Assembly (NCBI RefSeq): GCF_047663525.1
Contig: NC_092619.1
Location: 4,629,441-4,693,440, forward strand
From: Anas platyrhynchos
Lineage: Eukaryota
Length of the DNA stretch: 64,000 bases
Direction: 5' to 3'
The notes under the pieces were generated by a model. The model was not told the DNA's origin. It made no database searches and saw only the letters and a program-made list of their open reading frames with translations. The position numbers and the translations under genes were made by a program. Below are positions 1 through 64,000 of this stretch, piece by piece; positions within the stretch are counted from its first letter, which is position 1, and every line of letters starts with the position of its first letter.

Positions 1-649
1 GTCAGTTTCCTAGTGAAGTGCTTCTGCTGTACTGAGTACAAAACCAGTAGCCGCACCTGGCAGCCAAGAAATCAAGAATTGAGCAAACCAAGGCAATAAC
101 GATGCTAAAAATACCTTCAACATTTTAAACTGTTACGCAAAATAAAAGGTTAGCAAAAATCCAGCTTTCAGAAAACTGCCTTATATTTAGGCAATTCTGT
201 TAAAATTTCGAATAGGAAAAAAAAAACGTTAATAGAGAAATCAAAGTAGCCATTTCTCTCGGAAGTGTTATTTCAGCGTTTATTCAGCTTTAGGACACTG
301 GAGCGATGCTACTCAAAAGAACGTGTTTTGCACTCTGCAGTTACCTTACTGCAGATGATTGCAAGAACACCGCTGCTCTATATATAATATAATAACTTAA
401 AGTTCGCTGCTTTAAGTTATTCTCTGGACTGGGAGCACTTGTGGCTGCGCTTCCACAGAACTACTCCCTGCAAAGCCCCAGCTCCTGGCACCTCTTTGCA
501 AAGCTCATTTCGTCGCTCCCTGAGGGACAAAAACACGGTGACACAGTCCTCGGGACTGCTCTGCCAGCAGGAAGAAGCCGTAGGCGGCTGGCAGGAGACT
601 GCATCCAGGCAGCCATTTGGTACCGAAACGCGCCTCCCACTGCGTGTAA

Positions 650-1010
650 CGAGCAGCGAGGGAAATAACCCCCCCCTTAACCGAGGGGAGGGACGAGAGG
701 CTCCCTCCCCCGTTGCGGGCCGGCCGCCCCCTCCCCGCCCCTGTCCCCGTCACCCGCCTCAGCCCGGCCCCGAGCCCGCGGCCCCGCTGCCCCCGGAGCG
801 CCGCCCCCCCCTCCCCTGGGAGCCTCCGCGGCCCTGGCCAAGATGTCTGCCTTCGGAGCCACCCGGGTGAGCGGGGGAGGGGGCGGGAGGGGGCGCGGAG
901 CAGGGCCGGGGGCTGCGGAGGGCTCGGAGGTCTGAAGGGCTCGGGGCTGCTCGGGAGCCCCGGAGGACGGAGCCGTGCGGGGCTGAAGTCCGCGCCCTGC
1001 TCTGTTTTGT
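650..1010 (+). promoter_or_regulatory. ACADM: CpG-island promoter / 5' end of ACADM (very GC-rich, poly-C tracts) enclosing exon 1
   Basis: Dense CpG and GC content from about 660 to 1000, flanked by AT-rich sequence; the ATG sits at 843. The TSS cannot be fixed from sequence alone. Confidence 0.6.
843..866 (+). CDS. ACADM: ACADM coding exon 1 (MSAFGATR, start of mitochondrial presequence), phase 0
   Basis: ATG at 843; donor GTGAGC at 867. Aligns to human MAAGFGRCCR and is in frame with exon 2. Confidence 0.75.
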
Positions 1011-1290
1011 TGTGTTTTTTTTGTTTGTTTTGTTTGTTTTTTTTCCCGTCTCGGCCATGAATTGGCAGCGTTTATCTCAAGAGCGCTGCTCGTGTCTCTC
1101 TGCTGTTGTGCTGTGCATGCAGGGCCGTTAGAAAACAAAAAAATTTTAAAAATGGGTTTTGCTTCCCACTTCTAAGCGTCAGGGCTTACGGTTCAGAGTG
1201 TTTCGTAGGGTGCCTTTCCTAGCTGTGCTGCCTACACTGTTTTTTTTTTGTTGTTGTTTGTTTGTTTGTTTTTGCTTGTGCTGTTTTTTT
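1000..1290. repeat. (GTTTT)n / T-rich microsatellites in ACADM intron 1 (1003-1048 and 1240-1290)
   Basis: tgttttgttgtgttttttttgtttgttttgtttgtttttttt ; tttttttttgttgttgtttgtttgtttgtttttgc. Confidence 0.9.
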
Positions 1291-3730
1291 ATACGTGCAG
1301 TACATAAATATTGGTTTTCTGAAGTGCTGCAGTTCTCTAAACTTGAAATACCACTTACATGGAAAGAAGTTACTGAGCAGCGCAGGGAGGTTGTTTCTCT
1401 GAAGGGCCGAGCTTTTATAAACCTGGATTTCTGCATACATCAAAAGCTGCTGGCCCACCGGCACCTCCTCATTTCCGAGGTGGAGGTGGTTCAGGGCTCA
1501 GGTAGCACCTTGCTAAGCCTTCGCAGGGGCCTTTTCCTGGCTTCCCCGCTTCCAGAAGTAGGTAAAAGTTGAAGGGCCCTGGGTCAGTGCTGAGGCGTGA
1601 CCGCTGGGCTGGGCTTGCGGCCAGGGTGCGTGGTGTGCCAGGCCAGCGGGTGTTCAGGGCACCAGGCGGAGAGCTTCCAGCCATAGGAAGGTGACAGACA
1701 GTGACCACGTACATCGGTGTTCCGAGTTCAGCCCCCGGACACGGCACCTTCACAGTCGTGGTTTTGGCCGCAGAGAGCCATAGGAGCTGTGCGAGCATCG
1801 CTAGCACCTTGGCACTGAATCCAGCTGTCCCACTGAGTCAAAGAGGGAAGCAGATGGAATAGGTGGCAACCCAAATTCGTACAGGTTACAAACTGTGGTC
1901 CTTTGTCACTTGATCGCTTGCGCCACATCCAGGGATGGATCACACCTTGTCCTTTCCTTGTGTCTGTCTGTGGTGTTTCTGCAGAACCTTCCGTGCTGAT
2001 CTGGCATACCACTCTGTATGAAAACCCCAACAGACATAGGTTTTCTGGGATGAATTTCACTGTTCCCTTTATGTAGGATGTCACCCTTAGCATTATTTTG
2101 AATTCAGTACTTTTTCTAGTTGAGACAAAACATTTTGGTGAAAAAGCTGTGTATGACTATCAAGGGCTGCTCCTTTTTTTTAAAAAAAAAAAAAAACGGT
2201 GATTTCTAATACCTAGCTTTTGCTCAATGTCATCATCATCTTGGCTTCTACTAGATAAAGGAAGGTATAAAAAATTCTGAATGATTGAGGTTCGTCTAGA
2301 TGCTTGTTGAGTTTGTTTGTTTTCCTATATTACAACAGTGGTAGCAGTTGCATAAAACTTAAGTAAAATATCATGCTACTATTCTGCAATGCTATGGCTT
2401 GTGAAAACTCCAAATGAGTAATATATTGCCTAATAGAAAATACAGTCCCGAACTGTGAATAAACTTAATAGTTAAATATTCAATTATGTGATACCTTCCC
2501 CTGTCCTATACCTAGTCTTCCAGCATTTCTTCACCTTTCAACTTTATAGATGTTTTCAGTATGCTTTAAAAATATCTCTTTTCTCTCTGTTGATACCCGT
2601 GTTTGCTTTTTTAACCTTCTTTGCGTAGCATTCTTATTTTTAAGAGCAGTAATCTACCACTACTTTGTTTTTTAACTACTTATAGCCTACCCAGCTATAT
2701 ACCGCTCCTGTCTCTAGAGTTTCCAATACAAATTCTGACATATTTTTGTACTATTATGATTAATTCAATTTTCTAATGCTACAAAATAAGTGACTGGTCT
2801 CATCAAACATTTTTTTTAACCTAATCACTGGTCACACGATGAAAGAGACTGACATCTGCAATGTCCTTTCAGGTAGTTGCAGAGAGAGCTGAGGTCTCCC
2901 CTCAGCCTCTTCTCCACGCTAAGCAACCCCAGTTCCCACAGCCACTCCTCATAAGATGTGTTTTACAGCTTCCTTGCTCTTGTCTGAACATGCCCCTGAA
3001 CCCTGATGTCCTTCTTGGAGTGAGGGTCCCACCACTGAACACAGTACTCAAGGTGCAGGCTCATCAGTGCCACGTACAAGGGGACAATCACTTTCCCAGT
3101 CCTGTTGGCCATGCCAGTTCTGATGCAGGCCGCGATGACACCACTACACCAGTAATCACTAAGTATATATACATTACTGCAACTTGCTAGAAGGGAATCT
3201 TGTGCATTATTAGGTCAAAATATTCTGATACCTATTGTTTATTACGTAGATTGTTTTCAGAATCATACTAATCCTGACGGTAGGTAAACACTGGATAGGT
3301 GGAGTGCTTAGTAGTGGGCAATAACTTCTGGCTTGATTAGTGTACATTTCAAAATATATATATTATTATGTCTCTGAGCATGTTCACATGTGGATTTATG
3401 GACTTTAAAGAAGACGTGCTATATTATGCTTAGTTATTTTTAAATAATTGATTTTGCAATCTTAGAAATGGATACACCAGTTCACACAAGCTCAGTGCTG
3501 TCTTGGATCCCATGTTGATGTAAGCCATCAGTTTGCATCAGCTTGCCACAGGAACAAAGTTGAAGGTAGCCAGGAGTTCTTCTAGATCATGTTAGTCACT
3601 GTATTGTACCTGATGTGATACTGTTTTCTAAACAGGGAATCTATATTTAAAGTTGTGCTGCCATCAGGTTAGTAGCTTTAGGAGACTTGAGCTATCAATG
3701 TCTTATATCTCCTGTTCTGTTTCTCTTCAG

Positions 3731-3830
3731 CGGATGCTCCAAACCATTGCAGGGCTTGGATGGAGATCACATTCTAGTAAACCTGCTCAAAATGTCCATA
3801 CAGGCAAACTTGGAGCTGGCTTTAGCTTCG
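3731..3830 (+). CDS. ACADM: ACADM exon 2 (RMLQTIAGLGWRSHSSKPAQNVHTGKLGAGFSF-)
   Basis: Acceptor ttctcttcag; donor GTAGGT at 3831. Matches the ORF-track frame for 3653..3850. Similar to human presequence and N-terminal region, ending ...GLGFSFE. Confidence 0.85.
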
Positions 3831-4114
3831 GTAGGTATCACATTCTTTGAAAGGAGTGCAGCAACTAAGGACAAATTGCAGAGTTAGTTTAAAATAAAAA
3901 ACACTGTATTGCAGTTCAGTATGAAGAGAAAGTTGAATTTTTTTGGTTACTAGAGAGGCCCAGGAAGTGGTGGTTTAGATTGTCTTGAGAGGAATGACAC
4001 TACTCTTCTTTGTCTTGAGAGGAATGACATTACTCTTCTTTTCCCCTACTCTGACAACTGGCAAAATTAAAGCCAATGTAGAATTTGTGACTTCTTTTTT
4101 CTTTTTTATAATAG

Positions 4115-4212
4115 AACTTACTGATGAACAGAAAGAGTTTCAAGCTACTGCTCGTAAATTTGCTCTGGAGGAAATTATTCCTGTTGCTGCACAATATGAT
4201 AAAACTGGAGAG
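4115..4212 (+). CDS. ACADM: ACADM exon 3 ([33 protein letters not shown])
   Basis: Acceptor ...ataatag; donor GTAAAT at 4213. Near-identical to human [33 protein letters not shown]. Confidence 0.92.
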
Positions 4213-4320
4213 GTAAATCTATCATACAGTAGGGGAAAATTAGATTTTTATATTACCCTGCATGAAATTTAAAATGCTGGCTGTGATTAATCAGAAGGTG
4301 ATTTTCCTCATTTATTTCAG

Positions 4321-4390
4321 TATCCTCTTCCACTCATAAAACGGGCTTGGGAACTTGGTCTTATAAATTCACACATACCAGAAAGCTGCG
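4321..4390 (+). CDS. ACADM: ACADM exon 4 ([23 protein letters not shown]-)
   Basis: Acceptor tttatttcag; donor GTAAGT at 4391. Human counterpart is [24 protein letters not shown]. Confidence 0.92.
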
Positions 4391-5581
4391 GTAAGTAAAT
4401 ATTTTTAATCTGTAAAATAAAACTAAGAAAAGGATTTGGAGGTGTTTATATGTGTAATTAGGGATTCTGTATAAAATAAACAGTTGCATATTTGAATAAT
4501 TAAGTTTAACCTTTTAATTTCCTGTTTTATTCATTATGTAGTCTGAGTCTTCCATCTTCAAAGGCTATCATGGAAGTGGAAGGGGTTCCTAAAAAGGATA
4601 AAGACAGCAAAAGATACAGAACAGCTTCTGTATGAGAAATAACTAAAACGTCAGTGTCATGAAGAGTGTGAAAAGGGATTGATAGCTCATCATCCCTTTC
4701 CATACAACTAGAAGGCATCAGTGAAGTCAGCAGATGGCAGGTTCTGAGTAAATTAAAGGAGGCCCCTGAGCACTTTTACAAGACAAAGCTGTGGCATTTC
4801 TCATCACGGTACCAAGAGAAACTCGTGGCAGAGTTGCTCTGTCCCTGGCATTCCTGCTCCCAGCCAGCCTACCCCATTCTCCAGCCAGGTCGTTCCTTGG
4901 TCACATCTGCTGAACAGTTAAAATCTCTATATCCCCTTCATTTTATGCAGTGTGTAGTTAATTTGTGAAACTCATAGCTGCTGCATGATATTGATGCTAA
5001 AATATGTACCTATGTTAAAAAGAGATGAGTGCAAATTCACTGAAGGGGAAGTCTGTCAAGGGTTAGCATTAACAAGGATACCAAGAGTACTTCAGGGTGA
5101 GGGAGACACCTAGAGGATGGTGAATGTATTTTGAATAAATGATGTATTGTTACTGTATTTCGAAGCACTTCCCAAAGTCGGTTTCTGTCAGAAATAGTCA
5201 GCCAACCAATCTAGTAACCTAAAATGAATAACTCGGTATTCATAGGAGCTATGGTAGCTCAGGAGCCTTTGTGGTCACTTCTCTGCTTCCTAAGAACTCT
5301 AAAGGACATTCTTAAATGTAAAGTAGTCAAACAGTTGTTGCCATTCTGTGTAACGTGCCCCATATCAATCGTGCAACCTTGGAGCAGTCAAATGTAGTTT
5401 TCCAATCATCTCTTACCATTCTGACAAAACTTTATTTAAAAAGTTGGTGTGGGATGTCTGATCAAACGCAGTGCACAATCAAGTGTATGCGGGGCAGTAT
5501 GTTTTTGATAGTTAATTTATGTAAATTGCTAGTATGTCCCACTTTAAAATCATTTTAGTAAATTAAATATTTCAACTGTAG

Positions 5582-5682
5582 GTGGTCTTGGCCTTGGCAG
5601 TTTTGAAGCGTGCCTTATTACGGAAGAGTTAGCTTATGGATGCACAGGGGTTCAAACTGCCATTGAAGCAAATTCCCTAGGG
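5582..5682 (+). CDS. ACADM: ACADM exon 5 ([33 protein letters not shown])
   Basis: Acceptor ...caactgtag; donor GTAAGT at 5683. Length 101 nt. Confidence 0.92.
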
Positions 5683-5768
5683 GTAAGTTCTGTCATTTCT
5701 TACCTCCTTTAAACTGAAGTCTGTGCGTTATAAAAAAGCAGATTAATAGTATAAATATTTTCTTTCAG

Positions 5769-5849
5769 CAAATGCCAGTAATCATTGCAGGAAATGAGCA
5801 GCAACAGAAAAAATACTTGGGAAGAATGACAGAAGAACCCATGATGTGT
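5769..5849 (+). CDS. ACADM: ACADM exon 6 ([27 protein letters not shown])
   Basis: Acceptor tctttcag; donor GTAAGT at 5850. Length 81 nt. Confidence 0.92.
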
Positions 5850-6087
5850 GTAAGTATAACTTATACACTGTAGAATGTTCCTAACCCACATTCATCGGTA
5901 TTAGTCATTTTTTGGAAGAAAGCAGTGGTATCTACTTAAAATTTAGCCTATTTTTGCTTGTAAATACACTGTGTCATTTATTCAAAGTCAAGGAATAGTA
6001 AATTTGATGCAAACAGTGAGAAAATAGAAGTTATTACCTGGAAAACCATCCTAATCACTTACAAAAAAAAAAAATTTATTTCCCTTT

Positions 6088-6488
6088 CAGGAGGTTGTTT
6101 AGCTGGGGTCATTTAGCTTGGAGAAGAGAAGGCTCAGGGGAGACCTTATTGTACTTTACAATTGCCTTAAAGGAGGTTGTAGTGAGGTGGGGATTGGGCA
6201 CTTCTCCCAAGCACCAAGTGATAAGACAGGGAAGATGACTTCAAGTTGCACCAGGGGACGTTTAGGTTGGACTTAGGAGAAATTTCTTTACTGAAAAGGT
6301 TGTGTGGCATAAGAATAGGCTGCCCAGGGAAGTAGTTGAGTCACCATCCCAGAAGGTCTTCAAGAAATGTGTAGATACAGAATTTAGCATGGTTTAGCTG
6401 TGGACTTCAGTACTAGGTTAAAGGCTGGACCAGATGTCCTTAGAGGTCTTTTCCTACTTGAACAATTACAAGCTTCTGTGATTCTAAG
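6088..6488 (+). mobile_element. CR1 3' fragment in ACADM intron 6
   Basis: ...[12 protein letters not shown]...[13 protein letters not shown]...[10 protein letters not shown].. ; ends cttctgtgattctaag. Confidence 0.8.
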
Positions 6489-6744
6489 AAGAGGTGTGGG
6501 AGTTTAAAAGAGATATGACATGAGCAGTACTTGTTACAGAGAAAGAAAGAGTCATGTGCAATGCATTACAACCTGAATAACTAAGCCCCATAAAATGAAG
6601 AACACAGTAGGTATAAAATGTTACACTGTACTCTTATTTGCAAATTTTAAAGATCCTCAGCTTTTACATCAGTTTGTGAAGTATGAGGAATTGATGACTT
6701 AAGAGTTACAAAATGTTTCTGTTTATCATGTTTATCTGGTGTAC

Positions 6745-7310
6745 AAAAGGTTCAACATGAGTCAGCAGTCCATGCTTGCAGCCCAAAAGGCCAAATACAT
6801 CCTGGGCTGCAACAAAAGAGGTGTGAGCAGCAGGTTGAGCGAGGTGATTGTCCCCCTCTGCTCTACCCTTGTCAGACTCCACCTCGAGTACTGCATACAG
6901 GTTTGAGGCCCCCAAAACAGGAAAAATGTGGACCTGTTAGAAAGAGTCCAGAGGAGGGCCACAAAGATGATCAGAGAGCTGGACCACCTCTCCTGTGAGG
7001 AGAGGCTGAGAGAGCTGGGGATGTTCAGCCTGGAGAAGAGAAGGCTCCCTCATTGTGGCTTGTGTATTGAAATACTGAAAGGGTTCTTCTAAAAAGGCTG
7101 GAGAGAGACTCTTTGCTCACTCAGATAATACAGGATGAGGAGTGATGTTTTAAACTAAAAGAGGGGATATTTAGGTTAGAGGTTAGGATAAAATTCTTCA
7201 CTCAAAGGGTGAAGAAAACCTGATCTAGTGAGTGGCATCCCTGCCTGTGGCAGGAGGGTTGCAATTAGATGGTCCTTAAGGTCCCTTCCAGCCCAAACCA
7301 TTCTATGATC
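6745..7310 (+). mobile_element. CR1 3' fragment (ORF2 C-terminus plus 3' UTR) in ACADM intron 6
   Basis: [48 protein letters not shown]...[34 protein letters not shown] ; ends ...ggtcccttccagcccaaaccattctatgatc. Confidence 0.85.
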
Positions 7311-7512
7311 ATTAAAAATTATTTAAAATATGCATTTATTAGGAAAATTAACCCATATTTGCTTTGACAGTTGTTGCGTTTTGGTGGTGGTAGGGTATTT
7401 TGTATAATATTTTAGGGTTTACTATGTGGTTTTGGTGCACATAGTCTGCAATAATATGGTTCCTAAAGAAAGAACTTTTTTCCTCAATATTTTATATTTT
7501 ATTTTTTTCTAG

Positions 7513-7656
<144 letters not shown>

Positions 7657-8858
7657 TGACTCATCCTACATTTCCTATTATTCTGTTCTATACTGTTTTT
7701 TTTTTTCCCCAAAGTTAGATATTAGTGTTTCTTTAAAGTTCTGTTGTAAATCCAAGTCTTCATTATGTTTCACCCCAATACAATTTTGCATCTGTGATTA
7801 GTGTATCAGCATAAGTATAAGACTCTCAGGGCTGTGCAAAGCTTAAAAAGGAAATTAAGTGATGATATGGCAACTATACATTCAAGAATACCTCTTAAAC
7901 CTTGATGCTACCAAACAAAATAATTTTGCTTTTTCTTCAAGGGAGGACAGCAGGAGTGTGATTTAATTTGCAAAATACTCAGGAAGCCCATATTACCAGC
8001 TACTTTACTTTGAAGGTGCAGTGATCAAGATCACATGCTATTGATTCTGTTCAAAACATCTCTCACTTTTAGTGAAGCTAGAAACACTCTTGGATTGTGG
8101 TGTTACATTTTATTTTCATAAGGGAAGACATTTTCTAACAGTCAAAGAATCCAGATATTGCTGTGGTGGTGTGTCTGTGGAGCATGCTTGACAATATAGA
8201 CCTCTTTTCATCATGTCTCACATAATACCATACTCATCCCCAACACATAAATTGTCTTAATTTAAGTGAAAAAGCTGTGTGCATTCATTCATAAAGCTGA
8301 ATTTTCTAATTATTTATTTCCTTGTTCAAGGCAGAACTATCAAAGAGAATGTACCAGCTACATGTATCTTTTGACATTACCGAACACCATGAATGTGATT
8401 TACAGCTGTTTAATTTCTAATTGAAATACTTATTTACAACTTAGAAGAATAACATTAAGATCTTAGAAATCAGGTGATAACATTTTCTGTGCAACACTGT
8501 ATCTCCTAAGAATTCATTTTTAAATATGTGATGTGACAGGTTTTTACCTGTTCATGAAACTTTTTTACTGTTCATGAAACTGATAATACCATAAAGACTT
8601 AAAGTAAGTGGAAAAGGTGGAGAATCTTTGCATGTTTATATTAAGTAATTTTATTAAATCTTGAATGTTGCAGTAAGAGATGCAGTGACACTTCTCTCCG
8701 TTGCACACTGTCGGTTTATTTCTGTAAGGGGCAAGAAGAATGGATTGTTAATTTTCTGATAGATTTATTACATGCTAGAGACACTAAATATATAGATATA
8801 CATACACATTGTTAATTGTGAGGATAAACTGAGTTTCCACCACTTTGTTTTACACTAG

Positions 8859-8967
8859 GTACTTCTTGCTTGCTCGTACCGATCCAGATCCAAAAGTTCC
8901 TGCAAGCAAAGCTTTCACTGGATTCATTGTGGAGGCAGATAGCCCTGGCATCCAAATTGGAAGAAAG
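8859..8967 (+). CDS. ACADM: ACADM exon 8 ([37 protein letters not shown])
   Basis: Acceptor ttttacactag; donor GTAAAG at 8968. Length 109 nt. Confidence 0.9.
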
Positions 8968-9768
8968 GTAAAGAAAGTATCTCTTACTTGACAAACCAGG
9001 GGTTATTATTTGTTTCTAAATCAAATCACAACAAATTGCAATTAAAGAAAACATGTTACACAACTGAACGTTTTCACATTGTCATCTTTTCATTTTCACA
9101 ACATAAACTATTCATAAGACATAATTTTACTCAGTCAGATAAAGAATTATTCAGAGTGGATTAAAGGAAAATGACTTTGAATAGCTGCAAAAAAATCTTT
9201 TGAGAACCATTTTATTGATCAATGCCAGTAGATGAGAAATATGCCATAAAAAATAAGGTGGACGGTTTTAACCATAATTACACAGTGAGCTTTAATTTTA
9301 GCTACTGCTTAAGGAAGGTTCTCGAGGTTCTGGTGCAAATTAAATAGGGGAAAAAAAGGGAAGGAATCTGAAAACTTGAAAACTCCATTTTATTTTTTTG
9401 TGCATGTGTTTCTGTTACGGTTATTTTTTTCTACTGCCTGCATACTAGTTTCTTTACTTTTTCCTTTCCCACCTCAAATGATAACAGTTGAACTTGAGAA
9501 AGACCACGTGAGTGATTGCAGCTACAGAATCAATTTTATATAGGCGTAAGATAAACTGCCCAGCTTAGACAAATAAAGGGCATGCTGGTCTGTAAATGCA
9601 GAACTACTATTTGTCACGTATATGGTAATTCTTAGATGAAATTGAAGTGTGTGGGAGGAGCTGGAGGGGAGAAGCTTACCTTATGCTTTGAGTAAACTAA
9701 AGCAAGATGATGTGTTGTACCTTGGAAAAATCAAGTTAGTTGGCACCTCCGTAAATTTCTCTTTTCAG

Positions 9769-9909
9769 GAAATGAATATGGGTCAACGCTGCTCAGATAC
9801 AAGAGGTATTGTCTTTGAAGATGTGAGAGTCCCGAAAGAAAACGTATTAATAGCTGAGGGAGCTGGCTTTAAAATCGCAATGGGAGCTTTTGATAAGACC
9901 AGACCACCT
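9769..9909 (+). CDS. ACADM: ACADM exon 9 ([47 protein letters not shown])
   Basis: Acceptor tctcttttcag; donor GTAAGT at 9910. Length 141 nt. Confidence 0.92.
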
Positions 9910-9986
9910 GTAAGTATCAAAAATAATTTATTTATAAAATGTAATAGGAATTTTTTTGTTTTTATTCTGTGCTGTATTTAATTCAG

Positions 9987-10082
9987 GTAGCAGCTGGTGC
10001 TGTTGGGTTAGCAAAAAGAGCACTCGATGAAGCTACTAAATACGCTTTGGAGAGAAAAACCTTTGGGAAAGTGATTGCTGAA
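9987..10082 (+). CDS. ACADM: ACADM exon 10 ([32 protein letters not shown])
   Basis: Acceptor tttaattcag; donor GTAAGT at 10083. Length 96 nt. Confidence 0.92.
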
Positions 10083-10723
10083 GTAAGTTAATGACATTTT
10101 TATTCATACATATTCACTTATATAAGCTATGTTTTCACATCAGTACAGTAGATGTACTACTAGTGAATTTTCAGGTTTGTTCCTTGATTTTTAGGGTATG
10201 AGTTACTGTATCTCTGCCATTGCTTAGGTTCTCAAATACGTAGGTCAGTGACATCAAAATAAATCTAGCCATGCAGTTACTCCAGGAATTCTTCTAAACT
10301 CTCAAGACATACGTAAGTTCTTCAATACTAAAAAATAGTGATTTTCACGCAAGGTATAAGCTTCTCTGAGCTATATGAAACGATACACAGTATTAATAAA
10401 AACTTAGAATATGTTACCAACCACGCCATTTACCAGTTTTAAAGAAATTTAAATAAACAGCTAGCTAAATAAGATGTCATAAATACTGAAACACAACTTC
10501 ATAATTCAGTACTTAATCCCTGTGACTAAATGAATTTTAGAATGAAAACCTTAAAAGTCTAATTCAACACAGAATTATGACAGCTTGATCCATATTCTGT
10601 AGAACTCATCTTGTACAATTTACGTTGTTGAAGGTATTAGTGTATAAAAAAGATTATATTCTTTTTGGATGTCACAGAATCTTAAGCAGGCAATGTTAAT
10701 CTAGTGTATTTCATCATTCATAG

Positions 10724-11008
<285 letters not shown>

Positions 11009-14000
11009 TAAATTTTATATAGAAATACCTAATGGCTACTTATTTCAAATCTTGATATACACATATGACATAATTTTTTAGAATGACAGTAAGTATCCTT
11101 CAATTTAAAAAAAGGGAAACTCAAATTGGGCAAATTCTTGCATACTATGCACTAGATCAATAGCTTAACCTACATGTAACAAATAAATTTAATGGTGTGT
11201 TTTTTTCCGTATATGGTAACTCTGAAATTCTTAGGCTCTTCTTCATTTGGAATCTTCTTCATTTTGGAATCAAACACTGTAGAAAACACTACCCAAAGTA
11301 CCAATACTTCCTCTGGTATTCTATAAGTAGGTGTAGTTTATGTATGATGCTGTTCTTGAAAACCTTCGGTGCTGGAAATTCTCTGATTTTCCATATGTAT
11401 CATAGACTGGTGCCTGCCTATAGTTTAGCTTTTCCTTCAGCCTGATACCTAGTTCAAATAACAGTTATTGCAAATTATCTCCTTTTACTCCTCAGATCCA
11501 AAGACAGTATGCAGAACAACTGATTGGTACTGACAGTTTAGGAGCTTCTCACGTTTCTCTTATTTTAGTCTAGAAGAGAACACTACAGCGGCTTCTTCAC
11601 CTCTTTCCTCATCAGTCATGCTGAATGACTTTTTTAGTTTTATTTTTTCCTTTTCTGTTTCCAGTCTCTTCATTGCTTCTGGCTGTACTCTAAACCTTAT
11701 GTTTGAAACTTTGGTAGCATAACCCAGGCAGAATATTTCAGTTGATATATCACCAGCATTGAGTGTCATGGACTATATCGTGGTCTTGCATATGTTGTAT
11801 TAACAGAATTATGACACAATCTGGAATGATTGGCCTGTTTTTAACAACAAACCAAACCTATACTTACTCATGTTTAGCCTGTAGTCACCCATAATTCCCA
11901 GGTTTTTCTGCATTATTATTGCTGTGAAATTATTCCATGTTATGTCATAATTCTTGTCTTGGGATATATTATGCTGCAGTTCTTCATTCAGCAAGAATGT
12001 TTTAATTATGCTCAGCAGAACCAGTAATCTTTTCACCTCTTTCTGATAGTAATAGTGGCTAGGTAAAACTTATCAGAATAGGTATCAAGAAATGCATGTG
12101 AACCATAATCTGAAAGGTTAGTTAGTTATAACAGTTGTCGTTCTTAAGATCCTATTAGTTAGCATTTCTCTTATAGCTGACATTAAAATGAAAACTATGA
12201 TTCTCCCTAGCCAATATTTTGGTTTTCTCTGTTTAAGGAAAGACAGCTACTACTTTGGAGTCTAAAGGTCCTTAGTACTAATTGCAGTCCTGCAAGCAAG
12301 ATGAATGAGTAATACAATTTTACTTTGGGCATTTTTTCTGTCAGGTTCTATGTTTTTCTAGAGAAAGATGTGAGGGTTGGAAGCTTATTTAAAAGTTAAG
12401 ATTAATTTTACAGAATTCTAGTTATTCAGATCTTCTATTATACTGATCCATCACAGGTGCATGTCAAGGTAGACTTTTCTAATTGTTCAGTCTAATAAGA
12501 TTTAGTATTAATTTTTGTTGTTTTTCTGCTTCCCTTCTTCCCTTAAAAGAATACAAGGAAGGATTTTGTCTTTAGAATAATTTTGCCCATGTCTCTTGAT
12601 TATGCTTTACTATATTACGGCCCAATTCCACATGGTACATGCTTTTGGCCATGGGTTTCGTGTATAAAACTTCATTTTCCACTTGTTCTTTTCTTCCATA
12701 TATTTGATATTTCTCAGTATTACACAGTTCTACTACTTCCCTTCAGTTGAAGGTGGTGCTTGAAGCTGCTTCCCTTGCTTATAAGCCAAAACCTCTTTTG
12801 CATTTATTTAAGCAGACTGAGAGTTTTGATGTCTTTACACTTGAGTTCCATGGCTGTCTTCATCAGCAAGTAATTTAGTACAATAGGAGGAGATTAGCAG
12901 ATTGCAGGAATAGCTACTGAATGCCCTCCAGCTACACTATATCCAGTTTGGAGAGGCTAAGTTCACAGCATGCCCGTTTGGTTACTTGGACTGAATGTCC
13001 CCATTATGTGTGTAATTGTAAAGGCTTGTAAGTTGTAAACAAATCTGTAAATTGTTATAGGCCTAGACAATTTTGGCTTCATTAGGATTTGGACCGTATG
13101 TGGTGTATAGAGGGAGTAGAGTTTCCAGTTAAGTTTGCTCTAAAAAGCACCTACTTTCACCAAACTAAATCTGCTCTATAACCTGGATCATTGTAGGGTA
13201 AGCAGCAGCAGTCCGATGATTCACTTTGAGAATGAAAAGTTTCCTCTGAAGCAAAAAACTAATGTGACTGCAGGTTATAGTGGTTCTATTTCCAAAAAGC
13301 TTTGTAAGGTTCTTGAGAATACTGTCCCTATTTTATGACTGCAGAAAGTGAATTTACCTGAATTTGAGCAACTCGTCAAACCAAGTTCTGGCGGACCTGG
13401 GAACTGAAACACTTGAATCCCTAAGCTGTGTTACTTCCACCCTCAAATCCTGTTGCAGTATATCTGTGGAGCATAGAGTCTTCTTACTGCATTAGAGCTT
13501 CATATATACAGTGTTTTGCATCTGTGTCTTTCCTGCCATCAAGCCATGTAAAACGGGGATAATGCAGAATGTTTCTAGAAGACGATGCAAGAATGTAAGG
13601 TTAAAGAACAGGAAAAAAGGGATACTGTATTGGAGAGAGTACTAGTTAGCAAGAAGAAATGGAAGTAAATGAATCAAAGCAAATGCTTGATGTGACGTTG
13701 AAAGGCTAGACAACAAAAGTACAACACTCAGCACAAGTCATCTTCTCTTCACCCATTGTTTTAAAACCTAGTTTGTAAAACCTAAACTATGTATTTTCTT
13801 CCTCAGATAACACGTTTTCTTGATCGTTTTTGGCTCCCTATGTCTATTTGCCTGAGAAAATTATTGAATTTAGATGAGAGGATATGAGACTGTCTCTCAG
13901 TATCTTGTGTATGATTTATTTTATTTAGCCAAATGTAGCTACTTAGTCACATTGGAATTTTTCAGTTCTATTTTTCTTGGATTTAACTTTCCAATCCACG

Positions 14001-14099
14001 CTGTAATCTAGTATGCTAAGGAGGTTTAAAAGTGTAGAAAGATCAATTTAAACCTTTTAAAAAATGATCATCTAACATTGTTGCAATTCTTCTTTTCAG

Positions 14100-14171
14100 A
14101 TTTATGAGGGAACTGCTCAGATTCAAAGGATGATCATAGCTCGTGAACATATTAGCAAATTTAAGGCTTAA
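14100..14171 (+). CDS. ACADM: ACADM exon 12, terminal coding part ([23 protein letters not shown])
   Basis: Acceptor ttcttttcag; TAA stop at 14169-14171. Total CDS is 1272 nt, or 423 aa, against 421 aa in human. Confidence 0.92.
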
Positions 14172-14624
14172 AGAAATGTGTGTGGCACTATGGTAGTATT
14201 CTGTGTTCTCATGGAAGAGGATTTTAGTGTGTTTCTCAATACAACGGAAAATTTGTGGAAAAAAAGTCCTTTTCCTTAAAAATCTTTTTATTGAATACGT
14301 TATTAAACACTACTTCTTCCCATCCACTCCCTCTGAATTCCAAAGTGGTTGATTGTTGTCTTTCCCCACTTAATCATTTTCACTCAAATATTTAGCCTTT
14401 GATGGGGGAAGGGAAAAAACCTTCCCTATAAAATTTATAGATTTATTTGATTTAAAAAGTTACCAAAATTCAGATTTTTTTTTTTATTTGTTTTGGTCAG
14501 TGAAGGCATTCAGCATGTGGAAATTCAGCATGAGGATTTAAATACGGAGAGTTTCTGTATTGTTTATAATGATACAGATTTGTTCCGTCTCTTTTATCAT
14601 TGGCATTTGGATGGATATCAAGTT

Positions 14625-14630
14625 AATAAA
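14625..14630 (+). other. ACADM: candidate ACADM polyadenylation signal AATAAA (alternatives: ATTAAA at 14302-14307, AATAAA at 14725-14730)
   Basis: Canonical hexamers in the AT-rich 3' UTR downstream of the stop. Which one is used cannot be told from sequence alone. Confidence 0.35.
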
Positions 14631-17619
14631 TCTCAGGGAAATAGTTACTTACAAATGCTATTCTAATTCCTCAGGAATACCATGTTGCAGCAGATTGTCT
14701 CTAGGTCACCTAGAGCTAGCTGAAAATAAATACGCTAACATGTTGGTTTTGTTGGCCTTTAGAAATTCATATTTAAAAAAAAAAAAAAAGAATATTAATT
14801 TCTGAACCATTCGAAAGCATGTATTATCATGAAATAGAACACACTGCACTATTATTTTTCTCAAACAGAGACAGGATTACTATTTGTAGTTTGTCTATAT
14901 TTTATGTGTGTCCCTGAAGCAATATGAACAAAACCTACTTCTTGTTTTCAAAAGACACAGCATAATAGGGCTTATTTTCAATTTCTTAACCACGTTATTC
15001 ACCTAAATCCAGCACTGAAAAAAATGTCATTGAAAGCCTTTATCTCTGTTCTTCAAAGAAACCTGTTGTGTTCATGAAGAAAATACTTGTGCCTTCTCCT
15101 GTGCAAGACGTCTGCGTTACAGTTGGGTGTTATGGATAGCTTTTGGTAAAAATAATTATGTGGTTTTGTTATAGCATAAATAAGAATGATTGTTCAATTT
15201 TTAACTTTTTAATTTTAACCAATGCCACATAAAATAACCTCTAGGAAACATTGCCATATTTTCATTTATAATGTATCTATTCTAAATTTGAACATTACTC
15301 CAAAAATCCAAGTACAAAAAGGGCAAGAAACGAGAACCTCACAACACAATGTTTTTTCACTGTAAAGTTAGATGATCAAAATGTTATTTCTGACAGCCAT
15401 TGCTGCATTCAAATAAAAACTCATTTTAAACAGAGAGGCGTGGTGGTTTTTATTCATTTTGTTTGCCACATCATTTAAATTGTATTTTGCATAAGTTGTC
15501 CAGCTTCTGAAACAGACAAATAGCTGCACCTCAGTTCCTCCTGTGCTACTGCCCACGACAGCTGCGTGGCTGTTGCGGTTCAGCAGTGTGAAGGCTTTGC
15601 CTGCATGAAGACTGTTCTGAGGACTAAGATCCAACCCAGCAGTGACGGTATGCGGCTTGAAGGAAAGCAGCCTCTCTGACTGGTGCACTTGCTTAAGTAA
15701 ATGTTCAGTCACGATGATTCACTTCAAGTCAAAGTGAAACTTTTCCTTAAGAATGACTTATGTGATCATTTTTATTTCAGATTCAATGTATTTAAAGGTA
15801 TATTCCTTTCCATCAGTGTATGCACTTAACTGTTTGCAGCAGGAACAGCCAAGGAAGAGGAATTTTTGAGAATTTTGTGTTTTGTTTTGGAATTTGGCTA
15901 GGCTCTGCTGGGCAGTGCTGGCAGAACGCGTGTTCCCTGGATGTCTTGGAAAAATTACTCAGCCACATCTGGAGTGCCATATCCAGCTCTGGGCTCCCCA
16001 GCATAAGAGAGAGATGGAGCTACAGGAGACAGTCAAAGGGCCGCTAAATGACAGACAGATGGGACAGCTGCACTGAAGGAACAGATGACAGATTCTGGTA
16101 TTTGTCACATCACGTCACAGTGAGAGTGGTGGGATAAATGCCAACACAGGTCAGATGTTTGTTTTCTGTATAGTCAGTGCTGTCCAGGTAAATTGCAGAA
16201 AAGCAATTTCTAATCAATGGTTTTGATGATTGCAAATTTAAAAAACAAGTACTCTTGGGTAGCAATAACAAAAACTATTTCAGTATGTTACTTAAAAACA
16301 AACACTAATGGACAGACCTTCAGGAGTTAGTCCTATCACTTTCTAAAATAAATAAATCAAATTATAGAATGATGTGCTTTAAAGTTCATAATGGTGACTT
16401 TGCACTCCTGATAAATTTTATAATACTCTGGCTACAGGTTCTCCTGGAACTTCAAATGATTTCCTTTGGATTTTTAAAATTCTCTGCACATTCAGGTGAA
16501 AGCCCAGAAAATGAGTACTGTTTTAATTTTTATATATCTATGCATATATGCATGTGTCTATATAGATGCACATATTACTGTATTTTATAATATTTAATTA
16601 CTTGGTATTTATATAAGCTATGCATTTATGTAATATGTATGATTCAAGTGCAGTACATCTACATTTTAGTACTATACAAAGGAAATATGGTAGGAACCAG
16701 TTCTTGTTCTCAGATCTGCTTTTACGTTAAAAATAAAATGCTCATCAGACTGGTATCATTTTTTCTTTTCTTTTTTCTTTTTTTTTTTATCTGGCTTGTG
16801 GCTTTTTCTTCCCCCTGAGAAAAAGGATTTAATCTCAGTCTTATTTTTTCACCATAGTGACTAGCATTATAAATTTAACTTATAACCATCTATTATGCCT
16901 TTTTTTCCTGTTCCTTCTCATGCAAACCATGGTGGAAAACAATACTCAAAAGCTTCTAAAAAATTGCTTGATTACTTGCACCTCCAGTCCCATCTCATGG
17001 AAGAAATGTTTAAATGGTGTTACAAAAAATAAGATAGTATCCTGGTTTCGGAAGAAAGTATATAGGAATTAAGGTATTGGATTTGAAACCTTTAGGGCAG
17101 AAGAATATTGCTTTCTTGGATCCCTGATGAGTGTTGACATGTATTATCTTATCTAAAGTAGATGTTTATCACCGGTTAAGCTCTAGAATTACTCAGAGAC
17201 CCAGGAAGCTGAAGTTTCTTTAGGTTCCAACCTTTGAGCTTCTCAGAGCTGTCCAGTTGAATTCCTTTCCCAAATTCTAATCCAGCACTAGGAGGCAGGG
17301 GTACACTGTAAGGTCGTTTACATTGATGTATTAGAGATGTGTAGTTCTTGGATTAATGACTGATGGTACTAGGAAATACTTCTACGATAACTGAATATAG
17401 CTTTAGAGACACGAAGTTGAAAAGTGTTAGCAAATGCTAATGATCGTAAAGTCTCGTGGTAAATTTAAGCAGCTTGTCTTGTGCACGTTCTTAGTCCAAA
17501 AACACCATTTAGTTTCCTGTATGTATAAAGGGCCTTGTCACATTGAGAGAGGGAGTTAGGAGAATACAATAAATCACTAACCTTTTAGAAAAGAATTTAC
17601 TAACTTTTAGAAAAGGGGG

Positions 17620-18170
17620 GAACTGGGAGAGGAAGCTAGGTGAATCTTATCAAGTAGAGATAAAGTGATAGCATGAAACTAGGATGCTCAAATTAATTAA
17701 AGCAAGAAGCCTTGGGCCCCAAGGTCAGTCTCCTAATAAGAGTGTGAGCCTATCTTAAGAAACTGGTCCTGCGGATGGACAAGAGCCAAGGAGCAACTGA
17801 GTCTGCACAGAGACAAGAGGTCAACGAGCGGTGACGAGGAAGAGTCATCAATCTTCATCCCCATGACCCCCAATGACCACCACCAGAATACACTGCGCAA
17901 GCGCAGATGGGAGGAGTTTATGGAAATGACTCCTTGGAACTAATTTTAATATGGAGCGGGACAGGTTATGAATATGTATAGGCGTATTGTGAAACTTCAT
18001 GCATATGTAACACTTTACTGCATAAAACCAAGACAAGTTGCTGCGTCAGGTGCACACAACTTTGGCAGGACTACCCCCTGTGCTGCCCAGCGCTGAATAA
18101 ACATACCTACTTTACAATCTTACTGATTGTGGAGTCCGTTTTCCGCAAGTCAACATCTTCCAGGTAAGTG
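17620..18170. mobile_element. LTR-like repeat copy A (preceded by polypurine tract aaaaggggggaa; contains TATA-like and AATAAA signals)
   Basis: About 75% identical to the block at 21440-21690 over at least 200 bp, including gctgcccagcgctgaataaacatacc versus cacccagtgctgcaataaacatacc. No gag, pol or env ORFs lie between the copies. Confidence 0.3.
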
Positions 18171-21100
18171 TACCAGAATAATTGCAGAATTGCAAAATCC
18201 AACAATCAAAATCATGTTCTTGAATCAGTTTGATTAAAACCTGCTTTAGCTCAGGGTTTTAGGCTGGGTGTAGCTTTTATGGTTTAGCTTCCAGGTTTAA
18301 GTGTACCAAAGAAAATCTGCAGCTCTAGTCAGTCTTGCTTTAAAAACAACAATTGTTTCTACTTCTGCCCAGATACCAGAGAGAACCCAAATATTTAAGG
18401 CTGATCAAGAATTCCAGTATTTTGAGAATCTACTGCCCTGCAATTATCAAGTGGGGCACTACAGATAAATGTTAAAATTGTATAGCTATTTACAGATTAC
18501 CACTAGTTGAACTGATTTGCATATATATAGCTATACATAAACTGAAAATGATTTGTTCACTGTTACGTGTAGTAAAGATCCAGATCGCTTGAGCTGTAGT
18601 GTGCACTTTGTGAATGAGGAGATAATCCGTCAGCTGGAAAAGAAAACAGTACAGAGGCATCTTTTTGGTTAATTTTTATCATTGTGTAAAACCTAGTATT
18701 CTAGCATTTTGTTCTGTATTTTCAATAGAGATTTAAAGGTGGTTTTGTTGATGCTGACAAAACTAATCTTTATTTCGTTCCCTGCAATTTACATTCTCGG
18801 AGAAATACATACAAGATTTTCATGTGCTGTACTTCTAGCAAGCCCTAAATCACTTGCACAAGCACAGTCTTCTCATTCGTATTGCTGAAGCTTGTGTATT
18901 TAATGAGGGTGATAGAATACAAAGGAACTTGATGTACCTTAGTTGCATTTCTGATTGCAGGGGAAAGTAAATGCTACTGATGTGGGGAAGGCCATATAAT
19001 TAATTTTGTCCTGTATGAAGGAATTTATTGTAGGCAGAATTCTGAATTGTGTGCAAGTCAGGTGAGTTTTTCTTTACATGGAGATGCTTTAAATAAGCAG
19101 TTACTGCATACTACCTCTAAATGTTCCTTTCCAACTTCTACAAGTAATACCATTTAATCATCAACTATTCTCATTATAATAGTAAAAATCACGCTCTAGG
19201 CTGTGAGACCCCAGCCCGACCAGGAATCCTTCCACTCTGAAGATGTGCAGAATGATTCTGTCATGTTAGCTTTATAATCATGTAAGCAGTCAGAGGCTGG
19301 GGGATTGTAAAAACATAAAGGTATTGATAAGAGATTGTATAAAGGGTGACGCAGAAAATCCGTAGGTGTGCCAGCCTTGTGGAAAACCACGTGGTACTAA
19401 ACAATAACAATATCTCAACCTAGTGTGTCGATTGGCTTATTGTATGTTGGGTAATGAATCCAAACTTTTTATCAGACAACAGAAGCAGCCCCCAGGGTAT
19501 TCATAGTCCCTTGCTCCACAAACAAGAAGTGCAGAAGCAGTTTTACCATTCACACCTCTATTTGCTCATGGGCTCTTCCTCATTCCAGAGAATTATCTGA
19601 TAATTGTGTTTGCTCAAGTTTAGCCCAGTACAGTCAGCAAGATGACTCAGGGAGGAGGCAGTATGGCATTGACACTCAAAAAAGGTATGTGCAGTCATTT
19701 TCAAATTTGGAAAGCTAAGAAACAAGTTTTCACAGAAAAAATACACAAGAGATGGTCACTATTCTACAAGTCATAGACTTCAGTCTGGTATTCTCAGACA
19801 GCTCTCTTGCTGCTTCCTTCATAATATGAGACCATCACATTTCCAAAATACTCTTTTCTGCTACTTAGAATACTTTGCTCCAGTTATATTGCAAAGAGCT
19901 CTTACCCTTGGCAACAACTAGCCTCATAGTTGCCAAAGCTCTAATTGTATATAATTTGCATTATAAGAAACAGTTACTAATTTTGCTCAAGTTGCCTTTT
20001 GCCACTAAGGAGAATTAGGAGTACTTTCACAGGTGAAGGAAGGGGAAATGAAAAAAAAAAAAAAAAAAAAAATGGGATATGCCTTTTTGCATGTATCCCA
20101 AAATGAAGAGTCAGGATTCATATGCTGGAACTTCAATTACCTTTCAAGAAACTGGGGATCCAGAAGCTGGATGATTAGGTTTTAAGTAGCTGAGGGTACT
20201 TACTCCAATAAAAGACAAGTCTGTGGGAAAAAAAAAAAAAAAAATGCATTTTCTTCATGAAGAGAATACCACGAAATTGGGAATCTTAATACTTTCCAGA
20301 AATCTTGTGGTAAGGATTTGGTCCTAAATCTTGAGAAATTATAGGATCCTGAGACAGTAAGTCAACTCCAAGAACTACAGGAGAGGATGTGAATGTTATC
20401 ACCTGTCATTAAGAAGCAAATACCCCAACCGATGTGGTGACAGCAGCAGCAAGAGGAGAGGACGCACAAGCAGGCAGAACTGTCTGTCAAAGTCAAGTGC
20501 AGGAAGAAAGGGCAGAGCTGGAACCTGTAAAGACAGGGTGATAGAGGACAGATGATGTAATAAGGGAGAGGATGAGTTGAAAACAGTCAAGGAAGTGGAG
20601 AGCATCAAGAAAGGAGTTATTTCATGCAGTGGAAAGAAATTGCCAACAGGACAGAAAGCAATCTTTCCATTTTGGAAAGAACCTTTTAGCAAAGCGGTGC
20701 TCCCCAGCCCACTATTTGGCCATCATCCTGCAAAACAGTATTATATTTTTTGGATTTTCACACCTCCTTAGGCATAATGTACTGATTCTTCACTGTTTTT
20801 CATTCCTGCATAGAGTCATTTTTAAACATATAAAGTGTTGGAGAATATCAGAACTCCAAGCGCGTAATAACACATGTAGGATTTCAGAGCTTTATTAATT
20901 TAATAAGAAGCTTTATTAACAGTAATCAGAGGGAAAGAATGGCAGCATCTCTCTCTTGTGTTCTCTACCCGATTGCAGAGACCCGATTTACACACTGTTT
21001 CAAAGAAAGGAAAGAGGTAAGGAAAAAACATTATAACATTAACAAAGTCAAGTGTGCTTTCCTGGGAAGGATGGATGCCAGAATATCATTTAGATCTTAA

Positions 21101-21439
21101 GAAGAAGGAAGTACCCATTCCTGGAAGGGGTGGACTCCTTAAGCATCTTGTTAACTGCCACAATTGACGCCCTGGTTAGACATGTAGGAGTGTCAAACCC
21201 AGTATTATTAGCTCAGAAAACAGGAATAATCAAACTGCTAGGTTTTGGTTGAAAGCAATGTTCTTTTTGCTAGGTGAACTTCTTCATCAGGCATCTTATA
21301 TCTTAAATATTGGTGTTTTGTTGTTGTTTTTGTTTTATTTTGTTTTCCCACCACACAGGGACTCCATTTTTAGGACACATTTCAATTCTGAAATGTTCAT
21401 TTAGAAGCCAGCCTGGAGTTTTTGTGTCACAGGCACTGC

Positions 21440-21690
21440 AGAGCCTGCAGGGTGTTAAACGAGGTGCAGAGTGTGCCTCCTGCAGCCACCGCAGCCCACG
21501 CCAGCACATATCCCAGTGACAGTGTCCCAGAGGGGGTGAAGTGAGATTAATATGTATATATTCCATTAATATAAGTACCCTAGCAGTAACCCTTGGTGTG
21601 CAAGCTAGGAGGAGCAATCCCTCTTGCACCCAGTGCTGCAATAAACATACCGGCTTTATAACTCTCCTCAAGTTGTAAAGTTTGATTTCT
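21440..21690. mobile_element. LTR-like repeat copy B (truncated by or abutting the CR1 at 21690)
   Basis: Same evidence as for copy A. Confidence 0.3.
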
Positions 21691-22575
21691 GTACCTCACA
21701 GCTGATACAACAGAAGTAAGGGAAACCCTCCAAAGGGACCTGGGAAAAAGTTTGGGAAGTGGCCCCTCATAAACATAATGAGGTTCAACAAGTCCAAGTG
21801 CAAGGTGCTACACCTGGGTCAGGGCAGTCCGAGACATAAGGACAGACTGGGAGAAGAACTCATTGAGAGCAGCCCTGCAGAGAAGGACTTGAGGGTTCTG
21901 GTGGATGGAAAGCCTGCCATGAGCCAGCAGTTTGTGCTTGCAGCCCAGAAGGCCAACTGCATCCTGGGCTGCATCAACAGAAGAATGGGCAGCAGGTGGA
22001 GGGAGGGGATTGTCCCCCTCTGCTCCACCCTTGGGAGGCCACATAGCATCATTAAGGTTGGAAAAGTACACACTTGAAGTATTGCATCCATATCCAGCAA
22101 CACCAACACAAAAAGGATGTTGATCTGTTAGAGTAGGTCCAGAAGAGGGCCACAAAGATGATCAAGGGGCTTCTTCTCCTATGAAGACAGGCTGAGAGAG
22201 CAGGGGTTGTTCAGCCTGGAGAAGGCTCTAGGGAGACCTCATTGCAGCCTTTCAATACTCAAAGGGGACTGATGAATTAATGGAGAGCAACTTTTTACAT
22301 GAACAAATAATGATAGTACACTGGCGGATGGTTTTAAACTAAAAGAGAGGAGATTTAGATATTAGGAGGAAATTCTTCATTCAGAGGGTAGTGAGGTACT
22401 GGGACAGGTTGTGCAGAGAAGTGGATGCCCCATCCCTGGAGATGTTCAAAGACCAAGTTGGACAAGGCCCTGGTCAACCTGATCTAATGGGTGGCATCCC
22501 TGCCCATGGCAGGTGGATTGGAACTGGATGATCTTTAAGGTTCCTTCCAACCCAAGGCATTCTATGTTCCCTCAA
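21690..22575 (+). mobile_element. CR1 3' portion (RT C-terminus to 3' terminus)
   Basis: [74 protein letters not shown]... Ends ...gatctttaaggttccttccaacccaaggcattctatg. Confidence 0.85.
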
Positions 22576-23900
22576 GTACCTGGCACGGCTCCTCTGTCCA
22601 CCTGGAACCCCTCCCCAGACTCCAGGCCCCTTACCCACTTCAAAGGTCACCCATTGACTAGCTGATCCAGCTTGAAGCTCACTGCAAATGCACACTCATC
22701 CCTCATGCATGCCACAGTCACAAGTGTCCCTGGGCATAGCAGCATGATTCCCTGATTCCCACCTGATTCCCTGGCCTGACACCTCAGCCCAGACCCAAGG
22801 CCCCCATTACTCGCTGGCTTGTCCAGCTTAAAGTTTGCAGGTGAATGCACGTGTACACCCCATGCAGGCCAGTTTGGTGAAGATGCAGATGCTCAGGCCC
22901 CCCAGCAGCCAGCACCAGGCTGTGACCCATGGCCCTGATCCAGCTGCTGGTGCAGAGCCTGCACTCACCTCACACCAGTTGCCCCCAGCAGCTCTTTGGG
23001 AGCACACAATGCTCACTCCCCATGGCTGGGAGGAGAAGACCCCCCACTCACTCCAGCAGCTGATGCCAGGACCCCACTGGACCCAGTAGGTGGCACCACA
23101 GGCCAGGTGCCCACTCCTCCAGTCAGACTGGCACACAGTCCACTCAAACAAACACACACAAACACCCCTGAGTTAAAAGCAAAATAATGAGAAAGAAGTA
23201 GATAGGACAGACTGCGGTGATCAGATGCAAAGCAGACAAGTGTACATCCCATTTTGCCTGTGAACCACCATTTTACACTTTTTCTGCCTGCCCCCCCTAT
23301 GTTCCTCCTGCTTCCTTTTCAACTTGCACTTCCCACATGGGTTTGCAGTGCTCTGCAGTTTCCTGTATCCCTCACAGTCCAAGGTCTCCCTGGTTTACAG
23401 TCTTATCTGTTGCAAAGTCCATGTTGATCCGCCTAGAAGTATTTTGATAGCTCATCAACTAGTGTGACTGAGAGTGATTTTTTTTTTTTCTTGTCATTGT
23501 CTCCATGTTTGTTTTGTCAGGTCTTTGCCTTAGCATTTTGCATATTGTTCCCCTTTCTTTTCTTATCAGCCTGATCCAGAAATCCTCACTCAGAAACCAT
23601 TGCTTGAATCAACAGTCCCACATCCTGTCTCTTCTCTTATTTATTACAACTGTACAGGTTTGTTTCTGGTCAGTCTACTAACTTAAAAGTCCTTGATCAA
23701 GATAAACCTGCTGGAATAAACCTTCCACATTCTCACATGCCCTTACCAATCAGTGTGACCAGACACCAGAGATACTGAAGGGAAGCAACAGAAGGGTAAT
23801 CCTTGCAGGTCCGGCCAAGACTACACAGGGTTACACTGACAACTGCAGCAACTCTGATCCTGCAACTCCCTTCCAGAGAAGTGGGACTGTAAAACTTAGC

Positions 23901-24257
23901 ATGCCAAGGCAATATAGACCTATCTCTACAAGATACCTTAAAGGAGGCTGTAGTGAGGTGGGGGTTGGCCTGTTCTCCCACGTGCCTGGTGACAGGACGA
24001 GGGGGAATGGGCTTAAGTTGCACCAGGGGAGTTTTAGGTTGGATCTTAGGAAGAACTTCTTTACCGAAAGGGTTGTGAGGCACTGGAACAGGCTGCCCAG
24101 GGAAGTGGTGGAGTCACCATCCCTGGAAGTCTTTAAAAAACGTTTAGATGTAGAGCTTAGGGATATGGTTTAGTGGGGACTGTTAGCGTTAGGTCAGAGG
24201 TTGGACTCGATGATCTTGAGGTCTCTTCCAACCTAGAAATTCTGTGATTCTGTAAGA
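23901..24257 (+). mobile_element. CR1 3' fragment (ORF2 C-terminus plus 3' UTR)
   Basis: ORF ...[56 protein letters not shown]. 3' end reads ggttggactcgatgatcttgaggtctcttccaacctagaaattctgtgattctgt. Confidence 0.85.
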
Positions 24258-24539
24258 CCCTTTAAAGGTACTTAGCAGCAGTACTAAGTATGCTCCATGA
24301 GTGCATCCTTCCCAGGAGATGAAACAAATGGCTGAGAATTGTTGTGTAAGAAGAGATGATGAACTTCTTTCTGGTTCTTTAAGTGGGAGAATGTCAGATT
24401 ATGTGATAAAAGCTCATCTACCCAGCCACAAAGGAACACAGAAGCATGATGACAGGTGGTCATACCCTGCAAAACACACTCTGATGTCACTGCCCCCAAC
24501 CCCACCATCACTTTGACTTTACAGCTGCAATCTATTTGC

Positions 24540-24545
24540 TTTATT
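24540..24545 (-). other. MVP: MVP polyadenylation signal (AATAAA on - strand), about 90 nt after the stop
   Basis: The + strand reads tttatt at 24540-24545, i.e. AATAAA on the coding strand, downstream of the TGA at 24637..24635. Confidence 0.55.
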
Positions 24546-24634
24546 CTGAGAAAAGGAAACACATGAAGAGGGATGGGAGGTTCCAGCTGCTCAGGACACC
24601 CAGGTCTCTGGGGAAGGCCCAAATGCCTGGGTCC

Positions 24635-24778
24635 TCAGAGGGCAGAGGCTTGGGAATTGGAGTTTTCTGGAGGAGCTGCCAGGCCCAGCAGCCCCCGGGC
24701 GGTGGTAAAGAGGTTGAGGGGTGCAGCACCATCGGTGATGAGGGTCGACTGGAGTCCCAGGCCTTGCAGCAGCTTCAC
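24635..24778 (-). CDS. MVP: MVP coding exon 16, terminal ([47 protein letters not shown])
   Basis: Acceptor ...tctccag on the - strand; stop TGA at 24637..24635. Matches the human MVP C-terminal motif [32 protein letters not shown]. Confidence 0.85.
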
Positions 24779-25121
24779 CTGGAGATGGGCACAGTGCTGG
24801 TCATCCCTCCCAGCACACCACAACCCTGGCAGACCATACCCCCTCCGGCAAGTCCAAGCAGGCACTGCCTCCTGGAAGCCCTGTCCTCCTTGAGCCGCTT
24901 CCCCACTCAGACCTGCCCCATGGAGACCCCGCCCCATGGAGACCCCTACCAACAGCCTGCCCCCTGAGGCTCAACACCCACAAAGCCCCACCCGCTCCCA
25001 TGGATCCAACCCCCCCAAGCCAGAGCCCAGCCTCTGCAGCCTCCACCCCTCCAAGAGCCCATACCTGATGCCACGCCTCCCACCAAATGGCCACACCCCT
25101 CTTAGGCCACGCCCTACTCAC

Positions 25122-25310
25122 CTGCAGCTCAGGCCCAGCCCGGGCGATGTCCCGAATGGTGTCGGGACCCAGGGCCTTGGCCACCTCCCGCACCCGCGAG
25201 GCCTCCACATCCGCCAGCGCCTGTGCCCGTGCCGCCTCCACCTCCGCCCGCGCCCGCTGCGCCTGCACCTCCTGCGCCTGCACCTGCTCCAGCCGCTTCA
25301 GCTCCGCCTC
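25122..25310 (-). CDS. MVP: MVP exon 15 (EAELKRLEQVQAQEVQAQRARAEVEAARAQALADVEASRVREVAKALGPDTIRDIARAGPELQ)
   Basis: Acceptor ccacccccag; donor GTGAGT on the - strand. Length 189 nt. Matches the human coiled-coil / IRDLAVAGPEMQ region. Confidence 0.85.
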
Positions 25311-25424
25311 CTGGGGGTGGAGAATGCATAGGGCCCGCCCCTTTTGCTCACAGACACGCCCACCCGCCACAGGCCCCTCCCACTGAGCCCACAGGCATGC
25401 TGCTCATTGGTTAAATGCCCCATC

Positions 25425-25545
25425 AATGGGCCCCGCCCCCTCCCTTCAGGCCCCACCCCCTTCCCTTCAGGCACCGCCCCCCTCCATTCAGGCCCCGCCC
25501 CCCTCCCTTCAGGCCCCGCCCCCCTCCCTCCAGGCCCCGCCCCCC
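25425..25545. repeat. 22-bp tandem repeat (CCCCGCCCCCCTCCCTTCAGG), about 5.5 copies, in MVP intron 14; G-rich on the transcribed strand
   Basis: Near-perfect copies are visible. The transcribed (-) strand reads CCTGAAGGGAGGGGGGCGGGG per unit. Confidence 0.8.
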
Positions 25546-25551
25546 ACGCAC

Positions 25552-25678
25552 CGTCTCTATGGCGATAGCCTCAGCCTTGAGCTTGGCCTGGAGGATGGCC
25601 GCTTCGCCCTCGATGCGGGCAGCCTCTGCTCGGGCCTGAGCCTCTGCGCGTGCCACCCCCGCGCTCTCCACCGCTGCG
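25552..25678 (-). CDS. MVP: MVP exon 14 ([43 protein letters not shown])
   Basis: Acceptor ccccacag; donor GTGCGT. Enters in phase 2. Matches human [42 protein letters not shown]. Confidence 0.85.
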
Positions 25679-25974
25679 CTGTGGGGCTGCGTCACACACC
25701 GCGCCCGCCACGGGCCGCACCCCCTCCCACCACGCCTTCCGCCCCCAGCCCCACACCTCCGCCCCAGTGCCCTCGGGAAGATGGAGGACCACAGGACCAC
25801 CCTTGGGAAGCTGCAGAGCCCCAGCACACTGTGGGGGGATGGAGGGCCCCGGTACACCCAAACCCACTGAGGAAGACCTCAGTACTTGCTGGGAAGGTGG
25901 AAGACCCCGGTGCCTGTGGGCAAGCAGAAGCCCTCAGAGCCCCCAGGGCAGTGCATAACGAGGACATGGCTGAC

Positions 25975-26091
25975 CTGAGAGCCTCGAGCTCCAGCAGTTC
26001 TCTGCGTGCCCGCTCAGCCTCAGCCTGGTCAAGGAGGCGCTGTCGTTCCAGGCGTCCTCGGGCCTCCTGCGCTAGGCGCTCTGCCTCATGC
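25975..26091 (-). CDS. MVP: MVP exon 13 ([39 protein letters not shown])
   Basis: Acceptor tgtcaacag at 26094..26092; donor GTCAGC. Phase 2 in and phase 2 out. Matches human [40 protein letters not shown]. Confidence 0.85.
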
Positions 26092-26104
26092 CTGTTGACA
26101 GAGA

Positions 26105-26300
26105 CCAAGGGATGCGAGATGCATCCCTTTGTTAGGCATTGGAATGGGCTGCACAGGGAAGCGGTGGAGTCACCATCCCTGGAGGTCTTTAAAAGACGTT
26201 TAGATGTAGAGCTCAGGGATATGGTTTAGTGGGGACTGTTAGTGTTAGGTCAGGGGTTGGACTCGATGATCTTGAGGTCTCTTCCAATCTAGACAATTCT
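26105..26300 (+). mobile_element. CR1 3' terminal fragment abutting the MVP exon 13 acceptor
   Basis: ...[30 protein letters not shown] ; ggttggactcgatgatcttgaggtctcttccaatctaga. Near-identical to the copy at 23901-24257. Confidence 0.8.
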
Positions 26301-26735
26301 GTTATGTATGGGACACTGGGGACAGGGTGGGACACAGGCTACGCTGGAGATATGGGGGAAACTGGGGGTGTGGGGAGGCAATGAGGATATGGGGCATGTT
26401 GGGAACATGGGGAAACAGGGCATGCTGAGGGTATGTGGCATGTAGGGGACGTGAAAACACATGGAAGGAAGTTTTGGGACATGGGGGATATGGAGGACAT
26501 TTGAGGACATGAGGGATGTGGGGAAGACAGACGGGGATATGGCAACACAGGGCATATGGAGAGCCAAAAGTAAACATTTGGGGACATGGAGGGACTTTTG
26601 GAGAATCAAGGGAGACCTGTCATTGGCCTCCTGGGAGTTAGTGGTGATCCTAACAGCAAACTGTGAGGTGCACTGGAGAAAGACATGGGACATGAGGACT
26701 TGGTGGGACATGAGGTGACATGGGGAAACATGGGG
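26300..26735. repeat. GGGGACATGG-type minisatellite in MVP intron 12
   Basis: Repeated gggacatgg / ggatatgg units. Confidence 0.6.
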
Positions 26736-26737
26736 AC

Positions 26738-26949
26738 CTAGCAGCAGCCTCCTGGGAGTTGGTGGCAATCTCGATAGCCAGCTGGACACTGCGCTGCAGG
26801 GCATCGCGGGTGCGCTGGTCCACAGGCTCCACACTCTGGATGTCGACGCTTGTCACCACCAGCCCATTGGGGGCAAAGCGGAGCTGCTCCCGCAAACGCC
26901 CACTCTCATCGAAGCCAAACACAGCTGAGCAGATGAGACGATTTGAGTT
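26738..26949 (-). CDS. MVP: MVP exon 12 ([70 protein letters not shown]-)
   Basis: Acceptor ...tgtccccag; donor GTCCCC after GCTGCTGCTAG. Matches human NSARIIRTAVFGFETSE...[35 protein letters not shown]. Confidence 0.85.
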
Positions 26950-27411
26950 CTGGGGACATTGGGGACATCAGCGTCACTTGGGGATGTTGAGGCCGTTGGG
27001 GCAGTGGGGACACAGGGGAACATACAGGGCTTCATCGATGCCAAACAGAGCCAAGCAGAACAGCCTGTTTGAGTTCTTGGGGCATTGGGAAATTCCTGAT
27101 GTCCCCAGTGACTCTTGGGCACATCAGAGGCTCAGGGGGCCAACAGAGACCCAGGGTAATATGCAGGAGCCACAAGGTTATGCCGAGTGACACAGAAGGG
27201 GCACATGTAATGTTGGGGGGGATGTTGAATCTGAGTGGACCATGGTCACACATGCAACATAGGAAGACATGTGGGGGCATAGGTGACACAGGATGGTGCA
27301 CCAATGACCCAGAGTACCATGGCGGGAGGAGGGGGTGGAGGCACTGGTGATGCAGGTGAAAGTGGGGGTACTTGGGCTTGACCAAGGGAAAATACGTATG
27401 ACCAACAAGAC

Positions 27412-27550
27412 CTTGTGGAAGTCATCAAAGGTGACGGCAGCAACAGCACCACGCACACGGGAGGCCAGGGCCTTGCAGGCATCACCCACAAAGTCAGGGA
27501 CACTGAAGAGGCGCCCCAGATCTTTCGGTTCTTCTGGTACCTCGAAGTGC
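27412..27550 (-). CDS. MVP: MVP exon 11 ([46 protein letters not shown])
   Basis: Acceptor ttccttgcag; donor GTCTTG. Matches human [48 protein letters not shown]. Confidence 0.85.
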
Positions 27551-28108
27551 CTGCAAGGAAAGTGTCCTCAGGTCTCTCCCACCCCAGAGTGCTCCCACCC
27601 TGGTCCTTGATCCTGGCCTGATCCTACTCCCACTGCCATAACCCACCTCTGTCCCAGAACCACCAACCAAAGGCCAAAGCATCAGGCTCTACCCAACAGC
27701 CAAGCTGCACCTCCTGGCTCTAGCACGTGCTCCCTAACTAAAGGTTTTGTCCCCAGTGATGACCCAGGATCTGGTCTGTCCCCATATTGTAGTCAGTGCC
27801 TCCACCAGATCCCGCCCCACCTCCTCCTCGTCCTCCTAGCCCAGTCCTGCCCAAGCAGCATCACTGCCCAATAACCCCAACGCCACCCACAGCCTAACCA
27901 TGACCCCACAGCCCAAGTCCTGACCCCACAGGGCTCAAGGCCCTATCCCCAGTGTCCAAGACTATCCCAAATCCAACCCCACCCCCAGCCCCTAGCCATG
28001 TCCCCAAGCCTCACACCCAATCCCATCCCACACCATTTACCTGAGATGACTCCAGGCCCCCACCCTCATCACCCACCCCCATGGCCCACCAACATAAGCC
28101 TCACCCAC

Positions 28109-28306
28109 CAGTTGTAGGCCAGCTGGAGCTGGAGGCGGGCATGGTCAGCAGTCTCGATGGTCACGATGTCAGCACAGAAGTCAGGGCCAAGGCGGAGGCA
28201 GAGGCTGCGTCGGGCATGGGGCCGCTTGGGGCGGCCTGCTGAGAGGGACAGGACCGTCAGCTGCTCCCCAGGACCCAGCACCACCAGTTCAGGGCCCAGC
28301 ACCACC
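28109..28306 (-). CDS. MVP: MVP exon 10 ([65 protein letters not shown])
   Basis: Acceptor ...tgtgttgcag; donor GTGGGT after AACTG. Matches human [66 protein letters not shown]. Confidence 0.85.
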
Positions 28307-28544
28307 CTGCAACACAGAAAGAACATGCCAAAGCCATGACACACAGGTCCCAGCACTGTCACATGCACCATGGAGACCAATACCACCCTGGCACATCAAG
28401 GACACGCTGTGACACATGGGTGAAGGCACAGTCACACTGGAGCCCAACACTCCCTTGTGTTGTAACAAGAACACGGAAAGGACATGGGTCACATGCTGAG
28501 GATACAGATCACAAGATGGGGACACACCAAGGACTTATCACAGA

Positions 28545-31250
28545 ACCACAGAATCCCAGACTGGTTGATGTTGGAAGGCAACTCTGGAGATCACCTGGTC
28601 CAAGCCTCCTGCTCAAACAGGGCCACCTAGAGCCAGTTGCCCAGGACCATGTCCAGACAGCTTTTGAATATCTCCAGGGTGGGAGATTCCACAACCTCTC
28701 TGGGCAGCCTGTGCCAGTGCTTAGTCACCCTCATAATGAAAAAGCAAGAGAGAATCTCTTATGATTCAGTTTGATCCCATTGTCTCTTGTACTGGCACTG
28801 GGGACCACTGAAAATAGCCTGGCTCCCTCTTCTTTGACCACCCCGGCACTCAGGTATTTATCTACATTAATAAGGCCCAAGCCTTCTCTTCTCAAAGCTC
28901 CAAAGTCCAGCTCCCCCAGCCTTTCCTCCAGGAGATGTGCTCCAGGCCCTTCATCATTTCTGTGGCCCTTCATTGGACTTTCTCTGCAGGATGGGCAGGT
29001 CTCTATTGTAATGAGGAGCCCAGAACTGGATGCAGTGCTCCAGGTGTGGCTTCACCAATGCTGAGCAGAGAGGTGCATTACCTCAACCTGCTGGCAACAC
29101 TTTGCCTAATGCAACCACTAGCTGTCACTGTGGCAAGGGCACATTTCTGGCTTATGTTGGACTTTGTGTCCACCAGGACCACATTTTGCAGAACATTTTC
29201 TGCAAAGTTGCTCTGCAGCTGGGCAGCCCCAGCATAAATGGTGTGTGGGACTGTCCCTCCCTAGGTTCAGGACTTTGTAGTTGTCTGTGTTGAACTCCAT
29301 GAGGTTTCTGCCTGTCCAGTTCTCCAGCCTATCCAGGTCCATGCCCTCCTGTGTTACGGCAGCGGGACCCTCTGGCATCTCAGCCACTCCCCCCAGCTTT
29401 GTATAAATCACAGACTGGCTGAGGATCCACTCTGCCCCCTCACTGTCCAGATCATTACTGGAGGTGTCAAATATGTCTGGAGTGAGTACTGACCCCTGGG
29501 GTACACCACCAGTTACCGGCCTCCAACCAGACTCCATGCCACTGGTCACCACTCTCTGGGCTCAGCTGCTGAGCCACTCTTCGGTCCACCCTGTTCTGTG
29601 CTCATCCAGCCCAGGCTGCAGCAGCTTGCCTGTGAGGATCTTATGGGGGACTGTGTCAAAGGCCTTCCTGAAGCCCAGGTAGACCATATCCACCGGTCTC
29701 CCCTTGTCTACCTGGCCAGTCATTTCATCACAGAATGCTACCAACCATGTTCATCAAGCCTGACTTCCCCTTGGTAAATCCACGCTGACGATGAATTTCT
29801 TGTCCTTCCTGTGCCTGGGGATGGTTGCCAGGATTAGCTGCTCCATCACCTTCCAAGGGATCGAGGTGAGGCTGATGGGCCTGTAGTTCCTTGGCTCCTC
29901 CTTTTTGCCCTCGAAGAAAAGTGTAGCACTTGCTTTCCTCCATTCTTCAGTCATCTCTCCCAGTTGTCATGACCGTTCAAAGATCACCAAGCAAGGTGTT
30001 GCAATGACATCAGCCAGCTACTTCAGCACTTGTTGTTGCACCCCATCAGGGCCTATGGAACTATATATACACCCAATTTGCCTAAGCATCCTCAAATCTG
30101 ATCCTCTGCCACCAAGGGCATGCTTTACTCCAGGCTTTCTTCCTGGTCTCCAGAGCCTAGGATACCTGAAGACTGCTGTGTCTAATGTAGACTGAGGTGA
30201 AGGTGGTATTCATTCCCACAGCCTTTTCTACATCCTGTGTCACTAGGTCCCGTGCTTCATGCAGCACTGGGCCCATATTTTCTTTTGTCTTCCTTTAGCC
30301 CTTTCTGTACTTGTAGAAGCCCTTCCAGTTACCTTTGACATCCATTGCCAGATTGAGCATTGCCTTTCCAATCTGCAACCCTACATGCTTGCACGGTGTC
30401 TCCATTTTCCTCTTAGGTTACCTGTCCCTGCTTCCATTTTCTGTATGTTTCCTTTTTGTGTGTGAGTTTGGCCAGGCTTGTTTATCCACGCAGATCTCCT
30501 GACATTGTTGACCTACTTCCTGCTCTTGGGATGGACTGCTCCTGAGCTTGGAGGAGGTAAGCTTTCAGAATCCCACAGGACTCTCACAAGCAGGTCTTTG
30601 GAGAAGCCATAGTCTGCCCTCCTAAAGTCCAGGCTTGTGATCTTGCTTTTTGCCTTGCTTCTTCCCCTCAGGAGCCTGAACTCCACCACCTCATGGTTAC
30701 TGCAACCATGGCTGCCTTTGACATTCATATCCTGCAACTGAACACAAACCTCTTAACTCCTTTTGTTGATACCCCAATGCTGCAAGCACTAGGAAACAGA
30801 CTTTTCAGAAGAGGCTCCCCAATGTGCTCATTTCCCAGAAAGTGTGTTTTCTTTCCCCATAATCATGTCCAGAGGGTTGGACTAGCTTTGGCAGTCCGTC
30901 CACAGCATCCTGGATCCAGGCTCCTAGCAGACAGGAAGAGACCAGGTTGACCAATGGTTGCCTCCATCCCCTGAAGCATGCCCACCAGCATCACTCACCA
31001 GTTCCTCCCAGTGCTCCTACGTGGCTCAGGGTCAGGTTGCCCAGATGTTTCATTTGAAAACACGCCCAGCTCCTGATTCCTCAGCTTTGAGAGCAGCAAA
31101 CTTATTACACAGCTGCAAGCTGGGGAACAGGGCAACTCCTCTTGGCATCGGAAATCTCCAGCTTCCAGCCTTTGCCTTCCTCAGAGTTTGCACATACCAA
31201 TCTGCTAGGAACAGGCTCTGTCTAGCTCACATGCCAAGGACATGCCATGA
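28545..31250 (-). mobile_element. CR1 LINE, about 2.7 kb, degenerate, in MVP intron 9, with ORF1, endonuclease and RT remnants
   Basis: - strand ORFs 29118..29552, 29562..29744, 29754..29954 and 30513..30737 show CR1 ORF2 RT and endonuclease similarity (YRPISLTS..., VPQGSVLTP, DFRRADYG...). The low-coordinate end carries the CR1 3' signature ...ctctctgggcagcctgtgccagtgcttagtcaccctcat. Confidence 0.7.
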
Positions 31251-31439
31251 CATGGAGGTCCCTGCACTGTCACCTGCTCCTTAGGGCCCATCGCCAGCCT
31301 GTGGGATTACACATCAAGGACAGGAGTTACATGACAGAGACTGCCAAGGATGTGTTACAAGTCCCTACACTGCCACCTGGTCCCCAGGGCCCTGCATGGC
31401 CAACTCGAAACGCAGCACGACTTCACACCCTGTCAAGGA

Positions 31440-32050
31440 CAAGCAAAGGGTCGCATGCCAAAGTACATTGGGTCTGGCTGGGATGGAGTTGATTTTCTTC
31501 AAAGCATCTCGTATGGTGCTGTGGTTTGCATTTGGGACCAAAATAGTGCTTATAACACACCAAGGTTTCAGCTATTGCCGAACTGCACGGCACCAAGGCC
31601 TTCTCAGCTCCTCTGGCTGCCCTGCAAGAAAGGAGGCTCAGGGTGGGCAAGAAGTTGGGAGGGGACACAGCCAGGACAGCTGACCCCAACTGGCCAAAAG
31701 CCTATTCCAAACCATATGATGTCATAAAAGTTTGTATTTTATAAAAGCTGGGAGAAAGGAGGAAGAAGAGGGACATCTGGGATGCTGGCACCTGTCTTGC
31801 CAAGTAACCATTACACTTGATGAGCCCTGGGAATGGCTGAACATCACCTGCTGATGGCAAGGAGTAAAGGAACTCATTGTTAGATTTCTCTTGCTTGCAC
31901 CCAGAGCTTTTACTTTACCAACCAAACTTTATCTCAACCTGAGGCTTTTCTCACCTTTACCTTTCCAATTCTCTCCCCCATCCCACTGGGGGATGTGAGC
32001 AAGCAGCTGCATGGTGCCGAGTGCCAAGCAGCCTAACAGGGTTAAACCCA
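31440..32050. mobile_element. LTR-like / unclassified avian interspersed repeat in MVP intron 9
   Basis: Unique-looking, non-minisatellite block (tgggaccaaaatagtgcttataacacaccaaggtttcagc ... ttaaacccacaacag) bounded by minisatellite and CR1. The classification is from memory of avian LTR-like repeats and is weak. Confidence 0.25.
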
Positions 32051-32309
32051 CAACAGAAGGACGTGCCTAGGACATGCCCAGGACACACAAGTCCCCACAC
32101 CATCACCTGCTCCCTGGGGCTTGGCACCACCAACACTGGGCTCTGCATCGGTCAGTGGGGCCACCTACCACAGATGTGCCAACAGTAACATCATCTAAAC
32201 CCAGCACCGCCCTCTGCGTCACCTCTGTGCCCCAAATCCTCCTCCTGCGTCCTCCCCACCATATCCACCATGTCCCTGCCCCACCATGCCCACAACCACA
32301 GGTGCTCAC

Positions 32310-32560
32310 CGTGCCCGCCGCTCGCGGTAGTCGTAGACCTGCACAGCAGCGTTGTGGGGCACCTGGTAGGTGACGGCACGGGTACGGTCACGGTGCTGGA
32401 CCTCAGCATCCGGGCTCGAGGAGGAGGGGACCCCAGCATCCAGGCCAGTGCGGTCTCCACGGGCTTCGGCCAGCAGTGCCTCCACCCCAGGGGGCAGCTC
32501 CTTCTCCCACAGCTCCTCGGACTCCGTCAACATGTAGGTCTGGCCCGTCACCACCCGCAC
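32310..32560 (-). CDS. MVP: MVP exon 9 ([83 protein letters not shown]-)
   Basis: Acceptor gtgaatgcag; donor GTGAGC. Length 251 nt. Matches human [30 protein letters not shown]...[24 protein letters not shown]. Confidence 0.85.
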
Positions 32561-32569
32561 CTGCATTCA

Positions 32570-33500
32570 CACCCACCTCATGGTGCTGCTGGGCTGGGAC
32601 GGCCGCTGGGGGCACTGGGAAGGGATTTGGAGGGCACTGGAAGCACTTGGAGGGTGTATGAAGGCATTAGGAGGGGCACTGGGAGCATTGGGAGTTTGGG
32701 GGCACTGGATGGGTATAAGAGACACCGGGAGCACTAGGATGGTGTGTCTGGGGACATTGGGAAGGTCTGGGGGAACTGAACAGGGGTTTGAACACACTGG
32801 AAGCAGATATATGGGATACTGGGAGCCCTGGGATGGACTGTGGAAGGTGACGGGGGGTACTGAAAGGGGGTCCAGGGTGCACTGGGAGCATGTCTGGGGC
32901 CACATGGGATACTGGGAGCACTGGAAAGCAGTGTGTGGGATACTGGGGTAGGTTATAGGAAGCACTGGGAAGGGAGCTGGAGGCACTAAGATGGATTTTG
33001 GGAGCACTGGGAGAGGGTCTGGGGATACTGGATTGGGATACGGGGGCACTGGAGGAATGTGGAACACTGGCAGGAGAACTGGGAGCACTGGGAGTGGGAG
33101 TGGAGGGCTATAGTGAGCTCGTGAGATTACTTGGTCTATAGGGAGTCCTGGCTGTTTTGGGGAACTACGGGGAGCTATGTGAATTACAGGAAGCTACTGA
33201 GGGCAATGGGGAGGACCTGAAGGCATCTGTGGGGGCCGCAGGGTGCTATAGAGGGCTGTGGGTGAGTGGGAAACGTTTATGTGGGTCTACAAAGGATTAC
33301 TGGGGGCTATAAGGAGCTGCAGGGATCTATGGAGAACTACAGAGTGCTGTAGGGGAGCCCTAGAAGTCTACAGGGAGCAGTAATGGGATTATGGGGAGCC
33401 ACAGAGAGCTAAAGGGGGCTATAAGGGGGCTATAGGAGACATGAAGGGCTATAGGAGGCCACAGGAAAATCAGCTACAGGGAGCTACGAGCTCCAGGGGA
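32570..33500. repeat. two adjacent minisatellites filling MVP intron 8: GGGCACTGGGAGCACTGG-like units (32570-33115) and GGAGCTATAGG / GGAGCTACAGG units (33115-33500)
   Basis: Clear tandem periodicity of about 20-25 bp. Confidence 0.7.
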
Positions 33501-33522
33501 GCTAGAGCAGCGGGGCAGGCAC

Positions 33523-33681
33523 CTTGCCAGTGCGGATGTCGCGCACGTAAATGCCCTCGTTGTCAGCTAGGGCCACAGCCTGGCGACGTTCCAGCACAGC
33601 CACCTCGGCGGGCGGCACGTACTCGAGGGGGCCCCGGGCCAGCCAGCGGTCACCTGCGCGCCGTGTCACCTCTGTCCCCTC
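33523..33681 (-). CDS. MVP: MVP exon 8 ([53 protein letters not shown])
   Basis: Acceptor catccccag; donor GTGCCT. Matches human ...[51 protein letters not shown]. Confidence 0.85.
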
Positions 33682-34154
33682 CTGGGGATGTGGGGATACC
33701 ATCAGCAACCAGCCTGGGGACGCAGGGACGCACGGACCCCTACCCAACCCCTGGCTGGGGACATGGGGACAGACGCACACCTCATGGCCCTCTGCTACCA
33801 GCCAGTCTGAAGGCATGGAGACAGAGAGCACCCCCACGGGCTGCCAGCTTGGGGACAGCACCCCCTCCCACTGTCCTCTGCCACCCACCTGGCTTGGAGA
33901 CCCAATGATAAAGACGGATGTCCCCACAAGTGTCCCCCGAGACCTCCATAACCCCCCAGACATCCCCCACATACCCACCTGCCCCCAGGCACTCGACTGT
34001 CCCCCACGACATCCAGCCACCAGCGGGTCCCCCAGTTGTCCCCTTTGTCCCCAAATCACTCCTGGTTGCCCCGGGCATCCCAGGCTCCCTGGACCCCCAG
34101 TTTCTCCCAGGTGCCTCCAGGTGATCCTGTAAGCCTGGGTGCCCCCTGGGTCAC

Positions 34155-34280
34155 CTCACTGGTGTCCTTGATCGTCTGGAGCGCCTGAAGCAGTAGCCCC
34201 TCATCCTCAGAGAGCACAAAGACATCCTGGATGCCATCCTGGAGCCGCTCGCCTGGTTGCAGAAAGAAGGACCTCTCCCC
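34155..34280 (-). CDS. MVP: MVP exon 7 ([42 protein letters not shown])
   Basis: Acceptor acatccccag; donor GTGACC. Matches human [44 protein letters not shown]. Confidence 0.85.
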
Positions 34281-34439
34281 CTGGGGATGTGGGAATGTGT
34301 CACCAGCAGGGCAAGGACGTGGCAACGTGGTGAGGACACGGGGCAGGAGCATGGGGATACGGTGAGACACAGTACAGAATATATGGAAGGGGACATTAGG
34401 GCCCCTCAAGGATTCCTTTGGGTCCCTGTGGACCACTTT

Positions 34440-34960
34440 TAAGACCTTCAGGGATGTCTACAGGTATGTCAGGGCCAACTTCAAGTCCCTGGGGACCAAC
34501 CATGGGCTGCTGTAGAAACTTAGCATCCCTCATCAACACATTTAGGTGTTAATTTAGGTGTTGTAGGGTGCTTTGGGACCACCATTGAGATATTTGGGAA
34601 TGCCTACATGTACATCAGGGCCACCCGTGGGCTCCTTGGGGGCACTCAGGGCACCTCGGGGACACCTCAGGGGTCATGCCAGGATCCCTCAGGGATAACT
34701 TTGGGACTTTAAGGGATGCCTCAGAGATGCATTAGGGTCCCTTGGGGCCACCTTTGAGACCTCTGGGGACACCTATACATATACCAGATTCCCTCAGAGC
34801 CATCTGTGTGGCCCCTGGGGCCACCCTCAGGTCCTGAGGTCCACACTTGGGACCCCTGGGGCACCTTACTGTCCCCCACTGATACATTAGGGGCACATTA
34901 TGTCTTAGAGCTGCTCAGGACCACACCTTTGATACCTGTGGGGAAGCTAAGGTCACATTA
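34440..34960. repeat. degenerate tandem repeats (CCTGGGGACC / CCTCAGGGAT units) in MVP intron 6
   Basis: Periodic ggg(g)acc / cctcag motifs. Confidence 0.55.
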
Positions 34961-34989
34961 GGTCACTTGCGAGTCCCTGGGGTGCCCAC

Positions 34990-35226
34990 CTTGATCACAC
35001 GTTGCTGGCCCAACTGGGGCTGCCCGTTGGGCCCCACAGGGTCGAGCACCACGCAGTACTGCCGGGGACCCAGCGTCGTCACCTGCACCTCAGCCACCAC
35101 CTCCTCGAACACCTCTGGGACGTAGGCCTCGCTCTGCTGCTGCGTCACCAGCCACTCCTCACCCGTGCGGCGCACCCGGCCCTGTGCATCCTCAAAGGTC
35201 CGTACGGCTCGCAGGTGCAGGGCTTT
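34990..35226 (-). CDS. MVP: MVP exon 6 ([79 protein letters not shown])
   Basis: Acceptor cccgtag; donor GTGGGC. Length 237 nt. Matches human [80 protein letters not shown]. Confidence 0.85.
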
Positions 35227-36130
35227 CTACGGGAGGGAGGGACAACAGTGGGTGGTGGGACACCAAAAGCTGGCCCCGCCAGGCCTTGTCACCTGTGTGG
35301 GCAAGGCGACAGGGTTATGGGACTTCAGACTCGTCCCATACGGTCCTTGTTATGTGCGGGTGAAGGGAAGACAGGGATATAGTGGATTGCAGCAGGGCTG
35401 GACCCTCTAGAGAGTCCTTGTCACCCACAGGTGCAGGGAAAAAGGGGACACAGTGGGCTCAGGGCAGGGGGAATGGGACCCTCAAACATATCCCCAAGGA
35501 GCCTCGTCACCTGCGGGTGCAGGGGGCACAGGGGGGTGACGGTACCCCACACCTATCCTGGAAGGTCACTTGCCAGCTTGGGTGCAAGAGAATAGCGACA
35601 CAGAACCCCCAAACCCATCCTGAAAGGTCCCTAACACCTGTCTGTGCCCAGAGCACGTAACAGGACCCCCAAATCAGGTCTTTGTTACCTATCAGTACAG
35701 CAGGAATGGGGTCATGGTGGGCTGGTGGGGACAGGATACCCGGAGGGTCCACATCACCCCCTGAGGCAGGGGGAACAAAGACAGCATAGCTGAGGGGGAC
35801 AGTACCCCTCACACAGTCCTCAACACCCATGGGTGCAGGGGGCATGGCAACATGGTGGGTTGGAAGGTCCCTCAGAGGGTTCTCATCACCCATGGGTGCA
35901 ATGGGGACAGTGCCATGATGGATCAGGGGGATAAGACCCTTCACCCACCCTGGAGGATCCTTGTCACACCCACGGTTGCAGGAGAATAGGTACACGGACC
36001 CCCAAACCCAGTCCAGAGGGACCTCCAGAGGCACCACAGGCATGGCTACACTACTGGCTCAGGTCCTGGAGAGTCCCTGTCATCTGCAGGGGCAGGGGAA
36101 ACCACGGGCAAGGGTCACGATGCCAGGTAC
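35227..36130. repeat. minisatellite of about 12 units of 65-80 bp filling MVP intron 5; unit derived from the exon-6 acceptor junction
   Basis: Units such as gtccttgtcacccacaggtgcagggaaaaaggggacacagtgggctcagg are homologous to ...ggtccgtacggctcgcaggtgcagggctttc|tacgggagggagggacaacagtgggtgg, which spans the exon 6 / intron 5 boundary at 35190-35260. Confidence 0.7.
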
Positions 36131-36225
36131 CTTGTCGGTGAGGACGTAGGCGTCCACAACGTCGACCACCTCCTCGTAGACACCGGGCAGGTAGGCACCC
36201 ACCCGCTTCACCAGCCACTCCTCCC
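36131..36225 (-). CDS. MVP: MVP exon 5 ([32 protein letters not shown])
   Basis: Acceptor tctgctcccag; donor GTACCT. Matches human [32 protein letters not shown]. Confidence 0.85.
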
Positions 36226-36239
36226 CTGGGAGCAGAGGG

Positions 36240-37220
36240 ATGGGGCTAAGGATGCTGCGGTGCTGGGCAGGGTGGGGACTGGGAGTCCCAGGGGGACTGG
36301 GATGGGATGCGTTTTGAGGGGACTGGGGCATATGCAGGTCCTAAGGGTGCTAAGCATCCTATGGATCTTAGGTGTCCTAAAGGTGCTGGGAGCAAAGGGC
36401 CCTAGGGGGCAGATGGAAGAATCCTAAGGGTGCTGGGGGTACTGGTAGTTATGGGAGCCCTGTGGGTGCTGGGAATCTTGAGGGGCTAGGGGCTAAGACA
36501 GGGTCCCACAGGTGCTATGGGAGAGGAGGGAGGTTATGGGGTTGGGCAGGATGGATGTGTTGGGCATCACAGGGGCGCAGTGGGGTCAGACAGGGATGCT
36601 GGAGGTGCTGTAGGGTGAGAGGGGGTGCTGGACGGTGGAATGGGAATGCGGGAGACCCCAGGCAAGCTGAGGGATGAGGCAAGTGTCCCAAAGTGTCCCA
36701 CACATGCCGCAGCGCCCAGGGGTGCTTCTGAATAACACAGAAATCCCATGGGTGTTAGGGGGTGACACAGGGGGTGACACAGGGCTCCCAGTGGTGCTGG
36801 AGGGGTCCCATGGGCGCTCAGGATGCTGGGAGTCCCAGGAGGGCTGTCAGACAACACAGAAGGTGTGTGCATGCTTAGAGGAGACACAAGGATTGCGGGG
36901 GTGCTTGGGGTCCCAGAAGTTCTGGGAGATGGGTTGGGGCGCTGCAGGCTCCAGGGGCACTCTCAGATGACCCGGAGCTCCCATGGGTGCTGAAGGGTGA
37001 CACGGGCGTCACAGAGGGGCTGGAGGGGGAGAAGAGGATCCCAGGGTATGGGGTGTGGTGTCTCAGGGCTGCCTTCAGGCAACACTGGGGTCCCATGGGT
37101 GCTGAGGGGGGGGACACCAGAGGCACAGGGTGACACTGAGCCAGCTAACACTGAGTGAGGGCTGAACCCAGGAAGCCACTGCGGCTACCAGGGAGCCCTG
37201 GAGTGTCACCGGGTGCAACG
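36240..37220. repeat. minisatellite filling MVP intron 4 (units around GGTCCCATGGGTGCTGAGGGGGTGACACAG)
   Basis: Many copies of gggtgctgg(g)ag ... tcccatgggtgct. Confidence 0.65.
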
Positions 37221-37239
37221 GGGTGTCCACGAGTGCTAC

Positions 37240-37371
37240 CTGTGACGCGGCGGATGCCCTGACGGTCGAGGCACTCCTTGCGTGCCCGCAGGCGGATGGC
37301 CTGGTTGTGCCCGATGACAGTGGCCTGCAGCGTCTCCACCACCTCCACCTCCTTGCGGGGGATGTAGGTAC
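37240..37371 (-). CDS. MVP: MVP exon 4 ([43 protein letters not shown])
   Basis: Acceptor tgcgtgcag; donor GTAGCA. Matches human [44 protein letters not shown]. Confidence 0.85.
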
Positions 37372-37452
37372 CTGCACGCAGGCAGCACCATCAGCCCCCA
37401 GCTCCCTGAGGTTTCCCCAGGGGGTCCTCAGGAAGGTGTCCCTGCTGCTCAC

Positions 37453-37576
37453 CAGGACCCTCGAAGAGCCACTCGTCGCCTGCTACGAACTTGTTGGAAT
37501 CCTCGTCCTCAAAGTCAAGCAGGGCCCGAAGGCGCAGGGCGGTGTCAGCCAGCACCACCTGCAGTGGGGTGACACC
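37453..37576 (-). CDS. MVP: MVP exon 3 ([41 protein letters not shown]-)
   Basis: Acceptor tgtccccag; donor GTGAGC. Matches human [42 protein letters not shown]. Intron 3 is only 81 bp. Confidence 0.85.
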
Positions 37577-37599
37577 CTGGGGACACAGGTGTCGGAAGA

Positions 37600-38600
37600 G
37601 AGTTGAGTGAGACAACGTGGGGGCATGGGCATCGTAGCGGAGGTGTGGCAGATGTGGAGGGTGAGAGGGATGGTTTCAGGGGTTGTCCTGGGGGCACAGT
37701 AGCAGACACGGGGACACAGAGGGGTCACTGCAGGAGACGTAGATGGGAAGTGTCACTGTGGACTAGGTGGGGACACAGGGTCACGACAGGGCTGTGAGAG
37801 TAAGGGGGGTACAAGGGTCCTTGCAGGGAAATGGTGGACATGGGGGTCACTGTGATGGACCTGAGTTTAACCCGGGGGACTGGGACAAAGGTTTTCACCA
37901 TGGGGGATGTGGGCGACAGGCTGGGGATGGGGACAGTACAGGGGCACGAGTGACACTTTGGCGACAGAACACACTGAAGGGATTGGAAACAATGCAGGGA
38001 CACCTTGGGGAGAGGTACACAGGCTCAGCGCAAGGACAAGGATGACACACTGAGGGGGGGGGGGTCTACAGGATAAATTCTGGGCCATGAGATGGCTAGA
38101 GCAGGTATGGAAGAGAACGGGGAACTATAGGGGCTATAGGAGCTGTGAGAAACAAGAGGGGGATTAGAGGAGCTCTAGGGGCTATGGGTAGCCATGGAAG
38201 GTTACGGAGATGTGTTACAGAGAGGGATTGTGGAGTCTATAGAAGTTACAGGAGACTGGGGGGTGGGAGAGTGGGAGGGAGCAGAGGAAGCACAGCGGTG
38301 CCAAATGAACTGTAGGAGCTCCAGGGGTGCTGAGGAGCCTGTAAAGAGCTGCAGGAATACCTGAGCAGGCAGCTGGAAGGATTACAGAAAAACCCAGTGG
38401 GTTACAGGAACTCTAAGAGAGCCATTGGTGAGCTAGAGTTGTTCCAGGGGTCATGAAGGGCTAAAATAGCTGAAGCAGCTATAGGGGACCACAGCAAACT
38501 GCAACTCAGCTATAACGGGCCACGGTGGGGCTAAGAGTTATAGAAGACTGTCATATGCTACAAGAGCTGGGGGGCTGTCTGTAACTACCAGGAAGGCTGC
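37600..38600. repeat. minisatellites in MVP intron 2 (GGGACACAGG/GTGACAC units 37600-38050; GGAGCTATAGG/GGGCTACAGG units 38090-38600)
   Basis: Tandem degenerate 10-25-bp units visible by eye. Confidence 0.65.
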
Positions 38601-38644
38601 AGGGGCCTGGGGGGGCACTGCAGGGAGGGCGGTGTTACAGGTAC

Positions 38645-38840
38645 CTGCTGGAGCTCCTCGCCGGGGTACAGGGGGAAGGGCTCCTGGGCCAGGCGGACGT
38701 CGAGGTCAGCGTGCCGCAGACGGACCTGTCCTGCGCCATCCACCAGCACAGCCCCCGTAGGGCTCCGGGCCACGGGGTTGAGCACCACGCAGTAGTGGCG
38801 GGGGGGCACCATCACCATGCGTTTGGGCGCAAACACCACC
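38645..38840 (-). CDS. MVP: MVP exon 2 ([65 protein letters not shown])
   Basis: Acceptor gtacccacag; donor GTACCT. Matches human [66 protein letters not shown]. Confidence 0.85.
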
Positions 38841-38859
38841 CTGTGGGTACCCCCACACT

Positions 38860-39300
38860 GCTCCCCTCAGCTCTACAGAGCCCCCAGGGCCCTATGGAAC
38901 CCCTCAAGTCCTCCACAGCCCCAGTCTAGCCCCACAGCCCTCCTATGGCCCTCTACAGCCTTATGGAACCAACTCGGTCCTATAGAGGTCCTACGATCCT
39001 ACAGAACCCTCAAAAAAACCCCAACAGCCCCACAGAGCCCCTGCAGCCCTGTACACCTTCCCCCCCCCCAAGGGCCCATGAAGTCCACATAGCCCTACAG
39101 AGACCCCCAACACCTCCCACTGTCCTAAAGAGCCCCCGCAGAGCTTCCTCAAACATCACTCACAGCCCTGTAAACCCAGATCACTCTGTAGCTACGTAAA
39201 TCCCCCCCACCCCATAGCACGAATGTTTTGTAGCCCTGCCAACCACAGCATGGCACTCCCACCCCACAGCTGCTCCCCCCCCCCCCGCCACAGCATCCAC
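38860..39300. repeat. GC-rich minisatellite (CCCCACAGCCC / CCTACAG family) in MVP intron 1; reverse complement of the GGAGCTATAGG family
   Basis: Repeated ccc(c)acagcc / cctatgg / ctacag motifs. Confidence 0.65.
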
Positions 39301-39340
39301 ATCTTTCGCTGAAGGAAGGAGACTGCCCCAAAGCACCCAC

Positions 39341-39459
39341 CTCTCGTGGTCCTGCCTGATGTAGGTGTGGGGCCCAACCTCCACACGAGTGACGTTACTG
39401 TTGAGGTCCAGCACGTGGACATAGTGGTAGGGGGGTATGCGGATCACAGGGTCTTCCAT
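39341..39459 (-). CDS. MVP: MVP first coding segment ([39 protein letters not shown]-), ATG at 39459..39457
   Basis: Matches the human MVP N-terminus [42 protein letters not shown]; donor GTGGGT at 39340..39335. The upstream non-coding exon and its acceptor are not resolved. Confidence 0.8.
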
Positions 39460-39469
39460 CGGGTAGGAG

Positions 39470-40030
39470 GCTTCGCCGTGCAACAGGAGACTTTGCCACG
39501 GGGGCGGGCGAGCTCGCTGTGGGACAGAACAGCCTGCTGTGGCTCACCGTGGGAGTGGCAGGCCTTGCCACAGGCCAGAAAAGCTTAACCTGGGGCAGGT
39601 GAAGTCCCTGGGGGGCAGATGAAGTTGCCATGGGGTGGATGAGATTGCCAGGGGAGCAGAAGACCTGGCCGTGGGGTAGGGGACCACGTCACGGCTCACT
39701 GAGAGACCTCGCCACAGGCTCCGCGGTGGGGTAAGAGACTACATCATGGGCCAGAAGGGCTTGCCAGGAGGCAGAGGAGCTCGCTGCGGGGCAAAAGGAG
39801 CTCTCCGGGGAGAAGACGAGCTCACACCGCGGGCTGGGCGACCTCGCCACGGGGAAGACGAGCTCCCCGTGCCGCGGGTAAGCTCGCCACGGGCTGCGGC
39901 ACCCCAAAATGGCCGGGACACCTCGCTCCGGGGCAGGAGAGCTTTCTGCCGGGCAGACAGCCCCGCCGCGGGGCAGGAGACCTCACCTGGGGCGGCGAAG
40001 GAGATGAGCTCGCTGGGGGGGGGGGGGTCA
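39470..40030. repeat. minisatellite, about 30-bp unit (GAGCTCGCCACGGGGCAGGAGA-like), roughly 18 copies, in the MVP 5' UTR intron
   Basis: Visible tandem periodicity of gagctcgc(c/t)(a/g)cggggc... units. Confidence 0.7.
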
Positions 40031-40039
40031 GGAGATCTG

Positions 40040-40560
40040 CCCTGAGGCACAGCAGCAGGCGGCAGAGCGGAGGAAGCCCGGAAGAGCTCTTTGCCTTTGC
40101 CCTGGCCCAGCCCTGCACGCAAGGCAGGGCCCAGCCCACCGGGGCCGCCCCACGGGCCGGGATCTGCCCCCCACCCGCGGCGGGACTGACCCCAGGCAGG
40201 GCGTGCCCCCCCTTCCCCCCACCAAGGCGGATTTACCCCCAGGTAAACGCGGACTGACGCAGGGCAGCCCCCGCTCCCCGAGGCGGATCTGCCCCGGGCG
40301 GCTCCCCGTTTCTCCGGGCACACCCCGGGGGGGGCTGCGGGGCACGGCCGGGCTGGCTCCAGCAGCGGGCACAGCCCCGGGCCGGGCCGGGCCGGGCCGG
40401 GCCCCCCCCCCCGGCAGGCTCCAGCCCGTCGCTAGGCGACCGCCGCCGCCATTTTGCCGGTCGCAGGCGCCGCTCCCTTTGCCCCCTTCCTGCCTCATTG
40501 GGAGGGGTTGGGGGGGGGGGGCGGGGAGGTTTGTGGTATGTGGAAAAACTCAAAGCAAAT
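40040..40560 (-). promoter_or_regulatory. MVP: CpG island / presumed MVP promoter and 5' non-coding exon region
   Basis: Extremely GC- and CpG-rich: (GCCGGGCC)n at 40378-40402, poly-C and poly-G runs. It lies directly upstream, in gene orientation, of the MVP first coding segment, which sits after a minisatellite-rich 5' UTR intron. Confidence 0.5.
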
Positions 40561-42130
40561 GAGTTATAAAGTAGGCATGCGGTTTATTTCGGCGCCGGGT
40601 GTGTCCCAAAGGCATAAAGCGGCGACTTGCTGTGGTGATAATGCAGTAAAAAGTTAGGCACGCAGGAAGTTTCCCACTACGCCTATGCATATTCATAACC
40701 TATCCCCGCTTTGTATTAAAATTACCTCCAAGAAGTTATTTCCTTAAACTCCTCCATTCTGCGCCTGCACAGTGCCATCGCAGTGGTCATCAGGGGGGCC
40801 GTGGGGATGAAGGCTGATAACTCCTCTTCATCGCCACTGGCTGCTCCCCCCCCCCCGGCTTTGGACAGACTCAGCTGCTCCTTGGCTCTTGCCCAAACCA
40901 CACGGTCGGTCTCAGCTGTTTTTTTGAGACGTGTTCCCCATTTTTGTCAGGAAACATCCTCTGTGAGGGGCCCCGAGACTCCTTGTTTTGGTTAATTTGC
41001 ACAGCAGTAAGCAAAGACGCTCAGCGACGTCTATTTTAATGCGATTAGGCAAGCCTCCGTTCTTCCATCCCTGGCTTTAACAATAATGATTACTTTATTT
41101 AGAAATCATTAATGTGATTAAACAAGCCCCCATTCTTCTAACCCTGGCTTCAGTGGGGGGCAGAGGAGGGTGACACGGGCCGAGAACGTGGGGATGGAGG
41201 GGCACAGGCAGTTATGCAGGGACAGGGGAGGACATAGGGACACAGTGTGGGGACACCCAGGAGGGTGGTTGGGGACAGGGACCATAAATGATGGGGCCCC
41301 TGCTGTGTCCCCAGGGCTCACCCCCTGGGATGTGGCCCTACACCCCAACCTGCTGGCAGGGGCCCAGGGACAAGTGCTGCAAGCGCTCAGCAGCAGGGAC
41401 CCCTGGGTGCAGTGGTGAGTGTGGGCAGGGCATCCCTGTGTCACCAACTGTGGTGCCCTGTGTCACCCTGCTACCTCCAGGGTCACCCTGGGGTGCCACA
41501 GCCGGCCTGTTGGTTGCCCCGGCGCCCCCCAGTTTGCTTTGTGTTACCCTCTGGGATCCCATGTCACCCCTGTAAGCCTGTATTACCCTGACTTGCCCCA
41601 CAGCATCCCTGTGGTCCCAAGCTTACACTCTGTCTCTCTCAGGATCACCTTCTGTTATATCCTGAGGTCTGAGTCCCCTGGCGTGACCTAGGCCACCATG
41701 TGCCACTGCAGAGGCTCCTGGGTAACCCCATGCCACCCCATGGTGCCCCCTGTGTCACCCCAGGATCCCCTGATGTGTTCCATGATATTCTCTAGCACTG
41801 CACGGGGAACCTTGGTTCACCCCATGCCAACCCCCAGAGTCCCTGGCATGTCCCATGGCAGCTTATGTTAGGGTCCTCTGGTGTGCCCCACACCATATCC
41901 AGTGGTTGCCTGTCACTCTCTGGGTCAGCTGGTGTCTCTCCAGGTTCCCCACGTCACCCAGTGCCAGCCCCTAGGGTTCCTTGCCTTACTTATGTCCCCA
42001 CCATCAATCATCCTTGTGACTCTATCTCCCTCCTCGCTGTGCCTGTAACCCCTTTTGCACTACCAGAGTGTCCCCCAGGGTCACAGTGCTACCTGCAGGT
42101 GTCCCCGGGACACTCCTGGATGCTCTGCAG

Positions 42131-42190
42131 GTGGAGGACCTGGCCAGGATGCTGAGCTTCTCGGTGATGCACGTGGCTGCAGTGCTAGAC
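42131..42190 (+). other. orphan exon-like segment (VEDLARMLSFSVMHVAAVLD) with flanking AG and GTGAGT; gene unknown
   Basis: ctctgcag|GTGGAG...CTAGAC|gtgagtggg, an open 20-codon frame. No homolog recognised, so this could be chance. Confidence 0.15.
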
Positions 42191-42794
42191 GTGAGTGGGT
42201 GATACGCAGGTAGTATAGGTGATGCGTCGCTGGCATGGGTGACATACGCATCACAGTGGTGAAAGGGGTGACAGCAGGTGACAAGTGGGTGACACAGATG
42301 CCACCTACTGCCACTCTCCTCTCTGCATGCCAACCTGCCCAGCACATGGGGGACACCCATATCACCCTCAGGTCCCTCCAGCCTGTCTCCAGTGGTATCA
42401 GCCTGCTCCTGTGTCCCTGGGTGCAGGGGCTACAGCGCATCCAGACACCCTGGGTCCAGGGGTGATGGGGGAAGGGGTATGCCCTCCTTGCATCTCTAGG
42501 ATGCCTGGATCCTCCAGATATGAACTGAGGAGCTTTGGGGAGAGGGGTTCCCTGTACTCTGAGGTCCCCAGGCCCATGTCAAGGCTGTTTAGAGGGCAGG
42601 AGGCAGATGGATGTCTGGATCTCTCAGATGCCTTAGGTCCCCTGGACAGAAGCTGAGGTGATTTGAAGGAGAGGGCAAACCTGGACACCTAGATTCCTTG
42701 GATATAAGTGGAGCCATGCATGTTAGCACCCTGGTCACCTGGGTGCCTCAGAAACAGAAAACAGGGTAAACTGGACATGAGACACAGATTCAGA

Positions 42795-43265
42795 AAAGGG
42801 TTTAGGTTGGAAGGCAATTCTGGAGGTCATCTGATCCAAGCCTCCTGCTCAAACAGGGCCACAGAGAGCCAGTTGGCCAGGACCATGTCCAGACAGCTTT
42901 TGAATATCTCCAAGGTGGGAGACTCCACAACCTCTCTGGGCAGCCTGTGCCAGTGCTTAGTCACCTTCATAGTGAAAAAAGTGTTTCCCAAGGCTCAGAG
43001 GGAACCTGTTATGCTTCAGTTTGATCCCAGTGCCTCTCATCGTGGCACTGGGCATCACTGAAAAGTGCCTGGCTCCATCTTCTTTGCACCCTCCACTCAA
43101 GTATTTATATACACTGATAAGATCCCCCCCTAGGCTATCACAGTCCCAGCTATCTCAACCTTTCTTCTTAGGAGAGATGCTACAGTCTCTTCATCATGTT
43201 TGTGGTCCCACTCAGGTGCTTTCGCCGCTCCTCCCACTTCTGTGTCACCTGCGAAGTGGCAAAGG
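42795..43265 (-). mobile_element. CR1 3' fragment (minus orientation)
   Basis: Same sequence family as 28560-29000 (gggcagcctgtgccagtgcttagtcacc...). Confidence 0.75.
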
Positions 43266-43284
43266 TGGCATGTCCCACCACAGT

Positions 43285-44050
43285 ATCATAGAATGGTTTG
43301 GGTTGGAGGCCACCTTAAAGATCATCTAGTTCTAGCCCTGTTCCCACTAGACCAGGTTGCTCAAAGCCCCATGCAACTTGGCCTTGAATGCTTCCAGGGA
43401 TGAGGCATCCACAGCTTCTCTGGGCAACCTGTGCCAGTGCCTCACCACCCTCAGGGTAAAGAATTCATTCAGAATTTGTCCAGAATCATCCAGATAATTA
43501 ATGAAGATGTTAAAAAGACTGGAGACAGTGTTGATCCCTGATCTACACAGCTAGTTACTAGCTTCCAATTAGACTTTCAGTTGCAGATCACAACCCTCAT
43601 GGTCCTTCTGTTCATCCATTTTTCTACCAACATCAGTTTCTCCATGTCTAAGCCATGCATTGTCAGCATCTCTATGAGGATGTTATGGGAGACGGTATGA
43701 AAAGCCTTACGTGTGGAGGTACACATGTAATACACGCCCCTTCAGCACCAAGCTAGTCTCCTCATTGTAATGGGCTATCAGTTTGGTTAAGCCTGATTTC
43801 CCCTTGGTAAATGCATGCTGAGTACTCCCAACTGCCTTCTCCTTCATGTGTTTGGAAGTGGCTTCCAGGAGAGTTTTCTCCCATCACCTTTCTGTGGATA
43901 GTGGGGCTGGCAGGCCTGTTATTTCCCTGGATCTTTCTTTCCTCTTTCCTATCTTGAAGATAGAACTGACATTTGCTCACTTCCAACCTTCAGAAACTTG
44001 TCCCAGCTGCTATAAGCTGGTCTCTTCAGTAAAGACTGAGGCAAAGAGGG
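43285..44050 (-). mobile_element. CR1 fragment (minus), 3' terminus plus RT region
   Basis: Starts cacagtatcatagaatggtttgggttggaggccaccttaaagatcatctagttc. The internal part is homologous to the CR1 RT region at 29600-29900. Confidence 0.75.
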
Positions 44051-44556
44051 CTTTGAGCAGGGAGGGACAAAAAGCGAGGCTTCTGCAAGAACATAAACAG
44101 CAAAAGAAAGACTAAGAAAAACATTGGCCTGGGACTGAATGGGACTGGGGAATGAGTGACAAGCAACAAGAAAAAGGCTGAAGTACTCAATACCTTCTTT
44201 TGCTGTTTATGCTGTTTGTTGTGATGCCTTCACATCAGCTATTAACCTTTCATGCAAATAAAGTTTTTCTCTTGGACCTGCAATGATTGCATTCCATTGA
44301 TCATGACTTATTTCACATTGCTCTGAGCTGCTGTTATAGTTTCCCTAGCTCATTTTGTAAAGTCCTTACTTCTGTTTCTAAATCTCGTACTTTTCCAACT
44401 TCCATCTCTAGTTGTGAGGCTTGTAAACAGGCTTTGTGGGCTTCTAAGATCTTCCTCTCTTCTGATTACGATGTTTTCTTGTCCTCTTGTCCTGCTAATT
44501 TAGGAGTTTCCTACTCCCCTTGTTTCTTGATTTCTTTTTGTAACTTCTTTATCTCT

Positions 44557-44600
44557 TCATTATTATTATTATTATTATTATTTTATTATTTTTTAGGATA
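44557..44600. repeat. (ATT)n / AT-rich microsatellite
   Basis: attattattattattattattattttattattttttagg. Confidence 0.9.
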
Positions 44601-47600
44601 TTCTGTGTGAGTCACATAAGCTATATTAGAGTGTCCACATGGCACATGGCTTCTTTTTTACTGGATTTGAATTTTGCCCATTTGCAATGCCTAACCTAAG
44701 CTTCACAGTCTGCAGAGGTGGCATCTGCTACTTTGAAACAGCAGATCCTCCAAGATCAATTTTCTCCTGTTAAATCACCCGCTTGTGGAATTCGGTAACA
44801 TCCTTTTCCTCAGTGACATATTTATTTAGTGTGAGCTGTGAGGTCTGTTTTATCTTTTGCACTTCCCACACTGCCTTTGCACAAACAAACTCTATGAAGA
44901 GTTTTGTTGTGGGCTAACTTATACGGAGTTTTAAGTGTGCTTTTTGTAAGAACTAATTCCACATTTGCTTTCCTTCAGAGTTCAGTTGATTCTGAGCATC
45001 CAGAGAGACAGACAGCAAGGTGCACTTCTGGTCATCTCATTTGCCATCTTTACAAGCCCTTCACTTTTATTTCAGGTTTTGTCTCTCAGTTTTGGGGCAA
45101 CAGGACAAACTTGGGGTGTGGCTGTTCCTCAGGGCATATTCCCAGACAAAATACTGTTTGAGTCCAACCAAGTGTGTGTCAGGAGCTATTCCTGAAGTCA
45201 GCCAACCAAATATTAAATCAACAAAGTTTCATTTATTGAGGAATGTCTGTGTGCAGCAGCAAGGGCTGCCTTCAGTCCAATATTCTACCTATAGTGCAGC
45301 TCCTTTACTATATAGGGGCAGGAGTATTTCATGCTGCTGATTTACTGCCATCCATCCAGGAGCTATGAATGACTCAGACATCTGCCTTGGAATAGTCTAT
45401 TTCCAGATGCCCAGTGAAGTTTGGGATGCGTCTCACCAGATGGTGAAGGGGTAAGGTTACTCAAAAACACAGAATAAGCACAGTAATTGTCACTTTTCCT
45501 GGCACATAAATATTTATTTATTCAGCAATCTTGCCAAACCTGGATAAGCTCAAACCCCCCAATAAAAACAACCTATTTGTCAAGCAAGCAGGAATAGGAA
45601 AATTCACAGAAGAGAGAATTTTGACTCCAGCACTCCTACACTGAATGCAGGTGAGAGATGTACATAAAAAAATTACAAATGTATCGCCTGTACCTTGCCT
45701 ACATTCTCCATCAGACTATTACACGTAGGTCTGTCATGCATGTCAAAGAGCCACTTCACAGAGAAAGTGCAAAAATGAAACTGATTTGGAGAATTTAGTT
45801 CAAATGGTGCCTACACATTTGATTTCTATAATGTTAAATGGTGCCTTCAAATTTGGGTTCTATAATGTCAAGGATAGAAACTGCACAGACAAAGGTCCGA
45901 GTGTGCAATGAAACACACACAAATCATGATATTCAGATATTCATCAGAGACTATATCTACAGGAATTCCTCTGGGGTCCGCCAGCACCTGGAAGATTTTT
46001 CCAGTTACGGTCCAGTTACAGAGGAACTTATGGCACAGATGACTGAATGAAGACAGAAGTTTCTGAGAGCGTTAGGAAAAAAGAAAGAAAGTGAGACAGC
46101 AAGCTTTCTAATATGAGTAAAGTGGGGAGAACTATGCCCTAAGTTTTGTGGTGAGTGGGGTCTGGTCCCCTGTGTTGGTCTGTTGGCTTCCCTTCCTTTT
46201 TTCTCTTCCTCTGCTTCTCTGACTCACAACACCTGCTATGCGCAGACCTTATAGTTCTACAAAAACTTTCACTGATTCTTACAAAGCCTTTTTAGATTTA
46301 CACACATTAACAAAAAAGCAGCTCCCAACAGACAGTTTTGAGCAGTACTGCCAGAGATCAAAAATAATAATAATTAAAAAATGCTGCTAACAGGGTGTTT
46401 GTTGAGTTGTGGGCAAGTATGGCTTCTCCTAGATGAAAAAAAAAAAGTTCCCAAGAACCATATCCTTTGAAATCCTACCTGGTGCAACAGCATCAAGAAC
46501 AAATAGCTCTTCCTATCTCTCTGTAGATAGTTGTATTACCACATTTGAAGGAGAATTACACAATCACGCATTGCCATCCCACACCCATCATCATAATTCC
46601 AGTCCCTGAGCCAGCACAGCAGAATGCCCAGCTGAGCCAGAAATGACTGAGATTGACTGCTGATCAAGCCTATTTATTCTTTATTGCTGACTGCTCTGGC
46701 AAGACTCACCCTTAGGTGCAGCCAAGCAAACCTCCCTGTTTAACCCTTGTAGCTTTGGATCTGACCTTATGCTCCAGCCCACACGGCTGTGAATGAGTGG
46801 ACTGGGCACAAGCTGAGAGCTCTGCATTCCTCACCCTCATGTCCCAGCTGACACCACTGATGCTGTGCAGATGCTAAATCTTCCTGCTGCCAGGCAGTCC
46901 CTGAGCCCAGGGCAGCTCCAGCTCCTTGGAGGTCTGTGATGAAGCCTACCTGTGGGCTGAGGTGGAGTTGTGAGATGAGCTCTTGACCAGAATCTTCCCC
47001 GGGGAACCTTCGGAGGGAGTGCATCTCCTTGTGGCAGTCTGGCCTGCTGTGACTGCCAGAGGGAGAAAAAAAATCAAGAGACCGATTGATGCGGAGCACA
47101 GTGTCCAGCTCCCCACAGCATGTGCTGGTGAGCTTGCACTCCCATGGCCTGTGGGGAAGACACATGCAGAAGATCTGTGGAGTCAGCACAGCCACCAGGA
47201 CAGATGCACCTGACATTGCCCTTGACATGCACTAACCCCAGCCTGCCAGGACACCACACAGTCCATCCAGCGCTGGGCCAGCTGGGGCCATGGAGATTGA
47301 ACATGCTAAGGCCAGACCCAGGCCCAGATGATGGGCGGCCATGGGGATGTTCTGCCCTGGCACTAGGCCCAGCGCTATGCAGGCAGAGGGCATCCAGATG
47401 TCCCCAGTTATAGATGGCACGGCCACTGGGTCAGCCTGTCTGGAGCTGGGTGCAGCACCCAGCCCTTCAGCCCCTCCAGCTGTTGCAGGAGGATCTCCAC
47501 TGGTGGAACAGCCAGGCCTTCACAATTCAACGGGAAAGTAGAACATTTTGTTAATTGCATGAAAATCAAAAGAAATGATGGTGGATGGGACACATGAGGT

Positions 47601-48484
47601 TTACAATTGCAAGGAGGAAAGTACAGAGCAAAGCACAGCCCCAGAAGGAAAAAGAGAGACCTGTACCCTGTGCCCTAAGACACCTAGGAGAGGACTGGGC
47701 TGAGGGGCCGATATAAGTGAAACTCAACAGAAGGGAGAACATGAAGGTAAGGAGAGAGGTGAGCTGGGTTTTAGTGGGAAAAGAGATACAGAAGGGAAAA
47801 TAAAGGTTCTTGCCGAACTAAATCTCTCAGATACTCCCAAGCGCTGAGGGAACCTGATGGCACCTGATGGCAGGTGCAAGGCAAAGACCATTTGTCCACT
47901 GAAAATGCCTTGTGGAATGAAATGTGACCATAAGGCATGGAGAAATTCCATGCAACAGAACAAGCTGGGGGCCAACTGACTAAAGAGTAACTTTGCAGAT
48001 GGGGACTTGGGAGACCTCATATTGAGTAGGAGCATGCAATGTGTTCTTGGCAGCAAGGAACAACAGCTGCACCCTGGGCTGCACTGGCAAGAACATAGCT
48101 GGAAAGTTTACAGGCATGAGTCTACTCCCTTTATTTGGCACTTGTGAGATCATATTTGCTGGGAGGGAGAAGCAGACAAGACCATTCTAATTGTCCAGAC
48201 CATCTGACTCTGTTTTGGTATCCATATCCTCCTGCATTAGCTTCACACAACTATCCCAGTTCCAGCAGTATCTCCTTCATGTCCTAGTACAGCAGCTGAG
48301 GGGATCCCCAACCTTAGCAGTTCTTCCATGAGTACCGCTGTCACATGTTCCATTGACACTGAGTACATTGGGCTATACAGAATGTGGGAGATATTCTCTG
48401 TAATTGGACCCTTCAAGAAATGTTCAGAATGTTAACTATCCTTTAAAGGAAACTAAACCAAATAAAACAAACACAAACCAAACC

Positions 48485-48990
48485 AAACAAAGCAAATAGA
48501 ATCATAGAATGGTTTGGGTTGAAAGGGACCTTAAAGATCATCTAATTCCAACCCCTTGCCATGGACAGGGACACCTCCCAGTGGATCAGCTTGCTCAAAG
48601 CTCCATCTAACCTGGCCTTGAATGCTTCCAGGGAGAGGGCATCCATGACTTCTCTGGGCAACCTCATCAACTCCTTCAGCATGTCTTCTCAGGAGAGGTG
48701 CTCTAGTCCCTTGAGCATCTTTGTGGCCCTCCTCTGGACTTGTTCTAATAGGTCCAAGTCTTTCTTCTGCAGGAGGCCCCAAAGCTGAACACAAAGCTCC
48801 AGGAGGGGTCTCATGAGGGCAGAGTAGAGGGGGTGAATCACCTCCCTCGCCCCACTGGTGAGACTTCTTTTGATGTAGCCCAGGGTACAGTTGGCTTTTG
48901 GGGCTGCAAGCATACATTGCTGGCTAATGTTGAGCTTCTTATCAACCAGCACCCCCAGGTCCTTCTCATCAGGGCTGCAAAGCAAACCAA
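48485..48990 (-). mobile_element. CR1 3' fragment (minus), ORF2 C-terminus
   Basis: gaatcatagaatggtttgggttgaaagggaccttaaagatcatctaattccaacc. - strand ORF 48689..48985 reads [91 protein letters not shown]. Confidence 0.85.
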
Positions 48991-49854
48991 ACTAAACCAA
49001 CCAACCAACCAAACAAACAAACAAAAGTACTACTTTGAATAGCATACTAATGGTAAAATTAAACAACTCTGCTGCCTTTTTCTCCACTAGGAAGGACACT
49101 GCCTGTGTCTTTTCAGCTCTAACTCATGATCTATTTCTGGACAATTCTGAGCACAGGTGTAATTTTCTAAGATGGTTTCCATATATTTCTATAGCTGTAC
49201 ATGGACCACTCTTCCTGGGCTGACAGCTCTCCATCCGTAGGTAAGTCTTGGCTTTCCAAGGGAAGCAAACTGTTCTTTGACAGTCATCCAGTAACACAAG
49301 AAAGGCTCATTACAATGAAAAAAATGTACTCCACAGGGAAGAGGGGATACAGAAACAGAACTGTGTTTTTACAGAGATTATGTTTTTTCCAGTACCCAAA
49401 TCCTGAAAAGCCTTCTGCACCATGAGCCATCTTTTGCCCTGTCTTAGGGCTCTGCTATCATTTTGTGCTGTGCGTGTGTGTGAATCTCCTCCAGCTCACC
49501 CTGGGCACTCATATGACTATATTGTTAAAATGGAACAGATCCCACCTACCTTGGCACCAGAGTTGTCTGCCTGAAAAAGTACCATGTTCATGTGAGCAGG
49601 ATGAGCAAGTCTGTGCAGGGCTCTCTTGCTACTGCTGCTCACCAGCATGGCATCTCTCCCTGCCAGCCTGCACAGCGCAGATAGTCAAATCGATCAAAGG
49701 AGAAGCAACAGACCATGGCCATCTCACACATATGCCCTGGGGAAAAGTAGCATTGCAGCTTAACCCCTATCAAAATCAAAAGATTAATTCACAAAGGCCC
49801 AAGATCTGCAGACATGCAGGAAATGCAGAACCCTACGTATGCTTTTTATCGTAG

Positions 49855-49985
49855 AATCATAGAATCATTAAGGTTGGAAGAGACCTTCAAGATTATCTGG
49901 TCCAACCATCACCCTACTACTAACATCACCCACTAAACCATGTCCATAAGCACTAGGTCCAAAGGTGAGGATTCTCTCCAAATCC
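49855..49985 (-). mobile_element. short CR1-like 3' terminal fragment (minus)
   Basis: tcgtagaatcatagaatcattaaggttggaagagaccttcaagattatctggtccaacc. Confidence 0.6.
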
Positions 49986-51139
49986 AAGTCAACCCTTCCA
50001 AGTTTTCAGATCAAGGACTACAGGGAGGGGGGTAATGACAAGAACAGGTTTGTATTTTCAGGAAGTACAAATGAAAGGGCTTTCAAAAATATCTTCTGCA
50101 ATGGAATTTATGCCTCTCTACTAGAGAGACAAACAGTACTCCTGCAGACAAACAGTACTCTGTACAAAATGTTTGTAGAGGCAGTGGATGGGTACATAGC
50201 TCTGTAGCTCCCATATGAGACCTCACACAGCAGGTCTCACCTTCATCTTCATGCTTCATGCCATTAAACTGCTCCTATCTCAAGCACACAAGTTTGCTTC
50301 AATCTTATGTTTTCTCCCCACTGCCCCATCTTGCTGAGGAGGGGCTGTGGGGTGCTTCACTGCCTCCAGGGTTAAGCCCACTGATGGCGCTGATGGAGCA
50401 GCAGGTGGGAGAGCAGTCAGGTGCCAAATCTGCACTTTTTCCAGCCTGCCTTCCCTCCCTGCACATGCATTTTGCTTGTGACCAACAGGGCTGGAAGCAG
50501 CTTGGAGACCTAGGCCTGAGTCTAGTGCAGCCTTCTGCTCCATCTCTGCTGCTCCAGCAGCCAGAGACCTTCACAAAAGCCATCCATTCTTCTGTGCTAC
50601 TGCCAGCTCACTGGGCAGCCCCAGCCTGGCCCTGGCACTTGTCTCCCAACCACAGCAAAGGGCTGCTGTTCCCCTGGGCCACTCAGTACAAGCAGGATGA
50701 TCTACAGCCACAGGAGAGCCTCCTTGCAGCTGTATGACCTCCCAGTCTCCACACAGGACAGCACCTTCAGACCCGCCAGGACAGCAACCCTGAGGCTGTG
50801 CAGAGCAGCGAGGGGACACAAAGGGGAGGAGTGGGGCAAAGCTGGCTTCAGCCCACTTGGACACCATGGACAGTGTGGAGCACTGAGGGAGTTGCAGGTG
50901 GAGGTGCCTGTGCTGGCACAGTGTTTGTGACAGAAGGCATTTGTGTCCCTCTAACAGCATCCCATCCCGACTCTGATAATCTTTTTCATTTCCAAAGACA
51001 GCACACAATTTTCCCCCAAATACTTATACAATAAAAGACTTACACAATAAAAGATTTAACCTTGGTTGAGTACCATCAGGTGAGGGGCTGCTTGAGCAAA
51101 CAGGACATACTTAAGTCCATGATGAGCTCTGATGGGACC

Positions 51140-52300
51140 CACGAGTGCTGAGGGTAGCCGGCAGTTTGGGGTGCAGAACCACATTCCTAGAGAGACATGT
51201 CAGGGTTATTAGGGAGGCACCCAAGGGCCCACACCATGGACAGTGGCATATGCTAGCAACTAAGCTGAGGAGTATCAGGGTGTCTGAGGAGGAGATTGAC
51301 TGGTGGAATTGTACTCTACCATCCTTGGAACAAAGGCATTGGCCAGTCGTAACATATGATTCTATAGATTCCCTACCCTCTCACTACTGGACATGAGGGG
51401 TTAATCTAGGAATAAGGGGGAATGGAAGAATTTTTCTGGTCAGGGCAGCAAGCAAATCCTCTCCTTCCTTACCTCGCCTTCCCAGGTGCCCTTATACAAT
51501 AGGTATGAAGACTGGGAACTTGAAGGTCACAGATTATCAAGGGATGTCTCTAGATCAGCTAACCTGATCCTTATGGGTGACTTCAACTTCACAGACATTA
51601 ACTGGGAATACCAACTGTCAATACAAACAGTATTCCTAATGAATTCCTAACAGAAATTCCTAATGCACACTGAAGCTAACTTCTTGGTACAGGCACGAAG
51701 GGGAAAGGTGCCTCCAGGATTTGTTGTTTAAAATCTTTGGTGACAGGAGAAAAACTCCACTCAAAATGTAATCCTTGGATATAAGGAGAACAGATGTCAG
51801 GCTATAAACCACTTCATAAGGAATCTTGGGAATCTGTTTCTGAAGGTGATGGGGTCCAGCAGTGCTGGTCACTTTTTAAGAGCCATCTCTTAAGAGCACA
51901 GGAGCAGGTGATTACAAAGTGTTAGATGTTAAACAAGAAGGGCAGAATGCTGGCTTGGCTGAGCAGGAATCTTCTTCTATAGCTTAGGTGGAAAAGGAAA
52001 GTTTATGGACACTGGAGGCAAGTACAAGTGACAAGGGAGGACTACAGAAATGCTGTGTGCCTGGAAGGAGAAAAGATGTGTGGCCAAAACTCAGAGTTGA
52101 AGCTGGCCAGTACTGTGGGAGGCAACAAAAAGGGCTTTTTAAAGTATGTCAACACCAAAAAAGGGACTACAAGTAACATTGGTCTATTATTCACCTCACA
52201 AATAGGGTCACAGACAAAGCAGACATTTAATGTCTTCTTTGCCTCTGTTTTCAACACCGAACACGGGCCTTGGGACACCTGGAGCCCTGTGTTGAAATCC
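51140..52300 (+). mobile_element. CR1 5'-region fragment, internally deleted (ORF1 fragment, endonuclease fragment, RT start)
   Basis: EEEIDWWNCTLPSLEQRH.. resembles CR1 ORF1 REIDWWSNSLQGLKERY at 55850; gtgcccttatacaataggt matches gtgcccttacacaacaggt at 56070; LILMGDFNFTDINWEY (endonuclease); YVNTKKGTTSNIG...FFASVFN (ORF2). Confidence 0.65.
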
Positions 52301-52520
52301 ATTACTCATAGAATCATAGAATCATAGAATCATAGAATATCCTGAGTTGGAAGGGACCCTTAAGGATCATCAAGTCCAACTCTTGACACCGCACAGGTCT
52401 ACCCAAAAGTTCAGACCATGTGACTAAGTGCACAGTCCAATCTCTTCTTAAATTCAGACAGGCTCGGTGCAGTGACCACTTCCCTGGGGAGCCTGTTCCA
52501 GTGTGCAAAAGGTCCATGTT
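52300..52520 (-). mobile_element. CR1 3' terminal fragment (minus) with (CATAGAAT)n terminus
   Basis: catagaatcatagaatcatagaatcatagaatatcctgagttggaagggacccttaaggatcatcaagtccaac ... gagcctgttccagtgtgc. Confidence 0.8.
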
Positions 52521-53914
52521 GTTAAACCCCTACATGTTCTGTTTTCAGGTGATTCATCATGACACACAAAATTATGGCTATAAAAACCTCAGAGACAAAC
52601 CAAGGAAGTTTTATTACCAGATAAACAATCGCAAGAATCCCAAAACTTTGAGGGATGAGGGTCGTGTGTGTCTTTCCCCCCACTCTCGCCCCGCTCCCCT
52701 CCCATCTTCCCATTTTGTAAAACATCACAACAAAACCAAGCATCTTCAGGAACTTTGAAGAAAACTGGGAGATTTCCCAAACCTTTTCCCATCCATGTTA
52801 AACCAAAACTTGGATTCACTGGACCAAATCCTGACATTTTGCTCAGTTGTCCAGCTGTTCCAGCTCATCCATGTCATCTGGGTCAAGCCTCTTGATCTGG
52901 GTCTCTGAAGAAAGAAAACAAATGTCAGTGCCTGCCAAGTACAGCCAGGCACCAGCCTGTGCAGGAGTTAGCAAAGGCATAGCACTGCTGCTCGGGGGCT
53001 GCTAGTAGTGGCAAACCCTGGCAGCCATGCCCAGGACTCTCGGCTCTGCCTTCCACAGATGACATAAAACAAGCTGTGAGCTGTTCAGCACGTGACGGAG
53101 GTGAGAGGTTAGAAACCTGCCCAGCTGTTTGCATCAAACCCAGTTGAGTAGAGGTATAGGTAGAAGTGACAGATTCCAGTTATCTCAGGACCAACTGGCC
53201 ACCTCTGGGATACTGCTTCCTGGCTCAGTGCACGTGCTAACCTCGCTCTGGGCTGAAAAGCTACCCAAAGTGCTCAGCATGGCATTTCCACACTGCGGAG
53301 TTCAAAAGATAATCAAACTTTGAGAGAGCACAACAGACACAAACCTGACCGACAAATGGTAAGAGACGTACATAGTGATGGGAACCCAAACTGGTCAGTC
53401 ACACTGACTGATGGAGCTCAGAATGTTTATTCCACAGAGGTTATCCGATCAAGGACCTTGGCAACTGGGCAACGTGGGAAAAGGGGGAAACAAGCAACAA
53501 AACACCTGACACAGACCTGACAAACCCAATGAGACAATGACGAGAAACTAACCTCACCACTCACACTAATCGGTGGGCTATTGAGAAATTACAGGTGCCA
53601 CTTCCCAGAAGAACCACCTGCACTTTACAGCTGGTAAGGCTGTGAGCCAGAGGGACCTGGACTGGAAGGGGTGTGGGAACTGGGAGGGCTGTACAAACCC
53701 ATGATGAGACGTGCAGGAGGAAAGGGAGGTGGGAGGTGCAAAGAGGGGGTAAGCTGGAAAGGGCACAGAAGCGGCCACTTGCATGTGAAATGGGGCTAGT
53801 CGGTGTGCTTCTTTGGTTTAGCCCCAACACTGATCGCCACGGTCTGTCTTGTAGTCTTATGCCTACTTAAATCTTTTCCCACTTCTGTCTTTCTGTGATC
53901 TCACACTCAATCCC

Positions 53915-54660
53915 TGGTATGTGTGTGTGTGTGTGTACGTGCGTGCATACAGCAGTACCTTCTCACCAGCTACTGCTGAGACCTGTGCGTGAATGAAAAC
54001 TGGTGCCAACTCCTGCAGTCAGACAGGGACAAGGCTGCCCCTGGCCTCGGCTGCCACCTACTGGAGCCACTGCAGGGGTCTCACTGCAGATACTGCAGCA
54101 AGCACGATTCTTCAGCTCCCAGCCACTGGGCTGGGGATGCTGTGCATCCAAAAAAACATCTGTTGGGGGGGCACTGGCGTGACTGTGACTGTGTGTGTGT
54201 GTACATGATGAATTCGAAGTGACAGCTGCTGGAGGCAGAGGTGAGCATCTGTACCTTCTACAGACTGTGTGGGTATGGAGGGTGTGTGTGTGTGTGTATT
54301 CACCTGAAAACTTCAGCCTGGGTCACCTAGTGACTGCGGGGGCCCTCAGGCCCAGGCCAGGGTATCAGGTGCATGGGTGGAGTCCGTGCGAGTACCAGGC
54401 TGGACCAGCCAGCAAGTAGGGGACTTGTCAGAGGGCAAGGGTCTGGTCAGGGACACTAGGAGAATAGAGGGGCTGGGATGGTGCTTGCTGACCCACAAAC
54501 ACCTGTGTGTGTTTGGACCTGGAAGTGCATGTGTGTGCTTGCACTAGTGACTCTCTGCCAGCCAACGAGGAGAAGGGGATTTGTGTGTGCTTGTGTGTCT
54601 GTGTCTGTATATTTGTGTGTCTGTGCGTGTTGGTCTCAGGGACATGTGTTCTGTGACACT
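53915..54660. repeat. cluster of (GT)n / (TG)n microsatellites (53920-53940, 54185-54200, 54285-54300, 54585-54650 imperfect)
   Basis: gtgtgtgtgtgtgtgtacgtgcgtg ; ctgtgtgtgtgtgtacatg ; gtgtgtgtgtgtgtgtatt. Confidence 0.9.
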
Positions 54661-54865
54661 GTTGATTGAGCCTGGGTTAAAGGGTAAAGTGGCAGACGCA
54701 TCCCTCAGCTTGTGCAGAGACCCCAGGTGCCCAGGCACCAGGCTGGGCTTCAGCAGCTCACAAGGACCGTACTGGTCTGTACTGGCCTGTGCTGTGCTTC
54801 AGCAACCAGGCATGGAGGTCCTGGGCCAGAGCAGCTGCAAGAGGTGGCCACACTCCTGACATTCC

Positions 54866-55133
54866 TTAATGCTTCCCAATGCACTTCTCATCCACGTGTA
54901 CCTCAGCTCTTTGCAGCATCAGAGCTGGGCACAAGGATATTCACGGAAATGCTCCTCTATACTGTGCACGAGGTACGTGGTCTGCCTTTCCACCATGTTG
55001 AAGGCAATGCCCTTCTTCCCAAAGCAGCCCGTTTGCCCAATGCAGTGCAGGTAGGTCTCAAAATCCAGCTGCTTCTCCTGATTAACAGGGAGGCTGAAGT
55101 TCACCACTATGGTGACTTGTGCCACATCAATCC
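54866..55133 (-). pseudogene. decayed terminal exon of a DDX19/DDX25-like DEAD-box RNA helicase (motifs V-VI region), with frameshift/stop and loss of the motif VI arginines
   Basis: - strand, after acceptor ctctctgtctttcag at 55136..55134: GIDVAQVTIVVNFSLPVNQEKQLDFETYLHCIGQTGCFGKKGIAFNMVERQ...EEHF, then an in-frame stop, then in another frame LMLQRAEVHVDEKCIGKH*. Compare DDX25 RGIDVKQVTIVVNFDLPV...[26 protein letters not shown]...DHFNSSIKQLNAEDMDEIEKIDY*. Confidence 0.5.
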
Positions 55134-55356
55134 CTGAAAGACAGAGAGGTTTCTCGCAACCAGGATCCGAAGGCAATCACCCGCGTCCAGATCGGAGCTA
55201 GTCCACTTGCAGTATAAAGCGGTCAGCCCTGGCTCTGCAGCACACACTACAATGACATGTCAAGGCAACAAAAGACCTACATGTAGAGGCCACGGAGCAC
55301 AGGTTGTGTCACCAGAAACGAAGCAGCATCGTGTGTCCCCTGCGAGTTGATGGGCC

Positions 55357-56718
55357 ATGGGGCAAATCAAGGGGATTCCCACACTGCAGACGCTGCGAGG
55401 GTATTGCTTTTCAGGATACAGTACCTCTAGCACAGACGTTTGTGGTGATGAGAACCTTCTCCTTCCCATCGCGGAATCTGAATCACATCAGCCCTCTGCA
55501 CTATGGTCAGCTCTGCCGTCAGCATGGCGACCTGGTGCCCATCCTTGCTCATCTCCACCGACAGCCAGTCCACACTCCTGCGAGTCTAGATGCGTGGGAG
55601 AGGCAGGAGGAGCTTTTGCAGCAGCTCTGGTGATACTGGTCTCCACCAGGCATGGTGCGCTCTCCAGGAAGTCGGTACACACCCAGACCGACTACCCGTT
55701 AAAAAATGCAGCAGTTCAGGTCACCGGGTGCGGGGAGCATCTGAGCCTGTTGCTGCCATCGGCGGGAGGCAGAGAAACTGCGTGCGTGAGGTGCGAGCAG
55801 CTGGATGACCTGGTCCACATGGTGGCGGAGCTCAAGGAGGAGGTGGAGAGGTTGAGGGATATCAGGGAGTGTGAGCGGGAGATAGACTGGTGGAGTAACT
55901 CCCTGCAGGGCCTCAAGGAGAGGTACCGAGGTGAGACACCCCAAATGGGGGTGGACCCCCTGTCCTGTCGCCGTCGGGCAGAGGGAGGGGATCTGGGAGT
56001 TGAGGAGGAATGGAAACAGGTCCCTGCTCGACATCGCAGGCGATGCCCTCCCCTTCCGGCCCCACCTTCCCAGGTGCCCTTACACAACAGGTTTGAGGCC
56101 CTGGAGCTCGACAGACCGGTAGCTGAGGAAGAGGTAGGAAGTGTTCCCAGGAGGATGCCTAGGGCGAGGAGGTCGACTCCACGCCTCAGGACTGCCTCCA
56201 TCAAGAAAGACAGGAGGGTTATTGTTGTTGGAGACTCTCTTCTTAGGGGAACAGAGGGCCCTATTTGTCGGCCTGACTCTACCCGTAGGGAAGTCTGCTG
56301 CCTCCCTTGGACCAGGGTCAGGGATGTTGCCAGGAAGCTTCCCAACCTGGTACGCCCCTCTGATTATTATCCTCTTTTGATAGTCCAGGCGGGCAGTGAC
56401 AACATTGAAGAGAGAAGCCTGAAGGCTATCAAAAGAGACTTTAGGGGGCTGGGACGGTTAGTGGATGGAGCGGGAGTGCAGGTGGTGTTTTCATCCATCC
56501 CTACGGTGGCAGGGAGGGGTACAGAGAGGACACGGAAAGCCCACCTGTTAAACACGTGGCTCCAGGGCTGGTGCCAACACAGAAATCTTGGGTTTTTCGA
56601 CCATGGGGCACTTCACTCAGCACCCGGCCTGATTGCCGCAGACGGGTCCCTATCTTTTAGGGGAAAAAGGGTCCTGGGCCACGAGCTGGCAGGGCTCATT
56701 GATAGGGCTTTAAACTAG
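55357..56718 (+). CDS. CR1 ORF1 (esterase/SGNH-like domain plus N-terminal zinc-knuckle-like motif), apparently intact reading frame
   Basis: 453-codon uninterrupted ORF. The true start Met may be internal, because the N-terminal 100 codons could be in-frame 5' UTR. Confidence 0.55.
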   Translation: MGQIKGIPTLQTLRGYCFSGYSTSSTDVCGDENLLLPIAESESHQPSALWSALPSAWRPGAHPCSSPPTASPHSCESRCVGEAGGAFAAALVILVSTRHGALSRKSVHTQTDYPLKNAAVQVTGCGEHLSLLLPSAGGRETACVRCEQLDDLVHMVAELKEEVERLRDIRECEREIDWWSNSLQGLKERYRGETPQMGVDPLSCRRRAEGGDLGVEEEWKQVPARHRRRCPPLPAPPSQVPLHNRFEALELDRPVAEEEVGSVPRRMPRARRSTPRLRTASIKKDRRVIVVGDSLLRGTEGPICRPDSTRREVCCLPWTRVRDVARKLPNLVRPSDYYPLLIVQAGSDNIEERSLKAIKRDFRGLGRLVDGAGVQVVFSSIPTVAGRGTERTRKAHLLNTWLQGWCQHRNLGFFDHGALHSAPGLIAADGSLSFRGKRVLGHELAGLIDRALN

Positions 56719-56759
56719 GTAAGAAGGGGGATGGGGCTGAAGCAAGGATTGTTGGGGCT

Positions 56760-57617
56760 GTGCCAGGGGGAACAATGGCAAGGCCGGAGGATAGGGCAAT
56801 GGCCCAGCTGAAGTGCATCTACACCAATGCACGCAGCATGGGCAACAAACAGGAGGAGCTGGAAGCCATCGTGCTGCAGGCAGGCTACGACTTGGTTGCC
56901 ATCATGGAGACGTGGTGGGACCAGTCTCATGACTGGAGTGCTGCTATGCCTGGCTATAAGCTCTTCAGAAGGGACAGGCAGCACAGAAGGGGTGGCGGTG
57001 TAGCTCTCTATATTAGAGAGTCTTTTGATGTTGTAGAACTCGAGGCTGGGAACGACAAGGTCGAGTCCCTTTGGGTTAGGATCGGCAGGGACAACAAGGC
57101 TAGTGTCCTGGTCGGGGTCTGCTATAGACTGCCGAACCAGGATGAGGAGACGGATGAGGAGTTCTACAGGCAGCTGACAGAAGTTGCAAAATCTTCAGCA
57201 CTTGTTCTCGTGGGGAACTTCAACTTCCCTGACATATCCTGGAAGCACAACACAGCCCAGAGAAAGCAGTCTAGGAGGTTTCTGGAGAGCGTGGAAGATA
57301 GCTTCCTGACGCAGCTGGTTAGTGAACCTACCAGGGGTGGTGCCCTGCTAGACCTTCTCTTCACAAACAGAGAAGGACTGGTGGAGGATGTGATTGTTGG
57401 GAGCTGTCTTGGGCAGAGTGACCATGAAATGGTGGAGTTCACTATTCTTGGCGAGACCAGGAAGGGGACCAGTAAAACCACTGTATTGGACTTTCGGAGG
57501 GCTGACTTTGAGCTGCTCAGGACATTAGTTGGTGGAGTTCCTTGGGAGGCGGTTCTGAAGGGCAGAGGGGTCCAGGAAGGCTGGGCGCTCTTTAAGAGGG
57601 AAATCTTAATGGCGTAG
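56760..57617 (+). CDS. CR1 ORF2 N-terminal part (apurinic-endonuclease-like domain), open frame of 285 codons, then a frameshift
   Basis: Conserved CR1 endonuclease motifs are present. The reading frame shifts after 57617 while homology to CR1 ORF2 continues for about 150 bp. Confidence 0.6.
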   Translation: MPGGTMARPEDRAMAQLKCIYTNARSMGNKQEELEAIVLQAGYDLVAIMETWWDQSHDWSAAMPGYKLFRRDRQHRRGGGVALYIRESFDVVELEAGNDKVESLWVRIGRDNKASVLVGVCYRLPNQDEETDEEFYRQLTEVAKSSALVLVGNFNFPDISWKHNTAQRKQSRRFLESVEDSFLTQLVSEPTRGGALLDLLFTNREGLVEDVIVGSCLGQSDHEMVEFTILGETRKGTSKTTVLDFRRADFELLRTLVGGVPWEAVLKGRGVQEGWALFKREILMA

Positions 57618-59655
57618 GAACGGTCTGTCCCCATGTGCCCAAAGATGAGCCAGCAGGGAAGAAGACCAGCCTGGCTCAACAGAGAACTGTGGCTTGAGCT
57701 TAGGAGAAAAAAGAGGGTTTATTATCTTTGGAAGGACTATAAGGATGTAGTGAGGCTGTGCAGGGACACACTGGTGTGGTAGTGGAGGGGCACATCCTGG
57801 AGCACCTGGCATGCTGCGGTTCCCTCGCTGCCCTGGGGACAGGCTGGAGCCCAGAGGCAGTGGCAGTCCTCTGGGAGCAGCCTGACAGCCGGGTGGTCAC
57901 TTTCCTTTGGAGAAATCTGATGGCAGGGCAGAGAGCAAGGAGAGCTCCCCAGTGACCCTGAGACAGAGTGGTTTCCAGCCCATGCTTGCCTCCTCATGCA
58001 GAACAGGGAAGCCAGATGTCCCATATCTTGTTTTCCTCCCCTGCAGATCACGTTGAATATTAGCTTTGGAAATTTACCAAAGAATAGGCAGTCAACTGGA
58101 AGATTTCATGAAATGAAATGTTTATGTTTTTTAACAGTGGCATATCTCTCCCCTCTTCCACAAACATTTATTTTTAGATATCATTAAACCAGCAGATGGG
58201 ATCTCCCTGAAGACCACTTTTAATAATGTCACTTTGTTTTTAAATATAATAAATAATGCAACACTGATAAGCTAATTCAGCTATCTGGCAAGTAGTGCAA
58301 GAAGCAGAAGCAGCCAAAATGAAAATCTTCCAGTTGACTGCTTGCTCCAGGATGTGCTCCTCCTCTACCATACCAGGGCTGCCCCCCTCCATGGGCTCTG
58401 CTGACTGCCAATGCTGGAGGGAGCCCAGGCTGCCCCACGTCCTGCTGCAACCTCCTCCTGCTCAGGCCCTGTCTGGAAGGACCGTGCTGCCTGAATGGGC
58501 TCCTTGTCCCACGGGCCCTGGGCATACACAGCTTATAAGAGATGCTTTGGAGTCAAACCTCTCTTCCCTGTCCAGAGAAAATTTGCTCCCGCAATTAGGT
58601 CTGAGCAGCTGCCCGGGGACAAGTGCCTGCCTCATCGCGTCCCCTCTGAATGGCCTCATCCTGCTCAGGGACAGGGCTAGCCCCTGCTGGGGCGAGGGGC
58701 ATTGCAGGGACACTGCCTGGGAACAAGGCCTTTGGGGAGACTTGGCTGAGCCCCATGTGGGAATGGAAGGGGAGCTGGAGCCTTGCTGGGGATGGGGCAC
58801 TGGCACCCGCCACGTGGGGGTCAGCTCTGCAGGGAAGGACTGGGCCCAGGTGTCCAGGAGGGCATGGTGCCCCCAGACAGTGGCAAGGCATGGACCAGGG
58901 CAGGGCTTGTTCCCTTGTGCTGTCTGTCCTCCCTCGGGGGCCATGGCTGGAGACTGGGACCAGTTTGGGGCCTGCAGTAACTTGGAGATGGTCTGGGCTG
59001 GAGCTGTGCTCTTCGACCGACCCCAGCAGCTCCTGCAAGCAGAGTCCTCATCCCCTGGTGCCCAGCATTCACCAGTGCTCCTCACGGCCAGTGCCTCCCA
59101 GTACCCTGATCACCCTCTGGACCTCAAGTTCTCAGTCACCCGGCTGTCCCCATTGCCCATGCCCCCCAGCTGTCCTCCTACCTTCCCAGTGTCCCCTAAT
59201 GCCAGTGTCCCCAGTGCCTGAAGAAGAGGAGTCAGTCTCAGCGTGCCATTCACTCAAGGGACTGCAGAGGGGTCAGAAACAACTCTGCTTAGAGTCCCTT
59301 AATTTGAGGCTGCATCATTTCTGGGGGAGTCCTGGGGAGTAAGCCTGGCCTGGAAGGTGAGGGGCACTGGGAGACAGGGAGATGTGGCTTTAGGGGCTGT
59401 TGGAGGATGGTTTCTTGCTGGGGAACTCACTGCAGGGTGTCTGACCACCCCCTCGCCACCCCCTGATGCCCGGAGCCGTCCCTGTGGAGCTGCCCTGTGC
59501 AGGAAGCTGGCCTGGTGCCACAGAAGGTGGCTGGGTGAGTGGCGGAGGTGTGGGTCAGTCTCTGCCAGCGGTGAGCTCACTGCCAGGGCTGGTACATGCC
59601 AAGCGTGGCTTTGCCCCTGGGCTCTCGGGGCGGGGTCAGTGGGGAGTCCTGCGAG

Positions 59656-59662
59656 AGATAAA
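59656..59662 (+). promoter_or_regulatory. TATA-like element (GATAAAT) with an upstream GC box (GGGGCGGGG at about 59628-59636), 56 nt upstream of the candidate peptide-gene ATG
   Basis: gcgagagataaatcttgctcc; the GC box lies about 20-25 bp upstream of it. Confidence 0.4.
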
Positions 59663-59717
59663 TCTTGCTCCTCACTTTCTCCAGCCTCATCCGGGACTGC
59701 GTAGACCACGGAGGAAG

Positions 59718-59783
59718 ATGAAGATCGCCCTGCTCAGCATGGCCCTGCTCCTCGCCATGCTATGCCTCCCAGCAGATGCTCTG
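59718..59783 (+). CDS. candidate novel secreted prepropeptide gene, exon 1 (signal peptide [21 protein letters not shown]|L), phase 0
   Basis: ATG in reasonable Kozak context (gaagATGa); classic n-region, hydrophobic core and AxA cleavage site; perfect donor GTGAGC at 59784. Confidence 0.55.
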
Positions 59784-60636
59784 GTGAGCCCCAGTGCTAT
59801 GGGGATGGGTTTCATGCTATGGGCAGCTCTTGGGGAGGAGACCCCACTGACCGGGGGCACTGCGCCCTCCCTGACACCTAGACTTTGGCAAAACCTCCAT
59901 GAAGTGTCCAGGTGATCCCTCCACTCCTGGTCAGGTGTGTGGGATGCCCAAAGAGTCTGGAGATCTCTCTCCAGAGACCTCTGGGGACCCCTCCTAAGCC
60001 CACCGCCCCAACGCCTTTGGTCCCCACCAAGGTGTCCCTTTCCCTGGATCTCCTCCATGTCCTGTCTAGGCTCCCCAGTGCCGTACCTTTCATCTTTCCC
60101 AATGCCTTTCTTTCATTCTTTCCTCTCAGTCCTCTGCCTTTCAGCTAATCCATTGCTGTGGTGTCCCCTTCCTTTCACCCCCACTTCCAAATACCCCCCC
60201 AGCAGTCCTCCCAGTCCCCTCGTTTTGGTCCACCTCAAGCCTCTTCCTTCAGCCCACACCAATCACGTCACTTGAAGTCTCCACATTCGCTCTATTTGAA
60301 TTCCTTATCCCCTGACTTGCATCCCACACGGTCCCATAACTTCAGCACCCCCAGCCCAGTAGTCTCTTGGGGTCTGCAAATTCCCTCTGTTTGAATCCCC
60401 TCTGTGCCCTGTCTTTTGGTCCCCACATCCTTGTCTCCATCCCCACCCGAGGTCCCTGCATCAACAGCTATTCCAGATGAAGCTGGGGAGCAACGGGTCT
60501 GTGGGGAGCAGAAGGGATTTTCCCTTGCAGACCGAGGGGAAGCTACGCAGTAGGGGTGACTGGGGACACCTGTGCCCCCTTCATCCTTCCACATCAAGCA
60601 CCAATCCAGACTGACCCCCTCATTCTCCTTTCCTAG

Positions 60637-60684
60637 TTCCTGAAAGACTCTGAGTTTGCAGCAAGTGGAGGTTTTGATCTGGAA
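60637..60684 (+). CDS. candidate prepropeptide gene, exon 2 ([16 protein letters not shown]), phase 0 to 0
   Basis: Acceptor cattctcctttcctag; donor GTGAGT at 60685. In frame with exon 1. Confidence 0.5.
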
Positions 60685-60824
60685 GTGAGTATCGGGGTGG
60701 CCTTGGGCTGGAGCCAGTCTTGAGAACTGCGGGGCCATTTGCCTCCCCCGTGCCCTGCTGTCACCTGCTGGGTTGAATTCATCCCGGCGTCCACTGAGGT
60801 CTCACAATCTCTCTCCTGCTGCAG

Positions 60825-60923
60825 CTGAAGTTTCTGCGAGGGAAGAGGGCTCTGCAGCCTGTGCCTGTCGAGGTGGTGGCAGCAGTGCGCAAGAAACGCC
60901 TGGCTGCAGATCTCTATGCCTAG
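60825..60923 (+). CDS. candidate prepropeptide gene, exon 3 ([32 protein letters not shown])
   Basis: Acceptor tctctcctgctgcag; in-frame TAG at 60921-60923. The GKR and KKR motifs are prohormone-convertase / amidation-type sites. The full product is 70 aa. Confidence 0.5.
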
Positions 60924-61069
60924 GTGAGCAGCACTGGTGTGTCGCTGGCCCCGCAAAGGATCCTTTACTCCAGGAAACCCCAGAGGCCTCTGTGCTGGGC
61001 AGAACTTGTGTATGGCTGGGGGCAATAGAGGGCATTAGCCATGATCTGTCTCGGGATCATGGAATCACA

Positions 61070-61910
61070 GAATGTTTTGGGTTGGAGGGGACCCTAAAGG
61101 TCATCTAGTTTCAAGCCCCCTGCCATGTGCAGGGACACCTCCCAGCAGACCAGGTTGCCCAAAGCCCCATCCAAGCTGGCCTGGAGCACTTCCAGGTATG
61201 AGGCATCCACCACGTCTCTGGGCAACCTGCGCCAGAGCCTCACCACCCTCCGAGTGAAGAATTTCTTCTGAGTATCTAATCTAAACCTACCCTCTTTTAG
61301 TTTAAAACCATTACTCCTTGTCCTATCACTACACTCGCAGAGAAAGAGCCCCCCCAGAGCTTTTCTGCAGGCCCCCTTTAAGTACTGAGAGGCCACAATG
61401 AGGTGTCCCTGGCGCCTCCTCTTCTCCACGCTGGACAACCCCAGCTCCCTCAGCCTGTCTTCACTCCTGCCCTTTGATCATCGTTGTGGCCCTCCTCTAG
61501 ACTTGTTCTAATAGGTCCATGTCCTTCTGGTGCTGGGGGCCCCAGAGCCGACCACAGGGCTCCAGGTGGGGTCTCACCAGAGCAGAGCAGAGCAGAGGGG
61601 GAGAATCACCTTCCTTGCCCTGCTGGCTACGCTGCTTTTGATGCAGACCAGGGTACAGTTGCCTTTTGGGGCTGCAGGTGCACATTGCTGGCTCACGTCA
61701 AGCTTCTCGTCAACCAGCACCCCGAGGTCCTTCTCCTCAGGGCTGTTCTCAATCTGTTCTTCACCTGGCCTGTGTTTGTCCTTGGGACTGCCCCAGCCCA
61801 GATGCAGGACCTTGCACTTGGCCTTGTTGAACTTTGCGGCTGGACAGAACCGTCCCTGGGCCTTATGCTCAGTGGGCTGGATGGACCCAGAGGCTTAGCA
61901 TGCAGTGTAG
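61070..61910 (-). mobile_element. CR1 3' portion (minus), ORF2 C-terminus reaching the element terminus
   Basis: - strand ORF 61094..61438 reads ...SDRTRSNGFKLKEGRFRLDTQKKFFTRRVVRLWRRLPRDVVDASYLEVLQASLDGALGNLVCWEVSLHMAGGLKLDDL. Terminus at atcacagaatgttttgggttggaggggaccc. The region 61440-61900 continues into the CR1 RT C-terminal region. Confidence 0.85.
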
Positions 61911-62554
61911 ACAGGGGTTCTGATGCCATACAGACCCCCAGGATCCCCATAGGACTGGGTCCAGAGGTCTACGGGCACCCCAGGGTAGCTGCACGCTGGG
62001 CAAGGGGCTCTGGGTGCCGTACGGACCCCAAGAGAGCCGAGTCCTGCTGGGGGTGTATTGGGGGCTGGGGGTGGGCTCCGATTCCCTGCTTCATCCTCTG
62101 ATCTTTTGAGAGACCTGGTGGGGACGAGGCCTCTCTCGTGTCCCCACGGATGCTGGGCGATCGCGTCTTGCGCTTTGTCTTTCAGGCCCACAGATTGTGA
62201 TGAACCCCCATCCTGTCCCCCCCCAGTTACATGAAGAGACGGTCATCCCTGGATCGTGCTGCCAGATCCTCTGGATGATATGGCCCATTTCCCCTCCGTC
62301 TGCAATAAACACCTTCAGCAAAGCTACCATATGTGTGCTGGTGTGTGCCCCTCTCCTCTGCTGGTGACTGGAATGCCTGGGTCCTTTCTGGCAGCACCAC
62401 TGCAGTGAGCAGACTGGCTGAGGGGAAAGCTGGGAGCCCAGAGGCCTGTGTTTCTCTGTTGGGCAGATTCCCCCTCCCACGCTTCCCACCTGCCATATGC
62501 CCCCAGTTTAGGGCAGATCGGGGCAAAGTGAAGCATGGGACTAAGGGTGGATTC

Positions 62555-62720
62555 AAGAGAGGTAGCAGTACAATGGAGGCTGTCTACGGGCCGCCCGACC
62601 AGGAAGACCAAGCAGATAAGGCCTTTTATAGGCAGTTGGAAGCAACCTCACATTCACAAGCCCTGGTCTTCATGGGAGACGTCAACCACTGCACATCTGT
62701 TGGAGGGACAGCACAGCAGG
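62555..62720 (+). mobile_element. CR1-like endonuclease-domain fragment
   Basis: VYGPPDQEDQADKAFYRQLEATSHSQALVFMGDVNH resembles CR1 ORF2 VCYRLPNQDEETDEEFYRQLTEVAKSSALVLVGNFNF. Confidence 0.5.
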
Positions 62721-63894
62721 GCATAAGCAATCTAAGAGCTTCCCGGAATGCATTGGTGATAACCTCCTCCTCCAAGAGTGTCGTGGTTTTACTCAGGTGG
62801 GCAGCTGAGCTCCACCACATCTGCTCTCTCACTCCCATACCTCAAAGGGAAAGGGGGAGAAAATACGATGAAAAGGGCTCATGGCTTGAGATAAGGCCAA
62901 GGAGATTGCCACGGGCAATATGGACTCAGTGGAGAGAGATTAGAGAAATGTATTGCCTGTTACTAACAAGCTAGAGAAGTGAGAAACAGAGAAAACAAAT
63001 TAAAACCACCTTCCACCCCATCCGCTCTCTTCCACCTGCTCCCCCCCATGCAGCACAGACAAACAGGGAATAGGGGTTGTGGTCAGTTTATGGCACTTTG
63101 TCTCCGCCACTCCTTCTCGGTCACTCTCTGCCCCTGCTCCAAAGTGGGATACCTCCCATGGGATGCAGTCCTTTCCAAAAAGGATCCTGCGTGGGCTTCC
63201 CACAGGCAGCAGCACTTCGAGAACTGCTCCAAGTATGGGTCCGTACCATGGGATCCATCCATCAGCAGCAAACTGCTCCAGGATGGGACCCCATGGGTGG
63301 CAGCTCCCCCCAGGTCCCCTGTTCCTGCAGAGGCTCCTCTCCACGGGCTGCAGGTCTGACCTGGAGTCTGCTCCAGCAGGGGTTCTCCACAGGCCACAGC
63401 CTCCTTCAGGTCAGATCCATTGTGGGCTCCTTCCCTGGCTGCATCATGGAGCTCTGCGCCGCTGTGGTACACCATGGGCTGCAGGGGGACAGCCTGCTCC
63501 ACCAGGGACCTCTCCACAGGCTGCAGGGGAACTGCTGCTGTGAGCCTGGAGCACCTCCTGCCCTCCTGCTGCACTGACCTCGGAGTCTGCAGGGCTGTTT
63601 ATCACTCCTCTGTCTCACTGGTGCTGATGTGCAGCAGTTTTCTTTCCTTTCTTAAATCTGCTTTCTCAGAGGCATAGACTGCAGAGCCTGAGTTTATACA
63701 ATATCAGTCCCCCCCTTTTCTGGAAAATCTAGTAAATTCTTTTACTTAATACAAATATTTTTCTTCCCAGTCTTTATGGTATGTACCCCTCAATACCTTG
63801 CCATGCACTTTTGTCAAGGAAGCTAACACGGACATTCGTTGTAACAATTTCCAATTCCAAACAAATATTACAAAAGACAATATTAAACTTATTC

Positions 63895-64000
63895 TGGCCC
63901 TTCTTGGAGATGGGTGACCCAGTTGCTAGCCACCAGTCGACTGGAAGAGGTTCTTCACCCAGAGGGCTGTTGTGCACTGGCACCGGCTCCCCAGGGACGC
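63895..64000 (+). mobile_element. CR1 fragment (ORF2 C-terminal region), truncated by the window edge
   Basis: ...RGSSPRGLLCTGTGSPG in the frame FFTQRAVVHWHRLPRD, typical of the CR1 ORF2 C-terminus. Confidence 0.6.

What the first reader, a model, noticed from the sequence alone, without database searches (positions are those of the whole stretch)
14200..40560. MVP lies 10 kb downstream of ACADM, tail-to-tail: a gene order not expected from human synteny
ACADM at 843-14171 on the + strand and MVP at 24635-39459 on the - strand are both unambiguous. In human, ACADM sits at 1p31 next to RABGGTB and MSH4, whereas MVP sits at 16p11.2 between PAGR1 and CDIPT. No RABGGTB-like exons were noticed in the 10-kb intergenic space. 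That space contains only CR1 and LTR-like repeats, and nothing RABGGTB-like is visible in the >=60-aa ORF track of this region (small exons were not searched). The junction therefore represents either an avian or lineage-specific rearrangement joining a macrochromosomal gene to a GC-rich microchromosome-type gene, or an assembly chimera. The abrupt shift at about 22.5-24.5 kb from AT-rich, repeat-poor sequence to GC-rich, minisatellite-laden sequence is consistent with either.
Basis: partly seen in the sequence, partly recalled or inferred. Interest (0 to 1): 0.55.

Follow-up and report, generated by a model that had tools for sequence, protein, structure and literature searches.

The report
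Decayed RABGGTB copy between duck ACADM and MVP
In this duck sequence, ACADM and MVP really are neighbours, and the "empty" 10 kb between them holds the eroded remains of RABGGTB, ACADM's normal neighbour; this points to an old bird-lineage duplication of ACADM-RABGGTB beside MVP, not to an assembly error.

Summary
An intact 12-exon ACADM lies at 843-14171 (+). An intact MVP lies at 39459-24635 (-). They are tail-to-tail, 10,463 bp apart, and GC rises from about 0.36 to 0.61 between 20 and 25 kb.

The claim that the spacer holds nothing RABGGTB-like is wrong. Positions 16059-19144 (+) are an unprocessed RABGGTB pseudogene. It aligns collinearly, exons and introns, with functional bird RABGGTB genes. 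It has in-frame stops and a degenerate copy of SNORD45, the intronic snoRNA of RABGGTB.

The window is from Anas. A second Anas assembly matches positions 5-24181 in one block at 98%. A bustard contig also has MVP tail-to-tail with a RABGGTB pseudogene. Falcon and penguin have ACADM followed by the same pseudogene. Tinamou and parrot keep the human-like SLC44A5-ACADM-RABGGTB(-MSH4) order with a working RABGGTB.

Best reading: an ACADM-RABGGTB segment was duplicated beside MVP around the base of Neognathae. The RABGGTB copy decayed and the ACADM copy stayed intact. Galliforms then lost the original ACADM; ducks probably did too, but that was not tested. This is real and old, not a chimera, and only moderately interesting.

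The parts
843..14171 (+). ACADM, an intact 12-exon gene encoding 423 aa. Exon 1 is 843-866, exon 2 is 3731-3830, exon 3 starts at 4115, and the stop codon TAA is at 14169-14171.
   Evidence: tblastn with human ACADM gives 75-93% identity per exon. All splice sites are GT-AG, read directly from the sequence. Pfam finds Acyl-CoA_dh_N, _M and _1. The protein is an exact match to Anas XP_038027498.1 and XP_068521653.1.
14172..16058 (+). ACADM 3' flank. It is homologous to the ACADM-RABGGTB intergenic DNA of the ancestral locus. The RABGGTB promoter and exons 1-2 are missing here.
   Evidence: Window 14174-15563 aligns with Amazona L008 8283-8748. In L008, RABGGTB exon 1 and exon 2 (aa 1-37) at 10004-10114 and the intron SNORD45 copies have no counterpart in the window.
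16059..19144 (+). Unprocessed RABGGTB pseudogene. It holds an exon-3 relic at 16059-16190 (stops at two codons), intron 3, an exon-5 relic at 18793-18834 and an exon-6 relic at 18955-19020 (one stop). Exons 4 and 7-9 are not detectable.
   Evidence: tblastn results. Collinear nucleotide alignment with functional RABGGTB of Penelope L006, Amazona L008/L009 and Eudromia L007. The same stops are present in the second Anas assembly, L011.
17119..17203 (+). SNORD45 relic: the intron-3 snoRNA of RABGGTB, with degenerate boxes.
   Evidence: Rfam RF00279 scores 44.9 bits against a gathering score of 42. In the alignment with other birds, D' reads CTTA, C' reads AGATG, D reads CAGA and the terminal stem is weakened.
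19145..24634 (.). Repeat-rich filler and the zone of GC transition. CR1 fragments lie at about 21.7-22.6 kb and 23.7-24.25 kb. No RABGGTB exon 7-9, MSH4 or CDIPT signal was found.
   Evidence: Only multi-copy matches were found. The composition profile shows the GC rise. tblastn for CDIPT was negative.
24635..39459 (-). MVP (major vault protein), an intact multi-exon gene with a 4-kb intron at 28.3-32.3 kb.
   Evidence: Fifteen collinear tblastn segments cover aa 4-893 of human MVP. Pfam finds Vault, Vault_2, Vault_3, Vault_4 and MVP_shoulder. The protein is 86% identical to Chlamydotis MVP.
58379..62434 (+). Conserved non-coding block 'X'. It marks the neighbourhood of this locus in other birds but sits in a different arrangement in each species examined.
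   Evidence: X is orthologous to L002 207-5794 (upstream of falcon ACADM) and to L001 1117-6431 (upstream of bustard MVP). tblastx shows no coding signature.

Best explanation
The window shows the derived 'B' copy of the ACADM-RABGGTB block of birds.

Proposed history:
1. A genomic segment was duplicated and came to lie tail-to-tail against MVP. The segment ran from a few kb upstream of ACADM to at least intron 8 of RABGGTB, about 30 kb in parrot coordinates. This happened at about the time Galloanserae and Neoaves split.
2. The RABGGTB copy degenerated into an unprocessed pseudogene. It possibly arrived without its last exon.
3. The ACADM copy stayed under selection.
4. The ancestral 'A' locus (SLC44A5-ACADM-RABGGTB-MSH4) kept the working RABGGTB.
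5. In Galliformes the ACADM of the A locus was deleted. Ducks probably lost it too, which would make the B copy beside MVP the working ACADM. Many Neoaves still carry both ('ACADM' and 'ACADM-like').
6. The GC step at 20-25 kb is the old boundary between the AT-rich imported block and the GC-rich MVP neighbourhood, later padded by CR1 insertions.

Shown: the pseudogene; the shared MVP adjacency; the existence of both loci in birds; the paralogy within Neoaves.
Inferred: a single origin that includes the duck; the timing; loss of the duck's A-locus ACADM.
For: Pseudogene and snoRNA relic:
-.

Not an artefact:
- The stops and the layout are the same in a second Anas assembly. L011 forms one 24-kb block at 98% identity.

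Shared junction:
- In bustard L001, MVP (+) is followed on the - strand by RABGGTB exon 7-8 relics with stops. Homology reaches intron 8, and two SNORD45 copies are present.

Same block elsewhere:
- Falcon and penguin have ACADM followed by a RABGGTB pseudogene with SNORD45.
- In both, homology to the ancestral locus starts at the same left edge, L009 position 5637.

Ancestral locus still present:
- Eudromia has SLC44A5-ACADM-RABGGTB. Amazona has SLC44A5-ACADM-RABGGTB-MSH4. Penelope has RABGGTB-MSH4.

Both loci in one taxon:
- Aptenodytes and Chlamydotis each have a functional RABGGTB as well as the pseudogene.
- 'ACADM' plus 'ACADM-like' pairs are annotated in Ficedula and Ciconia; further 'ACADM-like' genes are annotated in Corvus and Vidua.

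Paralogy:
- Falcon and penguin share 89 derived sites, against 18 and 10 shared with the parrot copy, over 4916 columns.
- In the intron-3 tree, the penguin, falcon and bustard pseudogenes form a clade with 100% support that excludes the functional Amazona gene.

Reciprocal loss in Galliformes:
- In Penelope, the 5' region of SLC44A5 lies 2-3 kb from RABGGTB with no ACADM between them.
- Chicken RABGGTB is on a 29.6-Mb chromosome, while chicken, Numida and Phasianus ACADM are found only on 39-67 kb contigs.

Shared lesion:
- Duck and penguin carry the same CGA->TGA stop in exon 3.

Age:
- After rate correction, duck-penguin, duck-parrot and penguin-parrot distances are all about 0.165, against about 0.10 for penguin-falcon. 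The A/B split is therefore about as old as the duck-Neoaves split.
Against: - The duck copy does not group significantly with the neoavian B copies. Site patterns are 48/40/32, and it joins the pseudogene clade in only 40% of bootstraps. A single origin therefore rests mainly on the shared MVP adjacency.
- The shared stop is a CpG transition and could be convergent.
Only another anseriform, Oxyura, shows a functional RABGGTB.
- In falcon and penguin, MVP was not reached within the 10-kb flank.
- The non-coding block X sits in a different position or orientation in duck, falcon and bustard, so the region has been rearranged further.
- An older chicken assembly placed MVP at the start of GGA28 (PMC2907691). 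Whether chicken ACADM lies beside it is unknown.
Confidence: 0.72

Rival explanations
1. Assembly chimera: two unrelated regions (an AT-rich chr8-type region and a GC-rich microchromosome-type region) were wrongly joined near 22-25 kb.
For: There is a strong compositional step at 20-25 kb, and repeats lie at the transition. An old chicken assembly placed MVP on GGA28.
Against: The window has no N runs. A second Anas assembly is collinear to 24181 in one block, and stops there only because of the 10-kb flank limit. A bustard contig without gaps independently joins MVP to a RABGGTB pseudogene in the same tail-to-tail geometry.
Confidence: 0.03
2. Independent origins. The duck arrangement arose separately in Anseriformes, by its own RABGGTB duplication and junction to MVP, and only resembles the neoavian ACADM-pseudogene-MVP locus.
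For: The duck copy is not resolved as sister to the neoavian B copies. The largest site-pattern class (48) in fact groups parrot with falcon+penguin. Duck ACADM keeps ancestral residues where neoavian B copies share derived ones, such as GDVANQ and ...YKA. The duck's left edge of homology differs from that of falcon and penguin.
Against: It would need the same two genes to be joined in the same orientation twice, with the same gene decaying each time. Duck and penguin share the same stop codon. Galliforms also have ACADM away from chr8 and no ACADM at the ancestral locus, which fits one old event.
Confidence: 0.12
3. No ACADM duplication in the duck lineage. This would be the original ACADM locus, and only RABGGTB was copied elsewhere, after which MVP-bearing DNA was inserted or translocated next to the old RABGGTB.
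For: Duck ACADM looks slow-evolving and ancestral, and lies in AT-rich DNA. The locus is on a 30-Mb chromosome of about chr8 size.
Against: No SLC44A5 lies within 10 kb upstream in L011, whereas it is 4-9 kb away in tinamou and parrot. Homology to the ancestral locus ends about 1.3 kb upstream of the ATG. The functional RABGGTB of parrot and Penelope keeps its ancestral neighbour MSH4, and parrot also keeps ACADM and SLC44A5, so that locus is the original.
Confidence: 0.1

Closest known systems
Human 1p31.1 block SLC44A5-ACADM-RABGGTB(SNORD45A/B/C)-MSH4
   Same: ACADM is followed on the same strand by RABGGTB sequence that carries SNORD45 in an intron. Human SNORD45C is listed with host gene RABGGTB in PMC8393311. 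The same order with a working RABGGTB is seen in tinamou and parrot.
   Different: Here RABGGTB is a ruin: it has stops, and exons 1-2, 4 and 7-9 are gone. SLC44A5 and MSH4 are absent, and MVP takes the place of MSH4.
Human 16p11.2 block PAGR1-MVP-CDIPT
   Same: An intact MVP lies in GC-rich DNA with a CpG-rich 5' end.
   Different: No PAGR1, PRRT2 or CDIPT signal was found anywhere in the window. The gene tail-to-tail with MVP is a RABGGTB pseudogene, not CDIPT.
Unprocessed (duplicated) pseudogenes and gene relocation by duplication followed by reciprocal loss
   Same: Introns are retained, disabling mutations are present and a functional parent gene exists elsewhere. Complementary survival is seen: ACADM is kept in the new copy and RABGGTB in the old one, and in galliforms ACADM is deleted from the old locus.
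   Different: Two neighbouring genes were sorted in opposite directions. In Neoaves both ACADM copies often persist.
Non-coding snoRNA host genes (for example GAS5 and the SNHG genes)
   Same: In penguin, bustard and falcon the decayed RABGGTB still surrounds a SNORD45 copy with all boxes intact.
   Different: In the duck window the snoRNA is itself degenerate. Transcription of the pseudogene was not tested in any species.

Membership tests
RABGGTB unprocessed pseudogene | Homology to the parent gene that includes introns and is collinear with it | tested here: met
   Window 16059-17543 and 18269-19144 align in order with exon 3, intron 3 and exons 5-6 of functional RABGGTB in L006, L007, L008 and L009.
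RABGGTB unprocessed pseudogene | Disabling lesions in the coding sequence | tested here: met
   There are two stops in the exon-3 relic and one in the exon-6 relic. Identity to RABGGTB is 44-57%, against about 90% for functional bird genes. Exons 1-2, 4 and 7-9 are not detectable. The same lesions occur in the second Anas assembly.
RABGGTB unprocessed pseudogene | A functional parent copy in the same genome | not testable with these tools
   The duck's own functional RABGGTB could not be fetched because the look-ups were exhausted. A functional RABGGTB is annotated in another anseriform (Oxyura, on a 32-Mb chromosome), in chicken, and in Aptenodytes and Chlamydotis, which also carry the pseudogene.
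SNORD45 (Rfam RF00279, C/D box snoRNA) | Covariance-model score at or above the gathering threshold | tested here: met
   44.9 bits against a threshold of 42; E = 1e-5 over the whole window.
SNORD45 (Rfam RF00279, C/D box snoRNA) | Intact C, D', C' and D boxes and terminal stem, as needed for a working snoRNP | tested here: not met
   In duck, box C TGATGA is kept, but D' reads CTTA, C' reads AGATG, D reads CAGA and the stem is GGATC. Penguin, bustard and falcon copies keep all boxes. In duck it is therefore a relic of the family, not a working member.
ACADM (medium-chain acyl-CoA dehydrogenase) | Full-length open reading frame with the three ACAD domains and close identity to known ACADM | tested here: met
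   12 exons encoding 423 aa, with Pfam N, M and C domains. Exact match to the annotated Anas ACADM, and 81-92% identity to human and lizard ACADM.
MVP (major vault protein) | Vault repeat domains plus shoulder domain plus C-terminal coiled-coil region, in an uninterrupted reading frame | tested here: met
   Pfam finds Vault, Vault_2, Vault_3, Vault_4 and MVP_shoulder. tblastn covers aa 4-893 of human MVP with no stop inside an exon.
Segmental duplication with reciprocal loss | Both copies of the block demonstrable, with complementary gene survival | tested here: inconclusive
   Demonstrated across birds. The A locus is seen in tinamou, parrot and Penelope. The B locus is seen in duck, falcon, penguin and bustard. 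ACADM is deleted at the Penelope A locus. It was not demonstrated within the duck genome itself.

The most novel reading that the evidence does not exclude
After the duplication, the protein gene and its intronic snoRNA were partitioned between the two copies, and lineages went opposite ways.
- In Neoaves the dead RABGGTB beside MVP survives as a non-coding host for an intact SNORD45 (penguin, bustard, falcon). The matching intron-3 SNORD45 of the functional RABGGTB has died, at least in Amazona.
- In Galloanserae the functional gene keeps that snoRNA (Penelope), and the copy beside MVP has died (duck).

This would be a case of duplication-degeneration-complementation acting on a host gene and its snoRNA. 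It would also explain why the pseudogene is still recognisable after roughly 90 million years.
Probability: 0.3. Interest if true: 0.55.

Novelty: new member of a known kind. Interest (0 to 1): 0.4.

Why it matters
- It replaces the "odd synteny or misassembly" reading of this locus with a concrete evolutionary history.
- It shows that the ACADM of galliforms, and probably of ducks, is likely a relocated duplicate beside MVP rather than the gene at the human-equivalent position. This matters for orthology calls, for synteny-based annotation (NCBI labels many bird copies 'ACADM-like'), and for reading 'missing gene' or CNV signals near MVP and ACADM in poultry.
- It gives a dated example, around the base of Neognathae, of two adjacent genes sorted in opposite directions after duplication.
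- It raises a possible case of a snoRNA and its host gene being split between duplicates.
- It is not a new kind of biological system.

Tried and rejected
- Search for 16p11.2 neighbours: tblastn with human PAGR1, CDIPT and the PRRT2 C-terminus, recalled from memory, found nothing in the window or in any locus.
- Pfam on the long ORFs at 21.7, 23.7, 55-57.6, 58.3, 61.5 and 62.3 kb: only a CR1-type endonuclease at 56706-57614. No hidden gene was found.
- Block X (58.4-62.4 kb) was tested for coding potential by tblastx. It is conserved in all frames with stops, so it is non-coding.
- My first idea was that the 97% and 88-90% classes of bird ACADM hits mark the two paralogues. This was partly an artefact: the penguin and stork 'ACADM-like' models contain a retained intron. 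The two falcon genes are a separate, recent duplication at 99.5% identity.
- Look-ups of P0126 and P0327 failed, because isoform products are not on record.
- A whole-region MAFFT alignment timed out. I replaced it with a duck-anchored BLAST alignment.
- No MSH4 or RABGGTB exon-9 relic was found in window 19-24.7 kb. In the bustard tail (L001 14.4-18.4 kb), homology to the functional gene stops in intron 8, short of exon 9.
- Literature searches for ACADM+RABGGTB+MVP and for an avian ACADM duplication found nothing relevant. The only useful item was the old placement of chicken MVP on GGA28.
- The shared CGA->TGA stop is kept only as weak evidence, because it is a CpG transition.

Full report
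**What is in the window.**
- The window is bird DNA. CR1 repeats are common.
- My 12-exon ACADM model runs from the ATG at 843 to the TAA at 14169-14171, with every intron GT-AG. It encodes a 423-aa protein that is an exact match to the annotated ACADM of Anas platyrhynchos and Anas acuta.
- Pfam finds the three acyl-CoA dehydrogenase domains.
- On the minus strand, fifteen collinear tblastn segments cover residues 4-893 of human MVP, from 39456 down to the stop at 24637-24635. Pfam finds the Vault repeat domains and the shoulder domain.
- GC is 0.34-0.39 up to 20 kb, 0.42-0.50 from 20 to 25 kb, and about 0.61 from 24 kb on.
- Tandem repeats in the MVP half are few and short.

**The spacer is not empty.**
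- I recalled the human RABGGTB sequence and checked it against the PDB. It is identical to chain 6o60_B.
- tblastn with it finds three relics on the ACADM strand, in the right order:
  - residues 60-104 at 16059-16190 (E = 6e-5), reading MGQLH*RNR*QILVFV...;
  - residues 137-150 at 18793-18834;
  - residues 155-176 at 18955-19020, with another stop.
- At DNA level, 16059-17543 and 18269-19144 align collinearly with exon 3, intron 3 and exons 5-6 of the functional RABGGTB genes of Penelope, Amazona and Eudromia. This is a genomic, intron-bearing copy and not a retrocopy.
- Rfam finds SNORD45 at 17119-17203 on the same strand, above the curated threshold. In human, SNORD45C is hosted by RABGGTB (PMC8393311).
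- In the functional bird genes the matching SNORD45 copy sits in the same intron.
- The duck copy has lost its D', C' and D boxes, so it is a relic.
- Exons 1-2 with the promoter, and exons 4 and 7-9, are not detectable.
- From 19.1 to 24.6 kb only multi-copy CR1-type sequence is recognisable.

**Is the junction real?**
- A second Anas assembly (GCA_963932015.1, a 30.1-Mb chromosome, 3.34-3.37 Mb) aligns with window 5-24181 in one block at 98.0%. It carries the same stop codons. It ends 450 bp short of MVP only because of the 10-kb flank limit.
- Independently, a gap-free contig of the bustard Chlamydotis macqueenii has MVP followed, tail-to-tail, by:
  - RABGGTB exon 7 and 8 relics with stops;
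  - homology to the functional gene up to intron 8;
  - two SNORD45 copies.
- An assembly chimera is therefore very unlikely, and the MVP/RABGGTB-pseudogene junction is not peculiar to ducks.

**Two loci in birds.**
- The ancestral 'A' locus:
  - Eudromia (tinamou) has SLC44A5(-), ACADM(+), RABGGTB(+) with a working RABGGTB.
  - Amazona has SLC44A5-ACADM-RABGGTB-MSH4.
  - Penelope has RABGGTB-MSH4.
  - This is the human 1p31 order.
- The derived 'B' locus: falcon and king penguin have ACADM followed by a decayed RABGGTB with SNORD45. Their homology to the ancestral locus starts at the same point upstream of ACADM, Amazona L009 position 5637.
- Aptenodytes and Chlamydotis also have a functional RABGGTB annotated elsewhere.
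- 'ACADM' plus 'ACADM-like' pairs are annotated in Ficedula and Ciconia, and further 'ACADM-like' genes in Corvus and Vidua.
- Over 4916 aligned columns, falcon and penguin share 89 derived sites, against 18 and 10 shared with the parrot copy. Falcons are closer to parrots in the accepted bird tree (established knowledge: Australaves). The falcon and penguin copies are therefore paralogous to the parrot copy.
- The intron-3 tree agrees. The penguin, falcon and bustard pseudogenes form a clade with 100% support that excludes the functional Amazona gene.

**Where the duck fits.**
- The duck copy is not resolved in these trees. Site patterns are 48/40/32, and it joins the pseudogene clade in 40% of bootstraps.
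- After correcting for rate differences, duck-penguin, duck-parrot and penguin-parrot distances are all about 0.165, against about 0.10 for penguin-falcon. The A/B split is thus about as old as the split between Galloanserae and Neoaves.
- I place the duck in the B lineage for three reasons:
  - it shares the rare MVP adjacency with the bustard;
  - it shares a CGA->TGA stop with the penguin, which is weak evidence because it is a CpG site;
  - the galliform data below fit one old event.
- Galliform data:
  - In Penelope the 5' region of SLC44A5 lies 2-3 kb from RABGGTB with no ACADM between them.
  - Chicken RABGGTB is on a 29.6-Mb chromosome.
  - Chicken, guineafowl and pheasant ACADM are found only on 39-67 kb contigs. 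These contigs are GC-rich, and the protein is fast-evolving at 88% identity.
  - So in Galliformes the original ACADM is gone and the surviving gene is off the ancestral locus.
- I infer the same for ducks but could not view the duck's A locus.

**Mechanism proposed.**
- A segment of about 30 kb, from a few kb upstream of ACADM to at least intron 8 of RABGGTB, was duplicated and landed against the 3' end of MVP.
- The bustard homology stops in intron 8. The RABGGTB copy may therefore have lacked its last exon from the start. This is inference.
- RABGGTB then decayed and ACADM was kept.
- The GC step marks the old boundary, and CR1 elements were inserted later.
- Outside birds, the two genes appear to lie on different chromosomes in turtles: ACADM on chromosomes of 107-113 Mb and a Caretta MVP fragment on one of 133.9 Mb. 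These come from different species, so this is weak evidence.
- An old chicken assembly placed MVP at the start of GGA28, in a segment called as a copy-number loss in duck (PMC2907691).

**Loose ends.**
- A non-coding block at 58.4-62.4 kb is orthologous to DNA just upstream of ACADM in falcon and just upstream of MVP in bustard. Position or orientation differs in each species, so the neighbourhood has been inverted more than once.
- The falcon has two 99.5%-identical copies of the B block 220 kb apart.
- The penguin pseudogene is partly duplicated in tandem.
- The intron-3 SNORD45 is intact in the neoavian pseudogenes but dead in the functional Amazona gene. It is intact in the functional Penelope and tinamou genes but dead in the duck pseudogene. 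This complementary pattern is the basis of the 'novel case' and is untested.

**Verdict.**
The 'nothing RABGGTB-like' statement is wrong, and the chimera reading is rejected.
- The junction is an old, shared avian feature produced by duplication and reciprocal loss. It is a new example of a known kind of event.
- I found no description of it in the searchable literature.
- It is of moderate interest to avian comparative genomics and annotation.

Noticed in passing
window 17119-17203; L005 25755-25839; L001 22125-22209 (-); L002 23297-23381; L009 about 28300-28400; L006 13590-13673; L007 27533-27617: The intron-3 SNORD45 copy keeps all boxes in the RABGGTB pseudogenes of penguin, bustard and falcon (66-68 bits). 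It also keeps them in the functional genes of Penelope and tinamou. It is degenerate in the duck pseudogene and in the functional Amazona gene. This looks like complementary retention between the duplicates.
   Followed up: partly
window 58379-62434; L002 207-5794; L001 1117-6431: A conserved non-coding block of about 5 kb lies 19 kb upstream of MVP in duck, directly upstream of ACADM in falcon and directly upstream of MVP in bustard. Its position or orientation differs in each species, so there were repeated local inversions, or scaffolding differences.
   Followed up: partly
L003 (Falco peregrinus CM042631.1, 104.66-104.69 Mb) and L010 (104.45-104.47 Mb): Two copies of ACADM plus the RABGGTB pseudogene lie 220 kb apart and are 99.5% identical over 18 kb or more. 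This is either a very recent falcon duplication or a false duplication in the assembly. The second copy is preceded by an acrosin-like serine protease gene.
   Followed up: partly
L005 25234-25302 and 29766-29834; 25755-25839 and 29997-30079: The penguin pseudogene carries two identical exon-2 relics and two SNORD45 copies. This indicates a partial tandem duplication inside the decayed gene.
   Followed up: no
L006 6825-8073 versus L007 103-3929; L004: In Penelope the 5' part of SLC44A5 lies 2-3 kb from RABGGTB and ACADM is absent. A 50-N gap at 9126-9175 lies in between. Pheasant ACADM sits on a 53-kb, 55% GC contig, is the most divergent bird ACADM seen (88% identity), and is followed by a 178-aa ankyrin-repeat gene.
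   Followed up: partly
window 55351-57614 (+): A 455-aa ORF is followed by a 303-aa ORF with an endonuclease/exonuclease/phosphatase domain. This is the 5' half of a fairly intact CR1-type LINE. The same element matches the start of the penguin locus at 75% identity.
   Followed up: partly
window 25429-25545: A 21-bp minisatellite (5.6 copies, 89% matches) lies in the MVP intron between the exons at 25552-25680 and 25119-25361. It reads APPPSLQ repeats on the opposite strand. It is the only sizeable tandem array in the MVP half.
   Followed up: no
window 39500-41500: A CpG-rich stretch of about 2 kb (GC 0.61-0.64) covers the MVP start and extends upstream of it. No PAGR1-like or other gene was detected there.
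   Followed up: partly

Follow-up and report, generated by a model that had tools for sequence, protein, structure and literature searches.

Minisatellite and VNTR arrays evolve by unequal exchange and gene conversion, and tandem duplication of exons has reportedly given rise to mutually exclusive homologous exons, a route that Kondrashov and Koonin in 2001 and Letunic, Copley and Bork in 2002 are said to have described. A closer system is exon stuttering, one form of the sequence stuttering reported for chicken dot-chromosome genes (Hron et al., Genome Biol Evol 2026, PMC12954441). Here imperfect tandem copies of a lateral exon part, each with the splice site, extend along the neighbouring intron. 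In over 90% of cases the source begins no more than 1 nt from the exon border, the copied exon part measures 20-187 bp, with a median of 36, and the copy number ranges from 1 to 44; a single copy was considered "possibly an early stage or another process" (PMC12954441). The events are described as evolutionarily recent and polymorphic within chickens, and their association with dot microchromosomes, which hold 190 of the 236 stuttering introns of chicken, is strong but not absolute (PMC12954441). Replication stress at GC-rich/G4-forming DNA, or meiotic gene conversion in repeats, has been proposed as the mechanism, and such copies make potential alternatively spliced transcripts (PMC12954441). 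MVP does not appear in the text-searchable supplements of that work, including its figure of 115 chicken genes.

MVP lies on the minus strand of the window (the whole 64-kb stretch of DNA that was analysed), where tblastn places 16 coding exons between 39459 and about 24545. (The tblastn query was human MVP, and it served only for exon location.) The gene is MVP: its translated exons 10-13 match the Pfam families MVP_shoulder (1e-50) and Vault_3. The exon and intron numbers of the initial annotation hold, provided that the count of coding exons begins at the ATG exon. Coding exon 11 (27412..27549, minus strand) carries the donor that opens intron 11 (27411-26950, minus strand), and the authentic coding exon 12 (26738..26949, minus strand) has 212 nt, belongs to the shoulder domain and ends in SQEAAAR.

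The initial annotation described a repeat of about 80% identity between 27027-27095 and 26911-26965, and took it for a duplicate of the 5' end and acceptor of exon 12 lying in intron 11 in the same orientation. Local alignment of 27000-27130 with 26880-27000 bears this out: it pairs 27032-27089 with 26906-26963 in a single ungapped block of 58 nt, with 47/58 identities (81%), in direct orientation and with a start-to-start spacing of 126 nt, and a repeat search gives the identical pair. Together with the tblastn exon map, the alignment identifies the source (26903..26969, minus strand) as the real acceptor flank and the first ~47 nt of exon 12. The copied acceptor is at 27076/27075 and the real one at 26950/26949, again 126 nt apart. 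The copy is indeed upstream of the real acceptor, but the distance of 80 bp that had been given is not exact, since the copy ends 76 nt short of the real acceptor. This spacer (26950..27025, minus strand) is rich in (N)TGTCCCC.

The copy, here called psi5' (27026..27075, minus strand), is a pseudo-exon of 50 nt, bounded by an AG at 27077-27076 and a GT at 27025-27024; it runs from AACTCAAACAGG... to ...GATGAAGCCCT/GTATGT, a slash marking a boundary here and below. It is preceded by a copied acceptor flank (27076..27094, minus strand), cccaatgccccaag, which is homologous to the cccaatgtccccag before the real exon. On the minus strand the copy thus reads cccaatgccccaag/AACTCAAACAGGCTGTTCTGCTTGGCTCTGTTTGGCATCGATGAAGCCCT/GTATGTTCCCC and the real site cccaatgtccccag/AACTCAAATCGTCTCATCTGCTCAGCTGTGTTTGGCTTCGATGAGAGTGGGCG. 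The homology comprises 14 nt of acceptor flank and ~47 nt of exon start, and none is detectable between copy and source upstream of those 14 nt. At -3 the psi5' acceptor has A and the real exon 12 site C; the pyrimidine tract of psi5' is similar to the real one. As had been proposed, an exon-12-like peptide can be read from the copy, which translates to NSNRLFCLALFGIDEAL....

The match stands well clear of the GC-rich background. Its alignment score is 61, whereas 1000 shuffled versions of the neighbouring segment score 14.8 +/- 2.3 (maximum 25). When exon 12 with its flank is aligned to the whole of intron 11, the score is again 61, and 500 shuffles give 18.3 +/- 2.4 (maximum 31). The shuffles kept mononucleotide content only, and the empirical control for background is a scan of the whole window with a profile HMM made from all the copies of three birds (those of the window and of the two other birds described below). 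On both strands of the 64-kb window this profile matches only 26969-26905 (E 6e-20) and 27094-27029 (E 2e-17), the third-best match having E = 0.27; self-BLAST of the 16-kb gene region gives the pair E = 5e-9. A third, more degenerate copy in intron 11 had been considered at 27235-27180, where MAFFT set a distal copy of another bird opposite; the profile search found nothing at this position, and the candidate was dropped. On the plus strand, antisense to MVP, a regex scan picks out a G-quadruplex-type motif (26998..27029) with four G runs and loops up to 12 nt that reaches across the breakpoint of the copy, and any role of this motif at the breakpoint is suggestive only. A 15-nt inverted repeat (26957-26971 and 27096-27110, 93% complementary) pairs the pyrimidine tract of the real acceptor with a segment just upstream of psi5' and could loop psi5' out of the pre-mRNA. 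This structure was rejected: the fold of 26930-27125 is ordinary (z = -1.6, with 12 of 200 shuffles as stable), and the inverted-repeat arm is absent from the metagenomic contig L001.

Searching with the exon 12 protein (71 aa) returned no match above 97% identity and two bird entries only: L001, a JGI metagenome contig (sample 3300000035) with an exon 12 protein 97% identical, and L002, contig PTFB01002646.1 of the kiwi Apteryx rowi (GCA_003343035.1). A metagenome scan for further bird loci added a single bird contig, L003, which comes from another sample, was assembled independently, represents the same species as L001 and has the identical sequence. The kiwi gene model is the sole spliced bird MVP among the results of the protein searches. 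The cross-species look at intron 11 that the initial annotation suggested reveals copies of the same junction in both of the other birds. In L001 there are two, starting at 335 and 490, with the real exon at 648. In kiwi there are at least nine, within an intron 11 of 3.47 kb that is nearly all tandem repeats (595-2017 and 2209-3938 of L002). The first part of the kiwi intron is an array of a 21-nt unit in about 70 copies; the second consists of at least nine near-identical units of 142-187 nt and a 291-N gap, each unit reading tgtccccag/AACTCCAACCGGGTGATCTGCTCGGCCGTGTTCGGCTTCGACGAGGCCCC/gtgtccc and then a variable count of 9-nt (N)ATGTCCCC repeats. The last unit of this array is the real exon 12. 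Over 39-46 nt these copies agree with the kiwi exon at 95-100% of positions, kiwi-specific codons included. Beyond these birds, nhmmer was run on two contigs, L084 of the box turtle, where a gap of 100 N interrupts the intron, and L083, which is non-avian; each yields the real exon only. The loggerhead turtle protein P0121 could be assigned to no contig. A search with the exon 11 protein gave one more bird contig, L085 (ENA ERZ27279500 k141_300437), which holds part of exon 10, intron 10 and exon 11 of a bird MVP and was set aside as chimeric and unusable for intron 11; it has an Illumina adapter at 1-45 and unrelated sequence from about 650, inside exon 11.

The proposal that MVP exon-intron junctions have been duplicated locally extends to the other end of the same exon. 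In intron 12 a second pseudo-exon, psi3' (26617..26672, minus strand), is a 56-nt copy of the 3' end of exon 12 with its donor, reading ttctccag/TGCACC...ACTAACTCCCAGGAGGCCAATGACAG/gtctcc in outline and ttctccag/TGCACCTCACAGTTTGCTGTTAGGATCACCACTAACTCCCAGGAGGCCAATGACAG/gtctcc in full. Its alignment scores 40, compared with 18.5 +/- 2.1 (maximum 29) for shuffles, it is preceded by a good-looking acceptor (tctttctccag), and its inclusion would shift the reading frame. An orthologue of psi3' is present in L001 (about 941-1015) with the derived substitutions GCACCT, ACTAAC, GGCCA and GTCTC in common, and these common derived substitutions argue that psi3' is older than the split of the two birds.

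The surrounding introns hold further repeats. GGGGAY/(N)TGTCCCC motifs are scattered through intron 11 of the window at 10.8 per kb, compared with 1.4 per kb window-wide. The real donors are far from consensus, exon 11 having AAG/gtcttg (27412/27411) and exon 12 TAG/gtcccc (26738/26737); the exon 12 donor is gtcccc in L001 also, gtcccg in kiwi and gtacgg in turtle, and the C-rich repeat motif stands right at the start of these bird introns. In intron 5 there are several degenerate units of about 40-50 nt (families D2-D4) at 35340-36115, which are probably the "intron 5 array" of the initial annotation. On the minus strand they read CCCTGCACC(T/C)G(T/C)GGGTGA and resemble the start of exon 6 (GCCCTGCACCTGCG; GCCCTGCACCTGCGAGCC), so that they may be another decayed exon-border stutter. 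At 25429-25545 a 21-nt tandem repeat, GGCCCCGCCCCCCTCCCTTCA (5.6 copies, 89% matches), begins, on the minus strand, 7 nt past the exon 14 donor and may be purely intronic stuttering. Two 177-nt segments (...gattggaagagacctcaagatcatcgagtccaacc...), one in intron 12 (26129-26305) and one downstream of MVP (24073-24248), are 92% identical in direct orientation and look like an interspersed avian repeat.

All copies of the exon 12 start in the three bird lineages end at one breakpoint, to within about 2 nt, with the consensus GAYGAR/GCYYYGTRTG. The junctions read GATGAA GCCCTGTATG in the window, GATGAA GCTCCGTGTG and GATGAA GCCTCGTGTG in L001, and GACGAG GCCCCGTGTC in kiwi; at the same point the real exons read AGTGGGCG, GCCGGGCG and GGCGGCCG, respectively. 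Every copy has an Ala codon, GCC or GCT, after GAR (GCT in the distal L001 copy), as does only the L001 sequence among the real exons, the codon at this place being GGC in the kiwi exon and AGT in that of the window. We read this Ala codon as a fossil of the ancestral exon state, which would be evidence for one old duplication. Codons 3-4 are AAC xGG in the window copy, as in kiwi and turtle, and AAT CGT in the real exons of the window and L001. The sequence past the breakpoint resembles the generic intron motif CCCCGTGTCCCC. A single origin, as read from these data, rests on three bird lineages and one common breakpoint, in a sample that contains no crocodilian.

Relationships among the copies are mosaic. 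The window copy is 79% identical to its own exon, 77% to the distal L001 copy and 62% to the proximal one, whereas the spacer 3' of it is orthologous to the proximal spacer of L001 (80% identity). This pattern, with the copy nearer to its own exon and the distal copy and the spacer nearer to the proximal one, fits loss and gain of units through unequal exchange. The near-identity of the kiwi copies to the kiwi exon points in turn to homogenisation or recent re-expansion up to, but not across, the junction. Drawn as they are from short sequences, these readings of turnover and common origin should be taken as probable.

It has been possible to compare the locus with exon stuttering by the published procedure, which uses blastn-short and takes matches of >= 20 nt and >= 42.1 bits in the proximal intron (PMC12954441). 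With all 16 MVP exons of the window against all introns, no match reaches 20 nt and 42.1 bits; exon 12 scores 16 nt and 24.3 bits against intron 11, and 19 nt and 30.2 bits against intron 12. Under relaxed scoring, the two best matches in the gene are exon 12 to intron 11 and exon 12 to intron 12. The first of these spans exon positions 1-44, to which the alignment adds the 14 nt of flank, and the source is therefore at the exon border; its length, whether taken as the ~47 homologous nt or as the 50 nt from AG to GT, is within the range of 20-187 bp. The structure is that of stuttering as well: intron 11 holds one extra copy, oriented like its source and 126 nt upstream of it, and intron 12 holds a second case. 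The orthologous intron of kiwi passes the screen with nine matches of 62-92 bits. The window copy fails because it is too diverged, so that the failure is a limit of sensitivity and not a contradiction of the structural match. TRF finds no tandem array in intron 11 of the window, which does not show the heavy simple/tandem repeat cover of a host intron. Given the failed screen and the TRF result, the window does not have the appearance of a locus at which stuttering is active.

The splice signals of psi5' are not clearly inferior to those of the real sites beside it. Its donor, CCT/GTATGT, agrees with consensus at 6/9 positions, compared with 4/9 for the real donors of exons 11 and 12. Three routes of use were modelled: the psi5' acceptor with read-through into exon 12 meets a stop after 33 codons, inclusion as a 50-nt cassette shifts the frame and meets a stop inside exon 12, and an in-frame product, with an insertion of 18 residues, arises only from a weak donor, GTTCCC, 4 nt downstream. 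Between the window and L001, the copy is 56% identical to its positionally aligned counterpart, with 50% in the distal intron, 80% in the spacer and 87-90% in the exons; psi5' is thus not conserved above the intron background in this pair. One L001 copy is 48 nt long and the copies elsewhere 50 nt, and two of the kiwi copies have AT at the donor position where the others have GT. Acceptor position -3 is A in 3/3 copies of the window and L001, and C or T in the 12 readable real MVP acceptors. (A codon-level reading of the 11 differences between psi5' and its source was abandoned, since selection on the real exon is expected to give a synonymous bias that is uninformative on the copy.) Judged by its sequence, psi5' is most likely functionless and would normally be skipped, with splice signals compatible with occasional use.

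Several other origins of psi5' have to be weighed against descent from an old stutter. Short C-rich intron motifs yield many weak repeats, and this is the sole ground for reading the similarity as an accident of GC-rich composition or an error of assembly; the idea is already refuted, given a score about 20 standard deviations above the shuffles for a pair that is unique in the 64-kb window. An assembly duplication would be near-identical, whereas 11/58 positions differ here, and homologous copies stand at the same place in other species, one of which is represented by two independent assemblies. A whole-exon tandem duplication, of which psi5' would be the remnant and which would once have provided mutually exclusive exons, is very improbable even though pieces of exon 12 flank the real exon, the 5' piece upstream and the 3' piece downstream. 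The kiwi units hold only the first 46-50 nt of the exon, the remaining ~160 nt being found in none, and the arrangement, with the full exon between a 5' piece and a 3' piece, is what two separate boundary duplications produce and not what duplication of the whole exon would leave. It is also unlikely that the copies arose independently and recently in each lineage, at a recurrent hotspot on the exon border. A breakpoint placed within about 2 nt in three lineages speaks against this, as do GCC/GCT after GAR even where the host exon has GGC (kiwi) or AGT (window), the AAC xGG of the window copy, shared with kiwi and turtle and not with the AAT CGT of the window and L001 exons, and the clear orthology of spacer and psi3' between the window and L001. 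What such independent events would explain is the published account of stuttering as recent and polymorphic within chickens, the near-identity of the kiwi copies to the kiwi exon, the greater likeness of the window copy to its own exon (79%) than to its positional counterpart in L001 (62%), and the resemblance of the sequence past the breakpoint to a generic intron motif.

A functional role has likewise to be considered, in which psi5' would be a regulated alternative or "poison" exon, or a decoy acceptor, that produces NMD-targeted transcripts and so tunes MVP output. The AG acceptor and the usable GTATGT donor 50 nt apart, a spacing that recurs in kiwi, would suit such a role, and a frame shift with a premature stop on inclusion is typical of poison exons; copies do persist in three bird lineages, and potential alternatively spliced transcripts from copies of this kind have been noted (PMC12954441). 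Against such a role stand an identity of 56% to the positional counterpart beside 50% in the distal intron and 80% in the spacer, a length of 48 nt in one copy and 50 nt in others, AT for GT in two kiwi copies, A at -3 in all copies of both non-kiwi birds, and a copy number between 1 and at least 9 across birds. On this evidence from sequence comparison, regulated use of psi5' appears improbable. About equally doubtful is a combined scheme in which a stutter locus already present in the ancestor of kiwi and the other birds would have been kept exon-like by exchange or conversion, with low, copy-number-dependent decoy use, such that array length would tune MVP splicing.

Taken together, these comparisons favour, with a probability of roughly 80%, the reading of psi5' as a decayed relic, with a single extra copy, of exon stuttering at the boundary of intron 11 and exon 12, most likely functionless. 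In such a relic, a head-to-tail duplication would have placed the acceptor flank and the first ~47-50 nt of exon 12 in the intron, at a time that probably precedes the split of kiwi from the other two bird lineages. The likely route would be slippage during replication, or unequal exchange, between the C-rich (N)TGTCCCC motifs with which these introns are packed, and the mechanisms proposed for chicken (PMC12954441) seem to fit the local sequence here. Copy number would later have drifted, with the kiwi array growing and becoming homogenised with the real exon, and the arrays of the window and L001 shrinking and decaying. The copy in the window would usually be passed over in splicing, and transcripts that took it up would for the most part contain a premature stop.

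MVP itself has 55-62% GC, and over some 20 kb downstream of it (2001-22000) the value falls sharply to 34-40%. An ORF at 56760-57617 encodes a LINE endonuclease (Pfam Exo_endo_phos), the only domain that Pfam recognises in ten flanking ORFs; those by the 5' end of MVP give nothing recognisable. MAZ, PPP4C and ALDOA are neighbours of MVP on human 16p11.2. All three are on chicken chr38 (supplement of PMC12954441). The AT-rich flank and the LINE ORF are atypical of chicken dot chromosomes, whose euchromatin has been described as poor in repeats and rich in GC. The GC3 of exon 12 is 0.70 in the window, 0.91 in L001, 1.0 in kiwi and 0.99 in turtle, and MVP appears to have shifted towards AT in the lineage of the window. 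It is a matter of speculation that MVP left an extreme GC-rich regime in this lineage, and that the stutter array then shrank and decayed.

By itself psi5' is an ordinary decaying duplicate. Its interest lies in the locus: MVP joins the list of genes with exon stuttering, which was described in 2026 and from chicken alone, and psi5' shows what becomes of a stutter locus after expansion stops, namely one copy, 81% identical, that the published BLAST screen misses. Since the published threshold misses such old copies, screens that depend on it undercount old events. The breakpoint common to kiwi and the two other birds suggests that an individual stutter locus can last, with turnover of its units, across a very long span of time. 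Such copies are also a trap for annotation, as in kiwi, where nine acceptors that mimic the real site, matching its last 7 intron and first ~39-46 exon bases, precede exon 12; given the 291-N gap, the true copy number of that array may exceed the nine that are readable.

The locus can thus be placed among the known systems. Like published exon stutters, psi5' is a lateral exon part with its splice site, in direct tandem within the adjacent intron, with its source at the exon border; the copy number varies (1, 2 and at least 9 in three birds, with 1-44 reported), and the introns hold C/G-rich repeats. Intron 11 of kiwi MVP, with a 21-nt intronic array and an exon-derived array of 142-187-nt units, is textbook exon stuttering. 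The window copy departs from it in being single, 19% diverged, below the BLAST threshold and without a tandem array, and one breakpoint in three lineages points to an old locus where the published emphasis is on recent, polymorphic events in chicken. Like the pseudoexons of DMD, ATM and PCCA, psi5' is bounded by AG and GT, looks like an exon and would break the frame if included; unlike classical pseudoexons, which come about by chance or from transposons, it is a paralogous copy of the start of the adjacent exon. With tandem exon duplication it has in common the local tandem copying of exon sequence within a gene, but only ~22% of the exon (47-50/212 nt) is copied, so that psi5' cannot substitute for exon 12; no full-length exon copy with both splice sites in the same phase is present, and the kiwi units confirm the short unit. 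Finally, a unit of 126-187 nt, a copy number that varies by lineage, homogenisation in kiwi and nested shorter repeats are features of a minisatellite or VNTR. What sets the MVP unit apart is that it spans a functional splice acceptor and coding sequence, and that the real exon closes the array.

Follow-up and report, generated by a model that had tools for sequence, protein, structure and literature searches.

Intron 5 of the gene for major vault protein (MVP), located in the 64-kb stretch of DNA analysed here (the window), is made up of a degenerate tandem array from end to end, and it is probably the old, decayed product of a local tandem duplication across the border between the intron and exon 6, which now persists as a neutral spacer. 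The array had been noticed in an earlier interpretation made from the letters of the window (the sequence-only reading), in which the intron was described as a minisatellite built from copies of the exon 6 acceptor junction, and this observation of an array was largely confirmed. The same unit family was found at differing copy number in four bird taxa, a whole unit has been gained or lost between close relatives, and the intronic copies are depleted in CpG. The relationship of the unit to exon 6, the nature of the acceptor-like motifs and the age of the array are considered below, together with the alternative explanations.

The MVP locus

The gene lies on the - strand and was identified as MVP through its translated flanking exons, which matched the MVP structures of rat and human over residues 192-303 (E 2e-65). 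Coding exon 5 (36131..36225, - strand) has AG/GT borders, with the donor gt at 36130-36129, and its phmmer match in the PDB is to rat MVP residues 196-229. Coding exon 6 (34990..35226, - strand) comprises 79 codons ending in QQRVIK and also gives a translated match to MVP. The intron between them (35227..36130, - strand) is 904 nt long, GT..AG, with a GC content of 59%, and had been placed correctly in the sequence-only reading. The flanking exons 5 and 6 join in frame without any of the array sequence. Six coding exons were confirmed from the ATG; because the exons flanking the 904-nt intron are the fifth and sixth from the ATG exon, the designation 'intron 5' counts coding exons only. A non-coding first exon, as in human MVP, would make it intron 6. 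Within the window, the MVP region has a GC content of 59-62%, against 34-40% in its flanks.

A degenerate tandem array in intron 5

Neither Tandem Repeats Finder, down to a score of 30, nor self-BLAST with a word size of 9 found the array in intron 5; the former reports nothing because the units are only ∼60-75% alike. However, base-wise autocorrelation of the intron gave a peak at a lag of 61-62 (z about 3.6), and a repeat-family search returned families of 4-6 copies, 38-53 nt in length, with 60-74% identity and a spacing of 63-86 nt. The periodicity, for which a dot plot, Tandem Repeats Finder and self-alignment had been suggested as checks, is therefore real but weak, and it is brought out by autocorrelation and by a profile of the unit. 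For this profile (HMM), eleven sense-strand anchors (GGTGACAAGGAC) were taken and the 80-nt cores around each of them were aligned, giving a profile from 11 unit cores. With this profile, nhmmer produced 12 matches (E 1e-13 to 1e-2), which tile 36129..35266 head to tail and one of which is a unit outside the training set. Over the 64-kb window, nothing comparable was found outside intron 5, the best match there being 5.1 bits.

The array occupies the intron from its second base to a point 39 nt short of the acceptor. Unit 1 (36061..36129, - strand; nhmmer 34.0 bits, E 1e-9) begins at that second base and contains the acceptor-like cccctgcag followed by ATGACA, with its G at 36084. It is followed by a 55-nt stretch between HMM matches (36006..36060, - strand) that the profile does not detect and that is probably a very degenerate unit, since the anchors on either side are spaced by 116 nt, or about two units. 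Eleven further units then follow in head-to-tail register (35266..36005, - strand; nhmmer 11.9 to 46.6 bits), as seen in the core alignment and cross-validated by the profile from another bird. Their nhmmer positions on the - strand are 36005-35943, 35942-35864, 35866-35803, 35808-35735, 35738-35665, 35659-35611, 35610-35550, 35548-35483, 35471-35402, 35405-35326 and 35328-35266. The intron closes with a last, partial unit, ggtgtcccaccacccactgttgtccc, and then the functional polypyrimidine tract and acceptor, tccctcccgtag (35227..35265, - strand); the real acceptor lies in an AG-free zone, the nearest upstream AG being about 44 nt away.

Counting the undetected stretch at 36060-36006, the array thus consists of about 13 units of 50-86 bp with a measured period of 51-86 nt, and the earlier description of about 12 degenerate units of 65-80 bp was essentially right, given that 12 profile matches tile the intron. 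The sense-strand core of the units reads ccctgcacc-ygyrg-GTGAC-aaGGACcctc, and the units are 57-81% identical to their own 37-nt consensus. The array shows a G/C strand asymmetry, in which the + strand is rich in G runs and carries six overlapping motifs of the G4 type, which fall into two clusters. Intron 5 therefore has the head-to-tail arrangement of 10-100-bp units that characterizes minisatellites, and it is filled by imperfect tandem blocks confined to that intron, as in intron stuttering (discussed below).

Repetition in this gene extends beyond intron 5. An excess of 8-mer direct repeats over dinucleotide shuffles was found across the whole of 32.1-37.5 kb, reaching z values of 20 in intron 8, 11.7 in intron 4 and 9.6 in intron 5. 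Introns 4, 6, 7 and 8, which were all of the other introns examined, are each built from their own short pyrimidine-rich degenerate repeat. The intron 5 profile matches none of these arrays, making intron 5 one of several private arrays. A blastn-short screen of the other MVP introns returned no exon-derived copies.

The array in other birds

Public assemblies contain fragments of the MVP gene as host DNA. Among these, ten contigs of the window's species, drawn from ten runs, all contain a 904-nt intron with 0-1 mismatch, a length identity to be read with the caveat that the contigs are short-read assemblies chosen for an identical 537-nt ORF inside the array. Single-nucleotide polymorphisms at nucleotides 153 and 189 of exon 6 mark at least three haplotypes among them. 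The presence of the array in ten independent assemblies means that it is not an assembly artefact. There was no sign of exon-length polymorphism, which the sequence-only reading had raised as a possibility, or of intron-length polymorphism: the intron is identical in length in all ten runs, the number of units does not differ among the alleles sampled within the species as it does in a minisatellite or VNTR, and changes in unit number appear only between taxa.

The suggested comparison across birds did reveal arrays of the same family at differing copy number in four taxa. In a close relative (L094/L095), the intron is 849 nt long and 95% identical to that of the window in a global alignment, which contains a single 63-nt gap and one 8-nt insertion; the gap corresponds to one whole unit (35823..35885, - strand) that is absent in the relative. 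In a more distant bird (L012/L013), the intron has 726 nt and the same unit family as the window. Its interior is collinear with that of the window at 66-70% identity, compared with 73% for the match that spans intron 4 and exon 5, which argues that most of the duplications predate the split of those lineages. Furthermore, a profile made from the nine units of L012 alone matches the units of the window at up to 37 bits. In a third lineage (L001-L010), found in many samples, the intron is 198 nt long and holds about three units. The exon borders are identical and the reading frame is unchanged in the four taxa, while intron length varies 4.5-fold (904, 849, 726 and 198 nt) and copy number ranges from about 3 to 14 units.

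The array changes by whole units over evolutionary time, and within the species sample no variation was seen. As it is common to deeply diverged bird lineages, it is old rather than recent. Exon identities among the three lineages (88.0%, 88.9% and 85.8%) gave no branching order, and the 198-nt intron of the L001 lineage may be either the ancestral state or a secondary collapse. A metagenome scan for further bird MVP orthologues returned only L014 (= L013) and non-bird MVP transcripts, and the latter were used as negative background for profile searches.

Relationship between the unit and exon 6

The derivation of part of the unit from the first 37-40 nt of exon 6 is plausible, although not proven, and is judged quite probable from the comparison of the unit with four versions of the exon. 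Exon 6 nucleotides 5-40, CCCTGCACCTGCGAGCCGTACGGACCTTTGAGGATG (35187..35222, - strand), are the candidate from which the exon-derived half of the unit would stem, and they align to profile positions 46-81. Local scoring gives 2.1 bits for the exon 6 start of the window (E 0.015 in 100 nt), with the alignment in the register proposed in the sequence-only reading and in phase with the preceding unit. On the first 37 nt of L012 exon 6 the window-trained profile reaches 12.1 bits (E 3e-4 when 4.9 kb is searched, 0.043 when it is 655 kb), and on L094 exon 6 it reaches 6.3 bits in the same register and phase. As background, unrelated eukaryotic MVP loci totalling about 480 kb gave at most 8.1 bits, and the rest of the window at most 5.1 bits. 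Codon 8 of exon 6 encodes Thr in L012 (ACG) and L001 (ACC), Ile in L094 (ATA) and Val in the window (GTA), and the exon score of the window is low because its own exon 6 has changed at this codon. Against the 37-nt majority consensus of the units, the exon 6 start matches at 21/37 positions in the window, 22/37 in both L094 and L001 and 24/37 in L012; among 127,000 background sites, 30 reach 21 matches and none reaches 24, giving a rate of 2.4e-4 per site for 21/37.

The differences between exon and units also follow a pattern. Mismatches between the exon 6 start and the units are rich in transitions (10:6 in the window; P=0.016 against the expected one third). At the CTG-CG-R position of the exon, the units read CA in five cases, TG in four, TA in one and GG in one (10/11 CA, TG or TA), and at the A-CG position of L012 they read CA in six, TG in three, TA in one and CG in one, so that 11/11 are CpG or a deamination product. 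The occurrence of CA, TG or TA where exon 6 has CpG is consistent with what would be expected of CpG-decayed exon copies. The ratio of observed to expected CpG is 0.20 in intron 5 and 0.70 in exon 6. In addition, the two best BLAST matches of the exon 6 start lie 21 nt apart, which is the spacing that the unit predicts. The profile match begins at exon 6 nucleotide 5 (nucleotide 3 by consensus), in phase from the last intronic unit, and the segment containing the polypyrimidine tract and AG, tccctcccgtagaa, is absent from the units.

Two earlier proposals stand in part. The exon 6 boundary had been taken as the first unit of the array, and the register, the phase and the scores of the orthologous exons (6.3 and 12.1 bits) speak for this, whereas the window's own exon gives only 2.1 bits and 21/37. 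The founder copy had been described as ∼30 nt of exon 6 plus the acceptor; the first 37-40 nt of exon 6 are the probable source, but the acceptor segment tccctcccgtagaa is missing from the units.

An alternative is that the array is purely intronic, an internal unit having been amplified up to both splice sites, with the likeness to exon 6 arising as a chance match of GC-rich sequences. Several results favour this explanation. In a window-wide nhmmer search at E<=10 the exon 6 junction was not reported, and ungapped PWM scans of both junctions were marginal in the window (local p 0.04-0.08). With blastn-short, the best matches of exon 6 to intron 5 span 11-15 nt and score 22.3 bits, which is the 95th percentile obtained with shuffled introns (maximum 28.2 bits). 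The window-trained profile has no match in L001 exon 6, and the L012-trained profile gives exon matches of 8.1 and 6.6 bits, no better than the best background matches. The other MVP introns also hold arrays, and these are without exon-derived copies by blastn-short. Two cautions concern the exon origin itself: the score of the exon against the unit profile ranges from below 0 to 12 bits and is shifted by one or two substitutions in codons 7-8, and a half-unit PWM prefers an alternative register (8.5 bits), in which the ppt-CAG of the unit is placed on the real ppt-AG and which agrees better with the unit lengths of the short intron in L001. Against a purely intronic array, the exon 6 match directly adjoins the array in phase, and the same register was recovered with three versions of the exon and with two independently trained profiles. 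Furthermore, the 24/37 of L012 is unequalled in the background, and the CpG decay and the transition excess are as true homology predicts. A purely intronic origin is consequently regarded as unlikely.

At the exon 5 donor, TGACAAG followed by GTAC resembles the GTGACAAGGAC anchor, and this resemblance was the basis of the idea of a chimeric unit. Such a unit, composed of an exon 6 stub, an exon 5 stub and the whole intron, was rejected after all breakpoints had been scanned against 300 decoys (p=0.15).

Acceptor-like motifs and the open reading frame

The segment of the real acceptor, tccctcccgtag followed by AA, is absent from the units, and in the exon register it appears as an insertion of 12-16 nt that only the last, functional copy has. 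Acceptor-like sites, defined as a C/T-AG preceded by 18 nt of which at least 72% are pyrimidines, were found in only four of about 13 units, with the G at 36084, 35761, 35511 and 35293; the remaining units read CATGG, TGTGG or CGTGG at this position. The CAG of some units aligns with the Leu-Arg codons CTG-CGR of the exon, which would have become CTG-CAG, and it is therefore taken as a decay product and not as a copy of a 3' splice site. The statement in the sequence-only reading that each unit carries an acceptor-like motif was thus overstated, and its description of the units as copies of the acceptor junction does not hold, as the real polypyrimidine tract and AG are missing. Plausible decoys are confined to the four units named above, rather than forming the string of decoy or cryptic 3' splice sites that had been envisaged.

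It is very unlikely that the array is a functional splicing element, in which decoy or cryptic 3' splice sites would tune MVP splicing or make exon-length variants. Such a role could draw on the four units in which a pyrimidine-rich tract is followed by CAG, and on the precedent of intron 7 (IVS7) of human F7, which shows that pseudo splice sites can come from boundary-spanning minisatellites (PMC1557585). However, such a site is lacking in nine of about 13 units, the real acceptor segment was not copied into them, and the pseudo-sites of the F7 precedent stay silent (PMC1557585). Copy number varies from about 3 to 14 among birds with constant exon borders and reading frame, the units diverge at a neutral-looking rate with loss of CpG, and an Rfam search at E<=1 found no RNA family in the array. 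Nothing points to a functional consequence of the array for MVP.

It is scarcely credible that the array is a dispersed repeat or transposon-derived satellite inserted in the intron, or that the stop-free sense ORF of 178 codons within it (35507-36043), although long and recorded as a public protein cluster (P0121; 14 members, 29 contigs), is a hidden coding exon, given that no copies of the unit were found elsewhere in the 64-kb window or, orthologous introns aside, in 327 kb of other loci, that a protein search gave no matches beyond this locus in the species itself and its close relative, that the flanking exons join in frame without the ORF, and that the ORF was rejected as coding because it is confined to the MVP locus and is cut in the sister taxon to 101 codons with 77% identity, a one-unit deletion lying inside it.

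Discussion

The preferred explanation, a duplication across the intron/exon 6 border followed by decay, can be set out as a series of steps. Most of a short ancestral intron, together with the first 37-40 nt of exon 6, would have been duplicated in tandem, likely by replication slippage or unequal exchange, and the upstream copy of the exon piece would thereby have come to lie inside the intron. Slippage or unequal exchange, perhaps aided by the G-run-rich + strand, would then have raised the number of units to about 13, while splicing kept the outermost donor and the last acceptor. The intronic copies would have decayed, mainly by CpG deamination, with the real acceptor segment either lost or never kept, and the occasional 'yyyCAG' motifs would be by-products of CpG-to-CpA decay in the copied Leu-Arg codons. 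Later change would have been neutral drift, leaving the present array as a length-stable spacer that is assumed to be neutral.

Intron 'sequence stuttering' has recently been described in genes on the dot chromosomes of chicken (Hron et al., Genome Biol Evol 2026; PMC12954441). Its units lie within an edit distance of < 20%, and extensive length variation between individuals is stressed (PMC12954441). In 'exon stuttering', a lateral fragment of an exon is copied through the adjacent intron, with a median length of 36 bp and with more than 90% within 1 base of the border (PMC12954441). Exon-derived intronic repeats are thus a described avian phenomenon, and the neighbouring MVP introns hold arrays of their own, so that the exon-seeded minisatellite is less unusual than the sequence-only reading had supposed. 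MVP intron 5 fits the description of an old, quiescent member of this stuttering class. As in avian stuttering, a bird gene in a GC-rich region is involved, each of whose introns has its own imperfect blocks of tens of bases; as in exon stuttering, a ∼37-nt lateral exon piece at the border, the exon origin of which is putative here, would have been copied into the adjacent intron with the exon itself untouched (PMC12954441).

There are also clear differences from the published cases (PMC12954441). The MVP units are only about 57-75% identical and invisible to Tandem Repeats Finder, and the copies in intron 5 are without a splice site. The array shows no length variation in ten runs, where all ten contigs have 904 nt in place of extensive within-species variation, and it is common to deeply diverged birds. 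Against the thresholds of the published exon-stuttering screen (blastn-short, length at least 20, bit score at least 42.1; Hron et al., 2026, PMC12954441), exon 6 and intron 5 reach at best 22.3 bits, not 42.1, and nothing in the gene exceeds 22.3 bits. MVP is not named in the main text of Hron et al. (2026; PMC12954441) or in the supplements consulted. The chances are roughly even that the locus represents an ancient, quiescent exon-stuttering array whose seeding at the exon 6 border would predate the separation of at least three deep lineages of birds and which has since drifted between ∼3 and 14 units and has lost CpG to the point of falling below BLAST detection.

A boundary-spanning repeat is also known from intron 7 of human F7, a 37-bp VNTR that begins with a unit straddling the exon 7/IVS7 boundary and that provides silent pseudo donor sites (Borensztajn et al., PLoS Genet 2006; PMC1557585). 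Similarly, the terminal unit of the MVP array overlaps an exon border, and its splice-like motifs apparently do not act as competitors of the authentic site. However, the F7 repeat lies on the donor side, its pseudo-sites are identical to the real one and its copy number is polymorphic (PMC1557585), whereas the MVP array lies on the acceptor side and consists of highly diverged units, its real acceptor is not repeated and polymorphism was not seen. The authentic splice site is not present in each MVP repeat: a pyrimidine-rich tract with CAG occurs in four of about 13 units, where it aligns to CTG-CGR.

The array shares with classical GC-rich minisatellites and VNTRs the head-to-tail arrangement of 50-86 bp units, the strand asymmetry and the gain or loss of whole units between relatives. 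It differs from them in not being hypervariable in the sample, and its units are too diverged for ongoing homogenisation. There is also a resemblance to the model attributed to Rogers, in which introns are reportedly gained or extended by tandem duplication across a splice junction, a new intron arising from an exon segment containing AGGT, with Hellsten et al. (2011) said to provide an example. As in that model, duplication would have placed exon-derived sequence inside an intron and splicing would use the outer sites. In contrast to it, the MVP intron would have existed beforehand and been lengthened, and the duplicate would then have been amplified many times.

If the exon origin is true, the MVP locus would place an exon-stuttering event earlier than the divergence of several bird lineages, and long-decayed arrays would be expected to look as this one does, that is, CpG-depleted, invisible to both Tandem Repeats Finder and BLAST, and stable in length. 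The combination of unit profiles with orthologous exons would, in that case, offer a practical route to further examples. If the reading as an ancient array is true, stuttering would be more than a recent, hypervariable trait of the dot chromosomes of chicken; its long-lived fossils would account for much of the length of introns in GC-rich genes of birds, and searches with profiles would uncover exon-derived introns in far greater number than the published BLAST screen did.

Changes in exon 6 beside the intron 5 array

The eighth codon of MVP exon 6, located at 35203-35205 of the window, reads GTA (Val) in this sequence. The same codon is ACG or ACC (Thr) in a more distant bird (L012) and in a third bird lineage (L001), and ATA (Ile) in the sister taxon (L094), the change from ACG to ATA being a double CpG decay. 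Owing to the change at codon 8, the match of exon 6 in the window to the repeat unit of intron 5 is lowered.

Two SNPs in exon 6 segregate among ten sequencing runs of the same species (L096-L105), namely G/A at exon nucleotide 153 (window 35074) and T/C at exon nucleotide 189 (window 35038), whereas the adjoining 904-nt intron 5 shows only 0-1 differences across the same ten runs. The diversity of the intron is thus oddly low beside that of the exon, which may partly stem from contig selection, as the contigs were picked for an identical intronic ORF. A stop-free ORF of 178 codons (35507-36043, minus strand) lies entirely within the intron 5 array and is listed in a public protein collection as cluster P0121, with 14 members and 29 contigs; the cluster appears to stem from a false gene prediction on host DNA in sequencing-run assemblies.

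Stretches of 22-32 nt with 78-91% identity are also common to exons 5 and 6 (36165-36226 and 35096-35163, respectively). These stretches, which lie approximately 1065 nt apart and encode EEVV... and GEEWLV, reflect the internal repeat domains of MVP and not the intronic array.

Repeats in neighbouring MVP introns

Introns 4 (36226-37239), 6 (34281-34989), 7 (33682-34154) and 8 (32561-33522) each consist of a short degenerate repeat of their own, with a sense strand rich in pyrimidines. Intron 4, for instance, has cccagcaccc-t-aggac, and intron 8 has ctcc-tatagccc as well as tcccagtgctcc. The excess of repeated 8-mers reaches its maximum in intron 8 (z = 20). The repeat family of intron 4 is also present in the more distant bird.

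The 10-mer that opens coding exon 3, GTGTCACCCC (37575-37566), has at least four further copies in intron 4, including the region 36757-36784, and a perfect 12-nt tandem is among these recurrences. Intron 4 does not adjoin coding exon 3, and the recurrence could be a coincidence favoured by the high GC content or a further repeat related to an exon.

Composition of the surrounding region

A 21-nt unit, GGCCCCGCCCCCCTCCCTTCA, occurs in 5.6 copies with 89% identity at 25429-25545, in a stretch of 61% GC. The units resemble a GC-box, and this repeat may represent a promoter region of a neighbouring gene. The composition of the window shifts abruptly, from 50-62% GC in the MVP block (22000-44000) to 34-40% GC in its flanks (2000-20000 and 44000-46000). 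These shifts around the MVP block bear on the question of a dot-chromosome-like setting of the locus.

What the first reader, a model, noticed from the sequence alone, without database searches (positions are those of the whole stretch)
59620..60925. Compact three-exon gene encoding a 70-aa secreted prepropeptide with amidation-type and dibasic processing sites; no family recognised
Three consecutive segments are open and mutually in frame, each in phase 0. Exon 1 (59718-59783) encodes a textbook signal peptide, [21 protein letters not shown]|L, and ends at a consensus GTGAGC donor. Exon 2 (60637-60684) has a pyrimidine-rich acceptor and a GTGAGT donor. Exon 3 (60825-60923) has a strong acceptor, tctctcctgctgcag, and ends exactly at TAG. 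The predicted product is [70 protein letters not shown]. It contains ...KFLR-G-KR, which is a Gly amidation donor followed by a dibasic cleavage site, and a second KKR site. This is the architecture of a neuropeptide or hormone precursor, and it would yield a C-terminally amidated peptide of about 22 aa plus 14-aa and 7-aa peptides. A TATA-like GATAAAT at 59656 and a GC box sit at the expected distance upstream. The product has no cysteines and does not match any peptide family I can recall. I checked RFamides, NMU/NMS, PAMP/ADM, ghrelin/motilin, apolipoproteins, defensins and cathelicidins.
Basis: seen in the sequence. Interest (0 to 1): 0.8.

Follow-up and report, generated by a model that had tools for sequence, protein, structure and literature searches.

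The report
Uncharacterised duck secreted-peptide precursor gene
The predicted small gene is real and spliced exactly as described; it encodes a 70-residue secreted peptide precursor whose cleavage/amidation site is shared with a turkey relative, but it is only an automatically annotated "uncharacterized" gene with no known family or function.

Summary
The three coding segments, their splice sites and the 70-aa product are confirmed to the base. A duck RNA-derived contig (Logan SRR7345748) joins 59783>60637 and 60684>60825. NCBI already models the gene as uncharacterized LOC101790701 (Anas platyrhynchos).

Corrections: the gene has at least five exons. The "first" exon is entered through an acceptor at 59684/59685 from alternative non-coding 5' exons, one of them 20 kb upstream, head-to-head with MVP. 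The TAG is followed by a used donor leading to a 3'UTR exon (62186-~62320, AATAAA).

The only homolog found is turkey LOC116217797. It has the same exon sizes, GT-AG sites, 70-aa length, TATA-like box and polyA exon. Conservation is concentrated in SG.(F/Y)D(L/I).LK(F/L)LRGKR (dN/dS about 0.1-0.25). The signal peptide evolves neutrally but stays hydrophobic. The 24-aa tail, including the duck KKR site, is not conserved.

Best reading: a fast-evolving Galloanserae prepropeptide cut at a furin-type RGKR site. It yields a ~22-aa N-terminal peptide, possibly ending in Arg-amide. No Pfam, Rfam or literature match. The PAMP/adrenomedullin resemblance is architectural only. Function, tissue and wider distribution are untested.

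The parts
39746..39877 (+). 3' part of the distal non-coding (or alternatively coding) first exon. It ends at the donor CGG|GTAAGC (39878). It contains the in-frame ATG (39746, context atcATGg) that NCBI isoform X1 (125 aa) uses. The 5' limit is unknown. It overlaps the 5' exon of MVP on the opposite strand.
   Evidence: L001 block 39331-39877 is joined to 59685. P0003 sequence. Coordinates checked.
59466..59534 (+). Alternative proximal 5' exon of NCBI isoform X2 (104 aa). It runs from the ATG at 59466 to the donor TGG|GTGAGT at 59535. The exon start is unknown.
   Evidence: P0002 sequence is reproduced by joining 59466-59534 to 59685.
59657..59663 (+). TATA-like GATAAAT, 55 nt before the ATG. 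It is conserved in turkey as AATAAAT. It would place a start site at about 59685-59690, the same spot as the acceptor.
   Evidence: Turkey L003 3159-3165.
59685..59783 (+). ATG exon. It follows the acceptor ttctccag|, has 33 nt of 5'UTR, the ATG at 59718 (context gaagATGa), then 22 codons, with the donor CTG|GTGAGC.
59718..59780 (+). Predicted signal peptide [21 protein letters not shown], with cleavage after Ala21 (A-x-A).
   Evidence: Hydrophobic core kept in turkey (mean Kyte-Doolittle 2.8 vs 2.7).
60383..60636 (+). Conserved 3' part of intron 1 (~68% identity to turkey, as high as the exons). It contains GGGATTTTCC (60514-60523). Its function is unknown, and it may be regulatory.
60637..60684 (+). 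16-codon exon [16 protein letters not shown], phase 0-0. The turkey exon has the same length.
60825..60923 (+). Last coding exon, LKFLRGKR...LYA plus TAG (60921-60923), followed directly by a used donor GTGAGC.
60837..60848 (+). RGKR. This is a furin-type R-X-K-R cleavage site with Gly at P3 as a possible amide donor. It is conserved in turkey, and nucleotide conservation of the exon stops right after it.
60888..60899 (+). RKKR, a second furin-type site. It is duck-specific and absent in turkey.
62186..62320 (+). 3'UTR exon (acceptor ctttgtctttcag|) with AATAAA at 62304-62309. The RNA contig ends at about 62319. It is homologous to the turkey last exon, which holds the turkey stop codon.

Best explanation
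This is a genuine, spliced, protein-coding gene of the mallard (NCBI LOC101790701, uncharacterized). It lies between MVP (head-to-head, 20 kb upstream) and a DDX25-like helicase gene. It encodes a 70-aa secretory prepropeptide.

Shown:
- the exon-intron structure and its use in RNA;
- a turkey homolog with the same architecture;
- conservation focused on the 15 residues ending in LK(F/L)LR-G-K-R.

Inferred mechanism:
1. Translation starts at ATG 59718.
2. The signal peptide is removed after Ala21.
3. The 49-aa propeptide is cut after Arg46 by furin or another proprotein convertase (R-G-K-R fits R-X-K/R-R).
4. A carboxypeptidase removes Lys-Arg.
5. If peptidylglycine alpha-amidating monooxygenase is present, Gly44 is converted to a C-terminal amide. 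The product would be [24 protein letters not shown]2 (2501.33 Da) in duck and GLLDDLEEG(T/A)SGAYDIALKLLR-NH2 in turkey.

The N-terminal peptide, whose C-terminal half is predicted to be an amphipathic helix, is the likely functional product. The 24-aa tail is an unconstrained spacer. The receptor or target is unknown. The gene is probably driven by a CpG-poor TATA-type proximal promoter, plus read-in from a distal exon at the MVP CpG island.
For: - Exact splicing in an RNA-derived contig.
- NCBI models in A. platyrhynchos and A. acuta.
- Turkey homolog P0008 / LOC116217797 found by exhaustive HMMER (E=5e-4) and verified at the genomic level. It has 66- and 48-nt exons of identical length, GT-AG at homologous positions, a 70-aa ORF, and a homologous TATA-like box and polyA exon.
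- dN/dS is 0.25 for codons 32-46 and 0.10 for LK(F/L)LRGKR, against about 1.0 for the signal peptide.
- Nucleotide conservation of the last coding exon ends exactly after GKR.
- The neutral simulation gives a joint P of 0.005.
- No indel occurs in 138 coding nt, while flanks carry about 1 per 23 nt.
- The upstream extension is interrupted by TAG in 7 of 8 turkey contigs, which supports the MK... start.
- A-x-A sits at -3/-1 in both species, and two R-X-[KR]-R sites are very unlikely in shuffles of the duck propeptide (P=1.6e-4).
- The turkey unit contains no MVP, so the gene has its own promoter.
Against: - Overall dN/dS for codons 1-46 is 0.81, and amino-acid identity (24/46) is only marginally above the neutral expectation (p=0.055).
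- The selection signal rests on one species pair and about 15 codons.
- Only one RNA contig carrying the ORF is in the collection. It is an unstranded chimera with MVP mRNA.
- In-frame upstream ATGs exist in both known duck 5' structures, one of them in a strong context.
- One turkey tandem copy reads GKW instead of GKR.
- No homolog was detected outside duck and turkey.
- There are no tissue, ribosome-profiling or peptide data.
- AlphaFold confidence is low (pLDDT 58).
Confidence: 0.55

Rival explanations
1. The transcript is functionally non-coding. It would be a divergent or bidirectional transcript from the MVP CpG-island promoter, plus local transcription, whose exons happen to carry a 70-codon ORF. 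The ORF would be translated poorly or not at all, and its product would have no function.
For: - The distal first exon overlaps the MVP 5' exon in antisense.
- Overall dN/dS is 0.81 and the signal peptide's is about 1.0.
- Exon nucleotide identity (~65%) barely exceeds that of a conserved intron block (68%).
- The C-terminal third is scrambled by frame-shifting indels.
- Very few RNA contigs exist, and no homolog was found beyond Galloanserae.
Against: - Frame, length (70 aa), hydrophobic N-terminus, A-x-A site and RGKR are all kept over the duck-turkey split (joint neutral P about 0.005, before counting the absence of indels).
- The synonymous bias falls exactly at the processing motif.
- The turkey copy lies in a different neighbourhood without MVP, yet keeps the TATA-like box, exons and polyA exon.
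Confidence: 0.2
2. The conserved acidic N-terminal segment is only a propiece. The variable C-terminal peptide released after RGKR is the effector, evolving fast as in host-defence peptide precursors (conserved prepro-region, hypervariable mature peptide).
For: - The architecture is signal, then acidic spacer, then K-R, then variable tail.
- The duck tail is mildly cationic (+2).
- The gene is tandemly amplified in turkey, as immune gene families often are.
- A conserved kB-like decamer lies in intron 1.
Against: - The turkey tail is acidic (-3), proline-rich and non-amphipathic (muH 0.07).
- The tails differ by frame-shifting indels rather than by substitutions.
- The signal peptide is not conserved at sequence level, unlike in amphibian antimicrobial precursors.
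- kB-like motifs are no more frequent than chance in the window (13 vs 17 expected).
Confidence: 0.1
3. The protein is made from an upstream ATG (125-aa or 104-aa NCBI isoforms). The hydrophobic stretch then acts as an internal signal-anchor, giving a small type II membrane protein rather than a secreted peptide.
For: - Both duck 5' structures offer in-frame ATGs with no intervening stop. The one at 39746 is in a strong context (atcATGg).
- Basic residues (RRPRRK) precede the hydrophobic segment.
Against: - The extensions come from a degenerate ~20-nt repeat antisense to the MVP 5' region, or from promoter-proximal sequence.
- They are not conserved in turkey, where 7 of 8 contigs have an in-frame TAG 12 codons before the Met.
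- Annotation pipelines commonly pick the longest ORF (my inference).
- The 5' end of the distal exon is not established, because L001 is an unstranded merge with MVP mRNA.
Confidence: 0.08
4. It is a highly divergent member of the adrenomedullin family that has kept only the PAMP-like N-terminal peptide.
For: - The layouts match (signal peptide ending ..AD.A, a ~20-aa peptide, R-G-K-R), and the short strings MK, L..SEF and RGKR are shared.
- hhalign of duck+turkey against an 8-species ADM N-terminal profile gives P=2.5e-4, probability 43%.
Against: - BLASTP finds nothing.
- With the signal peptide and GKR removed, peptide-to-PAMP scores are within shuffled controls (p=0.16-0.96).
- There is no Cys pair or ADM domain, and Pfam PF00214 is not hit.
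- Bird and turtle ADM precursors themselves have AKR or ARR, not GKR, after PAMP.
Confidence: 0.04

Closest known systems
NCBI gene models LOC101790701 (Anas platyrhynchos XP_038027502.1 / XP_038027503.1; identical protein XP_068521657.1 in Anas acuta) and LOC116217797 (Meleagris gallopavo XP_031413606-8)
   Same: It is the same locus. The 70 aa are the C-terminal part of the duck models, and the turkey X3 model contains the homologous 70 aa.
   Different: The automated models start at upstream ATGs (104, 125 and 114 aa) or retain introns (turkey X1 and X2). This hides the N-terminal signal peptide. All are labelled 'uncharacterized', and no paper in the library mentions either identifier.
PAMP (proadrenomedullin N-terminal 20 peptide) within preproadrenomedullin
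   Same: It works alike on paper. A ~20-22-aa peptide follows the signal peptide directly and is released at R-G-K-R, with Gly as amide donor in mammals.
   Different: There is no demonstrable sequence homology in the peptide itself. There is no downstream adrenomedullin domain or Cys ring. Here the peptide is split over three exons.
GnRH- and vasotocin-type prohormones (signal peptide, hormone, G-K-R, then a poorly conserved associated peptide). This comparison rests on my own knowledge.
   Same: The order of elements is the same, and so is the conservation pattern: the peptide plus GKR is conserved while the C-terminal associated peptide is free to vary.
   Different: There is no sequence similarity. 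The candidate peptide is longer (22 aa), acidic to neutral, and much less conserved in its N-terminal half. Neuroendocrine expression is not shown.

Membership tests
Convertase-processed secretory peptide precursors (prohormone / neuropeptide type; a functional class, not a sequence family) | Cleavable N-terminal signal peptide | tested here: met
   The n/h/c layout is MK + 15 hydrophobic residues + PADA or QAQA, with Ala at -3 and -1 in duck and turkey. This is a heuristic only; no SignalP was available.
Convertase-processed secretory peptide precursors (prohormone / neuropeptide type; a functional class, not a sequence family) | Conserved basic cleavage site flanking the candidate peptide | tested here: met
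   R-G-K-R is identical in duck and turkey, with synonymous differences in the codons. One turkey tandem copy reads GKW.
Convertase-processed secretory peptide precursors (prohormone / neuropeptide type; a functional class, not a sequence family) | Gly immediately before the basic pair (amide donor) | tested here: met
   Gly44 is present in both species. With only two lineages this has little power.
Convertase-processed secretory peptide precursors (prohormone / neuropeptide type; a functional class, not a sequence family) | Purifying selection on the mature peptide | tested here: inconclusive
   dN/dS is 0.25 for codons 32-46 and 0.10 for codons 39-46, but 0.66 over the whole peptide. Counts are tiny (5.5 non-synonymous vs 5.5 synonymous differences).
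Convertase-processed secretory peptide precursors (prohormone / neuropeptide type; a functional class, not a sequence family) | Processed (amidated) peptide detectable; expression in secretory or neuroendocrine cells | not testable with these tools
   Only one RNA contig of unknown tissue exists (SRR7345748), and the run is not cited in the paper library.
Adrenomedullin / calcitonin family (Pfam PF00214) including PAMP | ADM/CGRP-type domain with an intramolecular disulfide ring and C-terminal amide | tested here: not met
   There is no Pfam hit at E<=10. The only Cys lies in the signal peptide.
Adrenomedullin / calcitonin family (Pfam PF00214) including PAMP | Sequence similarity of the N-terminal peptide to PAMP | tested here: not met
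   Peptide-only alignment scores do not exceed shuffles (p=0.16-0.96). The profile hit is carried by the signal peptide and RGKR.
Avian host-defence peptide precursors (beta-defensins, cathelicidins) and amphibian-type antimicrobial precursors | Cys-rich defensin or cathelin domain, or a cationic amphipathic C-terminal mature peptide | tested here: not met
   There are no Cys residues outside the signal peptide. Pfam finds nothing. The turkey tail has net charge -3 and muH 0.07.
Small-RNA host gene / known lncRNA | Intron- or exon-embedded RNA matching a curated family | tested here: not met
   An Rfam scan of 59300-62450 at E<=1 gave only three sub-threshold chance hits.
   Within the window only 61059-61832 (the intron between the last coding exon and the 3'UTR exon, CR1-like) is repeated. 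The exons are single-copy. No avian repeat library was available.

The most novel reading that the evidence does not exclude
The gene founds a previously unrecognised avian peptide-hormone family, present at least in Galloanserae. Its product would be a ~22-residue peptide ending in -Leu-Lys-(Phe/Leu)-Leu-Arg-amide that signals through an unidentified receptor. It would have been missed because automated models bury the signal peptide behind spurious N-terminal extensions, and because the precursor evolves too fast for homology searches.
Probability: 0.25. Interest if true: 0.75.

Novelty: new member of a known kind. Interest (0 to 1): 0.5.

Why it matters
Catalogues of avian prohormones are built mostly by homology to mammalian genes, so lineage-restricted, fast-evolving peptide genes escape them. 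Here the gene structure, the start codon and the one conserved processing site can now be stated precisely. That turns an "uncharacterized LOC" into a directly testable candidate, with a defined peptide of predicted mass 2501.33 Da in duck. If the peptide exists, it would add a new ligand to bird physiology in two major poultry species. If it does not, the locus is a clean example of a conserved-looking small ORF in a promoter-divergent transcript, and a caution for small-ORF annotation.

Tried and rejected
1. Pfam on the 70-, 104- and opposite-strand ORFs found nothing.
2. Paralogs or repeats in the window: none for the exons.
3. snoRNA/miRNA host-gene idea for the conserved intron block: Rfam was negative, C/D-box-like strings in duck are not conserved in turkey, and the block is not conserved as protein in any frame.
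4. More orthologs: the exhaustive HMMER search gave only turkey. The word-indexed profile search gave only turkey-derived ORFs. Two metagenome scans (protein-pattern and codon-degenerate DNA pattern) gave 393 and more than 120 chance matches, none related. The absence of chicken or Neoaves hits is not evidence of absence, because bird genomes are not searchable here and short exon ORFs are rarely called.
5. Literature: LOC101790701, LOC116217797, SRR7345748 and the motif strings gave 0 papers.
6. ADM/PAMP homology was rejected as unproven.
7. SCPP-type gene was considered from memory, because of the all-phase-0 small exons and the signal-peptide exon ending just after the cleavage site. I rejected it because there is no S-x-E motif, the turkey last coding intron is phase 1, and the locus is MVP/DDX25-linked.
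8. Structure prediction was uninformative (pLDDT 58, all helix), so no fold search was run.
9. Looking up P0003 and P0008 in assemblies to get the A. acuta and reference turkey loci directly returned 'not on record'. The turkey locus was reached through P0009, P0011 and P0012 instead.
Full report
**1. The observation**

Every splice signal is at the stated base.

The word-indexed protein search returned two exact matches. One is a 70-aa ORF on a Logan contig from run SRR7345748 (P0001). The other is NCBI 'uncharacterized protein LOC101790701 isoform X2 [Anas platyrhynchos]' (P0002, 104 aa). So the window is mallard DNA and the gene is already modelled, but only automatically.

**2. RNA evidence and the true gene structure**

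The Logan contig L001 (2789 nt) carries the ORF without interruption. Mapped on the window, its 3' part falls into four blocks: 59684/5-59783, 60637-60684, 60825-60923 and 62186-62319. A model built from these coordinates reproduces the contig except for SNPs and a 1-nt length difference in a C-run of the 3'UTR.

Two features were missed:

- **The ATG exon is internal.** It begins at 59685, behind the acceptor ttctccag|. In L001 it is joined to sequence ending at 39877, where the genome reads CGG|GTAAGC. NCBI isoform X2 instead joins 59466-59534 (donor GTGAGT) to the same acceptor.
- **The TAG is not the end of the transcript.** It is the last triplet of its exon. The following GTGAGC is a used donor, and a fourth intron of 1262 nt containing CR1-like repeat copies leads to a 3'UTR exon. 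That exon (62186-~62320) has AATAAA at 62304-62309.

The 5' two-thirds of L001 are the spliced exons of the major vault protein gene on the opposite strand (Pfam Vault, MVP_shoulder). The contig is thus an unstranded merge of two head-to-head transcripts that overlap around 39.3-39.9 kb. The 5' limit of the distal exon is unknown.

**3. Which start codon?**

NCBI isoform X1 (P0003, 125 aa; an identical protein is annotated in Anas acuta) starts at ATG 39746 in the distal exon. X2 starts at 59466. Both ATGs are in frame with 59718 and would place 55 or 34 residues in front of the hydrophobic segment.

These extensions are not conserved. The X1 extension is read from a degenerate ~20-nt repeat antisense to the MVP 5' region. 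In turkey, 7 of 8 independent contigs carry a TAG 12 codons upstream of the homologous Met, where the reference has TTG. I therefore take ATG 59718 (gaagATGa) as the functional start. Only initiation profiling can settle this.

**4. Relatives**

Pfam finds nothing. An exhaustive HMMER scan of 1.84 billion representatives gave, beyond self-hits and an old chimeric duck model (EOA93340.1, 'DDX25 partial', which fuses two exons of this gene to the downstream helicase), one real homolog. This is turkey 'uncharacterized protein LOC116217797 isoform X3' (P0008, E=5e-4).

From the homologous Met both proteins are exactly 70 aa and align without gaps:

- duck: [21 protein letters not shown]|[25 protein letters not shown]|[24 protein letters not shown]
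- turkey: MKAVAVTVLLLLASMCLQAQA|GLLDDLEEGTSGAYDIALKLLRGKR|NSHPSPPLLPELPDPVALDLPIQG

A profile search then found genomic ORFs that begin with the turkey signal-peptide exon, lying on 'metagenome' scaffolds and Logan contigs. These contigs are 99.5-99.7% identical to the turkey reference contig ADDD02292259.1, so they are turkey host DNA.

**5. The orthologous locus**

In turkey (L003) the gene has these features:

- a TATA-like AATAAAT about 56 nt before the ATG (duck has GATAAAT 55 nt before);
- a 66-nt signal-peptide coding segment with a GT donor;
- a 48-nt exon flanked by ccccag| and |gtgagt;
- an exon starting CTT AAG TTG CTA CGA GGG AAG CGG behind ctgcag|;
- a last exon homologous to the duck 3'UTR exon, with AATAAA.

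The turkey stop lies two bases into that last exon, and the last coding intron is phase 1. The duck stop is the last triplet of the preceding exon.

Local alignment finds four conserved blocks:

- the signal-peptide exon;
- a 327-nt block made of the last 254 nt of intron 1 plus the 48-nt exon;
- the acceptor plus the first 24 nt of the last coding exon, stopping exactly after GKR;
- the 3'UTR exon.

In turkey the gene sits in a ~10.58-kb unit, together with a CCDC81-like gene, that is present at least twice in tandem. One copy reads GKW at the processing site. MVP is not in that unit, so the turkey gene must have its own promoter. The proximal promoter regions are CpG-poor (observed/expected 0.28 in duck and 0.43 in turkey), unlike the distal exon region (0.64).

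**6. Is it coding?**

Nei-Gojobori estimates between duck and turkey:

| Codons | Region | dN/dS |
|---|---|---|
| 1-46 | prepro-core | 0.81 |
| 1-21 | signal peptide | 1.0 |
| 22-46 | candidate peptide + GKR | 0.66 |
| 32-46 | conserved core | 0.25 |
| 39-46 | LK(F/L)LRGKR | 0.10 (3 synonymous, 1 Phe/Leu change) |

After residue 46 the two sequences cannot be aligned in frame. The nucleotide alignment needs several 1-4-nt gaps there.

I ran a substitution-only simulation that places the observed 46 differences at random on the duck sequence:

| Outcome | Fraction of runs |
|---|---|
| Frame stays open | 40% |
| Hydrophobic core kept | 15% |
| Gly + dibasic kept at 44-46 | 10% |
| All three together | 0.5% |
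| Amino-acid identity >= 24/46 | 5.5% |

In addition, the first 138 coding nt need no indel. By my count, aligned non-coding sequence around them has about 32 gaps in about 734 nt. That gives a Poisson P(0) of about 0.003, or 0.04 with the lowest local rate.

Together with the conserved exon lengths and splice sites, this favours a translated ORF under constraint on its frame, its secretory N-terminus and its processing motif. Constraint elsewhere is very weak. The evidence rests on a single species pair.

**7. Mechanism**

Both N-termini have the n/h/c layout of a signal peptide, with Ala at -3 and -1. R-G-K-R matches the furin and proprotein-convertase consensus R-X-K/R-R (established knowledge). 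In shuffles of the duck propeptide, at least one such site occurs in 3.5% of cases and two in 0.016%.

After cleavage and carboxypeptidase trimming, the product would end in ...LK(F/L)LR-Gly. That is a substrate for amidation if PAM is co-expressed (inference).

The candidate peptides are neutral to acidic (net charge 0 in duck, -2 in turkey). Their C-terminal halves are moderately amphipathic (muH 0.45-0.55). AlphaFold predicts helices only, at low confidence. The tails are not cationic-amphipathic (the turkey tail has charge -3 and muH 0.07), which argues against an antimicrobial-type effector.

The most likely functional product is therefore the N-terminal ~22-mer. Its target is unknown.

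**8. Comparison with known systems**

The layout is that of PAMP in preproadrenomedullin, and of GnRH- or vasotocin-type precursors: signal, peptide, GKR, then a variable associated peptide.

I noticed a faint resemblance to the ADM N-terminus, so I tested it:

- BLASTP finds nothing.
- hhalign against human ADM gives P=0.05.
- hhalign against a profile of eight mammalian, bird and turtle ADM N-termini gives P=2.5e-4 with probability 43%.
- Once the signal peptide and GKR are excluded, scores do not exceed shuffles (p=0.16-0.96).
- There is no ADM domain.

So it works like PAMP on paper, but membership of the ADM family is not supported. Rfam, repeat and opposite-strand explanations were all negative.

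**9. Verdict**

The interpretation as a secreted, convertase-processed prepropeptide is the best-supported reading (about 0.55). Amidation and a hormone or neuropeptide role are plausible but untested, and the second cleavage site is a duck peculiarity.

The gene is an annotated but uncharacterised, fast-evolving gene known so far only from Anas and Meleagris. It is a new member of a well-known kind of gene rather than a new kind of system.

Noticed in passing
window 26737-39877 (- strand gene) and 39331-39877 overlap: The major vault protein gene (MVP; Pfam Vault and MVP_shoulder; ATG at 39459-39457 on the - strand) lies head-to-head with this gene. The Logan contig L001 merges MVP mRNA and the small gene's mRNA into one unstranded contig. 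That implies their 5' exons overlap in antisense around 39.3-39.9 kb.
   Followed up: partly
window ~39460-39900 (TRF call: 39611-39660, period 20): A degenerate ~20-nt tandem repeat (…GAGCTCGCCACGGGG…-like units) fills the MVP 5' region. Read on the + strand, it supplies the Arg/Gly-rich in-frame N-terminal extension of NCBI isoform X1.
   Followed up: partly
window 60383-60636 (turkey L003 3534-3780): The last 254 nt of intron 1 are as conserved between duck and turkey (~68%) as the exons. The block is not an Rfam family and is not conserved as protein. Its longest perfect run, GGGATTTTCCCTT, contains a kB-like decamer (60514-60523). Such decamers are not enriched in the window (13 vs 17 expected).
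   Followed up: partly
L004 (turkey, 10605 nt) and L010 (ADDD02292259.1): In turkey the gene lies in a ~10.58-kb unit with a CCDC81-like gene (Pfam HU-CCDC81_euk_2) on the opposite strand. The unit is present at least twice in tandem. The copy at the start of L004 reads LKLLRGKW (CGG>TGG) instead of GKR.
   Followed up: partly
L003-L009 vs L010, 12 codons upstream of the turkey Met: Seven of eight turkey contigs have TAG where the reference has TTG, which truncates the N-terminal extension used in the NCBI turkey models. There is also a Thr/Ala difference at residue 31 of the precursor.
   Followed up: yes
L002 10001-15311 (old duck assembly KB746838.1); corresponds to window 59718 to about 65.0 kb: GenBank EOA93340.1, 'ATP-dependent RNA helicase DDX25, partial', is a chimeric model that fuses the first two coding exons of this gene to helicase exons. 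Those exons lie just beyond the window end (about 64.5-65.0 kb).
   Followed up: partly
window 55357-57617 (+), 61059-61832, and similar copies at 21783-22570, 48496-48977, 6755-7211, 43285-43473: These look like CR1-type LINE pieces (my reading from typical CR1 ORF2 C-terminal sequence). The 56760-57617 ORF has an endonuclease/reverse-transcriptase-type domain. One fragment sits inside the intron between the stop-codon exon and the 3'UTR exon.
   Followed up: partly
window 9649-9981 (+): This ORF contains an exon of medium-chain acyl-CoA dehydrogenase (ACADM; PDB 3mdd, E=1e-24). The AT-rich stretch from 2-22 kb is probably the ACADM gene, tail-to-tail with MVP.
   Followed up: partly
proteins P0127-P0133 (bird and turtle pro-adrenomedullins): In the bird and turtle ADM precursors retrieved, PAMP is followed by A-K-R or A-R-R rather than the mammalian G-K-R. 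Sauropsid PAMP may therefore not be C-terminally amidated.
   Followed up: no
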